Origin: Alloascoidea hylecoeti
Taxonomy: Eukaryota
Length of the DNA: 64,000 nt
Direction: 5' to 3'
Assembly: GCA_001600815.1 (NCBI GenBank)
Contig: BCKZ01000009.1
Location: forward strand, 150,194-214,193
Below the pieces are notes generated by a model. The model was not told the DNA's origin. It worked only from the letters and a program-made list of their open reading frames with translations, and ran no database searches. Each line of letters begins with the position of its first letter. Within the stretch, counting starts at the first letter, position 1. The position numbers and the translations under genes are program-made. Of this stretch, positions 1-64,000 are shown in pieces.

Positions 1-508
1 AGCTGGTGGTATGTTTTCTGGTAGGTCTGAAGCCTTGGATATTACTGCTAGAAATGATAGAGATAAAAAATTCCCTTATTCTGTATCTGGTAAATGGACT
101 ACCGAATTGATTCTTCATGGTGCTAAGAAATCAGAAAAACAAATCTGGAAACCAGGCCCACTGATTGATAAATCAGAAAAGAAGTATGGGTTTGGTGTAT
201 TTGGAGCTTCATTGAATCAAATTACAGAGATTGAAAAGGGTAAGATGGCACCTACTGATTCCAGAAATAGACCTGATCAAATTGCTTATGAAAATGGTGA
301 TGTCGATAGGGCAGAAAATTTGAAATTAGATCTTGAAGAAAAACAACGTGTTAGGAGAAGGGAAAATGAAGAAGCGGGCACACAACATGTGCCAAAGTTT
401 TTCGAGAAAGAAGCTGGTAGTGATAAATGGGTATTAATCGAGGGTGAGAAGAGTTACTGGAATAGAAGAAAGCGTAGTGATTGGGGAGATTTGTTAAATC
501 TATGGTAA
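1..508 (+). CDS. Oxysterol-binding protein (OSH3-like), 3' end of a gene starting upstream of the window
   Basis: C-terminal OSBP motif APTDSRNRPDQIAYENG..LEEKQR..R and ..YW..R...W..L..LW terminus. Confidence 0.88.
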   Translation, partial: AGGMFSGRSEALDITARNDRDKKFPYSVSGKWTTELILHGAKKSEKQIWKPGPLIDKSEKKYGFGVFGASLNQITEIEKGKMAPTDSRNRPDQIAYENGDVDRAENLKLDLEEKQRVRRRENEEAGTQHVPKFFEKEAGSDKWVLIEGEKSYWNRRKRSDWGDLLNLW

Positions 509-1130
509 ATTAATGGACAATACTTTTGAAAAAAGAACTTGCAATTGTGTATCTTATTGGAATTTTTATTTTTTTATTTTACGATTTATATACTTTTATA
601 TACAATAAAAACTATAGTTATAATTATATTGAATTGAATTATAAATGTATAAGCCTTATCGCTATAGCTCTGACTATCTTGATTAAGAAATGATAAAAAA
701 TCAAATTTGTATTAACTGTGTTCGAAGTTGCCGATTGTATGATGTATCGGAGGATGAATTTCGTATTTGGAAGAATTGGGTTCGGGTTCCAACAGGCATT
801 ATCAAATACATCCCCGAAATTCTTGAAGATCCCTTAAAAACTATCCGGGGTGGACCAAGGCTTCTAAGAGGGGGAAAGCTCTAATAAGTCGGAGAAAAAA
901 TCAAAAATCAGAAAAAAAAAAGTGCATAGACTTATCGCTGAAACTTAAATATATTTGAAATTCATACCTATATTCACGCATTTCCGCATCAGGCTATGCA
1001 GGTTGACAGTATGCAGTTTTCAAAGTTTGAATGTTCAGCTGACTGAGGTGCAGTATAAACACCACAAAAAAGGCCCATAATTCACCTTTTCTCTTCTCGT
1101 GTAACTACACACAAAGTATCTGATTTTACT

Positions 1131-1568
1131 ATGGTTTTTAACAACTCAGCGCAAGTCCTGGGGGATAGAGATGGTCTTGCTCCGCTTAATGGTGAGGTAG
1201 ACGACTTTCTAAATGAATTGGTCCATCACCATTAGAATGAAGACACTGGCGGGGATACTACTGCAAGTGGTTCAGTTTTAGACTCTAACCACATAAGAGC
1301 GCAATTAGCTATAGGAAATCTTCCTAACAACTCTACACATATCCAAGAAGATAAAGATGATTATGAGGTGGACGTTCTAAATCCATTGGTACATAATTAT
1401 CAGAACGAAGACACTGGTGGGGATACTATGACTATAAGTGGTTCAGTTTTAGACTCTAACCACATAAGAGCACAATTAACTTTAGGAAATCATCCTAACA
1501 ACTCAGCACAAGTCCTGGGGGGTAGAGATAGTCCAGCTCCGGTTAATTATGATCGTGAGGTAGAGTAG
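1131..1568 (+). pseudogene. Tandem-repeat ORF (~57-62 aa unit, ~2.4 copies) interrupted by an in-frame TAG at 1233-1235
   Basis: ATG at 1131 is in frame with ORF 1368-1568. Units start at 1140, 1326 and 1497. TAG sits where the next copy has CAG. TATAAA at ~1054. Confidence 0.55.
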
Positions 1569-2776
1569 TTCTCATTTAATCGCGCGTGTATATATAAAGG
1601 ATATAAGTCTTAAATCGTAACTCTGTAAGCGTAATCAATTACAACATCAAAAAGCAGCCAGTTGATCTAAACTCATGGGTCGGGTGTTATTGCATCTCAG
1701 ATATTAATTATCTTTGATATGCTGCTGCCACCATTTTAATTACTTGAGTCGTAATGTGAGATATAATAAGAATTAAAGTATTAAGTAATTAGTTGGTGGG
1801 AATTAAGCCGCGTAGAGCTGTCGTATAAGTGTTTTAGGTTTTCAACCTTCAAAGTAATAATATGTTAAGGAGATACTTAGGTCTTGCAGGGAGAAAAAGT
1901 AGATATTGGTGATAACAAAATAGATATCCATGGTGGCTGAATAAACGGATTGTATCACTGTGAAACGAATGTTGCGGTCAATATTTGGCGAAACTAGTCT
2001 CAGCAGTATGTTGAATTGCGTATTTCAGGGATATTAATTATTGATATGTGGGGTAAATTTGATTTATCATCTTTTAAAAGAAATTTTTTATTATAGTTAC
2101 TCGTTATCTTTGGTATTATATTAAGCTACTAGTATTGGATATATAAATATAGTGATATTAAAATTGTTTTTGTTATTACATAGTTATATAGATATATATG
2201 GGGTGATATTTATGATAACCCTAATTTCTCTGATATACTAGCTAGTTCCCACTTTAATAAGTTTTAGGAAGGGAGACGTTCTTCTATAAATAAAGATCTT
2301 TACCATGCCACAAAATAAATCCAAGGACATCGTCTAAGATGAGTCCATAATCCAACAAGTAGACCTATTAGTAAGGTAAGTTAATTATACTATTGAAGAA
2401 TCAATATGGCTATGCATATGCAATTTCTACTATACGTGCCAAATGTACACACATGAGAGTGACTAAAATATCTAACCAATATGGCCAATTCAAAGTGAAA
2501 AAAACTGCAAATAAAAATGATTAATCACTAATTTATCTAGATTAGAGTTTAAAGAATAATTCAAATGTTTAAAAGTGTGCTTTCTCACTATACTATATAA
2601 TGCTTTATAGGGTTCAAGAGGTTATGATTTTTTAAATGATTCAAAACAAAAATGTTTACAAATGCATATATATATAACTTATAGTTGATCATGATAAAGA
2701 TCAAGAACAATTATGTTCAAAACCTCATATTCAATGTTTCAAGCTTATTAATGAAGCAGGTATATTCTAATCATAA

Positions 2777-4232
2777 TTACTCATCAGAGTCCATAACTAA
2801 ATTTAGATCTGAGACCAGATCGCAATCCGAATCCGAATCAGAGTCAGATTCATTCTCTTCTTGTTTATCAACTAATACAAACGATGTAGCAATAAATAAA
2901 ACTCCGAGATAATAACCTAAAGAACCAACTTCGCCTCTAATGACCATATCACCAAGCATAGCTAAAGGAATATTAGCTGCTTGACCTATTGTAACGACTA
3001 AAGGTGATGTCATGAGAACAGCAAAACACCATAAATAATCACCAAGAGCAGCAACTATAACGTTAATCATTATAATTGTATACACTTTTATAGATGATGG
3101 TAATTCAAGCTCTTCAATTTCAAAATAATGACAAGCAATAATTACTGGCCATAACAAAACAATTGAAAAAAAGCCAGCCAAACCAAAGAAGTAGCTTGTA
3201 TCCAACTTTACATGATCTAGTTTTACCTTTAAAAACACAGTGTATGCAGCAAATAATGCTGTTCCTATCATAGAAAGAAATACACCTAATATATAATTTG
3301 GGGTTTCACCACCATCATTTGGTATTGAATTCTCATCTGTAGAATTCGAAGCAATTGTAACAAAAGTAATCCCTGCAAGTGACATCAAAGTTGCTAATAA
3401 TTTTGTAGTAGTGAAATGTTCAACATTCATAATAACACCAAATACTAAAGAGAAAAGACTAGTTGTTGAAAACAGAGCTGTTTCTGTACCAGCAGATAAA
3501 TAACCAAGACTAGCATTTATAGTTAGATTTGCGAAGTAATAAATAAAAGAATATTGTATTGCAATGATACATAATTGAGAAGTTGATAATATTTTCATGC
3601 TTTTAGTATGCGTATCTTGTAAAGTTATTATTCTTTGTTCTCCAACTTCAATATCTAATGAAGTTTCTGATGATGATCTTTTATTGGTTTTCTTTATAAG
3701 GGGTGTATTTTCATTCTTATGTGTGTGTTTGTATTTGGTTTTTCTACTTGTAAAATTTTGTGGACTAAAATTAAACACAAAACAAAATGGTTAGAAATGG
3801 TTATCGATGAATATGTAAGATAGGATCGATACGTACTTTTCGGATTGTGTAGGCATCTTATTCTGTACTTTATACTTAAGAAATGCATTTTCAATTTTAT
3901 TTAAACCAGTAGGAATCAAAAGGACAACGAAAGAGCAAGATGTTAGATAAGTGACTAAACATGGTTTTCTGTATATTCCACCTTCAAATAAAAACTATAT
4001 TATGTTCAATGTTAGATTTATGATCATGAAGGAAATTGTAATTTACAATGCTTACATTAAGAAGAAAAGTAGACGTTAGCCATAACAACAAGACCAAAAG
4101 TAGGATCAAAAGTCCTAATCTCCACCTCCGCCGATGAAGCTTATCGTTTTGTTGTCCATATAAATCAGTTTCTAAAAAAAGGTTATCTGTACTCGAAGGT
4201 TCGATCTCATTTGAATGATCCGCCCATGCCAT
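2777..4232 (-). CDS. DMT/SLC35F5-family (YML018C/THI74-like) transporter; exons 4232-4056, 3994-3837, 3764-2777
   Basis: Multi-TM EamA-type protein with YRKP..VTYL and LTSPLVVTIG-like motifs. GTAAGC and GTACGT donors, TCTAAC branch sites and TAG acceptors join the frames. Confidence 0.85.
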
Positions 4233-5067
4233 TTTGATCAGAATATATAATTATCAGATCAAGCTCAATGAAGGAGAATAAATGGTTAAAGAAATGAAAG
4301 AAGAAATCAAAAGAAAGAACAAGGATAAGATTATACAAGGAACAAACAAACGCTAAAAAGAAATGCTAGTTATCTATTGTGCGGTTATCTACAGCGCGCG
4401 CGTGTCTTATAAAATTATAAATTTTAGATAAGCTTTGCAATTGCGGTTGGTTGATCTTATTTTTATACTTTCTGTTCTTCCGAAGTATTTTTATTTAAAA
4501 TAAATATATTTCAATTGATCAGTCATTAGAAGCAAAAACTTGATGTTTAATCTTGCTGTCATTATCCATGATATTTTTTTTTAATGTCTTTCCAGCATAT
4601 AAAAATCTCCCCTCAATACGAATGCTTAAATATGCGAATCTACCATGAGGGAAGAAGTTTATTTCAAAAATTCCAAAGTTTTCCTTTTTGGGGAAAAATA
4701 CAAACTTTAACACGAACATAATTATAAGCTTACGTGAGATCTAGAATTATTAATAATTATGGTATATAATATGAATCTATAAAGTTATGTAAAAAGTCTA
4801 TATGAGCATCGAAATATCCAATTTTTAAAAATTCCTTTCAGTCGATCAATAGCGAATGAAACAAAAAACCGCCAATATAACTCATACTTATGTTCTTTTA
4901 ATGTATTATGCATAATGCAAATGTGGTGTTTTTTGTTAATAATTAAAAATCATTCATCAATATATTTCTGAGTATAATGATGATCATCAATGCTCTATAG
5001 ATCTATACTATTTTTTTTTTTTTTTTTGTATGTATATTTTTTCCTTCTTTCTTAATTTGTTGTAATT

Positions 5068-7128
5068 TTAACATTGACCTAATATTGAATTCTTAGGCCA
5101 ACCATAATCAGTGTCAGCCCATGTTGTAAGATTAACATTTTTATATGCTTTTGGATGGTCATTTATATAATCGTATGTAGGATAATCAGTTGGATCACAA
5201 GTAATTGAAACGGAATCATTTGGTTGATATATCCGTACATAATCAATTTTCATAGTTGAAGGCCATGCAATACCAAGCCAATTTATATAAGCCCAATTAT
5301 TAGATATACCAAGATTTAAAATAATTGACATTGGTTCTTTTGGCATTCTTCTCCAACCAATATTTCCTTCTGGATGTAAAGCTTTTGCATGTAATGTCCA
5401 TGTTGGTGTTTCACCTACAAACCAACGAACATATCCATCATCATTATCACTCATCATTTCAATTGCATATTTCTGGAATCTTCGATTAGCAATAGGTTCA
5501 TAATTTTCAAACCAAGAATCATTTAAAGTTGTTACAGCAGAAACGGCTTGTTGGAAAGGACCACCAGCATAGGTATTCATAGTAGTAGTTGTTTTATTGT
5601 GAATTTCAACAAAGTTATAATCAGGCATATACCAAATATCATAAGGAGCAATTTGAGAAGATTGAGAAGCAGTACCTACACCTAAAGTTGTATCAATAGC
5701 ACCTTCCAAAGCATCAATTTCGGGAGCACCTCTACCAGTTCCTTGATTTGGATGTTCTTCTCCATCACAAGTACAAGCATTTAATTTTTGACCGGGTAAA
5801 TAAGAAATGCCATCAGGACTTGATTGATTAGCAGTAGCACCTGCATCACAAGATTCATAAGTATAAGGCCAAACACCATCAGTTGAGGCTTTATAACCGG
5901 GTCTACCTAAATTACCCATTGTCCATAAACCAGGCCATAAACCACTAATATTACCTAAATTTGGTAATTGAGCACTAACTTCCATTACACCTTGAGTAAA
6001 ACATAATTTATTCCAACTTTGAAGCATACCAGATCTATAAAATAAATCATGATTTTCAAAAGCATCTAAACGTAATTGTAAAGAACCATTTGCAGTAGTT
6101 GAAGCATCAGGACTATACCATTCTAAATCATTTGTAGCAGCATAATGAACATCAGGACCCAACCAAAATTGATCATCACCTTCATAAAAAGTTCTACCTT
6201 CAGCATTAAATTCATCAGAAAATACTAATTTCCAATAATCACCACTCATTGCTTGTCTTGATTTTGCACTATCAGGAGTATCAGGATCAATTAAACTTGT
6301 TCTAATTCCACTTAATAAAGGATAGGTATAATCAGATAAGATTTCATATGTTTCACCTGTATGACTTTGAGTTACACCTGAATAGGTTAATGCAGGCAAG
6401 ACGATCATTAACATGATGGCACCTATAGCCACGCAAATGAAAGCAGCAAGACCAGCTTTACCTCTTCTATCCATTTCACTAAGTTTAGGCATTGGGCATG
6501 AACGATCCATATCTGCATCAGCTATAGGATCAGGGTTATGTAAATAATCGTCATCTTCTTTATCATCGATATGTAATGGGAAACTTGAAGCAGGATAGCC
6601 ACCGAACGGACTGAAGTCAGTATCAGCAACAAAAGGATTTGAATAACCAGAATTAACACTTGAACCACTCATAAAAGAAGAACGAGATATTGAGCCTGCA
6701 GAAACGCCTGAAGCAGTTCTTGGATATCGTTGATCAGTGACACTCAAATAGTTTGAGTCTCGTTCGGTAGATGAGAAGTTGTTACTATAATCATCTACAT
6801 AAGAACTGTTTTGCGAGTCTACCATATAAGGAGAATTAGCCGTTGATGGCCTTGGAAGCGCACTATTGGAGGTTGCGGGTAACAAATTTTCATAAGACTC
6901 CTGTTGCAAATTTGTAGCCGAACCACCAGCTCCTGCCAAATAACGGGAATCCAGAGACTGGACTTCAAACGGGTTCTGAGCCGGTCTTGTGCCTAGATGT
7001 TGAATGGACTCGTCATCAGATATTATGTCTGAGTCACGGTCACGTGCGTAGGAGGCATCTTGGGTTCTGAGATTGTCAGTAGAAGAGGTCTGGGGGGGAC
7101 GCTGATAACCTGTGAGGTCTCTTGCCAT
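5068..7128 (-). CDS. KRE6: Beta-1,6-glucan synthesis protein KRE6/SKN1 (GH16-like, type II membrane)
   Basis: LVFSDEFN..GRTFY.GDD, LWPGLWTMGNLGRPGY and GRGAPEIDALE motifs; single TM. Confidence 0.95.
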   Translation of the reverse strand: MARDLTGYQRPPQTSSTDNLRTQDASYARDRDSDIISDDESIQHLGTRPAQNPFEVQSLDSRYLAGAGGSATNLQQESYENLLPATSNSALPRPSTANSPYMVDSQNSSYVDDYSNNFSSTERDSNYLSVTDQRYPRTASGVSAGSISRSSFMSGSSVNSGYSNPFVADTDFSPFGGYPASSFPLHIDDKEDDDYLHNPDPIADADMDRSCPMPKLSEMDRRGKAGLAAFICVAIGAIMLMIVLPALTYSGVTQSHTGETYEILSDYTYPLLSGIRTSLIDPDTPDSAKSRQAMSGDYWKLVFSDEFNAEGRTFYEGDDQFWLGPDVHYAATNDLEWYSPDASTTANGSLQLRLDAFENHDLFYRSGMLQSWNKLCFTQGVMEVSAQLPNLGNISGLWPGLWTMGNLGRPGYKASTDGVWPYTYESCDAGATANQSSPDGISYLPGQKLNACTCDGEEHPNQGTGRGAPEIDALEGAIDTTLGVGTASQSSQIAPYDIWYMPDYNFVEIHNKTTTTMNTYAGGPFQQAVSAVTTLNDSWFENYEPIANRRFQKYAIEMMSDNDDGYVRWFVGETPTWTLHAKALHPEGNIGWRRMPKEPMSIILNLGISNNWAYINWLGIAWPSTMKIDYVRIYQPNDSVSITCDPTDYPTYDYINDHPKAYKNVNLTTWADTDYGWPKNSILGQC

Positions 7129-7362
7129 AGTCGGTGAGGTGGAAGTTGCGACGGTGGAGGTTTGAGGACAGGAGAAGAAAGCAAATAAATGTAATAAAAA
7201 TTAATTGCAATTTGCAATTGGAGGCTTACAATTTCATCCTTATTATTATTATAATTATTATACCTTGTAAAGAAACATATGCGACTCCTCTGAAACTTTT
7301 CAGGCTACATCTATAAATACTATTATACTTCATGATTAAATTTAATTGGTTCATATGTATAT

Positions 7363-9586
7363 TCATATCTGTTGGTAAAACAAAATGTATGCGCTTTTGT
7401 CATCTTCTTCAATCCGAGTTCCATTGATTTTACCATTTCCGTTCGAAATATTTGTTAAACCTGAAGGTAAATTAATACCAACTTCTTCATCTTGTAAATA
7501 TTGAACAGATGTATCATCAATGCGGATCCATCTATCCTTACCATCGTTACTTAACACATCAACAGTATAGTGTCCGCCTTCTGCAGAAAGACCATGATGG
7601 TAAACGACACCAGTTAACTTATAATTTCTGGATACGTCATCATTTTTATAAAACCTTCTTTTAGATTCTGTAAGACATGCCAACGGTATTGTTAATTTTT
7701 TACCAAATCCAATTCTTTTTCGTAATTTTTGTATATGTCCAGCTGTTGCTGATCCATTTAACAAAGATGAATTATTATTTTCATCATAATTATTAAAACT
7801 AAATCTTTTTAGATGTATAATTAAAACTTTTGGTAATTTATCAATAAAATTTTGTTTTTTTGCTTTAACTTCTTCACCAGTTGAACTTTTATAAGGTATT
7901 AATTCTGGATTATTAAATAATATAAAAGCATCTTCAATGGTTGAACATTTTGAATCTGATATATCTAATTGGATATGTTGAAAAGGATCTAATGTAATTG
8001 ATCTATCATCACTTTTAGAAAATGGTGTTTTTGGTACATGTAAAACTGATCTAAATTGTCCACCAAATAGTAAAGTTATTGGTGATTGCTGTATTGAAAC
8101 AGTTCTTTTTAATGATATTGTTTTTTTTTTACCAACTTCATGCCATTCATCATCGTTTTCTTCTTCTTCTTCTTCTTCATTTTCATTTTCTTTTTCATTT
8201 CCATTTATTGTATTTTCACCCATTAATGATTTTTTAAATTCTTGAAAATTTCTTTTTGGTAAATACATTTTTTGAAATTCTTCTAATTCTTTTGAATCAA
8301 TTAATTTAATCGATGTAAAAAATTCTTCATGTAATCCATCTAATAAATGACCTAAAAATTCTTCAGCATCCTCTTGTTGTCCCCAACGTAAATGAGAAAA
8401 TCTTGAATTTTTTGTTAATGATTTATATAATTTTTCAGGAGAAATTGGTGATAAGATTTTATTTTCATAATAATTAGAATTACTATTAATATTACCATTA
8501 CCATTATTGATATTTGAATTAGTAGTATTTCCATTACCATTTATAATTGAAAATCCATTTGATTGAATATCAGGAGATTTAAATTCATCAATAAATTCTA
8601 ATAATGATTTTGTTAAATTATTAGAAATATTAAATTTTGAAATTTCTAAAAATAAATTATAAAAAGGATTACAAAATAATAAAGCTTGTAAGATTGAATT
8701 CATATAACATATATTACCAGTATTTATTAAACCTCTTGGTTTTAAAATTTGAGATATTTGTACAGTTTTTTTAGTTTTAAGAAACATTGAACGAAGTAAT
8801 GGAATTGCTTGTGAGGTGAAAATATGAATTTGAGAAATTGAAGGTATCTGTAATGAAGTATTTGGTAATGTAGGAGATAAATGAGATGAAGGAGAATTAT
8901 GCAGAGATTGATTTTGATGATAATCTTCAATTTGATTTTGTATTTGACTTTGATTTTGATTTTGATTTTGATTTTGATTTTGATTTTGTATTTGTATTTG
9001 ATTTTGATTTTGTATTTGATTTTGATTTTGTATTTGATTTTGATTTTGATTTTGATTTTGATGTTCATGCTGATGTATTGATTCTAATTCATCTTGTGGA
9101 GACTTAAAAGGAGTCACATTTGAGGTAGATGATTTATGATTTTGTCTTGATTGCAATGCAATTTGTTCAGCCCAGGTGAGGGATTTTGGCTTTACTTTTT
9201 CAGGTGTCTGTATAACTTGTTCTTTTTTATTTAAATGCTTTGATGATTGATGCGAAGGTTGAGATTGTAATTGATTTATATCTTCATTATTAGTATTATT
9301 ATTATTTTTAATATTTTTATCATTATTTTTATTAGTTATTGTGGATATATCATTAACTTTCCGTTTCTGAGCAGAAATGTCATCCTTTAACTTTTGTAGT
9401 CGTAGTCGAGCAGCATATTGTATTTTCTTTTGTTCTATTAGTATTTTACGTCGCTGTTGTCGGAATATTTCAAACTCAGAAGAATTTGTTCCTATATAAA
9501 CGGGCATTTCCGGCTGGAAACAATTATTAGAAAACAAGAATATAAAAGCCAGTTATTAAGCAACATACCACAGTATATCGCTTCAT
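7363..9586 (-). CDS. UBP3: Ubiquitin C-terminal hydrolase (USP/C19), UBP3-like; exons 9586-9569 and 9513-7363
   Basis: Cys box GLINTGNICYMNSILQAL, QQEDAEEFL, His box VVYHHG..AEGGHYTVDV. 55-nt GTATGT..TTCTAAT..CAG intron after an MKRYTV exon. Confidence 0.88.
8932..9060 (-). repeat. Coding hexanucleotide microsatellite (CAAAAT)n encoding a QN/QI tract in UBP3
   Basis: Visible (TTTTGA)n on the + strand. Confidence 0.9.
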
Positions 9587-9679
9587 TCGGGAGATTTTGG
9601 AATGGAAAAAGGTTACTAAAAGAGGAAAAGTATGAAGAGAAAATGAGGTGTGAAAAAAATGACAGATGAGTAATCACAT

Positions 9680-9687
9680 GTCACGTG
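9680..9687. promoter_or_regulatory. GTCACGTG, Cbf1-type bHLH site in the UBP3/CLG1 divergent promoter
   Basis: Exact RTCACGTG match; function inferred. Confidence 0.45.
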
Positions 9688-10123
9688 TGTGAATAAACAA
9701 ATGCAATGCACATTTCCCGAGAGTGCGCACACAGATGCGCGCACAGCGCACACAGATGCGCCAGATGCGCCAAATGCGCTTTCCGCAAACAAATTTAAAA
9801 ATGCTAAAAAATTTATAATTAATTTTCCTTTGCCTTTTTCTTCTTTTGTTTTTTAAGTGTCAGCTTCACCACCCAAAAACCTCAAACAGCTGGACTTTCA
9901 GTCTTCGCTCGCTCTTCCTTTCTGGTGCTCCCGCCCACTCCGTCCCCGTCCCCCATCCACCACTCCTTTCGGCCCCTCCGTCCCGTCTGCCGTCCCCGTC
10001 CCCCCGAAGGACTGCTGGCTCAAAGCGACTGTTTATGTGGTGTACCTACAAATCCCTCTATTAGTCTGTTACTCCTCCTAAAAAGGGTCTTGGTCTTGGG
10101 ACTTGTTTCTCAGCTAATCTCCA

Positions 10124-12508
10124 ATGATCGGCCATCCTTCTTTGCTTGCTGAACAACCTTTCCAGCCTGGCTGTCAGCCTGGTTTCCAGTCTGGGTACCA
10201 GCCCGTGTTCCAGCCAGCTCCCCCGAAAGTCTTTCTTCCAAAACTTCTCCCGGCTCCGTTGCATCCTCAGTCTCATGATCTGGCCATGAACTGGTCCGCG
10301 ATGAGAAATTCAAGACAAGCTCAAGTGAAAACCACCATTCTCCCAACCCTCGCAAGAGAATCGTCATATGAAAGTCCTCTGGCCCAAAGCGCTGCTTCCT
10401 TCCATCAACAAAACCTCCCTTCTTCTGGTCCTCGTTCGAACTTTGTGGGTTCATCTTTTCCAAATGCTCCCTCGGTATCGAATTCCAGACCTTTTTCCGT
10501 TTTTTCCCATCCGCCACAAGATGACTCAGCCAAACCAAAATCAAGAGTTGAATTACCTAGTCTCAGTTGCATTTTTGGGCATTCAAATCAAAATTTGGAT
10601 ATGAATCAAAATTTCAATCAAAATATCGATGTGAATATGGATATGAATCAAAATGTAAATCAAAATGTAAATCAAAATGTTAATCAGAATGTTAATCAAA
10701 ATTTGAATTTTAGACTTAGTGATGAAAGAAACTCTTTTAATTCTTTGGATCAACCTTTCATTCCATCCCATTCTCGTACCGAGTCTCAAATAATCCAACA
10801 ACCTCAAGTTCAAGCTCAAGTTCAACTTCAACAAGTTCAACTTCAAGAACACCATAACCAAAAACAACAACAACAACAACAACAACAAGATGAACCTACT
10901 GGTGGAATTTTAGCAGTTTTAGACTATGATGTACCTCAAATGGTACTTTTCATACTTGAAACCATTTTTAAAACAAATTCAAATTTAAATTCTCCAGCTT
11001 CTCCATTTATTAATAAAGATATTTTACCAACTAATTTAAAACCAATTTCTGAAAAATTGGAAAAAACTTTAAATTCAACAAGATTACCAAAATCTACAAT
11101 TATGATTGCTTTAACTTATCTAACAAATTCTATTACAAAAACTTCTATAAATGGTGATGAAATTTTCTTAACAATTTCATTAGATAATCCACTAAAAGTT
11201 TATAAAATTATAATTATTTGTTTAATTTTATCATCAAAATTTAACGATGATGGTACATTTATAAATAAATCTTGGAGTGATGCAACAGGTTTAAATTTAT
11301 TTGAAATTAATAAAATGGAAGTTGAATGGCTAATTAAATTTAATTGGAATTTAAATATTGGTTTAAATTCAAATTGTAAAAATTTATTAATTTGGAAAAA
11401 TTGGAATCAATATTATAATAATTGGTTAATTGATTGGAAACAAAAAAAATTAAATTTTAAAAAAGAAATTGAAGAAATTGAAAGAAGAAATTTAGAATTG
11501 GAATTGAATGAGCGTAATCGTCAATTTCAAATTCAACAACTTCACTTAAAATTAGAAAGAGAATTAGAATTTGAACGTGAGCGTGAACAAGAACATCTAA
11601 GAGAGTTAGAATTTGAACGAGAACGTGAACGCGAACGTGAATGTGAACGTGAACGAGAACGTGAGCGTGAAAGATTTCAAAATTATGAAAGAGATATTTC
11701 TTTATCTTGTGTACCTGATTTATCACATCATCATCATTCAAATTCTCAATCTTCATTTTTTTTAAGTGAAGTAAATACTCCAATTCCAAAAATTGATTCT
11801 TATAATAATTATTATTCAACCGATTATTCTGATGTTACTTATTATAGTGATAGAATTGGATCACAATTAAACTCTTCAAATATCAATGAAAAATTACAAG
11901 CAGTACCTAATAATGTACCGTTACATTTACAAACTAAATCTCCATTAAGAGCAACTTTTTCAGTTCCTTTATGGTATGAGGATGAATATAAAAAATTAAA
12001 GGCAAAAAATTATAGTTATGAAACAAAGACAGGAGATAAATTACCTCCTTTATCAAGAGATTCAAAACAATTATCAACATCTTTTGGTGGTTTACCTTTA
12101 CTTTTACCGTTACCTTTATCAAATAATAATAGTAATAATAATAATTCAAATTTGCCTCAAAGAAGTTTATTTTCATCATCAGCATTCAATTCAAATTTCA
12201 ATTCAAACTCAAACTCAAACTCAAACTCAGTCTCTCGTCCATCCAATCAAAATGTGGATTTAAATCATAAAAATAATAATAATAATGGACTTTTATCATC
12301 AGCTTTTCCAAATAATTTCCCAAAAACTAATTATAAAGGATCTGATTTTTTCCCAACTAATAATAATTTAGGATCTGACTATAAACTACAAAATTTGAAT
12401 AATGGAGGAGGATTTGGAAATAATAATGGTCGTGGGTCTTTTTTTTGTTCAAAATTGACTTTTAAAAAAGATGGAATTGCTTCCATTGATGATGTATTAT
12501 CAAATTAG
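10124..12508 (+). CDS. CLG1: Pho85-type cyclin, CLG1-like, with long Q/N/ER low-complexity tracts
   Basis: GGILAVLDYD motif, cyclin box STRLPKSTIMIAL.YL..LILSSKF.DD.TF.NKSWSDATGL...EINKME.EWL. Confidence 0.85.
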   Translation: MIGHPSLLAEQPFQPGCQPGFQSGYQPVFQPAPPKVFLPKLLPAPLHPQSHDLAMNWSAMRNSRQAQVKTTILPTLARESSYESPLAQSAASFHQQNLPSSGPRSNFVGSSFPNAPSVSNSRPFSVFSHPPQDDSAKPKSRVELPSLSCIFGHSNQNLDMNQNFNQNIDVNMDMNQNVNQNVNQNVNQNVNQNLNFRLSDERNSFNSLDQPFIPSHSRTESQIIQQPQVQAQVQLQQVQLQEHHNQKQQQQQQQQDEPTGGILAVLDYDVPQMVLFILETIFKTNSNLNSPASPFINKDILPTNLKPISEKLEKTLNSTRLPKSTIMIALTYLTNSITKTSINGDEIFLTISLDNPLKVYKIIIICLILSSKFNDDGTFINKSWSDATGLNLFEINKMEVEWLIKFNWNLNIGLNSNCKNLLIWKNWNQYYNNWLIDWKQKKLNFKKEIEEIERRNLELELNERNRQFQIQQLHLKLERELEFEREREQEHLRELEFERERERERECERERERERERFQNYERDISLSCVPDLSHHHHSNSQSSFFLSEVNTPIPKIDSYNNYYSTDYSDVTYYSDRIGSQLNSSNINEKLQAVPNNVPLHLQTKSPLRATFSVPLWYEDEYKKLKAKNYSYETKTGDKLPPLSRDSKQLSTSFGGLPLLLPLPLSNNNSNNNNSNLPQRSLFSSSAFNSNFNSNSNSNSNSVSRPSNQNVDLNHKNNNNNGLLSSAFPNNFPKTNYKGSDFFPTNNNLGSDYKLQNLNNGGGFGNNNGRGSFFCSKLTFKKDGIASIDDVLSN

Positions 12509-13116
12509 ATATTTTATATCACAATTGAAATATTACTAAATAATGGAAACTTATAACAGCGTGATAACAATCAAATTAATATTTATTTATCACAATATTA
12601 ATTGAAACTTATAACAACATAATATTATTGAAAACTTATGTTTCACTATTATTATTAGTACCCTTTTTATTTTTTTATTTTTTTATTTTACTTGATTTTT
12701 GAATTTATGGTAAATTGTGTTTTAACTTATATTAACTTAACTTAACAATATCTTAGAAAATTTAATCTAATTTTTAAATTTCCCTTAATTCTTGCTTTTC
12801 TTATAACGTTAGTTTTATTTCCTCTTCTCTTTTTCTTTTTTTTCTTTTATTTGTTTTAAGATTACTTCAATTGTTCATTTTCAATTGTAGTCTTTACTAT
12901 TGTTTATTTGTTTGTTTTACAGTACATCACAAAAACGAAAAAATTTGAAAAAAATTTGAAAACCCTGAAAAAAAAACATCTTTCATTATATTAATTTATA
13001 ATTATTATCAAAAATATGCTAAAAAAATTTTTAAAAAAACACCATAAAAAACTCAAAAAAAACACCAAAAAAGAAAAAAAAATATATTATTGAATTAATT
13101 GGCATGCTCTTTCTGA

Positions 13117-13284
13117 TATTTTATTTTATTTTATTTTATTTTATTTTATTTTATTTTATTTTATTTTATTTTATTTTATTTTATTTTATTTTATTTTATT
13201 TTATTTTATTTTATTTTATTTTATTTTATTTTATTTTATTTTATTTTATTTTATTTTATTTTATTTTATTTTATTTTATTTTAT
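13117..13284. repeat. (TTTTA)n pentanucleotide microsatellite, ~33 copies
   Basis: Perfect array visible. Confidence 0.97.
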
Positions 13285-14041
13285 AATTACAATTTAGAAT
13301 TATATTTGAAATTTCACGATTTTATAGTTTTTTTTTCCTTTCTATCAACTATTAAAATCTTTTTTTTTTTTTTTAATATACTTTTTTTCTTTTTTTCCAG
13401 TATAAATATCTTTTTTATCATCCCTTTCTTGGCCTTTTTATCAATTTAAAGGTTAAGTTAAGCAAATGAAGTTCATTTCTACAGATGTATAAATTTCCCC
13501 ACCTCTCATTACATTCGTTCAAAATTTTTAAATATTAAATCAAATTCAATTCAAAACACTAACTATTTAATATTTGTGTGAGAAGGCTATCGGGGAAAAT
13601 CGTTTAAATTAATACTTATTGGATCATGATTTCAAATTGAAGTGCGAAAAAGAATGATTCTTTTTTTTTTTTGAATTTTTTTTTTTTTTTTACCTAAATA
13701 GATAAACAATGTGAATGTTAGTCCTGTGGATATTAGTTCTATTAATTAATGTGGTTTTTATATTAATTATGGGATAGGATACAAATACCTTATCTCAATC
13801 AATCGCAAAATTATTTCAAATTGCGACTTTTTCACTTTTATAAGATTATAGAAGGTTACTTTATGTTTTTCTTTTTAGTATTAATGTTAATATAATTTTT
13901 TTTTGTGAATAATCGATATCTATATCAAATTTAAATTCTCACTTTATAAAAAGCATCCACAATCAATAGTTCCAATTAGATTGGAGATCTATTGGCAAAA
14001 TCCTCATGAGATATACATACTAGTAGAACTACACACCAAGT

Positions 14042-14114
14042 ATTCCAATTATTTTCGGCCACAAGATGAACTAGATTTTGGGCCACCTTTCAAACTAAAT
14101 AATCGGCCATGTTG
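14042..14114 (+). repeat. Solo arm of the dispersed TCGGCCA sub-repeat element
   Basis: ATTTTCGGCCAC (14051), ATTTTGGGCCAC (14075) and AATCGGCCATGTTG (14101) at ~24-nt spacing; collinear with the arm at 52008-52075. Confidence 0.6.
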
Positions 14115-15022
14115 TGTCGGCTTCAGAGAAGAAATCCACAAAACTAGTAGGTAAAGGTTTGTGCGGTTCAAATTTAATAAAGATTCTAAATCAATTCTAT
14201 GGGAAAAAATACCTAAATAAAACAATCTTGTAAGTTATATCAAAAAGTGTAATTAAAGATAATCATAAGAGGGTTAACATTAAAAATGATCATCTTGAAG
14301 AGTAATTACAAAAGACATATAGAAAGAAATATGGGAATCATAAATCCATACATGACCAAACCTCTTAGTTATTAAAAAAATAACTACTTAATTTTAAGAT
14401 ATCAGAAAGATTCACAATCTTTTTTTGAGACCTAATTATAGGTAAATAAAATGAAATTAGTAGAAGTGTGTGTACTACATACCAATTTAAGATAAACATT
14501 GAATCCGGCGTAATAAGAATAAATAAAAATTCAGAAATAGCAAATATTATAGCACTAATGAAATGTAATTGTTACTGGAATGAAAGAAATAGCAGCCCAG
14601 TTAAATATCACCAAAAGGAAGGATGTGTGTATAATCAATAAATTGCAAAATATAATCATAATTTTATAAGTTTACAGCAGAAACTTGGACATGTTAGATC
14701 TAACACAGGATGTAAGCCTATGTTAATATTGTGAGGGAAAGTTATCATGAATCTACATGAGAAAATTATCAAAAAAACTCTTAGGTAGGTTAGATTAGAG
14801 AAAAGAGTGGTATTCTTCTATCTGTGTTTTATTCGAGTAAAAGATTGCTGCCCTTAGATAAAGCAAGAGGCACAATATTACAACATGAAGCTTGCTTTTC
14901 TTTTTTTATTACCACTTTTTGGTATAATTTTATTTTCAATTAATATTACTTTTAAATGTTCGTTATTATTGTCAATTTTACAAAACAGAGAAGAAGAGAA
15001 ATAGTAATAATATACGTTTATA

Positions 15023-15607
15023 TTAATTGACTATCCTTTTAAATTCAAAATCACCACTTCTTCCTCCTGCTTTTTTTAAAACTTTAACATCGCTTATCAC
15101 CATCTGCTTATCAACTGCTTTACACATGTCATAAACCGTCGCCAGAGATGACAAAACACCCATTATTGCTTCCATTTCAACTCCCGTCTTTCCATCGCAT
15201 TCAACTGTGCATGTGGATATCACTCGATTGTATTTGGAAACAATTAGTTCGTTTGTAATTCTGGTTACCGGGATAGGATGACAAAGGGGAATTATACTTG
15301 ATGTATTCTTAACTGCCATTATTCCAGCGATCCGAGCAACTCCAAGCACATCGCCTTTCTTCATTGTATTAGAATTGATAAGATTGGATACTACAGGGTT
15401 GCTGAATTGAATAAAGCCTTCTGCTGTTGCTGTTCGGTGTGTAATCTCTTTTTCACGAATGTCCACCATATGTGCTGATCCATCCTCTGTTATATGTGTC
15501 AATTTGTCCAATTTATTATTCTTATTATTATGTACAATACATGATGTGAATGATCTAACGCTATTCGTGAAAGATTTTGCTGATGGTAATAAGAGTCTAT
15601 ATCTCAT
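15023..15607 (-). CDS. moaC: Molybdenum cofactor biosynthesis protein C (MoaC, cPMP synthase) with a probable mitochondrial presequence
   Basis: LTH....G.AHMVDI, KKGDVL.VARIAGIMA.K.TS.IIPLCHP, GKTGVEMEA, YDMCKAVD and K.GGRSG motifs; R/S/L-rich N-terminus. Confidence 0.95.
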   Translation of the reverse strand: MRYRLLLPSAKSFTNSVRSFTSCIVHNNKNNKLDKLTHITEDGSAHMVDIREKEITHRTATAEGFIQFSNPVVSNLINSNTMKKGDVLGVARIAGIMAVKNTSSIIPLCHPIPVTRITNELIVSKYNRVISTCTVECDGKTGVEMEAIMGVLSSLATVYDMCKAVDKQMVISDVKVLKKAGGRSGDFEFKRIVN

Positions 15608-17126
15608 ATTTATAAAAAATATTTTGGTTGATGAATTCTTAAAAAATCGAGGAGGCTTTATCGGATTATCTAACCACCAACCATGATCATGGGCCGATTC
15701 ATTTTCTCAAGTTCTTCAACTTCACCATATTTTTCTTTTTTCACGCTTAGTAGGTTACTATGTATGTAGTAAGTCCTATTCTTTCTAATTGACCCTTATT
15801 AGCTCTCGAAAATATATTGGACTTTATTAGCTTCAAATAGAAAATTTTAAAACTTCTATTGCAAGCACTACAAAAACGAGAAAGTCATAGATGTAATCAA
15901 CCCTATTTTACCCATATATTCTGGTATTTTATAAGTTCTTGAAGTGTTCCCATATTTATATTATAAAAGGGGTCTTTTGACTAAATAACAATATTCAATA
16001 AAAAGACTTCTTAAGGGTTTGTATTTCGTCATTACGACAAAATTTAGAATCTCATCTTTGTTAAAAATTCTCAAACGACAACTTTAATCTCAATTGATGT
16101 ATTATACATAATAAATCGTAAACCACTATAAATACCATTCCGTCTTGTAATAAATGTGTATTCCCCATCAATTAATATATTTATGTAAGTAAATCCATAT
16201 TTCTTTAAAGCTGGTAGTTTGTTACTATTATATAGAACTTTATAATTACATCCGAAAATACAAAAATATATATAGCAATATTCACTTTTAATTTTTTCCT
16301 GTCTTACTCTTTATACTATGATTGCGAGGCTTAAAACTCATATGTTGCGAAATTAATTATTCTTAGAGGACGCTTATTTTCTATTTTTATACGAAACTAA
16401 GTATACACCCCATTGGTTTCATACAGTACAATATATATCTATTGTTTTCGCACACTCTAGAGTAGTACACGCAAAAAATAAGTGCTCACTAAAACCACCA
16501 TCAGCACCACAAATGAGTATTAATTCACTAGATATTCTGTATATATAAACTGCTAATCCTAATAAATTATTCTGTAAATTTTTATAAAGTTGTCTTTTTT
16601 TATTTCAAAGTTGGAAGGTACTTCTTTTTCGCTCAAATCCTATTCATCTCTACTTTGAGATGTTTTCCTCTAACCTGCACATCACTAACTACTGGATCTT
16701 CATTAAGTAACTTGGTCATGTATTTTATATTGCCTGTTTTAAGTCACTCCGGCCTCCAAAAGATCTGATGTTTTATAAGACTCTTTTGATTCATCTTTAT
16801 TTTAAAGTCATCTTGCGTATTTAATATTCTTCATCGAGCTTTAGAAAGTTATCATCTGGATATGGTGTGTTTGATTAAGAATTTCTCTAACCAGTAGAAA
16901 CAATCCTGAATGATGAATCAATATTAACAAATAAAGGTAATTAAATTACTTTGTAACTACTGTATATAAAAATATCATTATTATTTTTAATCTTGATTAT
17001 AACCTATTGCGAAATTTTAACTTTTTATTATAAATGATGGAAATTTATGTATGCGAGTCCCAATATATATTCTAATCTATATTAAATGATCTATAAAATA
17101 ATGTTGATAATTATATAGGATAGTAA

Positions 17127-18589
17127 TTATTTCAACAATTCGTCAATTACTTCTCCCCAAATTTTAGCACCTTTTTCAATTTGATCCAATTCCAAATAAC
17201 TAACACTTAACCTAACACTTTTTTTACCCCAATGTTTTTCATCTCCAGTAACTTCAAATTCATCACCATTCGCCAAAATAACACCACGTTCTGAACATTT
17301 CTTACATATAACTCGAGCATCTAAACCCAATGAATCAGGGATTGTAACCCATAAGAAATATCCACCATATCCACCTTCAACTAAAGTTCCTTTAGGAAGG
17401 TATTTATTTAAACATTCTTTTAAAAACGAGGATCTTTTTGAATAAGTATCTTTTAAATTTTCAATTATTGAATCTAATAAACCTTCTTTGATTAATGTAG
17501 CAACGATAAATGAATTTAACTGAGAGGGAGATCCACCTGATTTATTAGCTCCGCCAATTGCGAGCAATTCCGCTAGATAGGAAGTAGGGGTTTCTTGCCA
17601 TCCAACACGTAGCCCAGGACCAGCTAATTTTGAAAAGGTAAGATTAGAAATAGTGTTCCCTGGTGGGACCGGATATGAACTTTTTTCATTGGGTTCTGCA
17701 TATTTAATTGTATCAGCATCTAATGTCACAAACCTAGGAATTGGATGATTGAATGCAGTTAAATATGGTGGGGTTTCGTAGGCTAGTAAATCATAAACAT
17801 CGTCACTGATTATTAATATATCATGTTTTCTAGCTAAGTCGAGTAACTTTTTGCGAGTTTCTAGAGAGAAAACACCACCTCTTGGATTTGAGTAAGTTGG
17901 AACACAATACATCACATAGCGGTATACTTTTTTGGTAGGACGTGCTGGATCATCAATTGTATTGAAGGGGGCCCTACCTTTATTCCAAGTCCCTTGGTGG
18001 ATGTGATCTTTATCATCTTCTACCGGGAATTTCGGATCAGGTAAAGAATCGTAATATTCCAATCGATTGATAAGATATTCGAAATCGACAACTCCATTCT
18101 CTTCTTCATCAATTGCAGTCAACTTTCCACCAAATCCAGCATCATAGAAAGTGGCATTTATAAGATAGTAAGTGGGGGAGATGATGAAGGCTTGTTTAGT
18201 ATAAGTGTAAGGACAGGTGGTTTGTGCTAAGATGTTCATGATTCCATAACTAGCACCACCAGTTAAAACCAGACGATCACTACATTTACACAAAAGGGAA
18301 ATATTAGTATCAATTGCTTTGCTTTGTTAGTACATATAAATCAAGCAAATACTTACGGAGTAATACTTCCTTTGTCTAGGCCAAAAACCCTTCCGCTCCA
18401 ATCTGCGATTGTTGATCTCACCCATTTAGAGCCCAAATCTGAGCCGTATGTCAATGGATGTCTATCTTCCTCCAGGGTATCTCCAGGTCTTTCGGAAGAA
18501 AGCAAAATTGTTGAAGCTTTAAGAACCTCCGCTGAAGGAAGAAGCCTGTTTGTGGGGTGGCCACGGAAGAAATTTATGGATCCAGACAT
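17127..18589 (-). CDS. Class I PLP-dependent aminotransferase, YER152C-like; exons 18589-18357 and 18279-17127
   Basis: INFFRGHP, PLTYG.D.G, LTGGAS, ISDDVYD and TFSKLAGPGLRVGW motifs. GTAAGT..TACTAAT..TAG intron joins two ORFs in frame. Confidence 0.9.
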
Positions 18590-18867
18590 TATCTACAGTA
18601 TAAAGATGAGAAGGTTTGATTTTCCGGTTTTAGTGAAGTTATATCCGGTCCGAATGGTGTTTCAGCTCGTGACACATCGGATGCATACCGGAACCTTATA
18701 TGCATACTAAGATACGAAGATACGAGAACGTTATCCGGCAGCTGATAGCGTGCGGCATAACAAACCGCCATATAAAAATTGTATAAAGTCTCTTTTGAAA
18801 ATCTCTTGAAGATCCTATAATCACTTCTTATTCTTTTGAAAAAATAGTTGGAATCTAAACATATAAC

Positions 18868-19491
18868 ATGGTCAACTTTGACTGGACTATCCTGCTTCCA
18901 GTAGCATTCAAAAACTCTCTCTTCTATCATTTCATTTCACCAGATGAAGCAAAAGACATTGCCCAAGAACTGTGGTTTCCAATAATACTTGTTCTTGGCT
19001 CTTTTTTCAAAATATTTCTTTCCTTAATGCATAAAAGATTATTTAAGAAAAATGGAGGGAAACTTGACAACATCAAAGAAAAATGTGAGCATGCAGTTAA
19101 TTTCATCAATCTAAGCACCAGAGCTGTTGGATCCTCTGGAGTGAATATCATTGGTACCGGATATGCCATCTACGAAGTATATAATGCCTATATTAAATTC
19201 TTGGAGGATTATCCTGCCCAGTGTTTAACAGAAGGTTCTTCTGAAATTACTTGTCCTTACAGTGTGCATCATAAATTAATGGCTACAATGGTGACCGAAA
19301 TTGTGGTCAAGCTCCTTCTTCCTTTATTGCATATTATTGATTTCCTTTTGATTATGACCGAAACAGATGATGAAGCTGAACAGAAGACAGAAGTCCCAGA
19401 TCTCAATAAGAGTGTTGGATCTTCCAACTTAAGAGAACAGTTAAGAGAGTTGTACAAGCGAAAAGAGGATGAGAAGAAAAAGAACGCATGA
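18868..19491 (+). CDS. Unknown 207-aa membrane protein with a charged C-terminal helix and KKxx end
   Basis: ATG-initiated ORF, ~3 hydrophobic segments, ends KKKNA. Confidence 0.7.
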   Translation: MVNFDWTILLPVAFKNSLFYHFISPDEAKDIAQELWFPIILVLGSFFKIFLSLMHKRLFKKNGGKLDNIKEKCEHAVNFINLSTRAVGSSGVNIIGTGYAIYEVYNAYIKFLEDYPAQCLTEGSSEITCPYSVHHKLMATMVTEIVVKLLLPLLHIIDFLLIMTETDDEAEQKTEVPDLNKSVGSSNLREQLRELYKRKEDEKKKNA

Positions 19492-19973
19492 GTTTATTAT
19501 GTATTAGATATATAGACATATAGATATTAATATTTGTTTGAATTTACCATTTTCAGTTAATTTTTTCCCATTAAACCTGACGTTTTGAGCATCCACGCGT
19601 ATCTAAGTGTGCAAGAATATATGTCGATAAAAAATAAGAACTTTAAACAAGAATGTCTGTAATATGGAAAACACAATAATCAATAACTTAATCAAAAATG
19701 GAAAATTCTCTGGAACGGATCTATATCACGACTCTTATGATTCTTAGATGAAATGATAACTTGTTATAAATTAAAGATTTCTCTTGTCTAGACCAAAACT
19801 TGATTTATTCAAAATCTCTATTAAAAGTGTACTTTTCATATCTGTAATCCGTAAATTTAGGGAATTTTCTCCCGGGAATGTCAGTCCCATACGACAAGAT
19901 ATAAAGTTACCCTACTCTCCCAACTCCAAACAGAAACTTTTCAACCTTCAACGATTCTCGTGGATTACTATAA

Positions 19974-21186
19974 ATGTTAAGGCAGACTCTACTGAGAGAC
20001 CTGCGAACCGTATGTACATATATATGTCTGTCTTAAAGTGTCATGCTGTTAACTATGGGAGTAGATTCAGCCTAGAGGCTTCCGATTAGGGAGAGTTGGA
20101 ATTCGATCAGCCCCATTAATTTCAACAACTCAATTTAAATCTGTCCGTTATAATTCTACTGGTCCAAGCACCTCGGAAGTTGTCTCTCAAATTTCCGATT
20201 CTTTACAATCCTTTTCATCCGATGCTGTGGAAACTACTAGTAGAGTTATTGGCGAGGCCTCGCAACATATTGGATATATGAACTCTGTTGGGCTAGCTCA
20301 AAGTTGGTGGTGGCCTCCAGATCTTATTCAACATGTTCTTGAATATGTGCATGTCTATAGTGGATTGCCTTGGTGGGCTACCATTGCTGTTACAACCATT
20401 GGGATTCGTGTTTTGTTATTTCCTTTATATGTAAAAGCAAGTGACAATATGGCTAGAATGAACATTATTAAACCTGAAATTGAAAAACTTACTGCAGACT
20501 ACAAAAAAGCATATGGTGATCCAGTTCAACTTACTAAATTTAATTTTCAAAGGAAAAAAGTTATGAATAAAGCTGGTGTTAATTCCTTATGGATGATAGC
20601 TCCATTAGCTCAATTTCCTGTTGCAATTGGAATGTTCGCTGGATTGAGATCAATGGCCTTGATTCCAGTTGATGGCTTACAGAATCAAGGTATTCTATGG
20701 TTTACCGATTTATCTGCTGCTGATCCATATTTAGGTTTACAATGTTTAACTGCTGCTATATTTATTACTTTTATGAGATTTGGAGGCGAAACTGGTGCCA
20801 ATGTTTATTCTCCTCAAATGAAAAGAATTTTAACTTTCTTACCTTTAGTATCTATTCCAGTGACAATGTCTTTATCTGCTGATATTATTGTATATTTTTT
20901 TGTCAATGGTGTACTTGGATTGGTTCAAGGTCTATTGTTAAAGAGTAAGACTTTTAGAAAACTTTTAAAAATGGCCCCAAATATCCCTCCTCCACCTTCC
21001 AAAACTGAAACTAAAGGTTTTGTAGGAGACTTACAAGAATCTTACAATAGTTTCCGAGAAAAAGCTGAACAAAAAGCTGAAGAAGGCCGTGCACAAGAAT
21101 TAATAAAACAAAAACAAATAAGGAGAAAAGAAAATAATAATACAGTTGTTATAAAAAGAAGAAGAAAGCCATCTGATGATAAATGA
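19974..21186 (+). CDS. OXA1: Mitochondrial inner-membrane insertase OXA1; exons 19974-20009 and 20065-21186
   Basis: WWWPPD..QH.LE.VH.YSGLPWWATI...TI..R..LFPL and WF.DL...DPY motifs. Presequence exon MLRQTLLRDLRT then a GTATGT..TAG intron. Confidence 0.93.
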
Positions 21187-21693
21187 TTAAATTCGTTTAA
21201 TTACTATTAACTAACTAGTTTATATATATGTATATAGTATATCATTTTTATCGAAGAAACATTATATATAATAATATATTTTCATTGATAAAAACTATTA
21301 ATTATCATAACAGATTAAATAATAATAATATTAATAATATCAATAAATTGAAAAATTGTATACAAAATCTTGTTGAAGCATAACAAAAAGCAGAAATCAA
21401 AAAATCAAAAACAAAAGGATTATATTGATGTAATTTAAAGTCAAAAAAAAAAAAATTACTAGCTTCACAAGAATTAAATTAACAAGTAAATCAGAAAAGA
21501 GAAAAAGATTGTCTTTAAAAAAAAAAACAATTCTAAAAATTGATAATAAAAGAAAGAAGTTTAAAAAAACTAGACTATCTAAACTTTTGTAAAGGCAATT
21601 ATTATAATAATAATATACTAACATTTCTGGTTGATTTCTTTTTTGTATTTTTTTTTTTTTTAATTTTTAATCTTTACAAGGAAATTTATTGAT

Positions 21694-24600
21694 TTAATCA
21701 TCATCTTGTTCATCATCATGATCATCATCATGGTCAGAAACTTCAGAGATTTGCGTAAATATTTCGGATGCTTGAGTTATCAATAATTTAAACAATGATT
21801 GAATAGCACCTAATTGATCTGCACTTTCAACAAAACTAACAGAAAAAACAATAGCAAGATTAAGTATATCCATTTTATTCTTTTCACCATTTTCCGAGAT
21901 TTTAACTAAATGTTGGATTAATCTTTCTAATAGATGAAAATTATATATTGGTAATTGTCGTAATGCATCACGAACACTTTCTATTTGTTCTTGTACCTCC
22001 CGTTCTTTGATAGCAGCAACAAATTCTGGGAATAGTTCTTTTGTTAACAAATCAGTAGGTAATTCACGTAGATATAATTTAAAACAGCCAGCCACTGTAT
22101 GTATATCAGACCATTTACGATCTTTCATATCCACATCAAGTCCATCATCAAATGCCTGTTTCAAAGAATCGATATCATTACGGGGACCAGAGAGACGGTA
22201 AATACCTATCTCATTCAAACCACGAAGTTCAATCTCTGTCAACAATTTATCCACAACCTTTGGTAAAACAGTTCCTTCCCTCTCACAAACGACCTTCAAT
22301 GGAACACCAAATATTTTTGTATCTCCACCTTGAACACTTTGAGACATGTAAGCATATTTTTTTGAAATATTGATTGCTTTAACCCATTCATTGGCATCTT
22401 CATTATTTAATCCTTGAAAAGTATACTCACTTCCAGCTTTTAAAGCTATTTTAAACAAACCTTCAAAGTCATTTGAATGAATAATCAATCCATTTGAATC
22501 AGGTATCCTAATTGACAAGACAGGTTTCATAGGAAGATCTGCTACTTGTTTCATGGTAGGTAATGCATCAACAGATACAATCTTATCTTGATGACCAATC
22601 TCAGGATTAATCCCACCAGCTAGAGTCATATTCCCTCCACCTAAAGATTTAACATTTTTGAAAATAGTTCCAATCTTGAAACGGTTTGTACGTTTTAAAG
22701 AAGAACCACCACTTGAATGAATTGATGAACGACTACTACTATTTTGTGATTTTTGTTGTTGAATCATCCTTTTAATTTCACGAGCTTGTCTTTCTAAAAC
22801 TTCCTTATGCTTATTATCTCTTTTCATCTTTTCAATTTCAGCTTCAATATGTCCATAGAAAACTTTAATTACTTGATCAGATCTATAAGATTTCCGTTCT
22901 TTTATAGAAGTTTCACGAGATTCATTAAGATCAGGGAAAACTGTTATAGTTGAATTTTTAATTATAGGAATAACCCTTCCTATTCGTTTAACTTTAACAG
23001 TACTCTTTTTAACCAGTGTTAAAACTGGTATTGCAGTTGAAAGAGATAATCTATTTACATTAAACGTTTCTAAATTATTTGTTTCAACAGATTTTGAAAG
23101 TTTGTTATTGTTATAAATATTACCCATTTCCATAACACTATTAACAATTCCACAAACAAATCGACTTTTATCAAAATTAATTAATTTAGAATTTTCAAGA
23201 GACATATTAGGAACAAAACAAACAGCTTCTAATAATCTTTCAATTATCCAACCAGCACATGGAGTTAAATGTTTTTGTGCATTTTCACTTCTAAGATCTT
23301 CCATTCTAAAAAATGGAATCATTGCAGAAACGGTGAAAGTATGGTTTGAACCAATTAAAGATGCTGCTTTTTTCCAAGAATGTGAGAAATATCTACTCTC
23401 TGGTCTCACTATAGCAGAAGTAATTGCAGTTTCTAAAAATGATGGAATATGTGATTTCGTTAATTGTTGTTCATCAACAGGAAATAGATCTAATTGTGAC
23501 ATTCGACATCTGATAACCCCCAAACTATTTAATAAACCAGTCATTCTTTTAACTCGTTTATCTTTCGAAAGTTTTGGTTCAACAATTGATGTAACAATAG
23601 TTCCAGCAATAGTAGAATGTAGATTTACCAATGCACGTACCGATGATGGAAGAAGTTCAAAAAGTAACTTTTCTTGATCATCACCTGTTAATGATTCCAA
23701 CCACCAATAAATATTTTCAATATGTATATCTTCATCTGTAGCTGTTGAAGAACCTCTAGGTGATTTGAAGTTATAAAAATATGTAGGAATAGCACCTTGA
23801 ACTTCTAAAGCTTCAAATGTCGTCATCCAATCTGAAAAACTTACAGCACTAAATATTTTAGCTATAATAGATTCCATCTTATCAATAAATACTTCAATTT
23901 CATATAAATCTGTAGTCATTGGAATAGTTGGAAGTTGTTCAACAATACTATCAATTGTTGGTATAAACTTTGGTGTTACAACCGGTCTATAAGATTTCTT
24001 AATAAATAATTTCTTTGATTTTTTGTATAACATATAAATAGTTTCATAATATCCTTCAATTTCTTTCATTATATTATGACCATTTTTTTCTTCAATAAGT
24101 AAAAGTCTTTTTTTCCAATCTTCCATTTCTTGTTCCATAATTTTAAGAAAATCTAAAAATAATTCTTTTGAATCTAAATCATTTGTAAAATCAGAATAAT
24201 CATGAGTTATCCATAATATTAATGCTTCTAAAACACCAATTTGAACTTGTGCAACATATCTCCAATTAACATTTTCATTTGAATCATCAATTATATTATC
24301 CCAATCTAAGAAATATCCATGTTCAATAGATGAAACTTGTGATGATATTAATGTTTGTGCTATTTCATTATTATTATTATTATTATTATTATTTTCCTTC
24401 TTTAATTTATCTTGAGCTTCTAATAATCTTGTATTTCTTTGTGATATTGATATTGAAACAGATTTTGCACCAAGAAATCTTCTTCCTAAAGCTTCTAATA
24501 ATAAAATTGATGAACAAAAACTTCTATAAGTTGCAAAAAAAGTAAGTGTATAATCACCCATTTCCATACTTAATTGAGGATATGATAATAAATCCGGAGT

Positions 24601-27186
24601 TTCATTTTCTTGAATATCTGGAAATCCATTTGGTTGTTTTGTAGTTGCTTCAGGACCAAATGCACTTGCACCTAAAACTAAAATATCAATAAGTCTATTT
24701 AATGAAGCAGCTTTTGGAAAAACTAAAACTGATTTACTTAAATCAGTATCAAATTTATTACTATCAATTGATAAAGTTGGTGATGAAGAATTTTTAATTT
24801 TTTCATTATTTGTACTTGATTGTTCAGATATATCATTTTCAATAGTTTTAAATATTAAATCATTATTAACAAAATATAATGTTGAATTAACATGTAATAA
24901 ATCTTTAACATTTTTAACAAATGAATTTGATTTAATACATCTATTTGCTAAAGCAATAGCATTTTGATCTAATTCATTAATACCTGTTGTTCCAGATATA
25001 GAAGTTATTGGTCCTGAATTAATTTTTGAAATTGATTGATTTCCTTCTAAAGAATTTCCAGATCTTTGAGAAACAACATCAGATTGAGGAGTTGAAGAAT
25101 CACTTCCTTTTATTCTAATTGATGAATTACCACTTGCACCTTGAAAACTTGGACGAACTTGAGGTGGTCTTTGAATTGAAGTATTAAGATTTTGTTCAGT
25201 TGAAGTTAAACTTAATAAAGTCTTTTTTGGAAAAAATCTATAAGAAGAAATTATATCATCAAAAAGTGTTGATGAAAAAGAACCTTGATAAAGAGCAATT
25301 CTTGTACTATAATATAAATTTGAATAAGATCCAGAAGCTGTTGATTCAGTTTCTTGTGATTTTAACATTAAAGATTCTAAAGAATAAAATTCTGAATCAT
25401 AAGGGAAAGTAATAATAATTCTAAATAATTTTTGAATTGCAGGAATTGGTCTTGTTAATTTTGGAAATTGTTTAGTATCAGTAACATCATTTAAATAACC
25501 TTCCCATCTTTGAAAAGCAGTATGAACAGTTTTTAATCTTTTTAATGTTTGTTTTATAGTAGCACCTTCTTCATATTTTAAAAATAAATCACCAAAAGAT
25601 GGTATAACTCTTGATTTTGAATATGATGAACCAATACCTTGTGGAGCAACAACATGATAAGTACGTTTTGTTGATGTTTCTGATGCAGCTTGACTTCTAT
25701 CTAAATCAAATATTAAAGGTGACCATTCTTTAGCAACTATATCATATAAATTTTGTGAAATCATTTCCCAAGTTTCAGAAAGTCTTAAAATTGGTGGTGA
25801 ACAAATTAATTTAGCAATTGATAACCAACCAACCATATCACCCATTTCTTCTAAAGCAGAACCAACTTCAATCCATTTTGAAAGTAATTGAGCTCTAATT
25901 GAAGGATTTGAAACAGATGATCGATCAATAAATAAATGATGAATCATTATTTTACCTAAAAAATGAATATCTTTATCATCAGATGTTAATGGATTAACTC
26001 TTGAATAATGATATTTTGATTCTTGTAATAATGATAAATCTAACATTGGAGACCAAACTCTTGAATATTCTAAAAATAATAATGATACTTGTTCAGCAAT
26101 TACTTTAGCAGGAATTTGAGTAAAATATTCAGCAGGTAAAATTGGCATTGGAATTTTTCTTGCAGGACTTTCACTATGTTGTCTAATATTTTCTTCTTCT
26201 TCTTGTTGTTGTTGTTCTTGTTGTTTTTCTCTTTTTTCAGCTTGAAATTTTTCTCTTTTTTCTCTTTCTTTTAATTCTTTTTTTAATTTATTTGAATCAT
26301 TTAATATTTGTTCACGTTGTTCACATTGTGATTGAACTTGAGTAACATACATTTTAATTCTTTCCATAATTGCAGGTTTTATTGAACTTGGATAAACATC
26401 ACCAACATTTGGAGGATATTTTCTGTTGTATGAAATTAATTCAGCTATTCTTCTTTGTTTTTTAGTAATTGAAATTTTTAAACGATTTGATATAATTTCA
26501 TCATGATGTGAAATATGATCTAATAAATTTATTAATGATGAGAATGCTCTTTGTTCTAATAAATAACCAGATAATTCTTCTTGAATAATTAAAACACATA
26601 ATTCTAATCTATGAATTAAAGATTTTTCAGATTGTTTTGATATTTTAACAGTTTTTGGATTACGATTATTTGATGATGATTGTGGTTGTTGATAAATCAT
26701 TGCATTATTTTTTCCTGCCATATCACCATAATTAACAGAAGCATGTTCTCTTAAACCAGAAACACTATGTGTTGTACTACCAGGTCTTGAATGAAAAGAA
26801 GCAGCATATTCAGTAAAATAATCAATAGCAACGGGTAAATCATAAATCAATGGAATACAAAGTAATAAATCATGAGAAATTGAATCATTATCAGAAGGAT
26901 TAAATAAAATTGTATGACAAATTGATTCTAATGTACCATGTAAAATTTCATTATTTTCATCTAATTGTAAATCAGGATGAGGATAAATATCAGATAAATA
27001 ATTTAAATGATCAAAAACAATTGAACTTGTTCTTGAAAATGGAGTATCTAATTTTGATCTTGAATTTGATAAATTTGGAATAAAAGATTTTGAAGAATGA
27101 TGAATTGATGGAGTTGAATTATGATTATGATTATGATTATTTTGAAATTCTTGCATTGATTGATGTTTTGATTTTAATGAATAATA

Positions 27187-27230
<44 letters not shown>

Positions 27231-28256
27231 GTGGAGATTTATCAGTCATTGTAGAGATAGAATCTGAGATTGAAATTTGATCAGAATTATTATTATCAAT
27301 TTCTAAACCAGGTACAAAACATTTAATTCCAAGATTTACAGGTGGTTTATATAATAATAAAGTTGAACCTCTAATAACACCTTTTAATAATCTAAAATCA
27401 TTTTTTTCAGAATTTGAAGATTCACCCCAGGTTGAAAATTGAGCAGTTCCTCTATTAACCCATCCTTCTTTTAATATTGCTCTATCAAAATTTTCAGGGG
27501 ATATATCATCTTCAGATTGAATTCTTATTGGGCCTGTAAGTTTAATATGATTAAAAGAATTATTCAATTCATTTATATTTGTAGAAGTTGAAGTGATTGA
27601 TAAAGGACTTTGGGCACGTTCAGGAGCAGAAACTTTTATATCTTCAATTTTCTCTGGTGTAGGTGTATTCGTATCACTTGTTGGAGCAACAATTATAGCA
27701 GGTTTAGTACTAATATTAATATTAGAATTTACTGGACCTTCAATCATGGTGCTACCAGAGATTGAATGAGCTGGATGTTGAATAAGGTTAGTTGCAAAGT
27801 CGTCATTTTGAGATATACTGGGAAACTTACTTTCATATCTCAATGAGGCGTTGGATTCAGTTGGGGATTGGACCACGGATCTAAAGTGATAAAAAAAATG
27901 GTTAGAACTTAGAAAAAGAAGAAAAAAAAAAAAAAAAAAAAAACATACCTGATACTTGGAGCTCTATCGGAGTTTCTTGCAGAAGTAGCCAAGGAGTATG
28001 CTGCTTGTTGTTGTTGAATTTGTTGGATCTGAACTGGAGTAGGCTGTCTTGGGGGGACAGGCAATGCTGGTGAAGGAGGTTGTTGGGTCAGCTGGGATCT
28101 ATGTGTTGGAGGTGGTTCTTGGACAATAGCCAAAGAAGCATTGGAGTGAGATTTCTTTGGGCGATAAGAGCCATTTTCGGTAGATAGGAAAGAATCCTTG
28201 GAAGTGTTCTCCTGCTTTGAACCCAGCCTGATTTTACCTCTCGCGGACCACTTCAT
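21694..28256 (-). CDS. BEM2: Rho GTPase-activating protein BEM2 (RasGEF-like, PH and RhoGAP domains); exons 28256-27949 and 27880-21694
   Basis: C-terminal RhoGAP (FGVPL..VCEREG..LP.VV...L.EIELRGL.E.GIYR; AGCFKLYLRELP), RasGEF-like segments, ~2160 aa. GTATGT..TTCTAAC..TAG intron. Confidence 0.9.
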
Positions 28257-28848
28257 TTGGAGATTGGAAAGATGTTAGGGGAGGATTGCGAGAAGAAAAA
28301 GCTAAAAGCAGCGATGAAGCTATATAATTGTAGAGTTAGTCTCAGATGTGAATGTCGGACGGGTGATCATGAGCAGGTGGTTGATTCGGGAGGAATCAGG
28401 GACGGGGAAATTGGACTCACATTGACGAAAGCGCAAGATACGGTAGTACAGGAAGTTGTAGTATAATAGTAGTACAGGCAGTGAGACAGGAGGACGAAAT
28501 TGGAGAAGAAGAAGAAAGCATCAAAAACTCATCAGATGAAAATTTAAACAAAGTAGATTTTAAATGAAGTTTTCCGGCATACATATAATTAAGTATTAAG
28601 TTCATGAATATTTTTAATTCCAATGTGATTTTAATGGAATGGCCTTGACATGATGATAATTGCTCTTCCGCAACCTTATTAGCCCATCCGCCTTGTATTC
28701 CAGTGCTGTTTGCACGGACGTGCGAACCGTCTCCCTTGGGGCCGGCCATCGACGCGTGTGCAGGGCAGCCAAACCGCGAGGCCCGCAGAAACAGAGGAAC
28801 CACAAAATATATGGCAGCTGCGTATGCGTGTCGCTTATTCTTAATTGT

Positions 28849-28903
28849 GCCAGCTGCGTATCGCCAGCTGCGTATCGCCAGCTGCGTATCGCCAGCTGCA
28901 TAC
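28849..28903. repeat. 14-bp tandem repeat (GCCAGCTGCGTATC)x~4 in the BEM2/PET100 divergent promoter
   Basis: Three perfect units and one variant; a related copy at 28813-28825. Confidence 0.9.
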
Positions 28904-29168
28904 GGTTATAGATGGATAGTCAGCAGGGAAAAAAAAGATATTTATAGACAGACCGCCTGTTTCAGGAGTCAAAATCCTTTGTTCAGCCTCGGATGCTCTT
29001 CGCCTACGCTATGGTCGGTGCTGATGAGTGGCATTTGGTGCAACTGGCCGCACACGTTACGTAATGTGCCGCCCATTCTTACGTAATGGCTCCTCCCACA
29101 TCCAACCACCCGTCGGCTATGACTGCTCGGCAGCACTCCACCGGCCTCCACCACCGGCCTCCACAACA

Positions 29169-29568
29169 ATGTCACGGCTGTTTCCCACATTCTCCCTGAG
29201 GAATATATCCAGGTCTCAGCTTGAGATCTTCAGAGTATGCACCCTGCCTGTAACCTCCACCCGACCTCCACCTGCTCTAACTGCCCTTATAGTTCATCTT
29301 CTATCTGACAACCCCCATTGCTGTAATGTATTATGTTGGTATCGACACCGATAAAAAATTCAATGTCCCTGGCTTTTGGCCTGACCCAGAAACTTTGAAC
29401 AAAGTCCCGAAAGAGCGCCATGAAATAAAAGCTGAGTTGGAAAGAATGAGACAGGCAAGACTTGCAAAAAGAGCAAGATTGGAAGCAAAGGCAAAGGAAT
29501 TAGGTATCGATTTAGATAATGACGATGAATCGGATATTATTGATAAGTTTGGGCTTTCGAAAAAATGA
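29169..29568 (+). CDS. PET100: Cytochrome c oxidase assembly chaperone PET100; exons 29169-29234 and 29293-29568
   Basis: Spliced product ..SRSQLEIFRFIFYLTTPIAVMYYVGIDTDKKFNVPGFWPDP.. matches the Pet100 family; GTATGC..CTCTAAC..TAG intron. Confidence 0.93.
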
Positions 29569-29771
29569 GTATTAAAACTATATTCATAGAAAATGAATAT
29601 GATTATGAATGTGAATATGAGTCCGGATCTAGATCTGGAACGGAAATGTTATATTTTATATATTTACCTTAACCCCCTCATACATCTTTAATTAATTAAT
29701 GAATGAATTTTAAATATAAATATAAATATAAATATAATCTAACAATTATGTTTAAATGAAAGTATTAATAT

Positions 29772-29816
29772 CATAGAAATAGAAATAGAAATAGAAATAG
29801 AAATAGAAATAGAAAT
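29772..29816. repeat. (ATAGAA)n microsatellite
   Basis: About 7 copies visible. Confidence 0.85.
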
Positions 29817-29935
29817 TTAGTTAATAGTGTTTAAATTTGAATAATGATCAAGAATTGGTGATGGAAGTTGGAGGTTGACAAATTGCCACCTTTCTTCTCT
29901 ACATTATCTCATATCTCATATTCCAACTCCAAAAA

Positions 29936-30906
29936 ATGGCATGTAATAACATTTCCAAAAAAAAACAACAACAATATCTACTACTATGTAGGTAGAGAAT
30001 TTATACTAATAATACTTTCAGGTATCCGAAAATCCTTTTGCGGATAATAATGTGACCTCGAATACGAATGCTCCGACATCTTTGTTTCAAAGACTCAAAC
30101 AATCATCTCATCCAATAGCTACTTTTGTTTTCTTGGCTTTCAAATTTGGTACGTTATTGTAATCATCATCTTGATAAATATCTAGTTCTAATTCAATTCT
30201 TAGGACCTCTGCTGGTCTACCTGTTTGGACTTCTTTTCACTTCAAATTTGTGAGTTTTAATACAATACTTTCAATCATATCATTATTCATATTAACATAC
30301 TATTTCTTGATAGTATAATGGTTTTCATCATTGTTGTTCTGCTATTAGCTGGTGATTTCTGGGATACAAAAAATGTAGCTGGTCGATTGATGGTTGGACT
30401 AAGATGGTGGAATGAAACTTCTCAAACTGGTGAAAGTATATGGGTATTTGAAACTGCCGATGTAAGTGATCCTTCAAAATCATTAATATTTACAAATAAA
30501 TTAACAAATAAATTAACAATTATTATTTTTTATACAGCCTCAAAGATATATAAATCCAATTGATTCAAAAGTATTTTGGATAATGATATATGCTGCTCCT
30601 GCCTTATGGATGGTATTGGGTATTGTTGCTATATTAAAATTTGAATTCCTCTCAGTATGTATTTTTTATTTTTTATTTTTTTCTTTATAATTTTTTATTT
30701 TTTATTTTTTTCTAGATGTAAAATATCTAACTGATATACAGTTAATTTTGGTAGGAATGGCAATTGTATTAACTATTACCAATGCAATGGCATTTACAAA
30801 ATGTGATAAGTTTGGTAAAGCAAATGATATAGCTGGAAATTTTATGGGATCAGTTACAAGTGGTCTTTTAAGTGGATTTGCTGGAAGATTATTTGGAGGA
30901 AGGTAA
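29936..30906 (+). CDS. TVP23: Golgi membrane protein TVP23; exons 29936-29938, 30022-30148, 30204-30249, 30314-30461, 30538-30654, 30742-30906
   Basis: SSHP.A..FL.FK, DFW..KNVAGRL.VGLRWWNE, W.FE.AD and DS..FW motifs. All junctions keep frame; first intron has a GC donor. Confidence 0.9.
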
Positions 30907-30924
30907 AAAATTTAAATACTTCTA

Positions 30925-31135
30925 TAAAATAAAATAAAATAAAATAAAATGAAATAAAATGAAATAAAATGAAATAAAATGAAATAAAATGAAATAAAAT
31001 GAAATAAAATGAAATAAAATGAAATAAAATGAAATAAAATGAAATAAAATGAAATAAAATGAAATAAAATGAAATAAAATGAAATAAAATGAAATAAAAT
31101 GAAATAAAATGAAATAAAATGAAATAAAATGAAAT
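30925..31135. repeat. (AAAAT)n grading into a (GAAATAAAAT)n 10-mer minisatellite
   Basis: Visible array between the convergent TVP23 and VPS41 genes. Confidence 0.97.
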
Positions 31136-31248
31136 GAATATATAATAAAACAAAAACCTAATTAATAAGAGTTTAAAAAAAAAAAAGAGTACTAAATTCA
31201 GCTTTTTTTGTTAGAGTTAGAAATTGTTAATAATTAATTAATATATAA

Positions 31249-34233
31249 TCATTTTCTACGCTCTAAGCTTTCTCTAATATATGCTAAATGGGTAATTTTT
31301 TGTCCCAGATTTGTATTAAATGTATTATCATTCCCATCACCTTGCCAAATATTTTCAAAATCTTCAACTAATTCCAATTCAGTATGAATTTTCCCATTTG
31401 GTGTTTGTACAGTAGTAGCAGTTGGATCAGGAATATCATCATTATTAAAAATAACTCCTTTTGTTCTTGCAATTCTTAATCTTTTTGACATATTTAATGA
31501 ATCATTTTTAACAATATCTAAAACTCCTTTTGAAATACAAACACTTAATTCAAATTCTAAAAAAATTTTAGATAATGATGATTTTAATCCATCAACTTTA
31601 ACATCTTCAGGAATTCTTTTAATAAGATCAGCAGCATCAATAAAAGTTCCTGCCATTTCAATTAATGATTTAATAAAATTTGGTTTATCCATACTATAAT
31701 CCATTAAATAATTCCATAATTCAGGATCATTTTGTGTCTTTGCAAAAACAATTGCTTGTTGTGGATCACCAACTTTTGTTATAATTAAATTTAATGCTTG
31801 TTTATTTCTACCAACTTTACCTAATAAATAAACTAATTCATTAAAATAATTCATTTTTTCACAAATTGATATTGCTTCTTCAATATTATAATTATTTTTT
31901 TTTTTTAAAAAATTTAATAATTGAGAATGATTATGTTTTGCATAAAGTTTTACTTGTAATCCAGTAAATGATCTTGATAAAAATGAATCAATTCCATCTA
32001 ATCTTTCAAGATATAATAATGTAATAATTTCAATATCTTCATTTTTTTGTTTTTGTAATATTTCAATAACTTTTGAAGGAATTAATTCATGTCTATCATC
32101 AACAAGTACTTTTAAAGTATTTAATGATTTTTTTCTAATTTCATCTAATGATAATTTTTTTAATTCATTAGTTTTAAAATTCATTAAAACAATTTTTGGA
32201 ATTAAATCAAGAAATAATGGTAATAAATGATATTGTGATAATATTTGAATTAAATTTGAATCTTTTAATATTAATAAATGAGGAATTGATGCACCTGGTT
32301 CACCAATATTAATATATAAATCAGCAAGACATTTTCTTAAATCATTATTATTATTATTTTTTTCTAATGATCCTATTTTTTCTTCTAATAAATTTTTAAC
32401 TTCATTTGTATCATATAAATTAATATCCCATTTTTTAATTAATTCTATAAATATATTTTTATTATGATTTAAATAATGATTTAAAACAATTGTATAAACA
32501 TTTGGTTCAAGTCGAATCCTTTTATCAATTGGTAATTTTGGTGCAATTGCTTCAACTTGATCAGCATCAAGAAAAATAGTTGACCATTTACTCCATTCTT
32601 CTAATGTATCAGTTTCTAAAGAATCAAGTGAATCATTTGTTGATACATGATTTGATAAATCAAGTACTTTACCTAAAAAATCAGCTGCTTCAAACCACAT
32701 ATCATCTTGTACTAAATTTTCAACATAACAAAGACCAACTTCTCTTCTTTTTGGTGGATCAACTAAATTTTGTGAAATATTCCAAGCTTCATCATATTTA
32801 TGATGATCAATAAGCCATTTAAATTTATCATCTAAATCTCTTTCCATTGCAATTATACCATCTCTTGCACTTATAATGAAAAATTTTTGTTCTTTTAATC
32901 CAAAATAATGTTCTAAATGATAATCATTAAGTCCTAAATGTTCATGACCTTTCATTGTTAATACATCTGTATAAATTTCTTCACCATTTTCTAAATTTAT
33001 TAATCTTAATTCTGGATCAGGAGCTTCTGGTTTTTTATTAATTTCTTTTGTTTTATTTGTTACTGGTGGTAAATAACTTAAAACCATAATCATATCTTCA
33101 TTAAATGAACATATACCTGCTACTAAACAATCCATTTGTATAACACTTTCAATAGTTACTTTTTTTTCTTGATATCCTCGAATTGATGCACCTCTAAAAG
33201 ATGCTGCAGATGTTAACATTTTTGAAAATTTTTGATATGATTTTATAGTTGATATTCGTAAACTCCAAACATGATCTGCCCAAGCAACTAAAATACGATC
33301 AGGATCTGGTAAGTGAACCCTTGGCCAATATAAATCAGCTCTTGGTGATCCTTCTGGTCTTGGAATGTGTAATAAAACTTGTCTCATTGGAAGCCAATAA
33401 ATAGTTATACCTTTTTCAGTCATCCATAATACAAGTTCATCTATCCATCTTATACCAACTATTGGACTATCTGTTTCAGCATATAGAGCAGCATCCGCAC
33501 GAATCCCCATCCAGTTACGTGTTGAATAAATGACTTTACCTGCCATACCACCTGAAATAAAAGTTTTAGTAGCTTTATAATTTGGATCAAGAGCAACACA
33601 ATGCATAGGTCGTTTAAAATTGGCTGCAACTATATCTGCTTGATCAGTAATAGATCCAATCACAACTGTACCATCTAATGAGGCCGAGGCTAAATAATGA
33701 CCATCGGTTGAAAGTGAAAGAACTGAAGCACGATGTGCTCTAAATGTTCGTATAGGGGTCATATCAGGTTTTGCTATATGGATAACACCTGAATGGGTGG
33801 CGAAAGCAAATATATCTTCAGTTATTAGACATGTTGAAACAGGATCCCGGGCTAAAAACGTTGCTGGAAGATCAGTTAATCGGAAGTATTTAAGTTTCGG
33901 TTCTTCCTCTTCATCATCATCATCATCATCTTCTTCTTCATCGTCATTTTCATTTTCATTCTCATTCTCATTCTCATTCTCATTCTCATCAGTTACTTCA
34001 TCACCTCCTATTTCTTCCTCTTTAGTTCCTTCCCCTTGAGCTGAGGAATTATCTTCTTCATTGCTTTTATTTTTTGTGGTGTTTGAAGCTACCTCTACAA
34101 TGGTTTCTTCATTCTTTATCTCATTGTTGTTTAAGCTATTGTTGCCCTTTATAGAAAGTATACGAGTCTCAGTGTTTTCGGATTCTATAACAGCCTCTGG
34201 GTCTGCTTCTCTATTGATGCTCACGTCTTCCAT
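31249..34233 (-). CDS. VPS41: HOPS subunit VPS41
   Basis: Acidic N-terminus + EPKLKY.R, WD40 region (AHRASVLSLSTDG.Y.ASAS.DG.V; FKRP..CVALDP.Y), clathrin-repeat region with ELVYLLGK.G..K.AL. Confidence 0.93.
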   Translation of the reverse strand: MEDVSINREADPEAVIESENTETRILSIKGNNSLNNNEIKNEETIVEVASNTTKNKSNEEDNSSAQGEGTKEEEIGGDEVTDENENENENENENENDDEEEDDDDDDEEEEPKLKYFRLTDLPATFLARDPVSTCLITEDIFAFATHSGVIHIAKPDMTPIRTFRAHRASVLSLSTDGHYLASASLDGTVVIGSITDQADIVAANFKRPMHCVALDPNYKATKTFISGGMAGKVIYSTRNWMGIRADAALYAETDSPIVGIRWIDELVLWMTEKGITIYWLPMRQVLLHIPRPEGSPRADLYWPRVHLPDPDRILVAWADHVWSLRISTIKSYQKFSKMLTSAASFRGASIRGYQEKKVTIESVIQMDCLVAGICSFNEDMIMVLSYLPPVTNKTKEINKKPEAPDPELRLINLENGEEIYTDVLTMKGHEHLGLNDYHLEHYFGLKEQKFFIISARDGIIAMERDLDDKFKWLIDHHKYDEAWNISQNLVDPPKRREVGLCYVENLVQDDMWFEAADFLGKVLDLSNHVSTNDSLDSLETDTLEEWSKWSTIFLDADQVEAIAPKLPIDKRIRLEPNVYTIVLNHYLNHNKNIFIELIKKWDINLYDTNEVKNLLEEKIGSLEKNNNNNDLRKCLADLYINIGEPGASIPHLLILKDSNLIQILSQYHLLPLFLDLIPKIVLMNFKTNELKKLSLDEIRKKSLNTLKVLVDDRHELIPSKVIEILQKQKNEDIEIITLLYLERLDGIDSFLSRSFTGLQVKLYAKHNHSQLLNFLKKKNNYNIEEAISICEKMNYFNELVYLLGKVGRNKQALNLIITKVGDPQQAIVFAKTQNDPELWNYLMDYSMDKPNFIKSLIEMAGTFIDAADLIKRIPEDVKVDGLKSSLSKIFLEFELSVCISKGVLDIVKNDSLNMSKRLRIARTKGVIFNNDDIPDPTATTVQTPNGKIHTELELVEDFENIWQGDGNDNTFNTNLGQKITHLAYIRESLERRK

Positions 34234-34562
34234 ATCTATATGATGGTGGGGTGTAAAATTGTGAAGTTAAAACTAAAACCACAACAACACCAAAAAGCAA
34301 AATACAATGATCTCACCCTAATAAGTACCATGGAAAATATTTATAACTATAATTATAATTAATTTATATAAAGATAAAATATTGTAAAACTTCTAAATTT
34401 AATCAATGAATCCCTTAAATATTGATTTTGAATACGTGTACATAGAAATATATATAATTAGTGTTATTATCGATTTAATCACATGGTGATTAAAGATTAT
34501 GCACATACTTTACTTACGATGGATGGATATAAAAAAATCTCTATTAATATTTATAAATAAAA

Positions 34563-37160
34563 TTAAATACTCATTGGGCTACCACTCGAATCAGATTCAT
34601 CACCTTCCAAATCATTTTGATCTGAAATACACATTTTACTGGTTAAATCACTTAACCATGCAACCAATGCATCAACTTCCATAACTTCTTTTAATTCTTT
34701 ATCATCAGAATTAGAATCTTTATTTTTTGAAATTTGTTCAATTATATTGTTATAATATATTTCATATTCTTGAATTACCAATTCTTTAATTGCATCTATT
34801 AGTAGATTAACAGTTGATGGTTGATCAATATAATTTTCAATTTGTGATTTAATACGTGGGAATTCATCAGCAATATCAATACATAATTGTCTTGTAATTT
34901 CATCAACTTTTTCTAATTTTAAATTTGAATTATCATTTTCATTTTCATTATTGTTATTAATTAAAATTGATTTAACAATTTTATTAACAGAATCTTTTGT
35001 AAAATCATGAATTATATTTCTTAATTTAATTTGTAATTCAAATTTTGCATCTCTCATATTTTTAACAACTTTTGGAACACTATCAAAAGCTAATTTTATT
35101 AATCCTTTTTCATTTTCTTTATAAAATAAATTAGTTTTTTCATTTTTAATTTTATTCATTAAATCAGAAATTCCACTAAAATCAAAAGTTATTTCATCTT
35201 TTGGTATATATTGAATATCAAAATTTTGAATTTGATCTTTTAATATAATTAAATATTTTATAAAAAATAATTGACCATCATTTTTACTAATTTTAAAAGA
35301 TGCTAATTTATAAGCATTTTCCAATGATTCAATACAAACATGAACAATATAATGGGCTAAATCATCAAATACATTAGAATTAACAAGCTGATAAATTTTT
35401 GATAATAATGATAATGCTCTACCCAATGGTAAATACCATTCTGAAAATAAACCATAAGAAATATCATTAATTGGTATGATTTTGTTATTTTTATTATTAG
35501 AAGGTAATTTTCGACGATTTGAAAGTTGTAAATCTTCTTGTGTTGGTATATATTTTGCAATATTTTCATCAACATAGGATTGAACACGGAATACAAGACG
35601 AGTTTGAGCATCTTGTAATATAGGTAGAAATAATTCATCGAATTCTACTTTATGTGATGATAAATTATTAAACATTGATTGAGAATTAGTTTCATCATTG
35701 TAATCCAAATTTCTATGTTCAATTAATAAATCTTCATTATTTTCATTTTCATTTTCATTTTCATTTTCATTTTCATTTTCAATGTCATCTTCATCTTCAT
35801 CATCTTCTTCTTCATGAAAATAACTTTGTAAAACAGTTATTAATTCACACAAAGCATTAATATCAGTTTCTCGTATAATTTTATTTCGTAGATGAATATA
35901 TAATAAAGAATCACACATTGTACCTAACCATGTATGCAATTCATTATTACCAGATGGGAAAATCTTATGGAATAAATCATATTCATTATTACAAACAGTT
36001 GTAAAATAACTAACATCTTTTTGAGCAAGTTTTAAAATTGATGATGATTCTTCAGGATTAATTGATGATGAAGTTGCAGAAGCTTGAGTTTCAGAAGCTA
36101 TTAAATATTTTTCAATAATTGGACTTAGTAATTTTGATCTAACAGAAAAATAACAATCATAACATTCATTTAATAAACCTTTATATTCATCATGAGAATT
36201 ACATCTTGAAGAAATTTCAGTAACCAAATCAAAAACTAATGAAGTATCAGAATTAAATTTTGTATATAATAAAGCAAAAGTTGTTGTATCCATAAATGAA
36301 GATTCTCGAGTTCCTTCTCTTTCACCAATTCTTTTTAATAAATCATTTGAAATTGATTGAAATAAATTAACAATATAATTTCTGATTAATGATAATGCTC
36401 TAGTCATACATTGTCTAAATTTCATATCGTAAAGTTCAACATCTTTCAAAGCATTTCGATTTTCATTTATAAAATTTAAACATTCATCTAAACGAATTAA
36501 TATATTACGAAAAGAAGATTTTAAAACTAAACCTGAACCAGGAGCATTTAAGTGTTTCATAAAACCTTCTAACGCGTTGAAGTAACTTAGTTTTTCAAAA
36601 ACATTTTCATGCAGTTCTAGCAATTGCTGATGTTCAGTTATGATTCTGTCACAAGTTGTCTGGAATTCACTTGTATCTTTGGCGACCTGATCGAAATTGG
36701 CAGCTAGAGCGTTCAGGAGAGATAGAACGGAAGTGGATTGAGAGATGTATTGAGAAATGAGATGAGAATTGATGAGACAGGAATCTCTGAAAGTAATGTA
36801 GGGGAGGTTTTCGATGTAAAGAAGGTGATCAGTATCCGTGAAGTCGGTGTTTTCATCGTTTTGGTATAAGAAGGAGGAGAAACAGGACTCCAGAAGAGAA
36901 GTTTCTGCGTTTGTGAACGGATGTAGCACCCGTGTGGAGGAGGGCCCCCGTGTGGAGGAGGGCCCCCGTGTGGAGGTTGCAGTGGCTCCGGCATAACTTC
37001 TCACCCTCCGCAGGGCCGGCCCCCGACGACCCCGACGACCCCGGGGCTCTGGGCCGGACAGCAGCACGTGCACGGGGGCGTGGGGGGGCGCCAGGGGGGC
37101 GCTGAGGGCGATTTCCTGCAACACGGACTTGGCGCGCTGCCTGGAGTGGGTGTGAAGCAT
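34563..37160 (-). CDS. COG3: Conserved oligomeric Golgi complex subunit 3 (COG3/SEC34); probable start at 37160
   Basis: Y..KFRQCMTRAL.LIR.Y, LLY.KF, ILQDAQTRL.FR.Q and WY.PL.RA..LLSKIY motifs. The R.R.KS....IA N-terminal motif suggests the 37160 ATG; an upstream in-frame ATG exists at 37232. Confidence 0.92.
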   Translation of the reverse strand: MLHTHSRQRAKSVLQEIALSAPLAPPHAPVHVLLSGPEPRGRRGRRGPALRRVRSYAGATATSTRGPSSTRGPSSTRVLHPFTNAETSLLESCFSSFLYQNDENTDFTDTDHLLYIENLPYITFRDSCLINSHLISQYISQSTSVLSLLNALAANFDQVAKDTSEFQTTCDRIITEHQQLLELHENVFEKLSYFNALEGFMKHLNAPGSGLVLKSSFRNILIRLDECLNFINENRNALKDVELYDMKFRQCMTRALSLIRNYIVNLFQSISNDLLKRIGEREGTRESSFMDTTTFALLYTKFNSDTSLVFDLVTEISSRCNSHDEYKGLLNECYDCYFSVRSKLLSPIIEKYLIASETQASATSSSINPEESSSILKLAQKDVSYFTTVCNNEYDLFHKIFPSGNNELHTWLGTMCDSLLYIHLRNKIIRETDINALCELITVLQSYFHEEEDDEDEDDIENENENENENENENNEDLLIEHRNLDYNDETNSQSMFNNLSSHKVEFDELFLPILQDAQTRLVFRVQSYVDENIAKYIPTQEDLQLSNRRKLPSNNKNNKIIPINDISYGLFSEWYLPLGRALSLLSKIYQLVNSNVFDDLAHYIVHVCIESLENAYKLASFKISKNDGQLFFIKYLIILKDQIQNFDIQYIPKDEITFDFSGISDLMNKIKNEKTNLFYKENEKGLIKLAFDSVPKVVKNMRDAKFELQIKLRNIIHDFTKDSVNKIVKSILINNNNENENDNSNLKLEKVDEITRQLCIDIADEFPRIKSQIENYIDQPSTVNLLIDAIKELVIQEYEIYYNNIIEQISKNKDSNSDDKELKEVMEVDALVAWLSDLTSKMCISDQNDLEGDESDSSGSPMSI
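36927..36976. repeat. GC-rich 18-bp coding tandem repeat (STRGPS) in the COG3 N-terminus
   Basis: CCCGTGTGGAGG recurs three times at 18-nt period. Confidence 0.85.
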
Positions 37161-37295
37161 TTCTGGCTGAGTCCATCGCAATTCCACTATTCCACGTACC
37201 AAAAAGCACGGGAGTCCGGGTAACGCCGCCATGGAAAGTTAAAAGGCCGTACTTAGCCTTCATCCCACTAATCGCAACCTCCCTGGCTCTCCAAC

Positions 37296-39346
37296 ATGAA
37301 TCCGGCTGCTCTTTTTTCCAGTGCCACGATACGTACAGTGGCCCTGCTGCTGTTCTGCGTGTCTTTCGTTTCGGCCTCAACAACCCCAGTGGTAAGTTGC
37401 CCTTTTTGCCTTCCAGATCTGGTCCATCCGCAATCTGCCATCTGCCATTCACTTCCAGGGCTTTACTGACAAACTATCTAGAAAAAAGGAGAAAAGTCCC
37501 ACCAATTGTGCACAGGAATGTACGGTCCAAGATCCTGGCCGGGAAAATACAATGATCACATCCAGGGTATGCATCTACTTCCACTTATCCCATGTCTCTC
37601 TCACTAACCGGAGGTTTAGTCAATATCGAACGGATTCCAGGAGATGACTGGCTTGCAGTCGTCGTATTTGAATATCAAGATATATCTTACTTGGGTGCAG
37701 CACTTGATGATGGATCTGTATGTCCCTCTTTTTTCTTTTTTCTTCTTTCTTTTTTCTTCTTTCTTTTTTCTTTTTTCTTTTTTCTTTTCTTTTTTTCTTC
37801 ACTTTTTTTCTTTTTATTGGTTTGCCATAAATACACTGAACTACTAACCCTAACTAACTCCCTTTTACAGAGAAAATACCTTTGTGATGACTCTGCCGCT
37901 GCTGCAAATCTATGTTCAAAAGATAATGTTGGTACTTTTATCGTTAAATCTGATGTAAATTCAACTTCTTATGCCAATGTCATTACCAAAAAAATTGTTT
38001 TAAGATTACCTCAAACTTTGTCCTATCCAATAGAAAAAACTGGTTATTATTGTGTTAGTCTATATTCTGATAATGAAAATTATGAAGGTCATGTAACTTT
38101 TCAAAATGCTTATGGTTATCTTCCTGCTCCTGTTATTCCAAAATTACCTTTTTTTGGTGCTATGGCAATTGCTTATATTATATTCTTAGCAATTTGGATG
38201 TATGCCTATATGAAAAATAGACAAGATATATTACCTGTTCAAAATTATATTACTGCAGTTGCTGCTTTATTAATTGTTGAAATGACTGCTATTTGGGCTT
38301 ATTATTTAGTTGCTAATTTAGCTGGTGATAAATGGTTTGTTAAAGTCTTTTTAGTTTCTTTATCCGTTTTAAATGCTTTAAGAAATGCTTTTAGTTTCTT
38401 CTTGGTACTTATTGTATGTCTTGGTTATGGTGTTGTTAGAACTTCTTTAGGTAAAACAATGTTAAAATGTAAAATATTGGCTGGTGTTCATTTCCTTGGT
38501 GCTGTGGCTTTCTCTGTCGCTTCTTATATTACAATCCCTGATGAACTAGATATTTTATTAATGTTTTTAGTTTTACCTTTATGTATTACAACAATGGTTT
38601 TTTATATTTGGACTATGACTGCTTTAAGTCATACAATTCAACAATTGGTTATAAAAAAACAAGAAGTTAAAGCAAAGATGTATAAAAATTTAACAAAAGT
38701 ATTAATGTTTTCATTAATTGTTTTATTTGTGTTTTTCTTCGTTGATTCAATTATTGTAACAAGAATGAGTGATACTGAATATATCGAAAGTCAATGGAAA
38801 AGTCGTTGGTTTTTATTAGATGGTTGGTTAAATATTATATATTTCTTAGATTTTTGTGCAATTGGTTGGATTTGGAGACCAACTCGTGATAATAGACGTT
38901 TTGCAATGTCTAATCAATTAGCTCAATCTGAAGAAGATTATGTTGCTGATTTTGATATGGATGATTTACAATCTATTGATGAAAATGATGTTGGTCATCG
39001 ACAAAGTCCTGATGGTTATGGTCAATTCCCAAGTTCAAAAGCTCAAGATTCTGATGATGATAATGATAGTATTGATTTTGCCCTAGGTGAAGGAAGTGCA
39101 AATCATACAACATCAACTACAACCAATAGCCCTCCACCAAGTTATTCTGTTAACCCAGAAATTGCTGTTCGTGATTTAGGTGCAGAAAAGAAAGTATCAG
39201 CTAATACAATCACATCCCCACATGCAGCAACAAGTGCTCAATCAACGACTGTTTTTGCAGTTGGAGAAGATGATGAATTAGATCCATGGTCTGATGATGA
39301 TTATGAAGGAAATAAAACTCAAGCGCTGGGTAAAAAAGCACTCTAA
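37296..39346 (+). CDS. PTM1: PTM1 / lung seven-TM receptor (GPR107/108-like) family; exons 37296-37391, 37482-37566, 37620-37717, 37871-39346
   Basis: Signal-peptide exon, C.GMY, Y.I.KTGYYCV, F.NAYGYLPA...PKLPF, DILPVQNYI, LIVCLGYGVV and WRPT..NRRFAMS.QLAQ motifs; canonical introns. Confidence 0.92.
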
Positions 39347-39805
39347 TTGCGAACTAATTTCCTTCTAGATCTGTTTCATACATTGATGAATGCAACTGAA
39401 AGAAAAAAATAAAAAAAAAAAAAACACCTGGTAGCTAGCTAGTGATATTCTTTTTTGGATATTTTGTGTAAATTAAATCTACGTATACATTGTAGTCATA
39501 TTCAATGATATTTTGCCTTTTTTATTAGTACTTTCTTTATATGTTTTATATGTTTCTACGTAATACCCAAGATCAACCAGATCCTGTCTCATAATTTCCA
39601 AAAGGATTTCTTTCTCTCTTTTATATGATCAGCTTGAACAAACATTTTTAATTTTTAATTTTTAATTTTTTTTGAAAGTAAGTAGTCATGATCTTTTTTA
39701 ACTTACCTCATATTTTTCCTCCAAGTTTTCTGTTCTAGTTATGGGAATTTTGATTGATTGTAAAATTAGTTAGACGCATCACGTGTTGACTATTTAATTT
39801 AAAAA

Positions 39806-39828
39806 GTGGCCGAAAATAAGTAGATTGA
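39806..39828 (-). repeat. Partial arm of the dispersed TCGGCCA element
   Basis: GTGGCCGAAAATAAGTAGATTGA resembles the outer end of the 52-kb arms. Confidence 0.5.
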
Positions 39829-39917
39829 TAGTATGGATTTCATTTCTCAACTTACCCTCCCATAAAAAAAATATAGATGGCTTTGATGTATTAAAAGTAT
39901 TGCTAAACACTCTGGAA

Positions 39918-40572
39918 ATGCCGAAACAAATCTCTGTAGATACATTTCTACGAAACTCAATAAGGTTACTTCAAGCAAGACCAACAACGGTAAGTTTATC
40001 TTTTTTTTTTTTTTCTTTCAAATAAATGAGTTTGTATGTTTTACTAACACAAAAATGCCAATGACAAATAGACACACGTTTCAATAACATATGGAACTAT
40101 AAAACGATCAGAGAATAAAATAACGGCATCTACGAATGAAAGTAAAGATAAGAATGAAAAATCAGGATATTTCAATATTAAGACATATGACCCTGTATCT
40201 GGCCTTTGTTACACAATCCGCTTAAGAAAACATAAAGAAGTCTCTAGAGTATTATCTGGTCTAGGTCCACATCAAGTTCAATTCTCAAAAAAAGTTGAAA
40301 AACCATTAAACAAAAAAGCTACTAAAACAGGCGAGAATAAAACCGAAGGAAATGAAGCTAAGGATACTAAGAAGAAAAACGTAGAATATGAAACTGTCGT
40401 TACCTCAGAATTGGGAATGAGTGCAATTATGGCAAATGTGGTTATACCAGTGAGTGAATCTTCACCTTCAATTACCAATTTAGCACCATCTACTCCTACC
40501 ACAAAAACTACTACTCAACCACAAACTGGTAAAACGGGTGGTAAAAAAAATAAGAAGAAGAATAAGAAGTAA
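39918..40572 (+). CDS. SRP21: Signal recognition particle subunit SRP21 (SRP9 family); exons 39918-39989 and 40072-40572
   Basis: VDTFLRNSIRLLQARP.TTHVSITY..KTYDP.SG.C...R..K.KEVSR.LS.LGP and K-rich tail; GTAAGT..TACTAAC..TAG intron. Missed by the ORF track. Confidence 0.88.
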
Positions 40573-41050
40573 AAAGATAAACAGCTTTTATGATATTTTA
40601 ATTTCATAGTATTTATATTTTACATTATTGATTGATTGATTGAATGATTGACCTATCGAATAGCCATTTTTTACTAAATATACATGCTAAGAAATAGTAT
40701 CATTCATATTTCAATTGTAACAATTTGTAAAGGATAATATAAGACCGATGCTTATTTTAGATAATTCTCCATCAATATAATATAAATAGTTGTATTTTTA
40801 AAAAGTAACATAATTCGTCAAATGAATAAAACAAGAACCGCTAATATTAAATATTTTTAAGATATATTTATTCAGAATCGACAACAATATATACAATAAT
40901 AGTAAAAAAGGTAAAGAAAATGAATACGACACAAACAGAATAGCAAAAGAAAAAACCAGCACATAAAATACCATTAAACATCAATTGCAACGAAAAAACA
41001 TCAAAATATTTTCACAAAAGAGCGAAATAAAATAGTAATAAATTATAAAA

Positions 41051-42715
41051 TCAATGACCTTCATTTTGAATATGATCTGAATTCAAATTCTGTGTTGAAT
41101 GATTTAGCATTTCTTCATATTGTCCTTCAGAGACATGTGACGGTTGAGATATGGGAGAAGTCACATCACTATTTGAACCATCGTAAATCGGCTTCCGATT
41201 TGCCAATCCTAGAATTTTATCGGTCCCTGTAATATGAGAAGTAGAAAATTTCTTTTGTATTATTGAATCCTTTTGAGTATGTGAGTGGTCATCGGAGAAT
41301 TGTGATCCTTGTGATGAAGATTCCTGAGTTAATCCATTTTGAGTATTTGATGCGGGATCTAATTCGGCGGATGTTGATGATGTTGATGTTGAGGTTACTA
41401 GTCGAAGGCCGTGAGGAACTAGTGGTGAATTTCGTATTATTGAAGATGAGTCTGAGTTTGATATCGTTGAAGATCCATGATTAGTCCTGGTTGTTGACGG
41501 TGTTGGGACTGAAGATTGTGATTTATAGCTTGGTGGAAGTGAATTTATAGAATGTGGAGCATCTGGAATCGTTTGTGTAGGGGGTGTTGAAGCGTGAAAC
41601 GATGTGTCGGTAACTATGGTGCTTTGATATTGTGGATGCGTTGATGCCGAGTTATTTGGGTCTAATAAACTTGTTCTTTCATTGATATTTATTCTTTCGA
41701 CATCATTAAATGAAGGAGGCCGACTTTGTAAACCTTGTTCACCTCTTTCTAATAAAACATCTCTTTCCTCTTCGCCATACTTTGGTGGAGGACCTAACGT
41801 TCCTCGAATAGGGGCAAACCCCCATTTTTTAACATTTGCCTCAATAAATACAAATCCACCTTGACCCAAGTTTACATGAACGGTACATGGGCCACTGGCA
41901 CCAATTGTTGGGAAAACATTATATCTGACACCACGGACAGATTCACCTAAACGTCTTCCATTTCGAGTGAAAAATATCGTTCCTTGTCGGGATCTATACC
42001 CAATTCCAATAACGTCACCTTTATAAAATTTAGGATATATAGGGGTGACAGGGAAAGGGCGGTTGACCCTTCTTGACCCATCTGAATCATAAGATAAAGA
42101 ATATCTGTGTCTACCTGGTAATCTGAAAGTAGGGTATGGCTTAGTTGTAAGACCTATACTTATTGCTGTATCAGCATCTTCCGGAACATCAAATATCTTA
42201 GCTTCGAAATAATATGTTTCGTTCTGACGGGGAATAGGTAAGTTAGTCTGGACGCAACAAGGATTATTGTCAAAAAACTGGATTTCAGTGCGTGCTTGGA
42301 CGAGTACTGCAGCAGAAGTGTAGTCTGGTTCGAACTGCCACGCGGAAACACCTTGTTCTCTTATCCTAAGAAACTGAGATAACCCTAGATCTGTTGGTTC
42401 ACTGCACGGGGGATGAGTTTGTTGAAAGGCCTTTGCCCTTAAGTACATGACCTGTGCGGATGGGTCCATTTGGTCCATTGCTAGTTCTCTCTCTTCATCA
42501 TCATAATCCGAAACCTCATCAAAGGATGCAGGTTCACCAGCAGGGAGAAACAATCTATCAGAGCCAAACACAAGCATGTAAACACTAAATAGGCCCAAAA
42601 CCAGGAGGAAAGTGGTGATACCAGATACCAAACCAACTAGCAAAGACACGTTTATATCAGGCAAAGTAGGCAAATCTGGGATATCTGGGCCATCGTATGA
42701 AGGATCCTTCAGCAT
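41051..42715 (-). CDS. SPRY-domain Rsp5 adaptor, SSH4/EAR1 family
   Basis: N-terminal TM, VQTNLPIP...E.YYFE.KI, IGL.TKPYP.FRLPGRHRYS, GDVIGIGYR and FIEANVKKWG.AP; PPxY motifs. Confidence 0.9.
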   Translation of the reverse strand: MLKDPSYDGPDIPDLPTLPDINVSLLVGLVSGITTFLLVLGLFSVYMLVFGSDRLFLPAGEPASFDEVSDYDDEERELAMDQMDPSAQVMYLRAKAFQQTHPPCSEPTDLGLSQFLRIREQGVSAWQFEPDYTSAAVLVQARTEIQFFDNNPCCVQTNLPIPRQNETYYFEAKIFDVPEDADTAISIGLTTKPYPTFRLPGRHRYSLSYDSDGSRRVNRPFPVTPIYPKFYKGDVIGIGYRSRQGTIFFTRNGRRLGESVRGVRYNVFPTIGASGPCTVHVNLGQGGFVFIEANVKKWGFAPIRGTLGPPPKYGEEERDVLLERGEQGLQSRPPSFNDVERININERTSLLDPNNSASTHPQYQSTIVTDTSFHASTPPTQTIPDAPHSINSLPPSYKSQSSVPTPSTTRTNHGSSTISNSDSSSIIRNSPLVPHGLRLVTSTSTSSTSAELDPASNTQNGLTQESSSQGSQFSDDHSHTQKDSIIQKKFSTSHITGTDKILGLANRKPIYDGSNSDVTSPISQPSHVSEGQYEEMLNHSTQNLNSDHIQNEGH

Positions 42716-42996
42716 TTTGCAATTGATGGTTTTTGTGTAGCAACAAAGACTTTTGTATTAGAGTTGAGCTTTGAATGAGCTTGGGAAGCTAATTAGTATA
42801 AAAGACGTTCTCAGAAGTACACACCCGGGTACCACAAGTACGCAGACAACCGGACGCAGTTTGATTTTTCTCTGTATCTGTAAAAATTAATTTAAATTTG
42901 TCGTGTGTATCATTGTACTTCATTTCACTCCACTCTCCTGTCTTCCCGTCCCTCACTTCTCCCATTTTCGCCACCCCACGTCCACTGCATCTGCTG

Positions 42997-45000
42997 ATGC
43001 TCTCATCCGTCTTGAAATCGCAGGTTTCTTCTAGAGTCCCCTCTAAGCTGGCTACGGCCTGTTTAGTAACATCACTCATATCTTGCGCATCATCCCACAG
43101 GTCTATTTCACGAGTCTCACGACCGGTTGTCGCACCCCATTATTTTGCAGAATCAGTTATACACAAGCAGAACTCCCTTCTTTTGCGATGGGACAGTTCA
43201 ACGGGGAACGCATTCCCAAATAGAGGTTTCTGCTCATCTGCAGTTAAACTCCGTGATCGGTTAAACGGAAATTACTTTATATCGTCACATGAAGCGGATT
43301 TTAATGACAAATACAACCACAAGTTCCTTACAGCTCTACACGACGAAACACATGTTATCCCTTATTCCAGTGGATTTCCCCCAATTGGGCCGACTTCATC
43401 CCGTGCTAGTAAATCAAGTTTAAAATCCGCTGTACCTGTGACAAACGCTACCAAGTTAAGTCTTTTCCAGTCCGTGGGTAAGAAATACAACCTTTTACTC
43501 TTTGGGTTAGATTCAACTTCCTCGGCCCAAAATTCCACAGCCGATAAAATTTCAGCTTTTTTTTCTTGGATTATTTTTGGAAATGTCGTCTGGGTCCTAC
43601 TTGGAACCACTACTTTTTTATCAATTATCATATATGCACTCAATACTGTCGTTGCGCAAGATTTATCTGCACGCTGGATAGGTAATATAATAAGTAAAGG
43701 CATGGCTTTAAACATTTCCTACTCCGATGCTGGAGTTGAGACTTGGAAAGATGGAATGATTAGTTTTAAGAAAATTGCTTTATCAAATGAAGATGAACAA
43801 AAAAATAAGGATTGGGATGGTACAAAACTAGAACTAACTATTGATACTGTCAAGGTTAAATTGTCTCTCAATAGGTGGATCAATGGGCAGGGTTTGGTTG
43901 AAATGGCTGAAATTAAGGGAGTTCGGGGGTTTGTAGATTATTCAGGCTATAATAAGGATAAATCTAATGATCAGGAACAGGATTTTCATTCTGTTAGTAA
44001 CTTTGATATTGAAAACTTCAAAATTGAGGATGTTAATATTGATGTTTTCCATCCAAAAGTGCTTACCAAAACAAATTCAGAATCAGAGCCAGAGTCAATT
44101 AAATTGTGTATCTTTAGCAGTGAAATTCGTGGTTTACGAAAGAGCTGGATTATTCTCGATTTACTTAATGCTGAAAACATATCTGGCTCAATTGATGGTT
44201 CTTTATTCACCCTTCATAAACGCCGTCATAAACTAGCATATCTTTATGATATTTCCGAAGAGTCAAATCCGTGGAAAACAATCACACAAATAAGATTAGA
44301 TGGTATAGATATCAGTAATTGGCATAACTGGCTGAGTAGTGGCGATGATCCCAATTCAAATCCATTAAGTTGGATTGTCGAAGGTAAGGCAGGAATTACT
44401 GCTGATATTATGTTGCCAAATGATGATGAAAATGTGAAACTGGGTGATTTAGCCAGACATGTCTTACAGAATCTACAACTTAGGTATTTCGAGACCATTG
44501 AAGAAATGAAGAGAAATTATAGAGATAATAAGCCATTATTAGAACCATCCTGTGAAAAAGATTTATCTAATAAAGAACCATCATTAGAACTATCTACCGC
44601 TAAAGGTTCAAAATATCTTGTTGTCGATTTAAAAGTTCAATTAAGTGATGCAAAGGCAGTTCTTACCAGCGACATCCCAAGGGATATTAATAATCAACCA
44701 TTGCTAACAAGGCAAGATCTCTTATCTCTTGTTTTATTCATCAATCGAAGTAGATCAATCCCGGTAATGTCCCTCAGATTAGTTCAAAGTATCGATCAAT
44801 TATATAACAATACATCTTTTAGTGATACTGATATAAGAAATGCGGTAGTTTTCGAGTTATTTGAAAGCTTACAAAATCTAGCTGTGGAAGATGAAGCTAG
44901 GTATTTGAATGAAAAAAAAAATGAAAAAACTGCAGAAGTTTTTACTCCCACAACATTTGGGGCACAGTTATTGTTGGTCCTATTGGGTGTATTTGCATAA
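42997..45000 (+). CDS. Mitochondrial distribution and morphology protein, MDM31/MDM32 family
   Basis: D.ISAFFSW...GN..W..LGTTTF.S......NTV.AQ and LLNAE.ISGS.D.SLFTLHKR motifs; presequence-like N-terminus from ATG 42997. Confidence 0.9.
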   Translation: MLSSVLKSQVSSRVPSKLATACLVTSLISCASSHRSISRVSRPVVAPHYFAESVIHKQNSLLLRWDSSTGNAFPNRGFCSSAVKLRDRLNGNYFISSHEADFNDKYNHKFLTALHDETHVIPYSSGFPPIGPTSSRASKSSLKSAVPVTNATKLSLFQSVGKKYNLLLFGLDSTSSAQNSTADKISAFFSWIIFGNVVWVLLGTTTFLSIIIYALNTVVAQDLSARWIGNIISKGMALNISYSDAGVETWKDGMISFKKIALSNEDEQKNKDWDGTKLELTIDTVKVKLSLNRWINGQGLVEMAEIKGVRGFVDYSGYNKDKSNDQEQDFHSVSNFDIENFKIEDVNIDVFHPKVLTKTNSESEPESIKLCIFSSEIRGLRKSWIILDLLNAENISGSIDGSLFTLHKRRHKLAYLYDISEESNPWKTITQIRLDGIDISNWHNWLSSGDDPNSNPLSWIVEGKAGITADIMLPNDDENVKLGDLARHVLQNLQLRYFETIEEMKRNYRDNKPLLEPSCEKDLSNKEPSLELSTAKGSKYLVVDLKVQLSDAKAVLTSDIPRDINNQPLLTRQDLLSLVLFINRSRSIPVMSLRLVQSIDQLYNNTSFSDTDIRNAVVFELFESLQNLAVEDEARYLNEKKNEKTAEVFTPTTFGAQLLLVLLGVFA

Positions 45001-45608
45001 TCTGATGCAAATTACTATCAAATTGAAATGTTACTGTTAAATCGCTTTCAATATTTGATTCCGACTCTTTATCACCGATTTCATATGATTGTCCTTAATG
45101 ATGTGATATTATTACTTTCAGTTCATTTATTCTATATTGCATTAAATTGTACCCGTCTTTTATTTAATCTATGTTTGTACAGTTGAATGTCAAAAGTACA
45201 ACATCTTGTTATTTCAGCAGGTTCTTTTTTTTTTGTTGTTGTTTTTTAATTACTACATGATGATATTATCTACATGGTTGGATTTTCTTTGGTTTTTGTT
45301 TTCTAATGAATTTTTTTTAGTCGAACTGGTGCACATGGTGTATGGATTATGGATTATGCTAAAATATAGGCTATATTTGCAAATGTTCAAGATTTTCTAT
45401 AAAGTTTACAGGATATATACGTAAGATGATTTGAATTTGAAATAGTATGCTACATAACCTGTATATATGATGTGCAAAATTACTATGTTAATATTATTGT
45501 TATAAATTTATAGTATTCTTTTATACCTTAAAATATATAAGTCTAGATCTGTATTTTATTGTCACTTCGCATATCCCTCATATTAATAACACTTATACCG
45601 ATAATGAT

Positions 45609-45654
45609 GTGGCCGAAAATCAGTGATAGGAATGGCCGATATTAAGTAAAATGA
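45609..45654 (-). repeat. Solo arm of the dispersed TCGGCCA element
   Basis: GTGGCCGAAAATCAGTGATAGGAATGGCCGATATTAAGTAAAATGA aligns with the right arm 52144-52188, including the TTAAGTAAAAT end. Confidence 0.65.
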
Positions 45655-46052
45655 CGGTATATGATATGAGTTGATTCACACTCTTACCAAAAGATAATAC
45701 CTTCTGATAACAAAACACATTTACCAAATGCTTATATACTTTTTTCCAATCTTTTATTCAATATTAATTTTTCCGTGTAATGATATGTTTTGATTATATT
45801 ACGTCTATGTATAAGTAAACGAATGTTGTTGTACTAATTAATTATTGAAAATATATGGAAACACATTATAAATATTAAACTATCCCGCTTCCAAATGCAT
45901 CAGTCTTCCAACTGGGGTATATAGGCATCGATAAGAGTATATCATCAATTCATAAGATATACTGTGATAATATAAAAATAAAAATATAAAATTTAAAAGC
46001 AACATCAAAAATTAAAAAAATGTGGTATCAAGATATATTGACTTTAATACTT

Positions 46053-47192
46053 TCACTTACAATAAAACAGCTTGATAATTTTCTTAAATTGTTTTTCATT
46101 AAGGTGAAATTTTTCTCTGCTTTCAGTTAAAATACCAAATTTAACTTTAGACATTTTTTCACCTTTTTCGAAATTATCCGACCAAAGATGTTCACCTCCA
46201 ATTAATTGAAAGATTTTACCTTGAATAATTTCGGCTTCCAATCCTTTCTTTTTCATTAGTTCACTGTATTTCCAAATCAAAATGTGACCTAAAAGAGATA
46301 AGGCGGTAATATTTGGTTTTCCAGTTAATCCAATAAAATCTGGTATTTGAGCAAAAACGAGTTTTACAGTCTCTTTATTTAAAGAACGTAAGAATAAACG
46401 ACCACCACATGCTGATCGAATAGCAATCATACTTAATTGTTTCTTTAAAATTTTATCTCTTAACTTGTCTTGATTTTGTTTTAAAATTACAATGAGGTTC
46501 TCATAATCAAACCCGGTTGGAACTTGTATTTTACTAACTGTGGCATGCATTGAATGCTCTAATTCCAACTCTGTATCAGCACCGATATCTGTAGTAGTAC
46601 CAACTTCTGTAGCATTATCATCAAAATCTTCAAATTCGTGGGTGATTCTAGAACTACTCTTGCCAGATTCCAAAAGTGTAACATTTTTCAGGTTCTTACT
46701 TAAAACATCAATCTCTGAATCAGAAGCAGAATCTGTAGAAGAAACATCACCATCACAATCGACTGTAGGATGATTATGATAGAAAAGACGTGGTTGAATA
46801 ACATGTGATCCCCTATTGAAGTCATCATAATCTTTAACTTGAGCTTGAGTAAATGTTGACTTATTGGAATGGACATCATTAACGTTCTTTTTTGCCTTCA
46901 AGAAGGACTGATAAGGAGTAGACAGCTTTCCGGTTGATGTTGAAGCAGATGTCTCCACCCCATCAGTATCTGAATACACATTGGAAAATTCAGGTTTATC
47001 ATTATCATTATCATCATCATCATCATCGTCGTCGTCGTCGTCCAATTTATCAGTCTCATATTCTGAGGATTCTACCTCACTGGTGGATACTGAAGCAAGA
47101 TCATACTCACTGGGGGTTTCTGGGAGAGACCAATCTGAATCAGATAAACTCATGACCTTCTCTAGCAAAGAAGAAGGTGAATTCGTGGACAT
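46053..47192 (-). CDS. Unknown protein with an acidic Ser/Asp-rich N-terminal two-thirds and a basic helical C-terminal domain
   Basis: ~379-aa ORF from ATG 47192; no family recognised. Confidence 0.7.
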   Translation of the reverse strand: MSTNSPSSLLEKVMSLSDSDWSLPETPSEYDLASVSTSEVESSEYETDKLDDDDDDDDDDDNDNDKPEFSNVYSDTDGVETSASTSTGKLSTPYQSFLKAKKNVNDVHSNKSTFTQAQVKDYDDFNRGSHVIQPRLFYHNHPTVDCDGDVSSTDSASDSEIDVLSKNLKNVTLLESGKSSSRITHEFEDFDDNATEVGTTTDIGADTELELEHSMHATVSKIQVPTGFDYENLIVILKQNQDKLRDKILKKQLSMIAIRSACGGRLFLRSLNKETVKLVFAQIPDFIGLTGKPNITALSLLGHILIWKYSELMKKKGLEAEIIQGKIFQLIGGEHLWSDNFEKGEKMSKVKFGILTESREKFHLNEKQFKKIIKLFYCK

Positions 47193-47434
47193 TATGTAAA
47201 GATTATTTATAATTAGATGGTCAAGCAGCAATTAACGTTGGGATAAGAAAAAAGAGGGATACGATAATAGATAACACCTGCAGGGGCAAGGCTTACAACC
47301 ATACTATAAGCTATAGCTAGGTAGTATAAGTTAGATCATCGATACATCATTCTCTTTCGTTTCAACTTCACAAAATATGTTTTATTTCTTTTATATATAT
47401 ATCGTTTTATATTTTATGTAAATATGTTTCAAAT

Positions 47435-48779
<1,345 letters not shown>

Positions 48780-48959
48780 CTGGACGTTGTTGGTAAAAGT
48801 TTTGGTGTTGTAAAACAATTTAAACTTTTAAATTCCATACAAGTAATATACACCAATGAAAGATATTTCAATTGTTTCTGTTAAAAAGAATGTACTCTAC
48901 GATATTTATATAAGTAAAAATATAATAAGTATTAATGCTTATATATAAAATTTAATCTA

Positions 48960-49706
48960 TCATGAATATTGTTCTAAGAGTGGATCATTATAACGAACAT
49001 AGGCACCCCGAAGGTCCGAACCTTCACCTTTCAACGCCAAATTAGCCAAAACTGTACCTGGGACAACAGGATCGAGTAATTGGTTATTTTTCTTCAAATC
49101 CAAAAATCTGGAATGGCCGGCTCCCATACCTTCAGCATGCTTTTCTCTGATATCGTCTTGCATGGACGTATTCACAACGCCAGGCGCAACACTAATGGTG
49201 AAAATATCCGGTTCCTCGGCAGCTATAGACAGTGCAAGGTGGTTTATAGCTGCTTTGGTCGACCCATAAAGACCCCACCCAAGGTATCCTTTTGTAGAGG
49301 CGCCGGATGAAACGTAAACTATTCTACCTTTAGATTTTCTTAAATGTGGAATGGCCTTAGCAGATAAATCAACGACTGAAAAGAAGTTGATGTCAAAAGC
49401 TTCCTTCCACTCTTCCACAGAAGCATTGGCGACCTGATCCACCTGTCCCAAGACTCCCGCATTGAACACAATGGCATCCAACTTTCCCTGCTCTCCAATG
49501 ACTTTATCCAGGAGAGTAGCTGCCGTTTTCGAGTCAGCTACATCACCAGTGACATAGTCGAAATTGGCATGTTTTGCTTTGAGTGTCTCCAAAGAAGCTG
49601 CACTTCGCGACACACCGTAAACGAAGGTGGAAGGGTCTGCCAACAATTTCTGAACGGTTGCAAGCCCAATTCCCCGGGAGGCACCTGTGACAATTATCAC
49701 GCTCAT
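48960..49706 (-). CDS. Short-chain dehydrogenase/reductase (YIR035C/IRC24-like)
   Basis: TGASRGIG, NAG, SSGA, YGSTK and APGVV.T.MQ motifs; ATG at 49706. Confidence 0.92.
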   Translation of the reverse strand: MSVIIVTGASRGIGLATVQKLLADPSTFVYGVSRSAASLETLKAKHANFDYVTGDVADSKTAATLLDKVIGEQGKLDAIVFNAGVLGQVDQVANASVEEWKEAFDINFFSVVDLSAKAIPHLRKSKGRIVYVSSGASTKGYLGWGLYGSTKAAINHLALSIAAEEPDIFTISVAPGVVNTSMQDDIREKHAEGMGAGHSRFLDLKKNNQLLDPVVPGTVLANLALKGEGSDLRGAYVRYNDPLLEQYS

Positions 49707-50007
49707 GCTGAATAACGATGATCCGCATGAAACGAATCGGGAAATGGCAGATGTGTTGAAGTGCGGGTAACTCAGCGTGCTTTTCGCGATAACACAGTTT
49801 ATTAAATTTATTGGAGTGCCAACATACAACAAACAAACTCCAAAATTATTAAAAGACACTGCTGTTCCTTCAACCCTTTTTCTCCCAGGAAAACACCCCT
49901 GTTTTGCTTGTAGCCCCTTAGATTCTTGATCTCCTCAACTCCAACGGAACATTTCATCTTATTACCACCTAGTCTGTCTCGCTATTATTACTGCTACTTT
50001 TACAAAA

Positions 50008-51912
50008 ATGGATCCTTCCCGAATATACACACCTCCAAGGAATAACCCCACCTCGTATTCAAGCCCTCCTCCGACTCTTGCTTCCAACCTTACCCCGGCC
50101 TTTAATTCCGTTTCGTTACAATCCCCTAGGTCGGAATCAAAAAGAAAACTTAATGTTGATTCACCTTCTTTTAAACCATCCTTCGGTAATGGCTTTTCTA
50201 ATTTTACTAAAAGCTCCCCAAAATTGGCTGATATTCACACCTTCATACCACAATCCTTACGATTGAAAGGTGATAAGAATGATAAAAGTGACAAAAATTC
50301 CCAGTTTGGCTCTCCAAAGACAAAACAAAAGGCAAAGACTTTTAATGTTGAAACCCCAGCCTTCACCCCTCAATCCAGTTCAACCAATCTTACTAACATT
50401 TCATTTAATTCAGCTACGAACTCTGGTAGGTCCGCGTCACCCTCTCTTGTGAGTGCAGACGCAAATCTGCGTTCAAATATCACCTCCTCTTCCAGGGCTT
50501 CTACTCCAGCAATCAATGCAAACGACTATCAGAATTCATATATTCAGTATAACTCATCGGACATGTATTATCCCCAACAATCTTATCCTCTACAATATCA
50601 TTTATATGCACCACATCCCACCCAATTCTTGAACTTGAAGCCGTATCAAAGGTCGATTCAGAACTTATTTATTCCCGATGATCTAAGAGAGGATTTACAA
50701 CGGAAATCAGAAGCTATATTACAAGTTATTCCTGGTTCTAAACTTCCGGATCATGTACATACATATCACACTTTGGTCCCATTAGATACAAGTCTTGAAA
50801 AGAAGAGTAATATCTTTGGATTCTTAACTTCTTTATATAAAGCTTTTTCAAATGTTGATGGTAAAACATATGCTTTAAGAAGACTTGAAGGTTTCAGATT
50901 AACAAATGAAAAAGCAATTAATACTGTTCAAGCTTGGAAAGCAATTTGTAGTGCCAATGTTGTTGATTTACACGAAGCATTTACAAGTGTTGCTTTTGGT
51001 GATAGTTCATTAATTTGTGTTTATGATTATTTTCCAAATTCATCAACTTTATATGATTTACATTATGCGAAAAAATCACATACTCATAAAAAGACAATGA
51101 TTCAAGAAGATGTTATTTGGTCATATATTGTTCAAATCAACAATGCAATTAATATCATACATCAAGGTGGTCTAGCTGCTAGAGCCTTGAGTCCGACCAA
51201 GATCATTGTAACAAGTAAGAATAGAATTCGTCTTAGTAGTTGTGGTATTTTGGATATTTTACAATATTCGGATAGTGATGATAATATTGAAGAATTACAA
51301 CAAGAAGATTTTATGAAGTTCGGAAGACTAATCCTTGAATTAGCCCTCCTTAATACAGGACCAGCAATACAATCAAAGATCAATGCAGCAAGTGGTAATA
51401 TTCAAGCCATTGTTCAACTTTTACCATATTCAGCATCATTAAAAGAAGTTTTACAATATCTATCTCTACCTTCAACAATTAAGAAATCAAGTACTGATTT
51501 AGCAGCAAAAATGGCCCCACAAATAATGAATGTTTTAAATAAACTACAATACTCTAAAGACTTTACTGAATCAGCTTTATCAACAGAATTAGAAAATAGC
51601 CGTCTTGTACGTTTATTAACCAAAATGGGTATAATTAATGAACGTCCTGAATTTGATCATGATCCTTCTTGGTCTGAAAGTGGTGATAGATATTTGATCA
51701 AGTTATTTAGAGATTATGTTTTCCATCAAGAAGATGAATTTGGTAAACCTGTTATAAATATGACATATATTTTAAAACAATTGAATAAATTAGATGCTGG
51801 ACTTAATGAGAAAATAATGTTAGTTTCTAGAGATGAACAAAGTTGTTTGATTGTATCATATAAAGAAATTAAAGACTGTATGGAAAAGGCATTTGGTGAT
51901 CTGAGTAGATGA
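50008..51912 (+). CDS. PAN3: PAN2-PAN3 deadenylase subunit PAN3
   Basis: PLQYHLYAP, LFIPDDLREDLQRK, pseudokinase body, ELENSRLVRLL.K...INERPE....WSE.GDRY..KLFRDYVFHQ. Confidence 0.95.
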   Translation: MDPSRIYTPPRNNPTSYSSPPPTLASNLTPAFNSVSLQSPRSESKRKLNVDSPSFKPSFGNGFSNFTKSSPKLADIHTFIPQSLRLKGDKNDKSDKNSQFGSPKTKQKAKTFNVETPAFTPQSSSTNLTNISFNSATNSGRSASPSLVSADANLRSNITSSSRASTPAINANDYQNSYIQYNSSDMYYPQQSYPLQYHLYAPHPTQFLNLKPYQRSIQNLFIPDDLREDLQRKSEAILQVIPGSKLPDHVHTYHTLVPLDTSLEKKSNIFGFLTSLYKAFSNVDGKTYALRRLEGFRLTNEKAINTVQAWKAICSANVVDLHEAFTSVAFGDSSLICVYDYFPNSSTLYDLHYAKKSHTHKKTMIQEDVIWSYIVQINNAINIIHQGGLAARALSPTKIIVTSKNRIRLSSCGILDILQYSDSDDNIEELQQEDFMKFGRLILELALLNTGPAIQSKINAASGNIQAIVQLLPYSASLKEVLQYLSLPSTIKKSSTDLAAKMAPQIMNVLNKLQYSKDFTESALSTELENSRLVRLLTKMGIINERPEFDHDPSWSESGDRYLIKLFRDYVFHQEDEFGKPVINMTYILKQLNKLDAGLNEKIMLVSRDEQSCLIVSYKEIKDCMEKAFGDLSR

Positions 51913-52007
51913 GTTGTATAGATAAATAAATCTAATAAACATTATAATAGAATGATTGCTTCGTTTGTATTCATGGTGCATAAAAAATGAATTCTATTAT
52001 GCAATGA

Positions 52008-52186
52008 TTTCACTTACTTTCGGCCATTCTAGTTACTAATTATCAGACATCCCCACAACAAATGTTCGGCCAAGTTGGCTTTCGAAGTTGTCCCATATCA
52101 ACGAATTATACAGACAATAATGGAGCCGAAAGTTAGTTGTGGGATGGCGGATAATTAATGATCAACATGGCCTAAATTAAGTAAAA
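52008..52186. mobile_element. ~180-bp MITE/foldback-like element with ~63-bp imperfect inverted arms (identity as a TE not proven)
   Basis: 52008-52070 vs reverse complement of 52125-52186: 48/63 identical by hand alignment; related arms elsewhere in the window. Confidence 0.55.
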
Positions 52187-52316
52187 TATATGTTAATAAG
52201 CATACCTGCATACATCTTTGTTTGTGTATGCATATTCGCATTCTTCTCAATTATATGAATTCTAACCGCAAGATATATTGATAATTAGCAAAAATATACA
52301 TTATCATTATAAGAAA

Positions 52317-53684
52317 ATGATATTCAAACATTTCCATGCAGAACTGAGACGTCTCAAGGTACATATTCGTCATCATTTAAACAAAGTCCGCTCAAATTCT
52401 CTTATTCAAACGAAAAATGATAGCGGTTCATTTACAACACTACGAACACAAACACAAATTTCCACCGAAACATTGATCAGCATGGAACCAGAACCAGAAT
52501 CAGATATTGAGAGTCATATTGATGGGCTTTCTAATTTTAGTGATTCTATAGATCCTAGATCAATTGAAACTTATGATGTTTCTCATTTAATTGATGTGAA
52601 TGATACTTCTAAATTAGAAAAATCTTTATTTAAGGAGGATTTACAAAATGAATATGATATCGATAAAGAAAAAAATAATTATGATACAAAGAGCGATTAT
52701 TTTTTTATAACAGATTCACCTATACCAATATCTTCAAAATATAATAAAAGTGTTATTCCAGTAAATAACGAAACTTTGAACGGAATTAATTATGGTTTTA
52801 TTGAACCTTTGAAACACTATTTATCTACTAATGGATCTAGACCATCACGATCCTCTTCCCAACCGTCAAACAAAGGCGTGAATATGAGCAAATTGAATTC
52901 TACGATCGCTGCAAAAACAGCAGCTTCTTTACAGATAAATAATTTGAAAAATGATGGCGGACCTGATCCACCTGTTGCAATTGGAGATTCATCTTATCGA
53001 TTTATAAACAAAAGAAAAAACAAAAGTCATAATTACAGGCAAATTAAGTACTCATTAAGAGATTCAGTTAATGAAAATCATGGCGGTAAATGTGAATGGA
53101 AAGATAAAAATATTGATCTTAATATTAATAAGAATAGTTGTATTAAGTCAATTACTGGCGAAGGAACTAAAGGCTTAAGTATGAAATTGGTTTTGCTATT
53201 GTAATTAGGTGGTTGTTATTAACAAACAAATTTAATAGATATGGGCTTAGGACAATCATATGAATTATCTCACACCACAAAGGAGGTTTGGAAAAGAAAT
53301 AACCCTTGGTATTCATCAAGCAATTGTAGTACAAAGGTTGATATGCTAATTGATGAACTTGAGACTCAAGTTAGTGAAAATCATTACCAAGTCAATAAAG
53401 AAAACCAGCTGATAATGATACCCACAAAACAGAAAAGTACTTCTAATATCAAATCCCGTTCAGCACCATTAGTAGTCAAGAAAAGTTCAATTAATACTAC
53501 AGATACAGGGGAGATAATATATCAAAGGAATAAAGAGAATCGAAACCCGGATAGTTCATATAGTTCATCACTTACAACTGATAATAAATTACCTTCACAA
53601 TATGCATTCTCAATCAACTCTAACCAAGATACTCCTCCATTAAAACTTTCATTACGACAAATTAATATCAATTCGAATTTTTAA
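52317..53684 (+). CDS. Unknown Ser/Asn-rich protein; exons 52317-53178 and 53239-53684
   Basis: Two ORFs joined in frame by a 60-nt GTATGA..TATTAAC..TAG intron. Confidence 0.65.
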
Positions 53685-54321
53685 ATAATAATAAAGAAAT
53701 ATTTTGAAATTGTTGAAGTATTAAATATTTATTAGAAAATTTATAAGTTAGTGAAATTATACCACAGCTATAGTGACAGTCTACCAATAATACTTCTATG
53801 AGGAATTTCTTTTAATTCAATAATATTATGTTATAGATATCGATGCTTACTTATAAATATAGAAGTATTACTGCAAATTAAAGCTTAATAAACGTCTTTA
53901 TAAACTTATGCAACCGTAAGAGGACATTAATATAGGTAGATGTCTCATAATTTTAGTTTAGATAATAGTTAATATTTCAAAGAGTGAAGTTAAAGTTTTA
54001 TACCAATATAAGCGTATGCCTGCATGCACAATCAAAGTTCAATCTTTTCCCAATTCATCTAGTAATAGCTATCAAATTTTCAATTTCAAAACGATTTAGA
54101 TGTTTGAAGAGCAATTTGTATTTTAAAACAGTGCTTAATATGAGATGTTTCATTTCATATATTTCCCGATTTTGTTCTTAATTAAACTTGGGGTTAAAAG
54201 AATAATATCTTCTATAAATCTCAAATTATATTCTAAGTTTTCTTCCTTTTTTCTTTTAACTATCTAATAATAATCCACCATTTTCTCTAAATAAATATAT
54301 ATCTTTTCATAAATAATCATA

Positions 54322-55665
54322 ATGGGGTGTTGTGTTAGTACAGAAATAGACGATTATAATTTTCAAAGACAAGCACAATTAAACGATGCTATCGATCGTT
54401 CAATAATAAAATTATATCAAAACAAAAGCATCAAAATTCTTCTTCTCGGAACTGGTGAATCAGGAAAATCAACGGTTTTAAAGCAAATGAAGCTATTACA
54501 TAAGGGTGGATTTTCTGATGAAGAGAAATTGCAATATGTACAGGTCATATGGACCGACGCTTTGCAATCTATGAGAACATTGATTGTTAATGCAAGAAGA
54601 TTGAATATTTCATTAGATTGTGATGAAGTCGATAGTGGATTAATGGCATACAGGAATATCATTTTAAGTGTGAATCCTGAAAAGGCATTGGAAATGATTG
54701 ATGTTAACGCAGCAGGAGGTAAAGATTTTATTGCAGATTATTTATTGAAATATTCTACAAGAGGAGAAAGACAGAGAAGAGGTGGACATAATAAATCTAT
54801 TCCAAATTGGGATAACTCAAACATTCAAGTTGATGAGCTTTTAGGATCTGACGATGATGCTAGTACTTTATTAGATGGTAAACCTCAATTAACTACAGGA
54901 TTTTATAATACCTCAAAGATAAGCAATTCAACAAACGGGAATGGAACGAATCCTACCAAAATACAATTAGCAAAGGCTATCAACATGCTTTGGAAGGGAG
55001 ATAGGGGTATTAAGCAATGCCTTGCACGATCTAATGAGTTTCAATTATCAGAAAACGCGGCCTATTACTTTGATAATATTGAGAGGTATTCAGAAGCTGG
55101 ATGTAAATTGAATGATGAAGATATCTTAAGAGGAAGGGTGAAAACTACAGGTATCAATGAAACATCTTTTTTGATCAACGGAATGACAGTTACATTAATA
55201 GATGTTGGTGGACAGAGAAGTGAGCGCAAGAAATGGTTACATTGCTTTAATGACATTAATATGGTACTATTTGTCGTGGCTATCAGTGAATATGACCAAA
55301 AACTGTTTGAAGATCAAAATATCAATCGAATGCATGAATCACTACATTTATTTGATTCTATTGTGAACTCTCCCATTTTTCATAGAACGCCGTTTATGTT
55401 GTTTATGAATAAGAAAGATTTGTTTGAAAAAAAGATTATCAGCTCACCTATTCGACATTATTTCCCTAGTTATGAAGGGAAAATTGGAGATTATACAGCC
55501 GGAGAAAAATACTTTCAAAACCTATTTTTGTCTCGCAATAAAACCAATAAACCCATTTATGTCCATAGTACGTGTGCTACGGATACCACCCAAATGGATT
55601 CTGTACTTGCAGCAGTAACAGATATGATCACTAGAGAAAGTTTGAAGATGAGCGGTCTTCTATAA
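54322..55665 (+). CDS. GPA1: Heterotrimeric G-protein alpha subunit, GPA1-like
   Basis: MGCC lipidation start, GTGESGKST, RVKTTGI, DVGGQRSERKKW, NKKD and TCATDT motifs; LKQMKLLH.GGF and a helical-domain insert as in yeast Gpa1. Confidence 0.88.
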   Translation: MGCCVSTEIDDYNFQRQAQLNDAIDRSIIKLYQNKSIKILLLGTGESGKSTVLKQMKLLHKGGFSDEEKLQYVQVIWTDALQSMRTLIVNARRLNISLDCDEVDSGLMAYRNIILSVNPEKALEMIDVNAAGGKDFIADYLLKYSTRGERQRRGGHNKSIPNWDNSNIQVDELLGSDDDASTLLDGKPQLTTGFYNTSKISNSTNGNGTNPTKIQLAKAINMLWKGDRGIKQCLARSNEFQLSENAAYYFDNIERYSEAGCKLNDEDILRGRVKTTGINETSFLINGMTVTLIDVGGQRSERKKWLHCFNDINMVLFVVAISEYDQKLFEDQNINRMHESLHLFDSIVNSPIFHRTPFMLFMNKKDLFEKKIISSPIRHYFPSYEGKIGDYTAGEKYFQNLFLSRNKTNKPIYVHSTCATDTTQMDSVLAAVTDMITRESLKMSGLL

Positions 55666-55738
55666 TATGACTTATATATATTTACAGTTTATAATTAGTT
55701 CCAACATATATTAGTTTTTATTAAAAATTGTTATATCC

Positions 55739-56722
55739 TCAACTTCCAGCCTTTCTAAAAGTCAAATAAACCAAGCTTTGATACTTTAGTTTTTTACGGC
55801 ACATACTACACTCCCCATAAGCTGGTGTAGCTCTTTCAACCGAAGATACTGCCTTGAAAACACAATCACGACAGTAGATGTGACCACAAGGTGTTGCAAT
55901 AACTTGTTCAGACTCCTCGAAACATATAGGACAAGTAAAATCTCGCAGTCGTTTAAGCGGAGGCTGTCCTGGCTTCTTAAGAAAATTTTCTTGTCCTTCT
56001 TCCTCTTCTTCTTGTGATTCCTCCTCCTCTTCATCTATTTCTTGTTCATCATCGTTACTGCCGATCTCTATTATATCACAGTCGGTTGAAGGAATATCTT
56101 TATCTTTATCAGAGGACCCTATTACAATTTCCGGAGATTTCCCTCTGAAAAGCATTTGAAGAGGAACATCCTCAGAACTAATCATGACACCTTCGCTGAG
56201 AGTATTTCCTTTTCTATTGGTAACGCCACTATCGACAGCGTTAGTAATAGAAGGCTCTATTATAGAATTATTTCCTTCTAGAACATTTGAAGAAGCAGAT
56301 CCGTTAGTTGGATTAGGTTGATCATTATTACTTTGATAATTGTATCTATTAATTGGATCAACGTGAATATCCTCTATTGTATTTGTAGTTTCATCGACAT
56401 CTAGAAATACATCTGAAGCATTATCCGAATCTCTACCACTATTTGCATGTAAGGGTATATTTCTAGATTCATTCTTCACATGTATATTCTCTTCGACACT
56501 GGTGTTCCCCCCTACTCCCAGATTTCTTTCTGTAGATAACATCATCCCCGAAGTTTCCCCATCATTATTTGTAGTAGTAACCCGTCTTCTTTTCCTTTGT
56601 GGCGATTCTGTAGTATTGTGTGGATTGGCCATTATTGTTTGTCTCTGATCTGAGTTGGATACTGCTCCATTCGAAGAGTTTATGGGATCGGAGGAGAATG
56701 TTGTTTCACCATCACTTATCAT
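55739..56722 (-). CDS. C-terminal RING-finger protein with SIM-like motifs (SLX8/RNF4-like STUbL subunit)
   Basis: CPIC..TPCGHIYC..C...G.C..CRKK RING; EIVI and DIIEI motifs next to acidic tracts. Confidence 0.75.
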   Translation of the reverse strand: MISDGETTFSSDPINSSNGAVSNSDQRQTIMANPHNTTESPQRKRRRVTTTNNDGETSGMMLSTERNLGVGGNTSVEENIHVKNESRNIPLHANSGRDSDNASDVFLDVDETTNTIEDIHVDPINRYNYQSNNDQPNPTNGSASSNVLEGNNSIIEPSITNAVDSGVTNRKGNTLSEGVMISSEDVPLQMLFRGKSPEIVIGSSDKDKDIPSTDCDIIEIGSNDDEQEIDEEEEESQEEEEEGQENFLKKPGQPPLKRLRDFTCPICFEESEQVIATPCGHIYCRDCVFKAVSSVERATPAYGECSMCRKKLKYQSLVYLTFRKAGS

Positions 56723-56816
56723 TATGCTATTTCAAGTACACAATTGGAAACTATAATTTACTCAAATCTCAAATCTCAAATCTGATTGATGTAGGGATGT
56801 ATTACGATAACCATTG

Positions 56817-56831
56817 TAGGGTTTAGCCCTA
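56817..56831. promoter_or_regulatory. TAGGG-N5-CCCTA palindrome upstream of RPL23 (Tbf1-like ribosomal-protein promoter element)
   Basis: TAGGGTTTAGCCCTA ~145 bp upstream of the ATG. Confidence 0.45.
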
Positions 56832-56974
56832 TATCATATTTCCAAATTGGGAATTTACATGTGCAATATTGTGAATGACAGCGTAGATTTGAGTACGTCT
56901 TTGGGCTTTTGAATGAGAAGTTTCATACAACATCAAATTTAAGGAATTATTACTAAACCAAAAAATCAATAACA

Positions 56975-57712
56975 ATGTCAGCTTCTGGTGCTACTGGTAC
57001 AAAATTTAGAGTGTCGGTAAGTGCAATTTAATCAGAACAGTTTCTTTATAAAGATGAATAAGTTTGAGTATTGCGAAGTCCACGTTAAACCTGAGGTAAA
57101 GGGTTGACTGAAAAATGAATCAGATGAATCAATCGGAGACAAACAGATCAAACAACATCATCAATATACAACGTTATATTCGAAAATAATCCTAAAGATC
57201 TTTTAAGAGATTTAATGTTTCAACCGTTATTCAAATGAATTTGGATCATTTTACTACTTTGCGTGTATCTTCATAATTAATACTCATTCTACAATCATTG
57301 AGAGCCAATATTTGATCGAATGCTAACATTTTTTTGATAGCTTGGTTTACCTGTTGGTGCCGTCATCAACTGTGCCGATAACTCTGGTGCAAGAAATTTA
57401 AATATAATTGCCGTCAAAGGATTTGGTGCCCGATTAAATCGTTTACCAGCTGCTGGTCTTGGAGATATGGTTATCGCTACAGTTAAGAAGGGTAAGCCAG
57501 AATTAAGAAAGAAGGTTATGCCAGCTATTGTTGTTCGTCAATCAAAGCCATGGAGGAGAAGAGACGGTGTATTTCTTTACTTTGAAGATAACGCCGGTGT
57601 CATTGTCAACCCCAAAGGTGAAATGAAAGGTTCTGCTATTACTGGACCAGTTGGTAAAGAATGTGCCGATTTATGGCCAAGAATTGCTTCTAACTCTGGT
57701 GTTGTTGTCTAA
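56975..57712 (+). CDS. RPL23: 60S ribosomal protein uL14 (RPL23); exons 56975-57016 and 57341-57712
   Basis: [56 protein letters not shown]; 324-nt GTAAGT..TGCTAAC..TAG intron. Confidence 0.97.
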
Positions 57713-57907
57713 ATAAACGAGCGATGTTAAACCATTTAATCTTAATCTTATCTGATAATAATCCAATACAAATTGTAAAATTACTTAGATATTATTTTTC
57801 ATGAAACTATTTGTTTTAGCCAATTGTAAGGCTTATAACGGTAGGATGTAAATTTAAATATGTAGTTGTAATTATTATATGGTGTTGCAGACAACCGTGC
57901 TGAATCT

Positions 57908-57913
57908 ACGCGT
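57908..57913. promoter_or_regulatory. MCB element ACGCGT upstream of TEL1
   Basis: Exact MCB ~70 bp upstream of the ATG; function inferred. Confidence 0.4.
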
Positions 57914-57979
57914 CAAGATTTGTGTTTACACTTCTCCATATATTTCTTCTACCAATGAAGACATCATAACAATATTACC

Positions 57980-60900
57980 ATGTCTTCTGCTGTCGAGATC
58001 AACAGAATTATTTGTAAGTAGGATTTGCTCTGAATCTCTTCTTTCAACTTCGAACTAATTAATATCTCAAGCTAATCTTACATCATCGAGGATAAAGGAT
58101 CGAAATGAAGCCCTCAATGAATTGTCCAGTATAGCGAATAACATCTCTCTCGTATCATCGTGGAAAGAAAAAATGCATACCCGTATCATAGAAGGATTAC
58201 TGTCTTCAATTGGAATCGATAAACGATTATTCTCGAAACCAAAACAGGTATCTGCTATCTCTCAGAGAATGTCACAAGCGTCTTTTTTAATTCGTTCATT
58301 GGTTGAAAAGGCATTACAATTAAGGAAATTCAAGTATAAAAGTGTGGAAAATTTGCTTCTCGGTATGATCAATGCTGTGTCAGATAGCAAAACATCTGAA
58401 AATGGTCTTTGCACACCAATAGCTATTGATTTCCTTAAAGTTATTCGTATAATCGTGGAAACTGAAGCGCATTTAGATCATATCTCTCCCAAATTATGGG
58501 GGAGATTAGTTAATTTTATCATACATACTGTTGAATTACATATAACAGAATTATCAAAAGTATCTTTCAATTCCTCCTCTTCAACATATTCATTTTCATC
58601 AGCCGAAGTTAAGAGTGAACAGTCATCTTCACTTTTTGGCCTTAACAGTGGAACCACCTTCACATCATCCCAAAGAAATGATAAGATCTCAAATTTTGAA
58701 ATTGTCGAACTACTTTATATTTTACGACAATTAATAAGTAAACCAAAAGGACCGTTTAATGATTTTTCAACCGATATTTGGGTGCTTCTGAAAAGTTTAC
58801 TCAATAATTCAAAAGAATCGTCAATTAGTGTCCCAGTCATATATTCATTGTATTACTTGTTATATAACCTATCTTTAGAAGACATTGAATTAAATCATAT
58901 TTTAGTTATAGAAACTGTCAAATGGATCACGGAAAATTGGACAACTAGAAATAAAACATTGAAAGATATTTATTTACAATTTCTAATCATTGGAATGCCT
59001 TTCTTTAGCATCTCCCAGTTCCCCAAATTAACAGAAAATTATTCATTTGGAGAGGAAATTGAAATACTCACTGACTTAATTAGAGCTCTAATAAAAGATC
59101 TAATGACCATGAACTCGAAAGAGATGATAAATATTGAAAATTTGCAGTTCCATTATGATTCAAATATTGAACACAATCATAATTTCTTTAGGCTACCTTC
59201 ATGTCAATTGCAAAGTGGAAACAAGCAAACATTTGCAAAATTATCACTGGCACAAATAATAATTAGATTATACTTCACCCTAAAGAAGTTGGCTTATAAA
59301 GCAGAAAATATAAATGATGAAGAAGACCATTCACTCAGACCAGATAAAAAACGTCGCCTAGATGATTCAAAGGACTATATTAATATTATCTTTCGTTCAG
59401 AGTCACCAATATCTTTATTTTCTCAGGCTGTTGTTAATCCAGATCCTAAGTTCAGAAGCCTGTTTTTACAGATACTAGCGTTTGATATTCAATTAGAAAG
59501 TTATCAATCTAACGAACTCGAACTTCTTAAGGCTCTGAAATATGGCATGGAAATGGATGAATACAACTCTCAGTGGTCGTTATTCGTTATCACATGCCTT
59601 ATAATAGGAACAAACTCGGACAAATGTTTGAAACAACAAGAATTTGTTCCTTACCTAACATCGATAGTTAAGTTTGCAATTCCACATTTGAAGAACAATT
59701 TTCACTGTAAAATCAGTTGTTTTACTATTATCAACATCTTACGTTCCCCTATAGCACATTTAGGCTCTTTGCTACCGTCAATTGACCATATTTTAGACAT
59801 CCCCGAAGTTAATGGTCCTTCCATAATCTGTAATGATTCCTTCCAATTTTGGAAAGTCTTGGTTGGTGTCAGTGGTCTGCCAATTGTAAAATTAAAAAGA
59901 ACTAGTAAAAAGCTATTCAATTGGTTGTATTCTAAATGGCAACAACTTGAGTCTAAAAATGTCAACAATGAATTTGATATTGAACATTTCATTAATTTTT
60001 GGTCATGGCTATCTAATAGCAGCAAAAACCAGGTATTAGTTTCTGGTAGCCCATTTAGATTAGAAAAAAATGTTAATGGATTTTCTTGTTTTCAACCCGC
60101 ATTTTTATTCACCAAAGATGGAGAACCATGCCTTTCTTATTTACTCTTGAAACCGGATATTGAAGGTTTTACGGTAAGATCAGTAAATGAAGTTGTTTTA
60201 CCAACTAATTATGTCAACTATGAGGATATCAAAGAGTTTAAAATGAAGGTAATAGAATCAGCCGAAAAAGTGGCGCTTGATGCCAGAGCTGAAACTGAAA
60301 CTGATATTGACAGCTCTAAGAAGTCCATCAACTTAAATTTATTAAGATGGGCCATTTTGTGCGCTTATATTGCTAATGAGTTTGATGCGTTAACCTCATC
60401 TCAGATAGGCGTGCCCTCTAAAATCAATGATGTCCACTATACTTCTTTATACTCTCAATCAGAAATATTATTTTGTTTGTATCTGAAGAGATTTCCACCC
60501 ACTACAGCTGAAACGAGTAGTTCGTTAGAGGAAGAAATAAATCTTCTTATATCATTATACAGGATTAATATCTACAATACTGATAAATTCACAGGTGTTG
60601 TCGGAAATTTAAAGAAAGTAATTGAATGTGCAACTAAATTAATAAAAAAAACCAAGTCATCACAGAAAGATCTTGAAGTTGACGATGGATTTGGCACCGT
60701 TAGAAAAACTGCTAAAGTGGCTTCTATAAAAATGGCAAATTGTTATTTATCTTCAGTATCTATGATGAATACAACACTTCTTCACACAATATTTAAATCC
60801 ATAATATCGGTACACTTGATCTTAGACAAGAAAAACTATAATAATGCTATTCGGGGTCTTATTCAGTTTATAAATGTATTAGAACCCAATCAATTTATTA

Positions 60901-63900
60901 TGATATTACCTCAATTTATTCAATTCCTCTCTAAAGTAGATATGAAAACGATTTACACCTCTATTATCGGGGAAATCATTCGATTAGTCGGAAGTCATTT
61001 ACTAGCTGATTATGATTGGGAAAGATCAGTTATTTCAATGACAGAATGTGCCCAACTCCTTTCTATATTATCACCAGTATGGCTAAATAACACTTATGAC
61101 CTGATTCAAAAAGACGCTTTAGACGTTTGTAGTTGGCTTATATCTTTATTTAAGAAAGATTTAATCCAGTCCGACTTTTATTTTATGAAGTCGTTTGTAC
61201 ATTTATTACTACAACTTATGAATAAATTTGATAGGAAAGATATAGAGGACCTTACTGTTAATGATATAACAACCCAGTTTCATAATATTTTGTCATCGGC
61301 GACTAATATGCTACTTTTTGATATTTCTAACAATACCGATGATCTTTTTGATAACATAGAACCTTCTAACCATTTAAAAATTTATGAGGGAGTAAGAGGG
61401 GAACTTCGATTAAGCTTACCACAATCTGAAGTTCCCGCCATTGGTTGTTATTTTCTTGCGAATATTGGTGCATCTTCTTATTCAAACATGGTGAAATGTT
61501 TTTTTGATTTGTTAGAATCAGCAAGGGAACCCAACATAAAGCCATATTCAAGAACTTGTATTGATATTATTGGGAAATCTCTAGATAAAGATATGAAAAG
61601 CCCGCAGCTTTTTCCCCGATATTCAATTGAGGTTCTATCACTGTGGGTTTTAAATTTCATACCTATTTCAGAATTCCCATTCGATTTGGTTATTGAAGAA
61701 AATGAAAATTCTATTGACTATTTCTACAAATTATACGGAGAAGATTGTGTATCTCTTGCAATAACAAATCAAGAAGAAAAATTGATCCTATCAATTGCTA
61801 AATCAAGAAAAATCACGGTTACTCAATTGATCTTGAAACATTTTCCAATAATTGTAGCTATTGGATTAGCAATAAATGAAAAAATATCCTTCGATATAAT
61901 ACGCTATTTGAAAAACACATTAGGCGAGGGTTTATACGTACAGAGTATAAAAGATAATTGGAATATGATATTCTACAGACTTATTAGCTATTCCGATTTA
62001 TCGTCAATTGGTGTTATTTTAACCCATGTTATGTCACTTTCTGAAGATATGTACCAACATTTATCAGCTATGGGAATGAATGAATTTCTTGAAAATTTAA
62101 ATCCTCCTTTTAATCCTACAATAAATTTCAGCAAATTAACCATGTCGCTTTTTAATTTCTATAGTGACCCACCTGCAAATTGGACCCAACTTTTAGAGGG
62201 GGCTCAATCGCTTTTTATTTGTAAAAAGATTCTAAAGGATATTCAAACTTCAAGCCATACAAGTGAGATGATCATGAATATCAGAAGACTAAAGCTAACC
62301 ATTTCACTTTCTACCGAAACCTTTACTTCTGGTTTCTCTCTTGTCTCAATAATTGATTGTATTGTGCCATTCTTAATTCCTGAACTAAGTGAAGAAGTAT
62401 CTCCTTTGTTAGTTTACCTTCTTCAAGGAGGTGATATGTATCTTCGGTCTGACTCAATAATATACATTCGAACTTTTGTGGCCATCCATCACAGAATCAT
62501 TCTCTTTCCATCAGATGAAATGTTGGGCCAAAGTAAATATAAAAGTTTACTGTCGTGGATGAAAGAGAGTTTGGAATCAATTATGGCTTCCAAATCTATC
62601 AGTAAATCGTTTATATCATCTAGAAGATTATTGGAAACACTATCGGATTCTATTCTAGAAAGAAATGGGATTTCATTAGAGCAAAAGGATGTCGAACAAA
62701 TATTATTAAATAAAGATAAAATATATGATAGCAGTTGCTATGAATCGCTCATTAAGATTCTATCTTATTATTTAGAGACGTATCCAGAGTTTGAGAAGGA
62801 TTTAAATAATTGTATTAAGCCCAAGAAGGAGGTATGTCAAACTCTACTTCGATTGGATATAAAACATTTAAAAGGAATCTCAGTTTGGAAATTAAGATAT
62901 ATTGGGAGTTATTATTCGTTGTATGGGCCTATAACGTTTGAACCAAAGAAAGAATGGGAATACAATCCGGTTACTAATTATACTTCAAATTCAAAAAAAG
63001 TGTCCAGATATACCCCCATGATCAAAGTATTCGAAGAAATCGAGAAATTTCTACACACCTCAGATTCAATAATTGCTTCCGAAGTATATTCGGCAATTTC
63101 GTGTTTATTTACTGTTCTGCCAGAACTAGGAAACGATATATCTAATACTGTTAAAGTACCTTTTGGGGAAGATATATTGAATAGTTTATGTCATTTTAAA
63201 GATACATCACTTATATTTCCAGTATCTCAAGCAAATGGGTTTTTACGAGGATTCATGGATAATAAAGATACCCCAAATTTGATCGATGACGAATGGCTAT
63301 ACCAATTATGTGCTGCTTTGGTTGGTGAGCTGGCTCAAGTATTTCCCCCATTTGGTTACCTTTCAGGTATATTAAGGTCAATAGTTAGGTTGAAAGAAGT
63401 CATATTTCCCTACATTTGTTACTCATATTTCAGCATTGTTAGCGGAGAACACGATGAACTTGGAGAAATATTTCGACAATCTTTGGCAACCCCTAAAAGA
63501 AAAGCAATACACCGTATTCTGTTACAGGCATATCTTCTTTTAAATTCCGAATCTTCTCATTACCTTAACATCACTCAAGAAGAAAGATGGATGGATATTG
63601 ACGTGAGTGATACTTTTGAATATATGCTAAACGCACACATGCCATTAACCGCATTGATACTGTTTGAATATGAATATTGTGGAAAAGACAATAATGCTAT
63701 GAATGATGATTCCATCGTATCAACTTTGAAGTCAATATATAGTCAAATTAGAGACCCTGATGTGATTTATGGCCTCCCAGTAGTCCCATCATTATTAAAT
63801 ACTCTTCAAATGCCGGACTATGCTAAAAGAGGCTCTAATAGAAAATTGATGTTTGAACTTTCTAATTTTGATTCATCAATTTTTTCGAAAAATAATTATA

Positions 63901-64000
63901 GTGACGAGCTTCTAAAGTCACTAGCTGATTCAGGAATGAGTAGAGTATCCATGGCTCTATCAGAATCAGAACTGTTTTATTCCTCTGAAGGATCACAAAC
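57980..64000 (+). CDS. TEL1: ATM/TEL1 PIKK kinase, 5' part (continues past the window); exons 57980-58013 and 58072->64000
   Basis: TAN motif LTSSRIKDRNEALNEL right after a short first exon. The same frame reads open at the window end and the ORF track lists no closed + ORF here. Helical-repeat-like composition. Confidence 0.88.

Follow-up and report, generated by a model that had tools for sequence, protein, structure and literature searches.

Arms of phased 17-nt units in intergenic DNA of Alloascoidea hylecoeti are probably the ends of a short non-coding DNA transposon family

The ends of phage Mu, Tn7 and Drosophila FB consist of several direct transposase-binding sites of about 20 bp, placed about two helical turns apart. 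DNA transposons are scarce in budding yeasts, MITEs especially so. Among fungal pogo/Fot1-type elements, Trem, Aft1 and Tan1 have terminal inverted repeats (TIRs) of 42–49 bp which "consist of two 17 bp direct repeats" (PMC2836289). The pogo/Fot1-type elements, among them Trem A to H of Paracoccidioides, Aft1, Tan1, Pot2 and Fot1, belong to the IS630-Tc1-mariner group and are about 1.85–2.3 kb long, TA-flanked and equipped with an HTH/CENP-B/DDD transposase (PMC2836289). In a 2014 survey, mRover1, a hAT-derived MITE of Lachancea waltii, is termed the first MITE reported in yeasts; the survey gives it an average length of 356 bp, TIRs of 18–20 bp, 8-bp target duplications, a repeated 6-nt motif and known autonomous parents (PMC4316626). 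Dici, an IS630-Tc1-mariner family found in Diutina catenulata and other fungi, is described as carrying three genes, as always having a TA duplication and as young and active, while its fungal relatives have long TIRs of 50–187 bp (PMC13469147).

The module that we describe here would resemble Dici in being a DNA transposon family of a budding yeast, and it differs from Dici in that its copies are old and non-coding and have no clear duplication. The analysis concerns one stretch of 64,000 nt, called the window below, in which the recurrence of the TCGGCCA module is real. A 17-nt unit, YACTWAWTWTCGGCCAY, is common to five arms, which occupy four intergenic loci (14.0, 39.8, 45.6 and 52.0/52.2 kb) and in which it stands in one to three direct copies, with a phase of 23–24 nt, behind a shared outer end. 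The features are as follows.

52007..52187, no strand: whole inverted-repeat element, two-armed and non-coding, 181 bp long, from inverted repeats, hairpin fold and paralog breakpoints.
52007..52073, plus strand: left arm of this element, with the outer 4 nt and units at 52011–52027, 52034–52050 and 52057–52073 (24.0, 15.8 and 18.6 bits), 23-nt phase, from nhmmer and unit scores.
52120..52187, minus strand: right arm of this element, with the outer 4 nt at 52184–52187, units at 52167–52183 and 52144–52160 and a third near 52120–52138 that has a 1-nt indel (19.0, 19.5 and 11.6 bits), from unit scores.
14042..14110, plus strand: solo arm with units at 14046–14062, 14070–14086 and 14094–14110 (22.7, 17.1 and 16.0 bits), 24-nt phase, convergent ORFs on either side, from unit scores.
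45609..45652, minus strand: solo arm with outer unit 45632–45648 and inner unit 45609–45625 (22.1 and 26.0 bits), 23-nt phase, convergent ORFs on either side, from unit scores.
39806..39826, minus strand: lone outer unit at 39806–39822 (25.2 bits) with a variant outer end, convergent ORFs on either side, from the unit score.

Could a short GC-rich word simply have recurred by chance in this AT-rich intergenic DNA? Copies that are few in number and diverged would agree with this, and when each arm in turn was left out of the nhmmer training set, the 14.0-kb arm was recovered weakly, in two pieces with E-values of 0.035 and 0.053. However, the left-out arm was the best match outside the training set in 5/5 cases, and the other four returned at E-values no higher than 1.5e-3 (52-kb left arm 2e-8, 52-kb right arm 6.6e-7, 45.6-kb arm 1.9e-5, 39.8-kb arm 1.5e-3). 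TTCGGCCA occurs 5 times in the window versus 0.60 expected, and 5 was reached in 0/100 dinucleotide shuffles. The five arms of the original prediction are all present at the places given. The phase is constant as well, and independent paralogs occur in three data sets (see below). Chance is thus hardly credible as an explanation. The heptamer TCGGCCA itself is present 8 times in the window, 7 of them within arms; the eighth lies at the start codon of ORF 10124–12508.

The spacing of 23–24 nt that had been predicted for the cores is what the arms have: the unit-to-unit distances are 24 and 24 nt at 14.0 kb, 23 nt at 45.6 kb, 23 and 23 nt in the left arm at 52 kb, and 23 nt in the right arm. The predicted outer end, ATTT(T/C)ACTTA, is exact in 3/5 arms (45.6 kb and both arms at 52 kb) and is found as a variant in the arms at 14.0 and 39.8 kb. 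A degenerate candidate arm at 2459–2500, put forward along with the others, did not survive: its E-values in nhmmer are 13 and 7.2, and it has no unit match of at least 9 bits.

Between arms, unit 1 is identical at 138/170 positions (81%) and unit 2 at 64/102 (63%), whereas spacer 1 agrees at 15/60 (25%) and spacer 2 at 11/36 (31%), chance identity being 28%; since the limits of the units were set on conserved blocks, the choice itself accounts for part of the difference. The cores are therefore better kept than the spacers, as had been supposed, and the 6-nt spacers are at chance level even when both arms of the 52-kb element are compared with each other. Judged from this pattern of sequence conservation, the 17-nt units look like kept, putative protein-binding sites. 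In transposon ends with multiple sites, the units are kept and the spacers diverge. The kept units and chance-level spacers could equally reflect selection on the sites at their present location. The idea that the CGG-containing core is the site of a zinc-cluster transcription factor was considered and dropped.

The 181-bp element at 52 kb sits 95 nt past the stop of a Pan3-like ORF and 130 nt ahead of the ATG of ORF 52317–53204. (The best named relative of the Pan3 of this yeast is just 46% identical to it.) The inverted pair that had been predicted here consists of 47 nt that are 77% complementary and a further 19 nt that are 84% complementary, and the single-stranded fold has an energy of −33.3 kcal/mol (z −5.8), which was equalled in 0/200 shuffles. 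The element thus has the form by which a MITE is recognized, namely terminal inverted repeats enclosing a short non-coding element. This copy is whole yet old. For the three solo arms at 14.0, 39.8 and 45.6 kb, partner arms were sought and none were found, and the 39.8-kb arm is the most reduced relic of the set.

The search for further copies covered contigs from three sequencing data sets for this species (X1, X3 and X4), at a match of at least 80%. At least 7 to 10 additional single-copy loci match the 52-kb arms at this level; the right arm is represented by at least 7 records, the left by at least 2–3. The opposite arm of the same element cannot explain these matches, because about 10/40 positions differ between the two, which is under the 80% cut-off. 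In X1, the matching contigs embed the arm in long unrelated flanks; three examples, of 2192, 2111 and 4665 nt, have 5–9 mismatches and a depth of 19.7–23.7, against a single-copy depth of 21.1. The contigs stop matching exactly at 52007 and at 52187/52188: the loose ends in X1 fall at 52007 (2 records), 52187 (3) and 52188 (4), with an inner side at 52147–52151 (7), and X3 and X4 have the same pattern. The right-arm paralogs, from at least 7 contigs, span 52147/50/51 to 52187/8, that is, the outer 37–41 nt alone. X3 and X4, which are near-identical strains with patchy cover at the arms, have no listed difference there. Since the paralogs all lose the match at the same outer bases, the module is a dispersed family with fixed termini, and since they are all 80–90% alike, none is young. 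Some contigs join 52028 or 52059 straight to 52126, a faint sign of further two-armed copies whose middle is shorter, the shorter side of these joints being just 22–34 nt. A set of metagenome matches to a 20-nt outer-unit pattern was put aside as chance: none of the 50 loci scores above 18.0 bits on the arm profile (the window's own arms score 27–62 bits), the matches extend little past the 20-nt pattern, and the contigs are unrelated and mostly GC-richer.

The fixed termini bear also on the proposal that the arms are a host cis-element, in which arrays of 17-nt sites, bound by an oligomeric host protein, would start replication, stop forks or transcription, or mark a boundary where genes converge. 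The constant phase of 23–24 nt would suit such arrays, as would units that are kept while the spacers are fully randomised, also among solo arms of different loci; most loci, besides, are single arms with no partner. The paralogs, however, are alike in the spacers as well as in the units, at 80% or more, and share the same end base, which argues for copying and not for independent sites, and one copy has its two arms in a neat palindrome. In the window, no further copies were found: non-training unit matches of at least 13 bits number 2, both in ORFs, where shuffles expect 2.1, so that lone units elsewhere are not above chance. As to position, the arm loci are all intergenic (4/4, P 0.016) and 3/4 are flanked by convergent ORFs. 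The original prediction pointed to the placement of the 14- and 45.6-kb copies between convergent genes, and they are so placed. This placement would speak for an origin or boundary element; the bias itself, given that the loci are intergenic, is not significant (P = 0.13). We regard a host cis-element as rather unlikely; its arrays may have been seeded by a transposon and afterwards kept.

What do the boundaries of the 52-kb element tell about the way it was inserted? No target-site duplication was found there: within 3 nt of the termini, direct repeats at the boundaries reach at most 2–3 nt, and for symmetric boundaries the best flank match is 2 nt. The 8-nt flanks agree at 3/8 positions and the 5-nt flanks at 3/5 at best. 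The right end has TA, the left end GA; T precedes the terminal A in 2/5 arm tips versus about 1.7 expected by chance, and the A at 52188 continues in 4/7 paralogous contigs. As the arms themselves are 77% alike, the missing duplication could be due to decay. LTRs end in TG...CA, and an LTR insertion is further recognized by a primer-binding site and a 5-bp duplication. A by-product of a retroelement, namely a tiny LTR that was copied in snap-back or fold-back form and inserted by integrase, is very improbable here, since the fixed termini read ATTTYAC...GTRAAAT, the 5-bp duplication is absent at the 52-kb element, and the three phased direct repeats per arm would be left unexplained. The tRNA scan of the window was likewise empty, with 0 matches. 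The whole window has 0 Rfam matches at gathering score. A transposase domain, HTH/CENP-B/DDD included, was sought in all 21 closed ORFs of 150 aa or longer in the window, to which the open-ended ORF 58173–63998 does not belong, and none was found.

Taken together, we consider that the module probably represents the ends of a short non-coding cut-and-paste DNA transposon family, MITE- or foldback-like, of this AT-rich, deep-branching budding yeast. A reading as transposon ends fits best because of the two-armed copy, the fixed termini of the paralogs, the contrast of units and spacers, and the layout known from fungal ends. Against a transposon family count the 3/4 loci that are partnerless single arms, as well as the absence of a target-site duplication and of a transposase domain in the scanned ORFs. 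Single arms without a partner are unusual in a young MITE family. The original prediction had spoken of ends of a high-copy DNA transposon or MITE family; of this, the transposon ends are supported by the fixed termini and the two-armed copy, whereas the roughly 7–10 further loci that can be counted do not show a "high-copy" family, and neither target-site duplication nor transposase came to light.

We infer transposition, binding by a transposase and the parent superfamily. Each end would present two or three direct 17-nt units behind a fixed 4-nt tip, the units being the probable binding sites of the family's transposase. At each end, several protomers would bind next to one another and bring both ends together for excision. 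The arms at 14.0, 39.8 and 45.6 kb would be one-ended relics left by deletion and decay, and such relics may persist in intergenic DNA, mainly behind the 3′ ends of genes, since an insertion is nearly harmless at such places. The pogo-derived CENP-B-like proteins of fission yeast offer a parallel for a more speculative and rather improbable idea, namely that the arrays, formerly transposon ends, now serve as docking sites for a host protein of transposase descent. Selection would then keep the units at the places where convergent genes have their 3′ ends, and the oligomer bound there could provide an origin, stop replication forks or block transcription.

The kind of element is most likely uncommon yet not new. 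As a multi-copy family whose ends are made of phased 17-nt sites, it would add to the evidence that the genome of this deep-branching yeast is unusually rich in cut-and-paste elements, and it offers a clean DNA site for a transposase, or a transposase-derived protein, that recognises the unit. Annotation, too, gains an explanation for an intergenic motif that recurs and could otherwise be mistaken for a regulatory or origin signal.

How, then, does the family compare with the known systems? Elements of the hAT group have 8-bp target-site duplications and short TIRs of 5–28 bp. The 52-kb element does not fit this description, as its 8-nt flanks agree at 3/8 positions and the arms are 44–67 nt long. 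mRover1 is like the present element in being a short, non-coding, two-armed element of a budding yeast with DNA secondary structure, and further in its subterminal repeats of a short motif and its truncated copies with one TIR. Unlike mRover1, the element is 181 bp long, has arms of 44–67 nt in which 17-nt units are phased, and lacks both an 8-bp duplication and a known parent. The likeness to Mu, Tn7 and FB is one of working principle alone, the hosts and enzymes being unrelated. From the pogo/Fot1-type elements, the present element differs in being non-coding, in its third, inner unit, in having no clear TA duplication and in lying in a window where no transposase was found. The outer 44 nt, however, are built as 4 + 17 + 6 + 17 and so contain two 17-nt units, as do the pogo/Fot1-type ends, a match of architecture alone. 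The way in which these 44 nt are built suggests a putative parent of pogo/Fot1 type, within IS630-Tc1-mariner.

The five arms, arrays bearing TCGGCCA, all lie where the original prediction placed them. TTCGGCCA occurs five times in the window against an expectation of 0.60, a count reached by none of 100 shuffles, and seven of the eight copies of TCGGCCA in the window fall inside arms. Alignment of the arms extends the repeat to a 17-nt unit, YACTWAWTWTCGGCCAY, whose orientation relative to the outer tip is constant. The units are disposed as follows.

Arms in the window, with the start-to-start spacing of their units
14.0 kb, plus strand: arm of three units, spacing 24 and 24 nt
39.8 kb, minus strand: arm of one unit
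45.6 kb, minus strand: arm of two units, spacing 23 nt
52007-52073, plus strand: left arm of the 52-kb copy, three units, spacing 23 and 23 nt
52120-52187, minus strand: right arm of the 52-kb copy, three units, the innermost with a 1-nt indel, spacing 23 nt

These distances bear out the proposed phasing of about 23-24 nt. In a leave-one-out profile test, each arm was withheld in turn and sought as the best match outside the training set. All five were recovered in this way, four with E-values of 2e-8, 6.6e-7, 1.9e-5 and 1.5e-3 and the 14-kb arm weakly (E 0.035 and 0.053); with E 13 and 7.2, a degenerate candidate predicted at 2459-2500 falls short of significance. The window holds 13 unit-matrix matches of at least 13 bits, versus a shuffle mean of 2.1 (maximum 5; 20 shuffles). 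Eleven are training units, and the remaining two (10119 and 43903), both inside ORFs, are the number that chance gives. The window therefore has only these five arms, distributed over four loci. That their recurrence is itself a product of chance is hardly credible.

Between arms, unit 1, the outermost, is 81% identical (138/170), unit 2 63% (64/102) and the outer 4 nt 75%, while the 6-nt spacers stand at 25% and 31% against 28% by chance; part of this contrast follows from the choice of conserved blocks as units. The cores had been predicted to be better kept than the spacers, and the contrast is present even when the left and right arms of the single 52-kb element are compared. With the spacers at pure chance and the phase constant, the feature conserved is a series of sites with fixed spacing. 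Multi-site transposon ends, for example those of Mu and Tn7, show the same behavior. A host protein-binding array would give the same pattern, and this speaks in favor of a host cis-element, possibly exapted from transposon ends, a reading that we regard as less likely.

The 52-kb copy (52007-52187, 181 bp) is complete as an element. Complementarity between its arms spans 47 nt (77%) and another 19 nt (84%), and as single-stranded DNA it folds into one long hairpin (-33.3 kcal/mol, z -5.8) that none of 200 shuffles equals. It has no Rfam match. An origin of the element by retroelement snap-back seems very unlikely. The 14.0-, 39.8- and 45.6-kb loci are single arms, for which profile and inverted-repeat searches found no partner in their intergenic regions.

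Contigs of four public sequencing runs, among them X1, the metagenome X3 and X4, a further sample of the species, were compared with 39500-52500 at 80% likeness. X1 placed 25 records there, 14 of them less than 90% alike. In three examples, the arm match lies mid-contig and the rest of the contig is unrelated to the window; their depth, 19.7-23.7, equals the single-copy depth of 21.1.

Example contigs of run X1 matching the 52-kb arms
2192 nt: 52004-52046, 5 mismatches
2111 nt: 52009-52071, 9 mismatches
4665 nt: 52147-52187, 6 mismatches

Among the loose ends listed for X1, the outer ones fall at 52007 (two records, before) and at 52187 (three) and 52188 (four, both behind), and the inner ones at 52147 (two), 52150 (three) and 52151 (two); X3 and X4 repeat these positions. 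No comparable pile-up is found among the listed loose ends at the 39.8- and 45.6-kb arms. Judging from the arm alignment, these matches cannot stem from the opposite arm of the element itself, because about 10 of 40 positions differ (manual count), below the 80% cut-off. Thus, the right arm's outer 37-41 nt recur at seven or more other loci, and the left arm at a minimum of two or three. Similarity of all these paralogs to the arms stops at the same base, and the arms belong to a dispersed family with fixed ends. Some contigs link 52028 or 52059 straight to 52126, a weak hint of two-armed copies with a shorter middle, since the joints have only 22-34 nt on their shorter side. Scanning metagenome contigs with the outer unit gave 50 loci, all chance matches. 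Elsewhere, a stretch of 77 nt in the SPRY-domain ORF (41817-41893) finds a match with 12 mismatches in three runs, in a different contig each time; the genome therefore has a paralogous or repeated segment at another place.

On balance, we favor an old family of MITE- or foldback-like DNA transposons with multiple copies, its ends being arrays of a putative 17-nt transposase-binding unit and its parent possibly of pogo/Fot1 type. The window would then hold a single complete copy besides three relics with one end each. Of the transposon or MITE ends originally suggested, the whole two-armed copy and the dispersed fixed-end paralogs speak in support; against them, the 52-kb copy, with boundaries shifted by up to 3 nt, has no target-site duplication of more than 2-3 nt, nor one of 8 nt (the flanks agree at just 3/8), and none of the window's 21 closed ORFs of at least 150 aa, a set outside which the open-ended ORF 58173-63998 falls, has a transposase domain. 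The ORFs 52317-53204 (295 aa, beginning 130 nt past the element), 46053-47192 (379 aa) and 18868-19491 (207 aa) have no Pfam match with an E-value of 0.01 or below.

All four loci are in intergenic DNA (P 0.016; intergenic share of the window 36%), and three of the four lie between convergent ORFs. The latter placement has P 0.13 given intergenic location and lends an origin or boundary role of a host cis-element no real support; it fits insertions surviving behind 3′ ends. The boldest form of the cis-element reading, in which the arms would serve a domesticated transposase-type protein as a landing pad where convergent genes end, is improbable. The 2.5-kb convergent region of the 14-kb arm also holds a short-period tandem repeat (13104-13286) that reads as a 60-aa ORF of LFYFI-type pentapeptides.

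The window has a low GC content (26-37% per 4 kb) and carries ordinary fungal housekeeping genes, among others Pan3, MDM31/32, Vps41, COG3, KRE6/SKN1, a G-alpha subunit and MoaC. The best named relative of the Pan3-like protein (50008-51912), from Pachysolen, is only 46% identical; the host is thus a budding yeast, or closely allied to one, that lacks near relatives with sequences in the protein collection searched. The next matches, Lipomycetaceae and other fungi, reach 40-50%, with lichen fungi and Pneumocystis mixed into the top matches; the lineage is thinly covered by protein collections. A very GC-rich repetitive run (37010-37060) is located at the 5′ end of the otherwise AT-rich COG3-like ORF. 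A GC-rich island at 28000-29500 (44-56% per 250 nt versus 12-36% around it), within a 3.5-kb gap between ORFs, holds only short overlapping ORFs of up to 115 aa and has no Rfam match; a non-coding RNA gene is one possible explanation, decayed or foreign DNA another.

For fungal elements of the pogo/Fot1 type (Trem, Aft1, Tan1), a TA duplication is described, along with TIRs measuring 42-49 bp, which "consist of two 17 bp direct repeats" (PMC2836289). In the arms, the tip and two units with the spacer between them add up to 44 nt, and this stretch is just the part common to the paralogs. The group-defining TA is not clear at the window arms, since the 52-kb copy ends in TA on the right and GA on the left, T stands at the tip of only two of five arms, and only four of seven paralogs run on through the A at 52188. 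MITEs are described as rare in budding yeasts, mRover1 of Lachancea being called the first (PMC4316626), and an active Tc1-mariner-type family was described recently in Diutina (PMC13469147). The landing pad for a domesticated transposase-type protein would, if true, be the novel case; the arm family is a further example of an already known element type.
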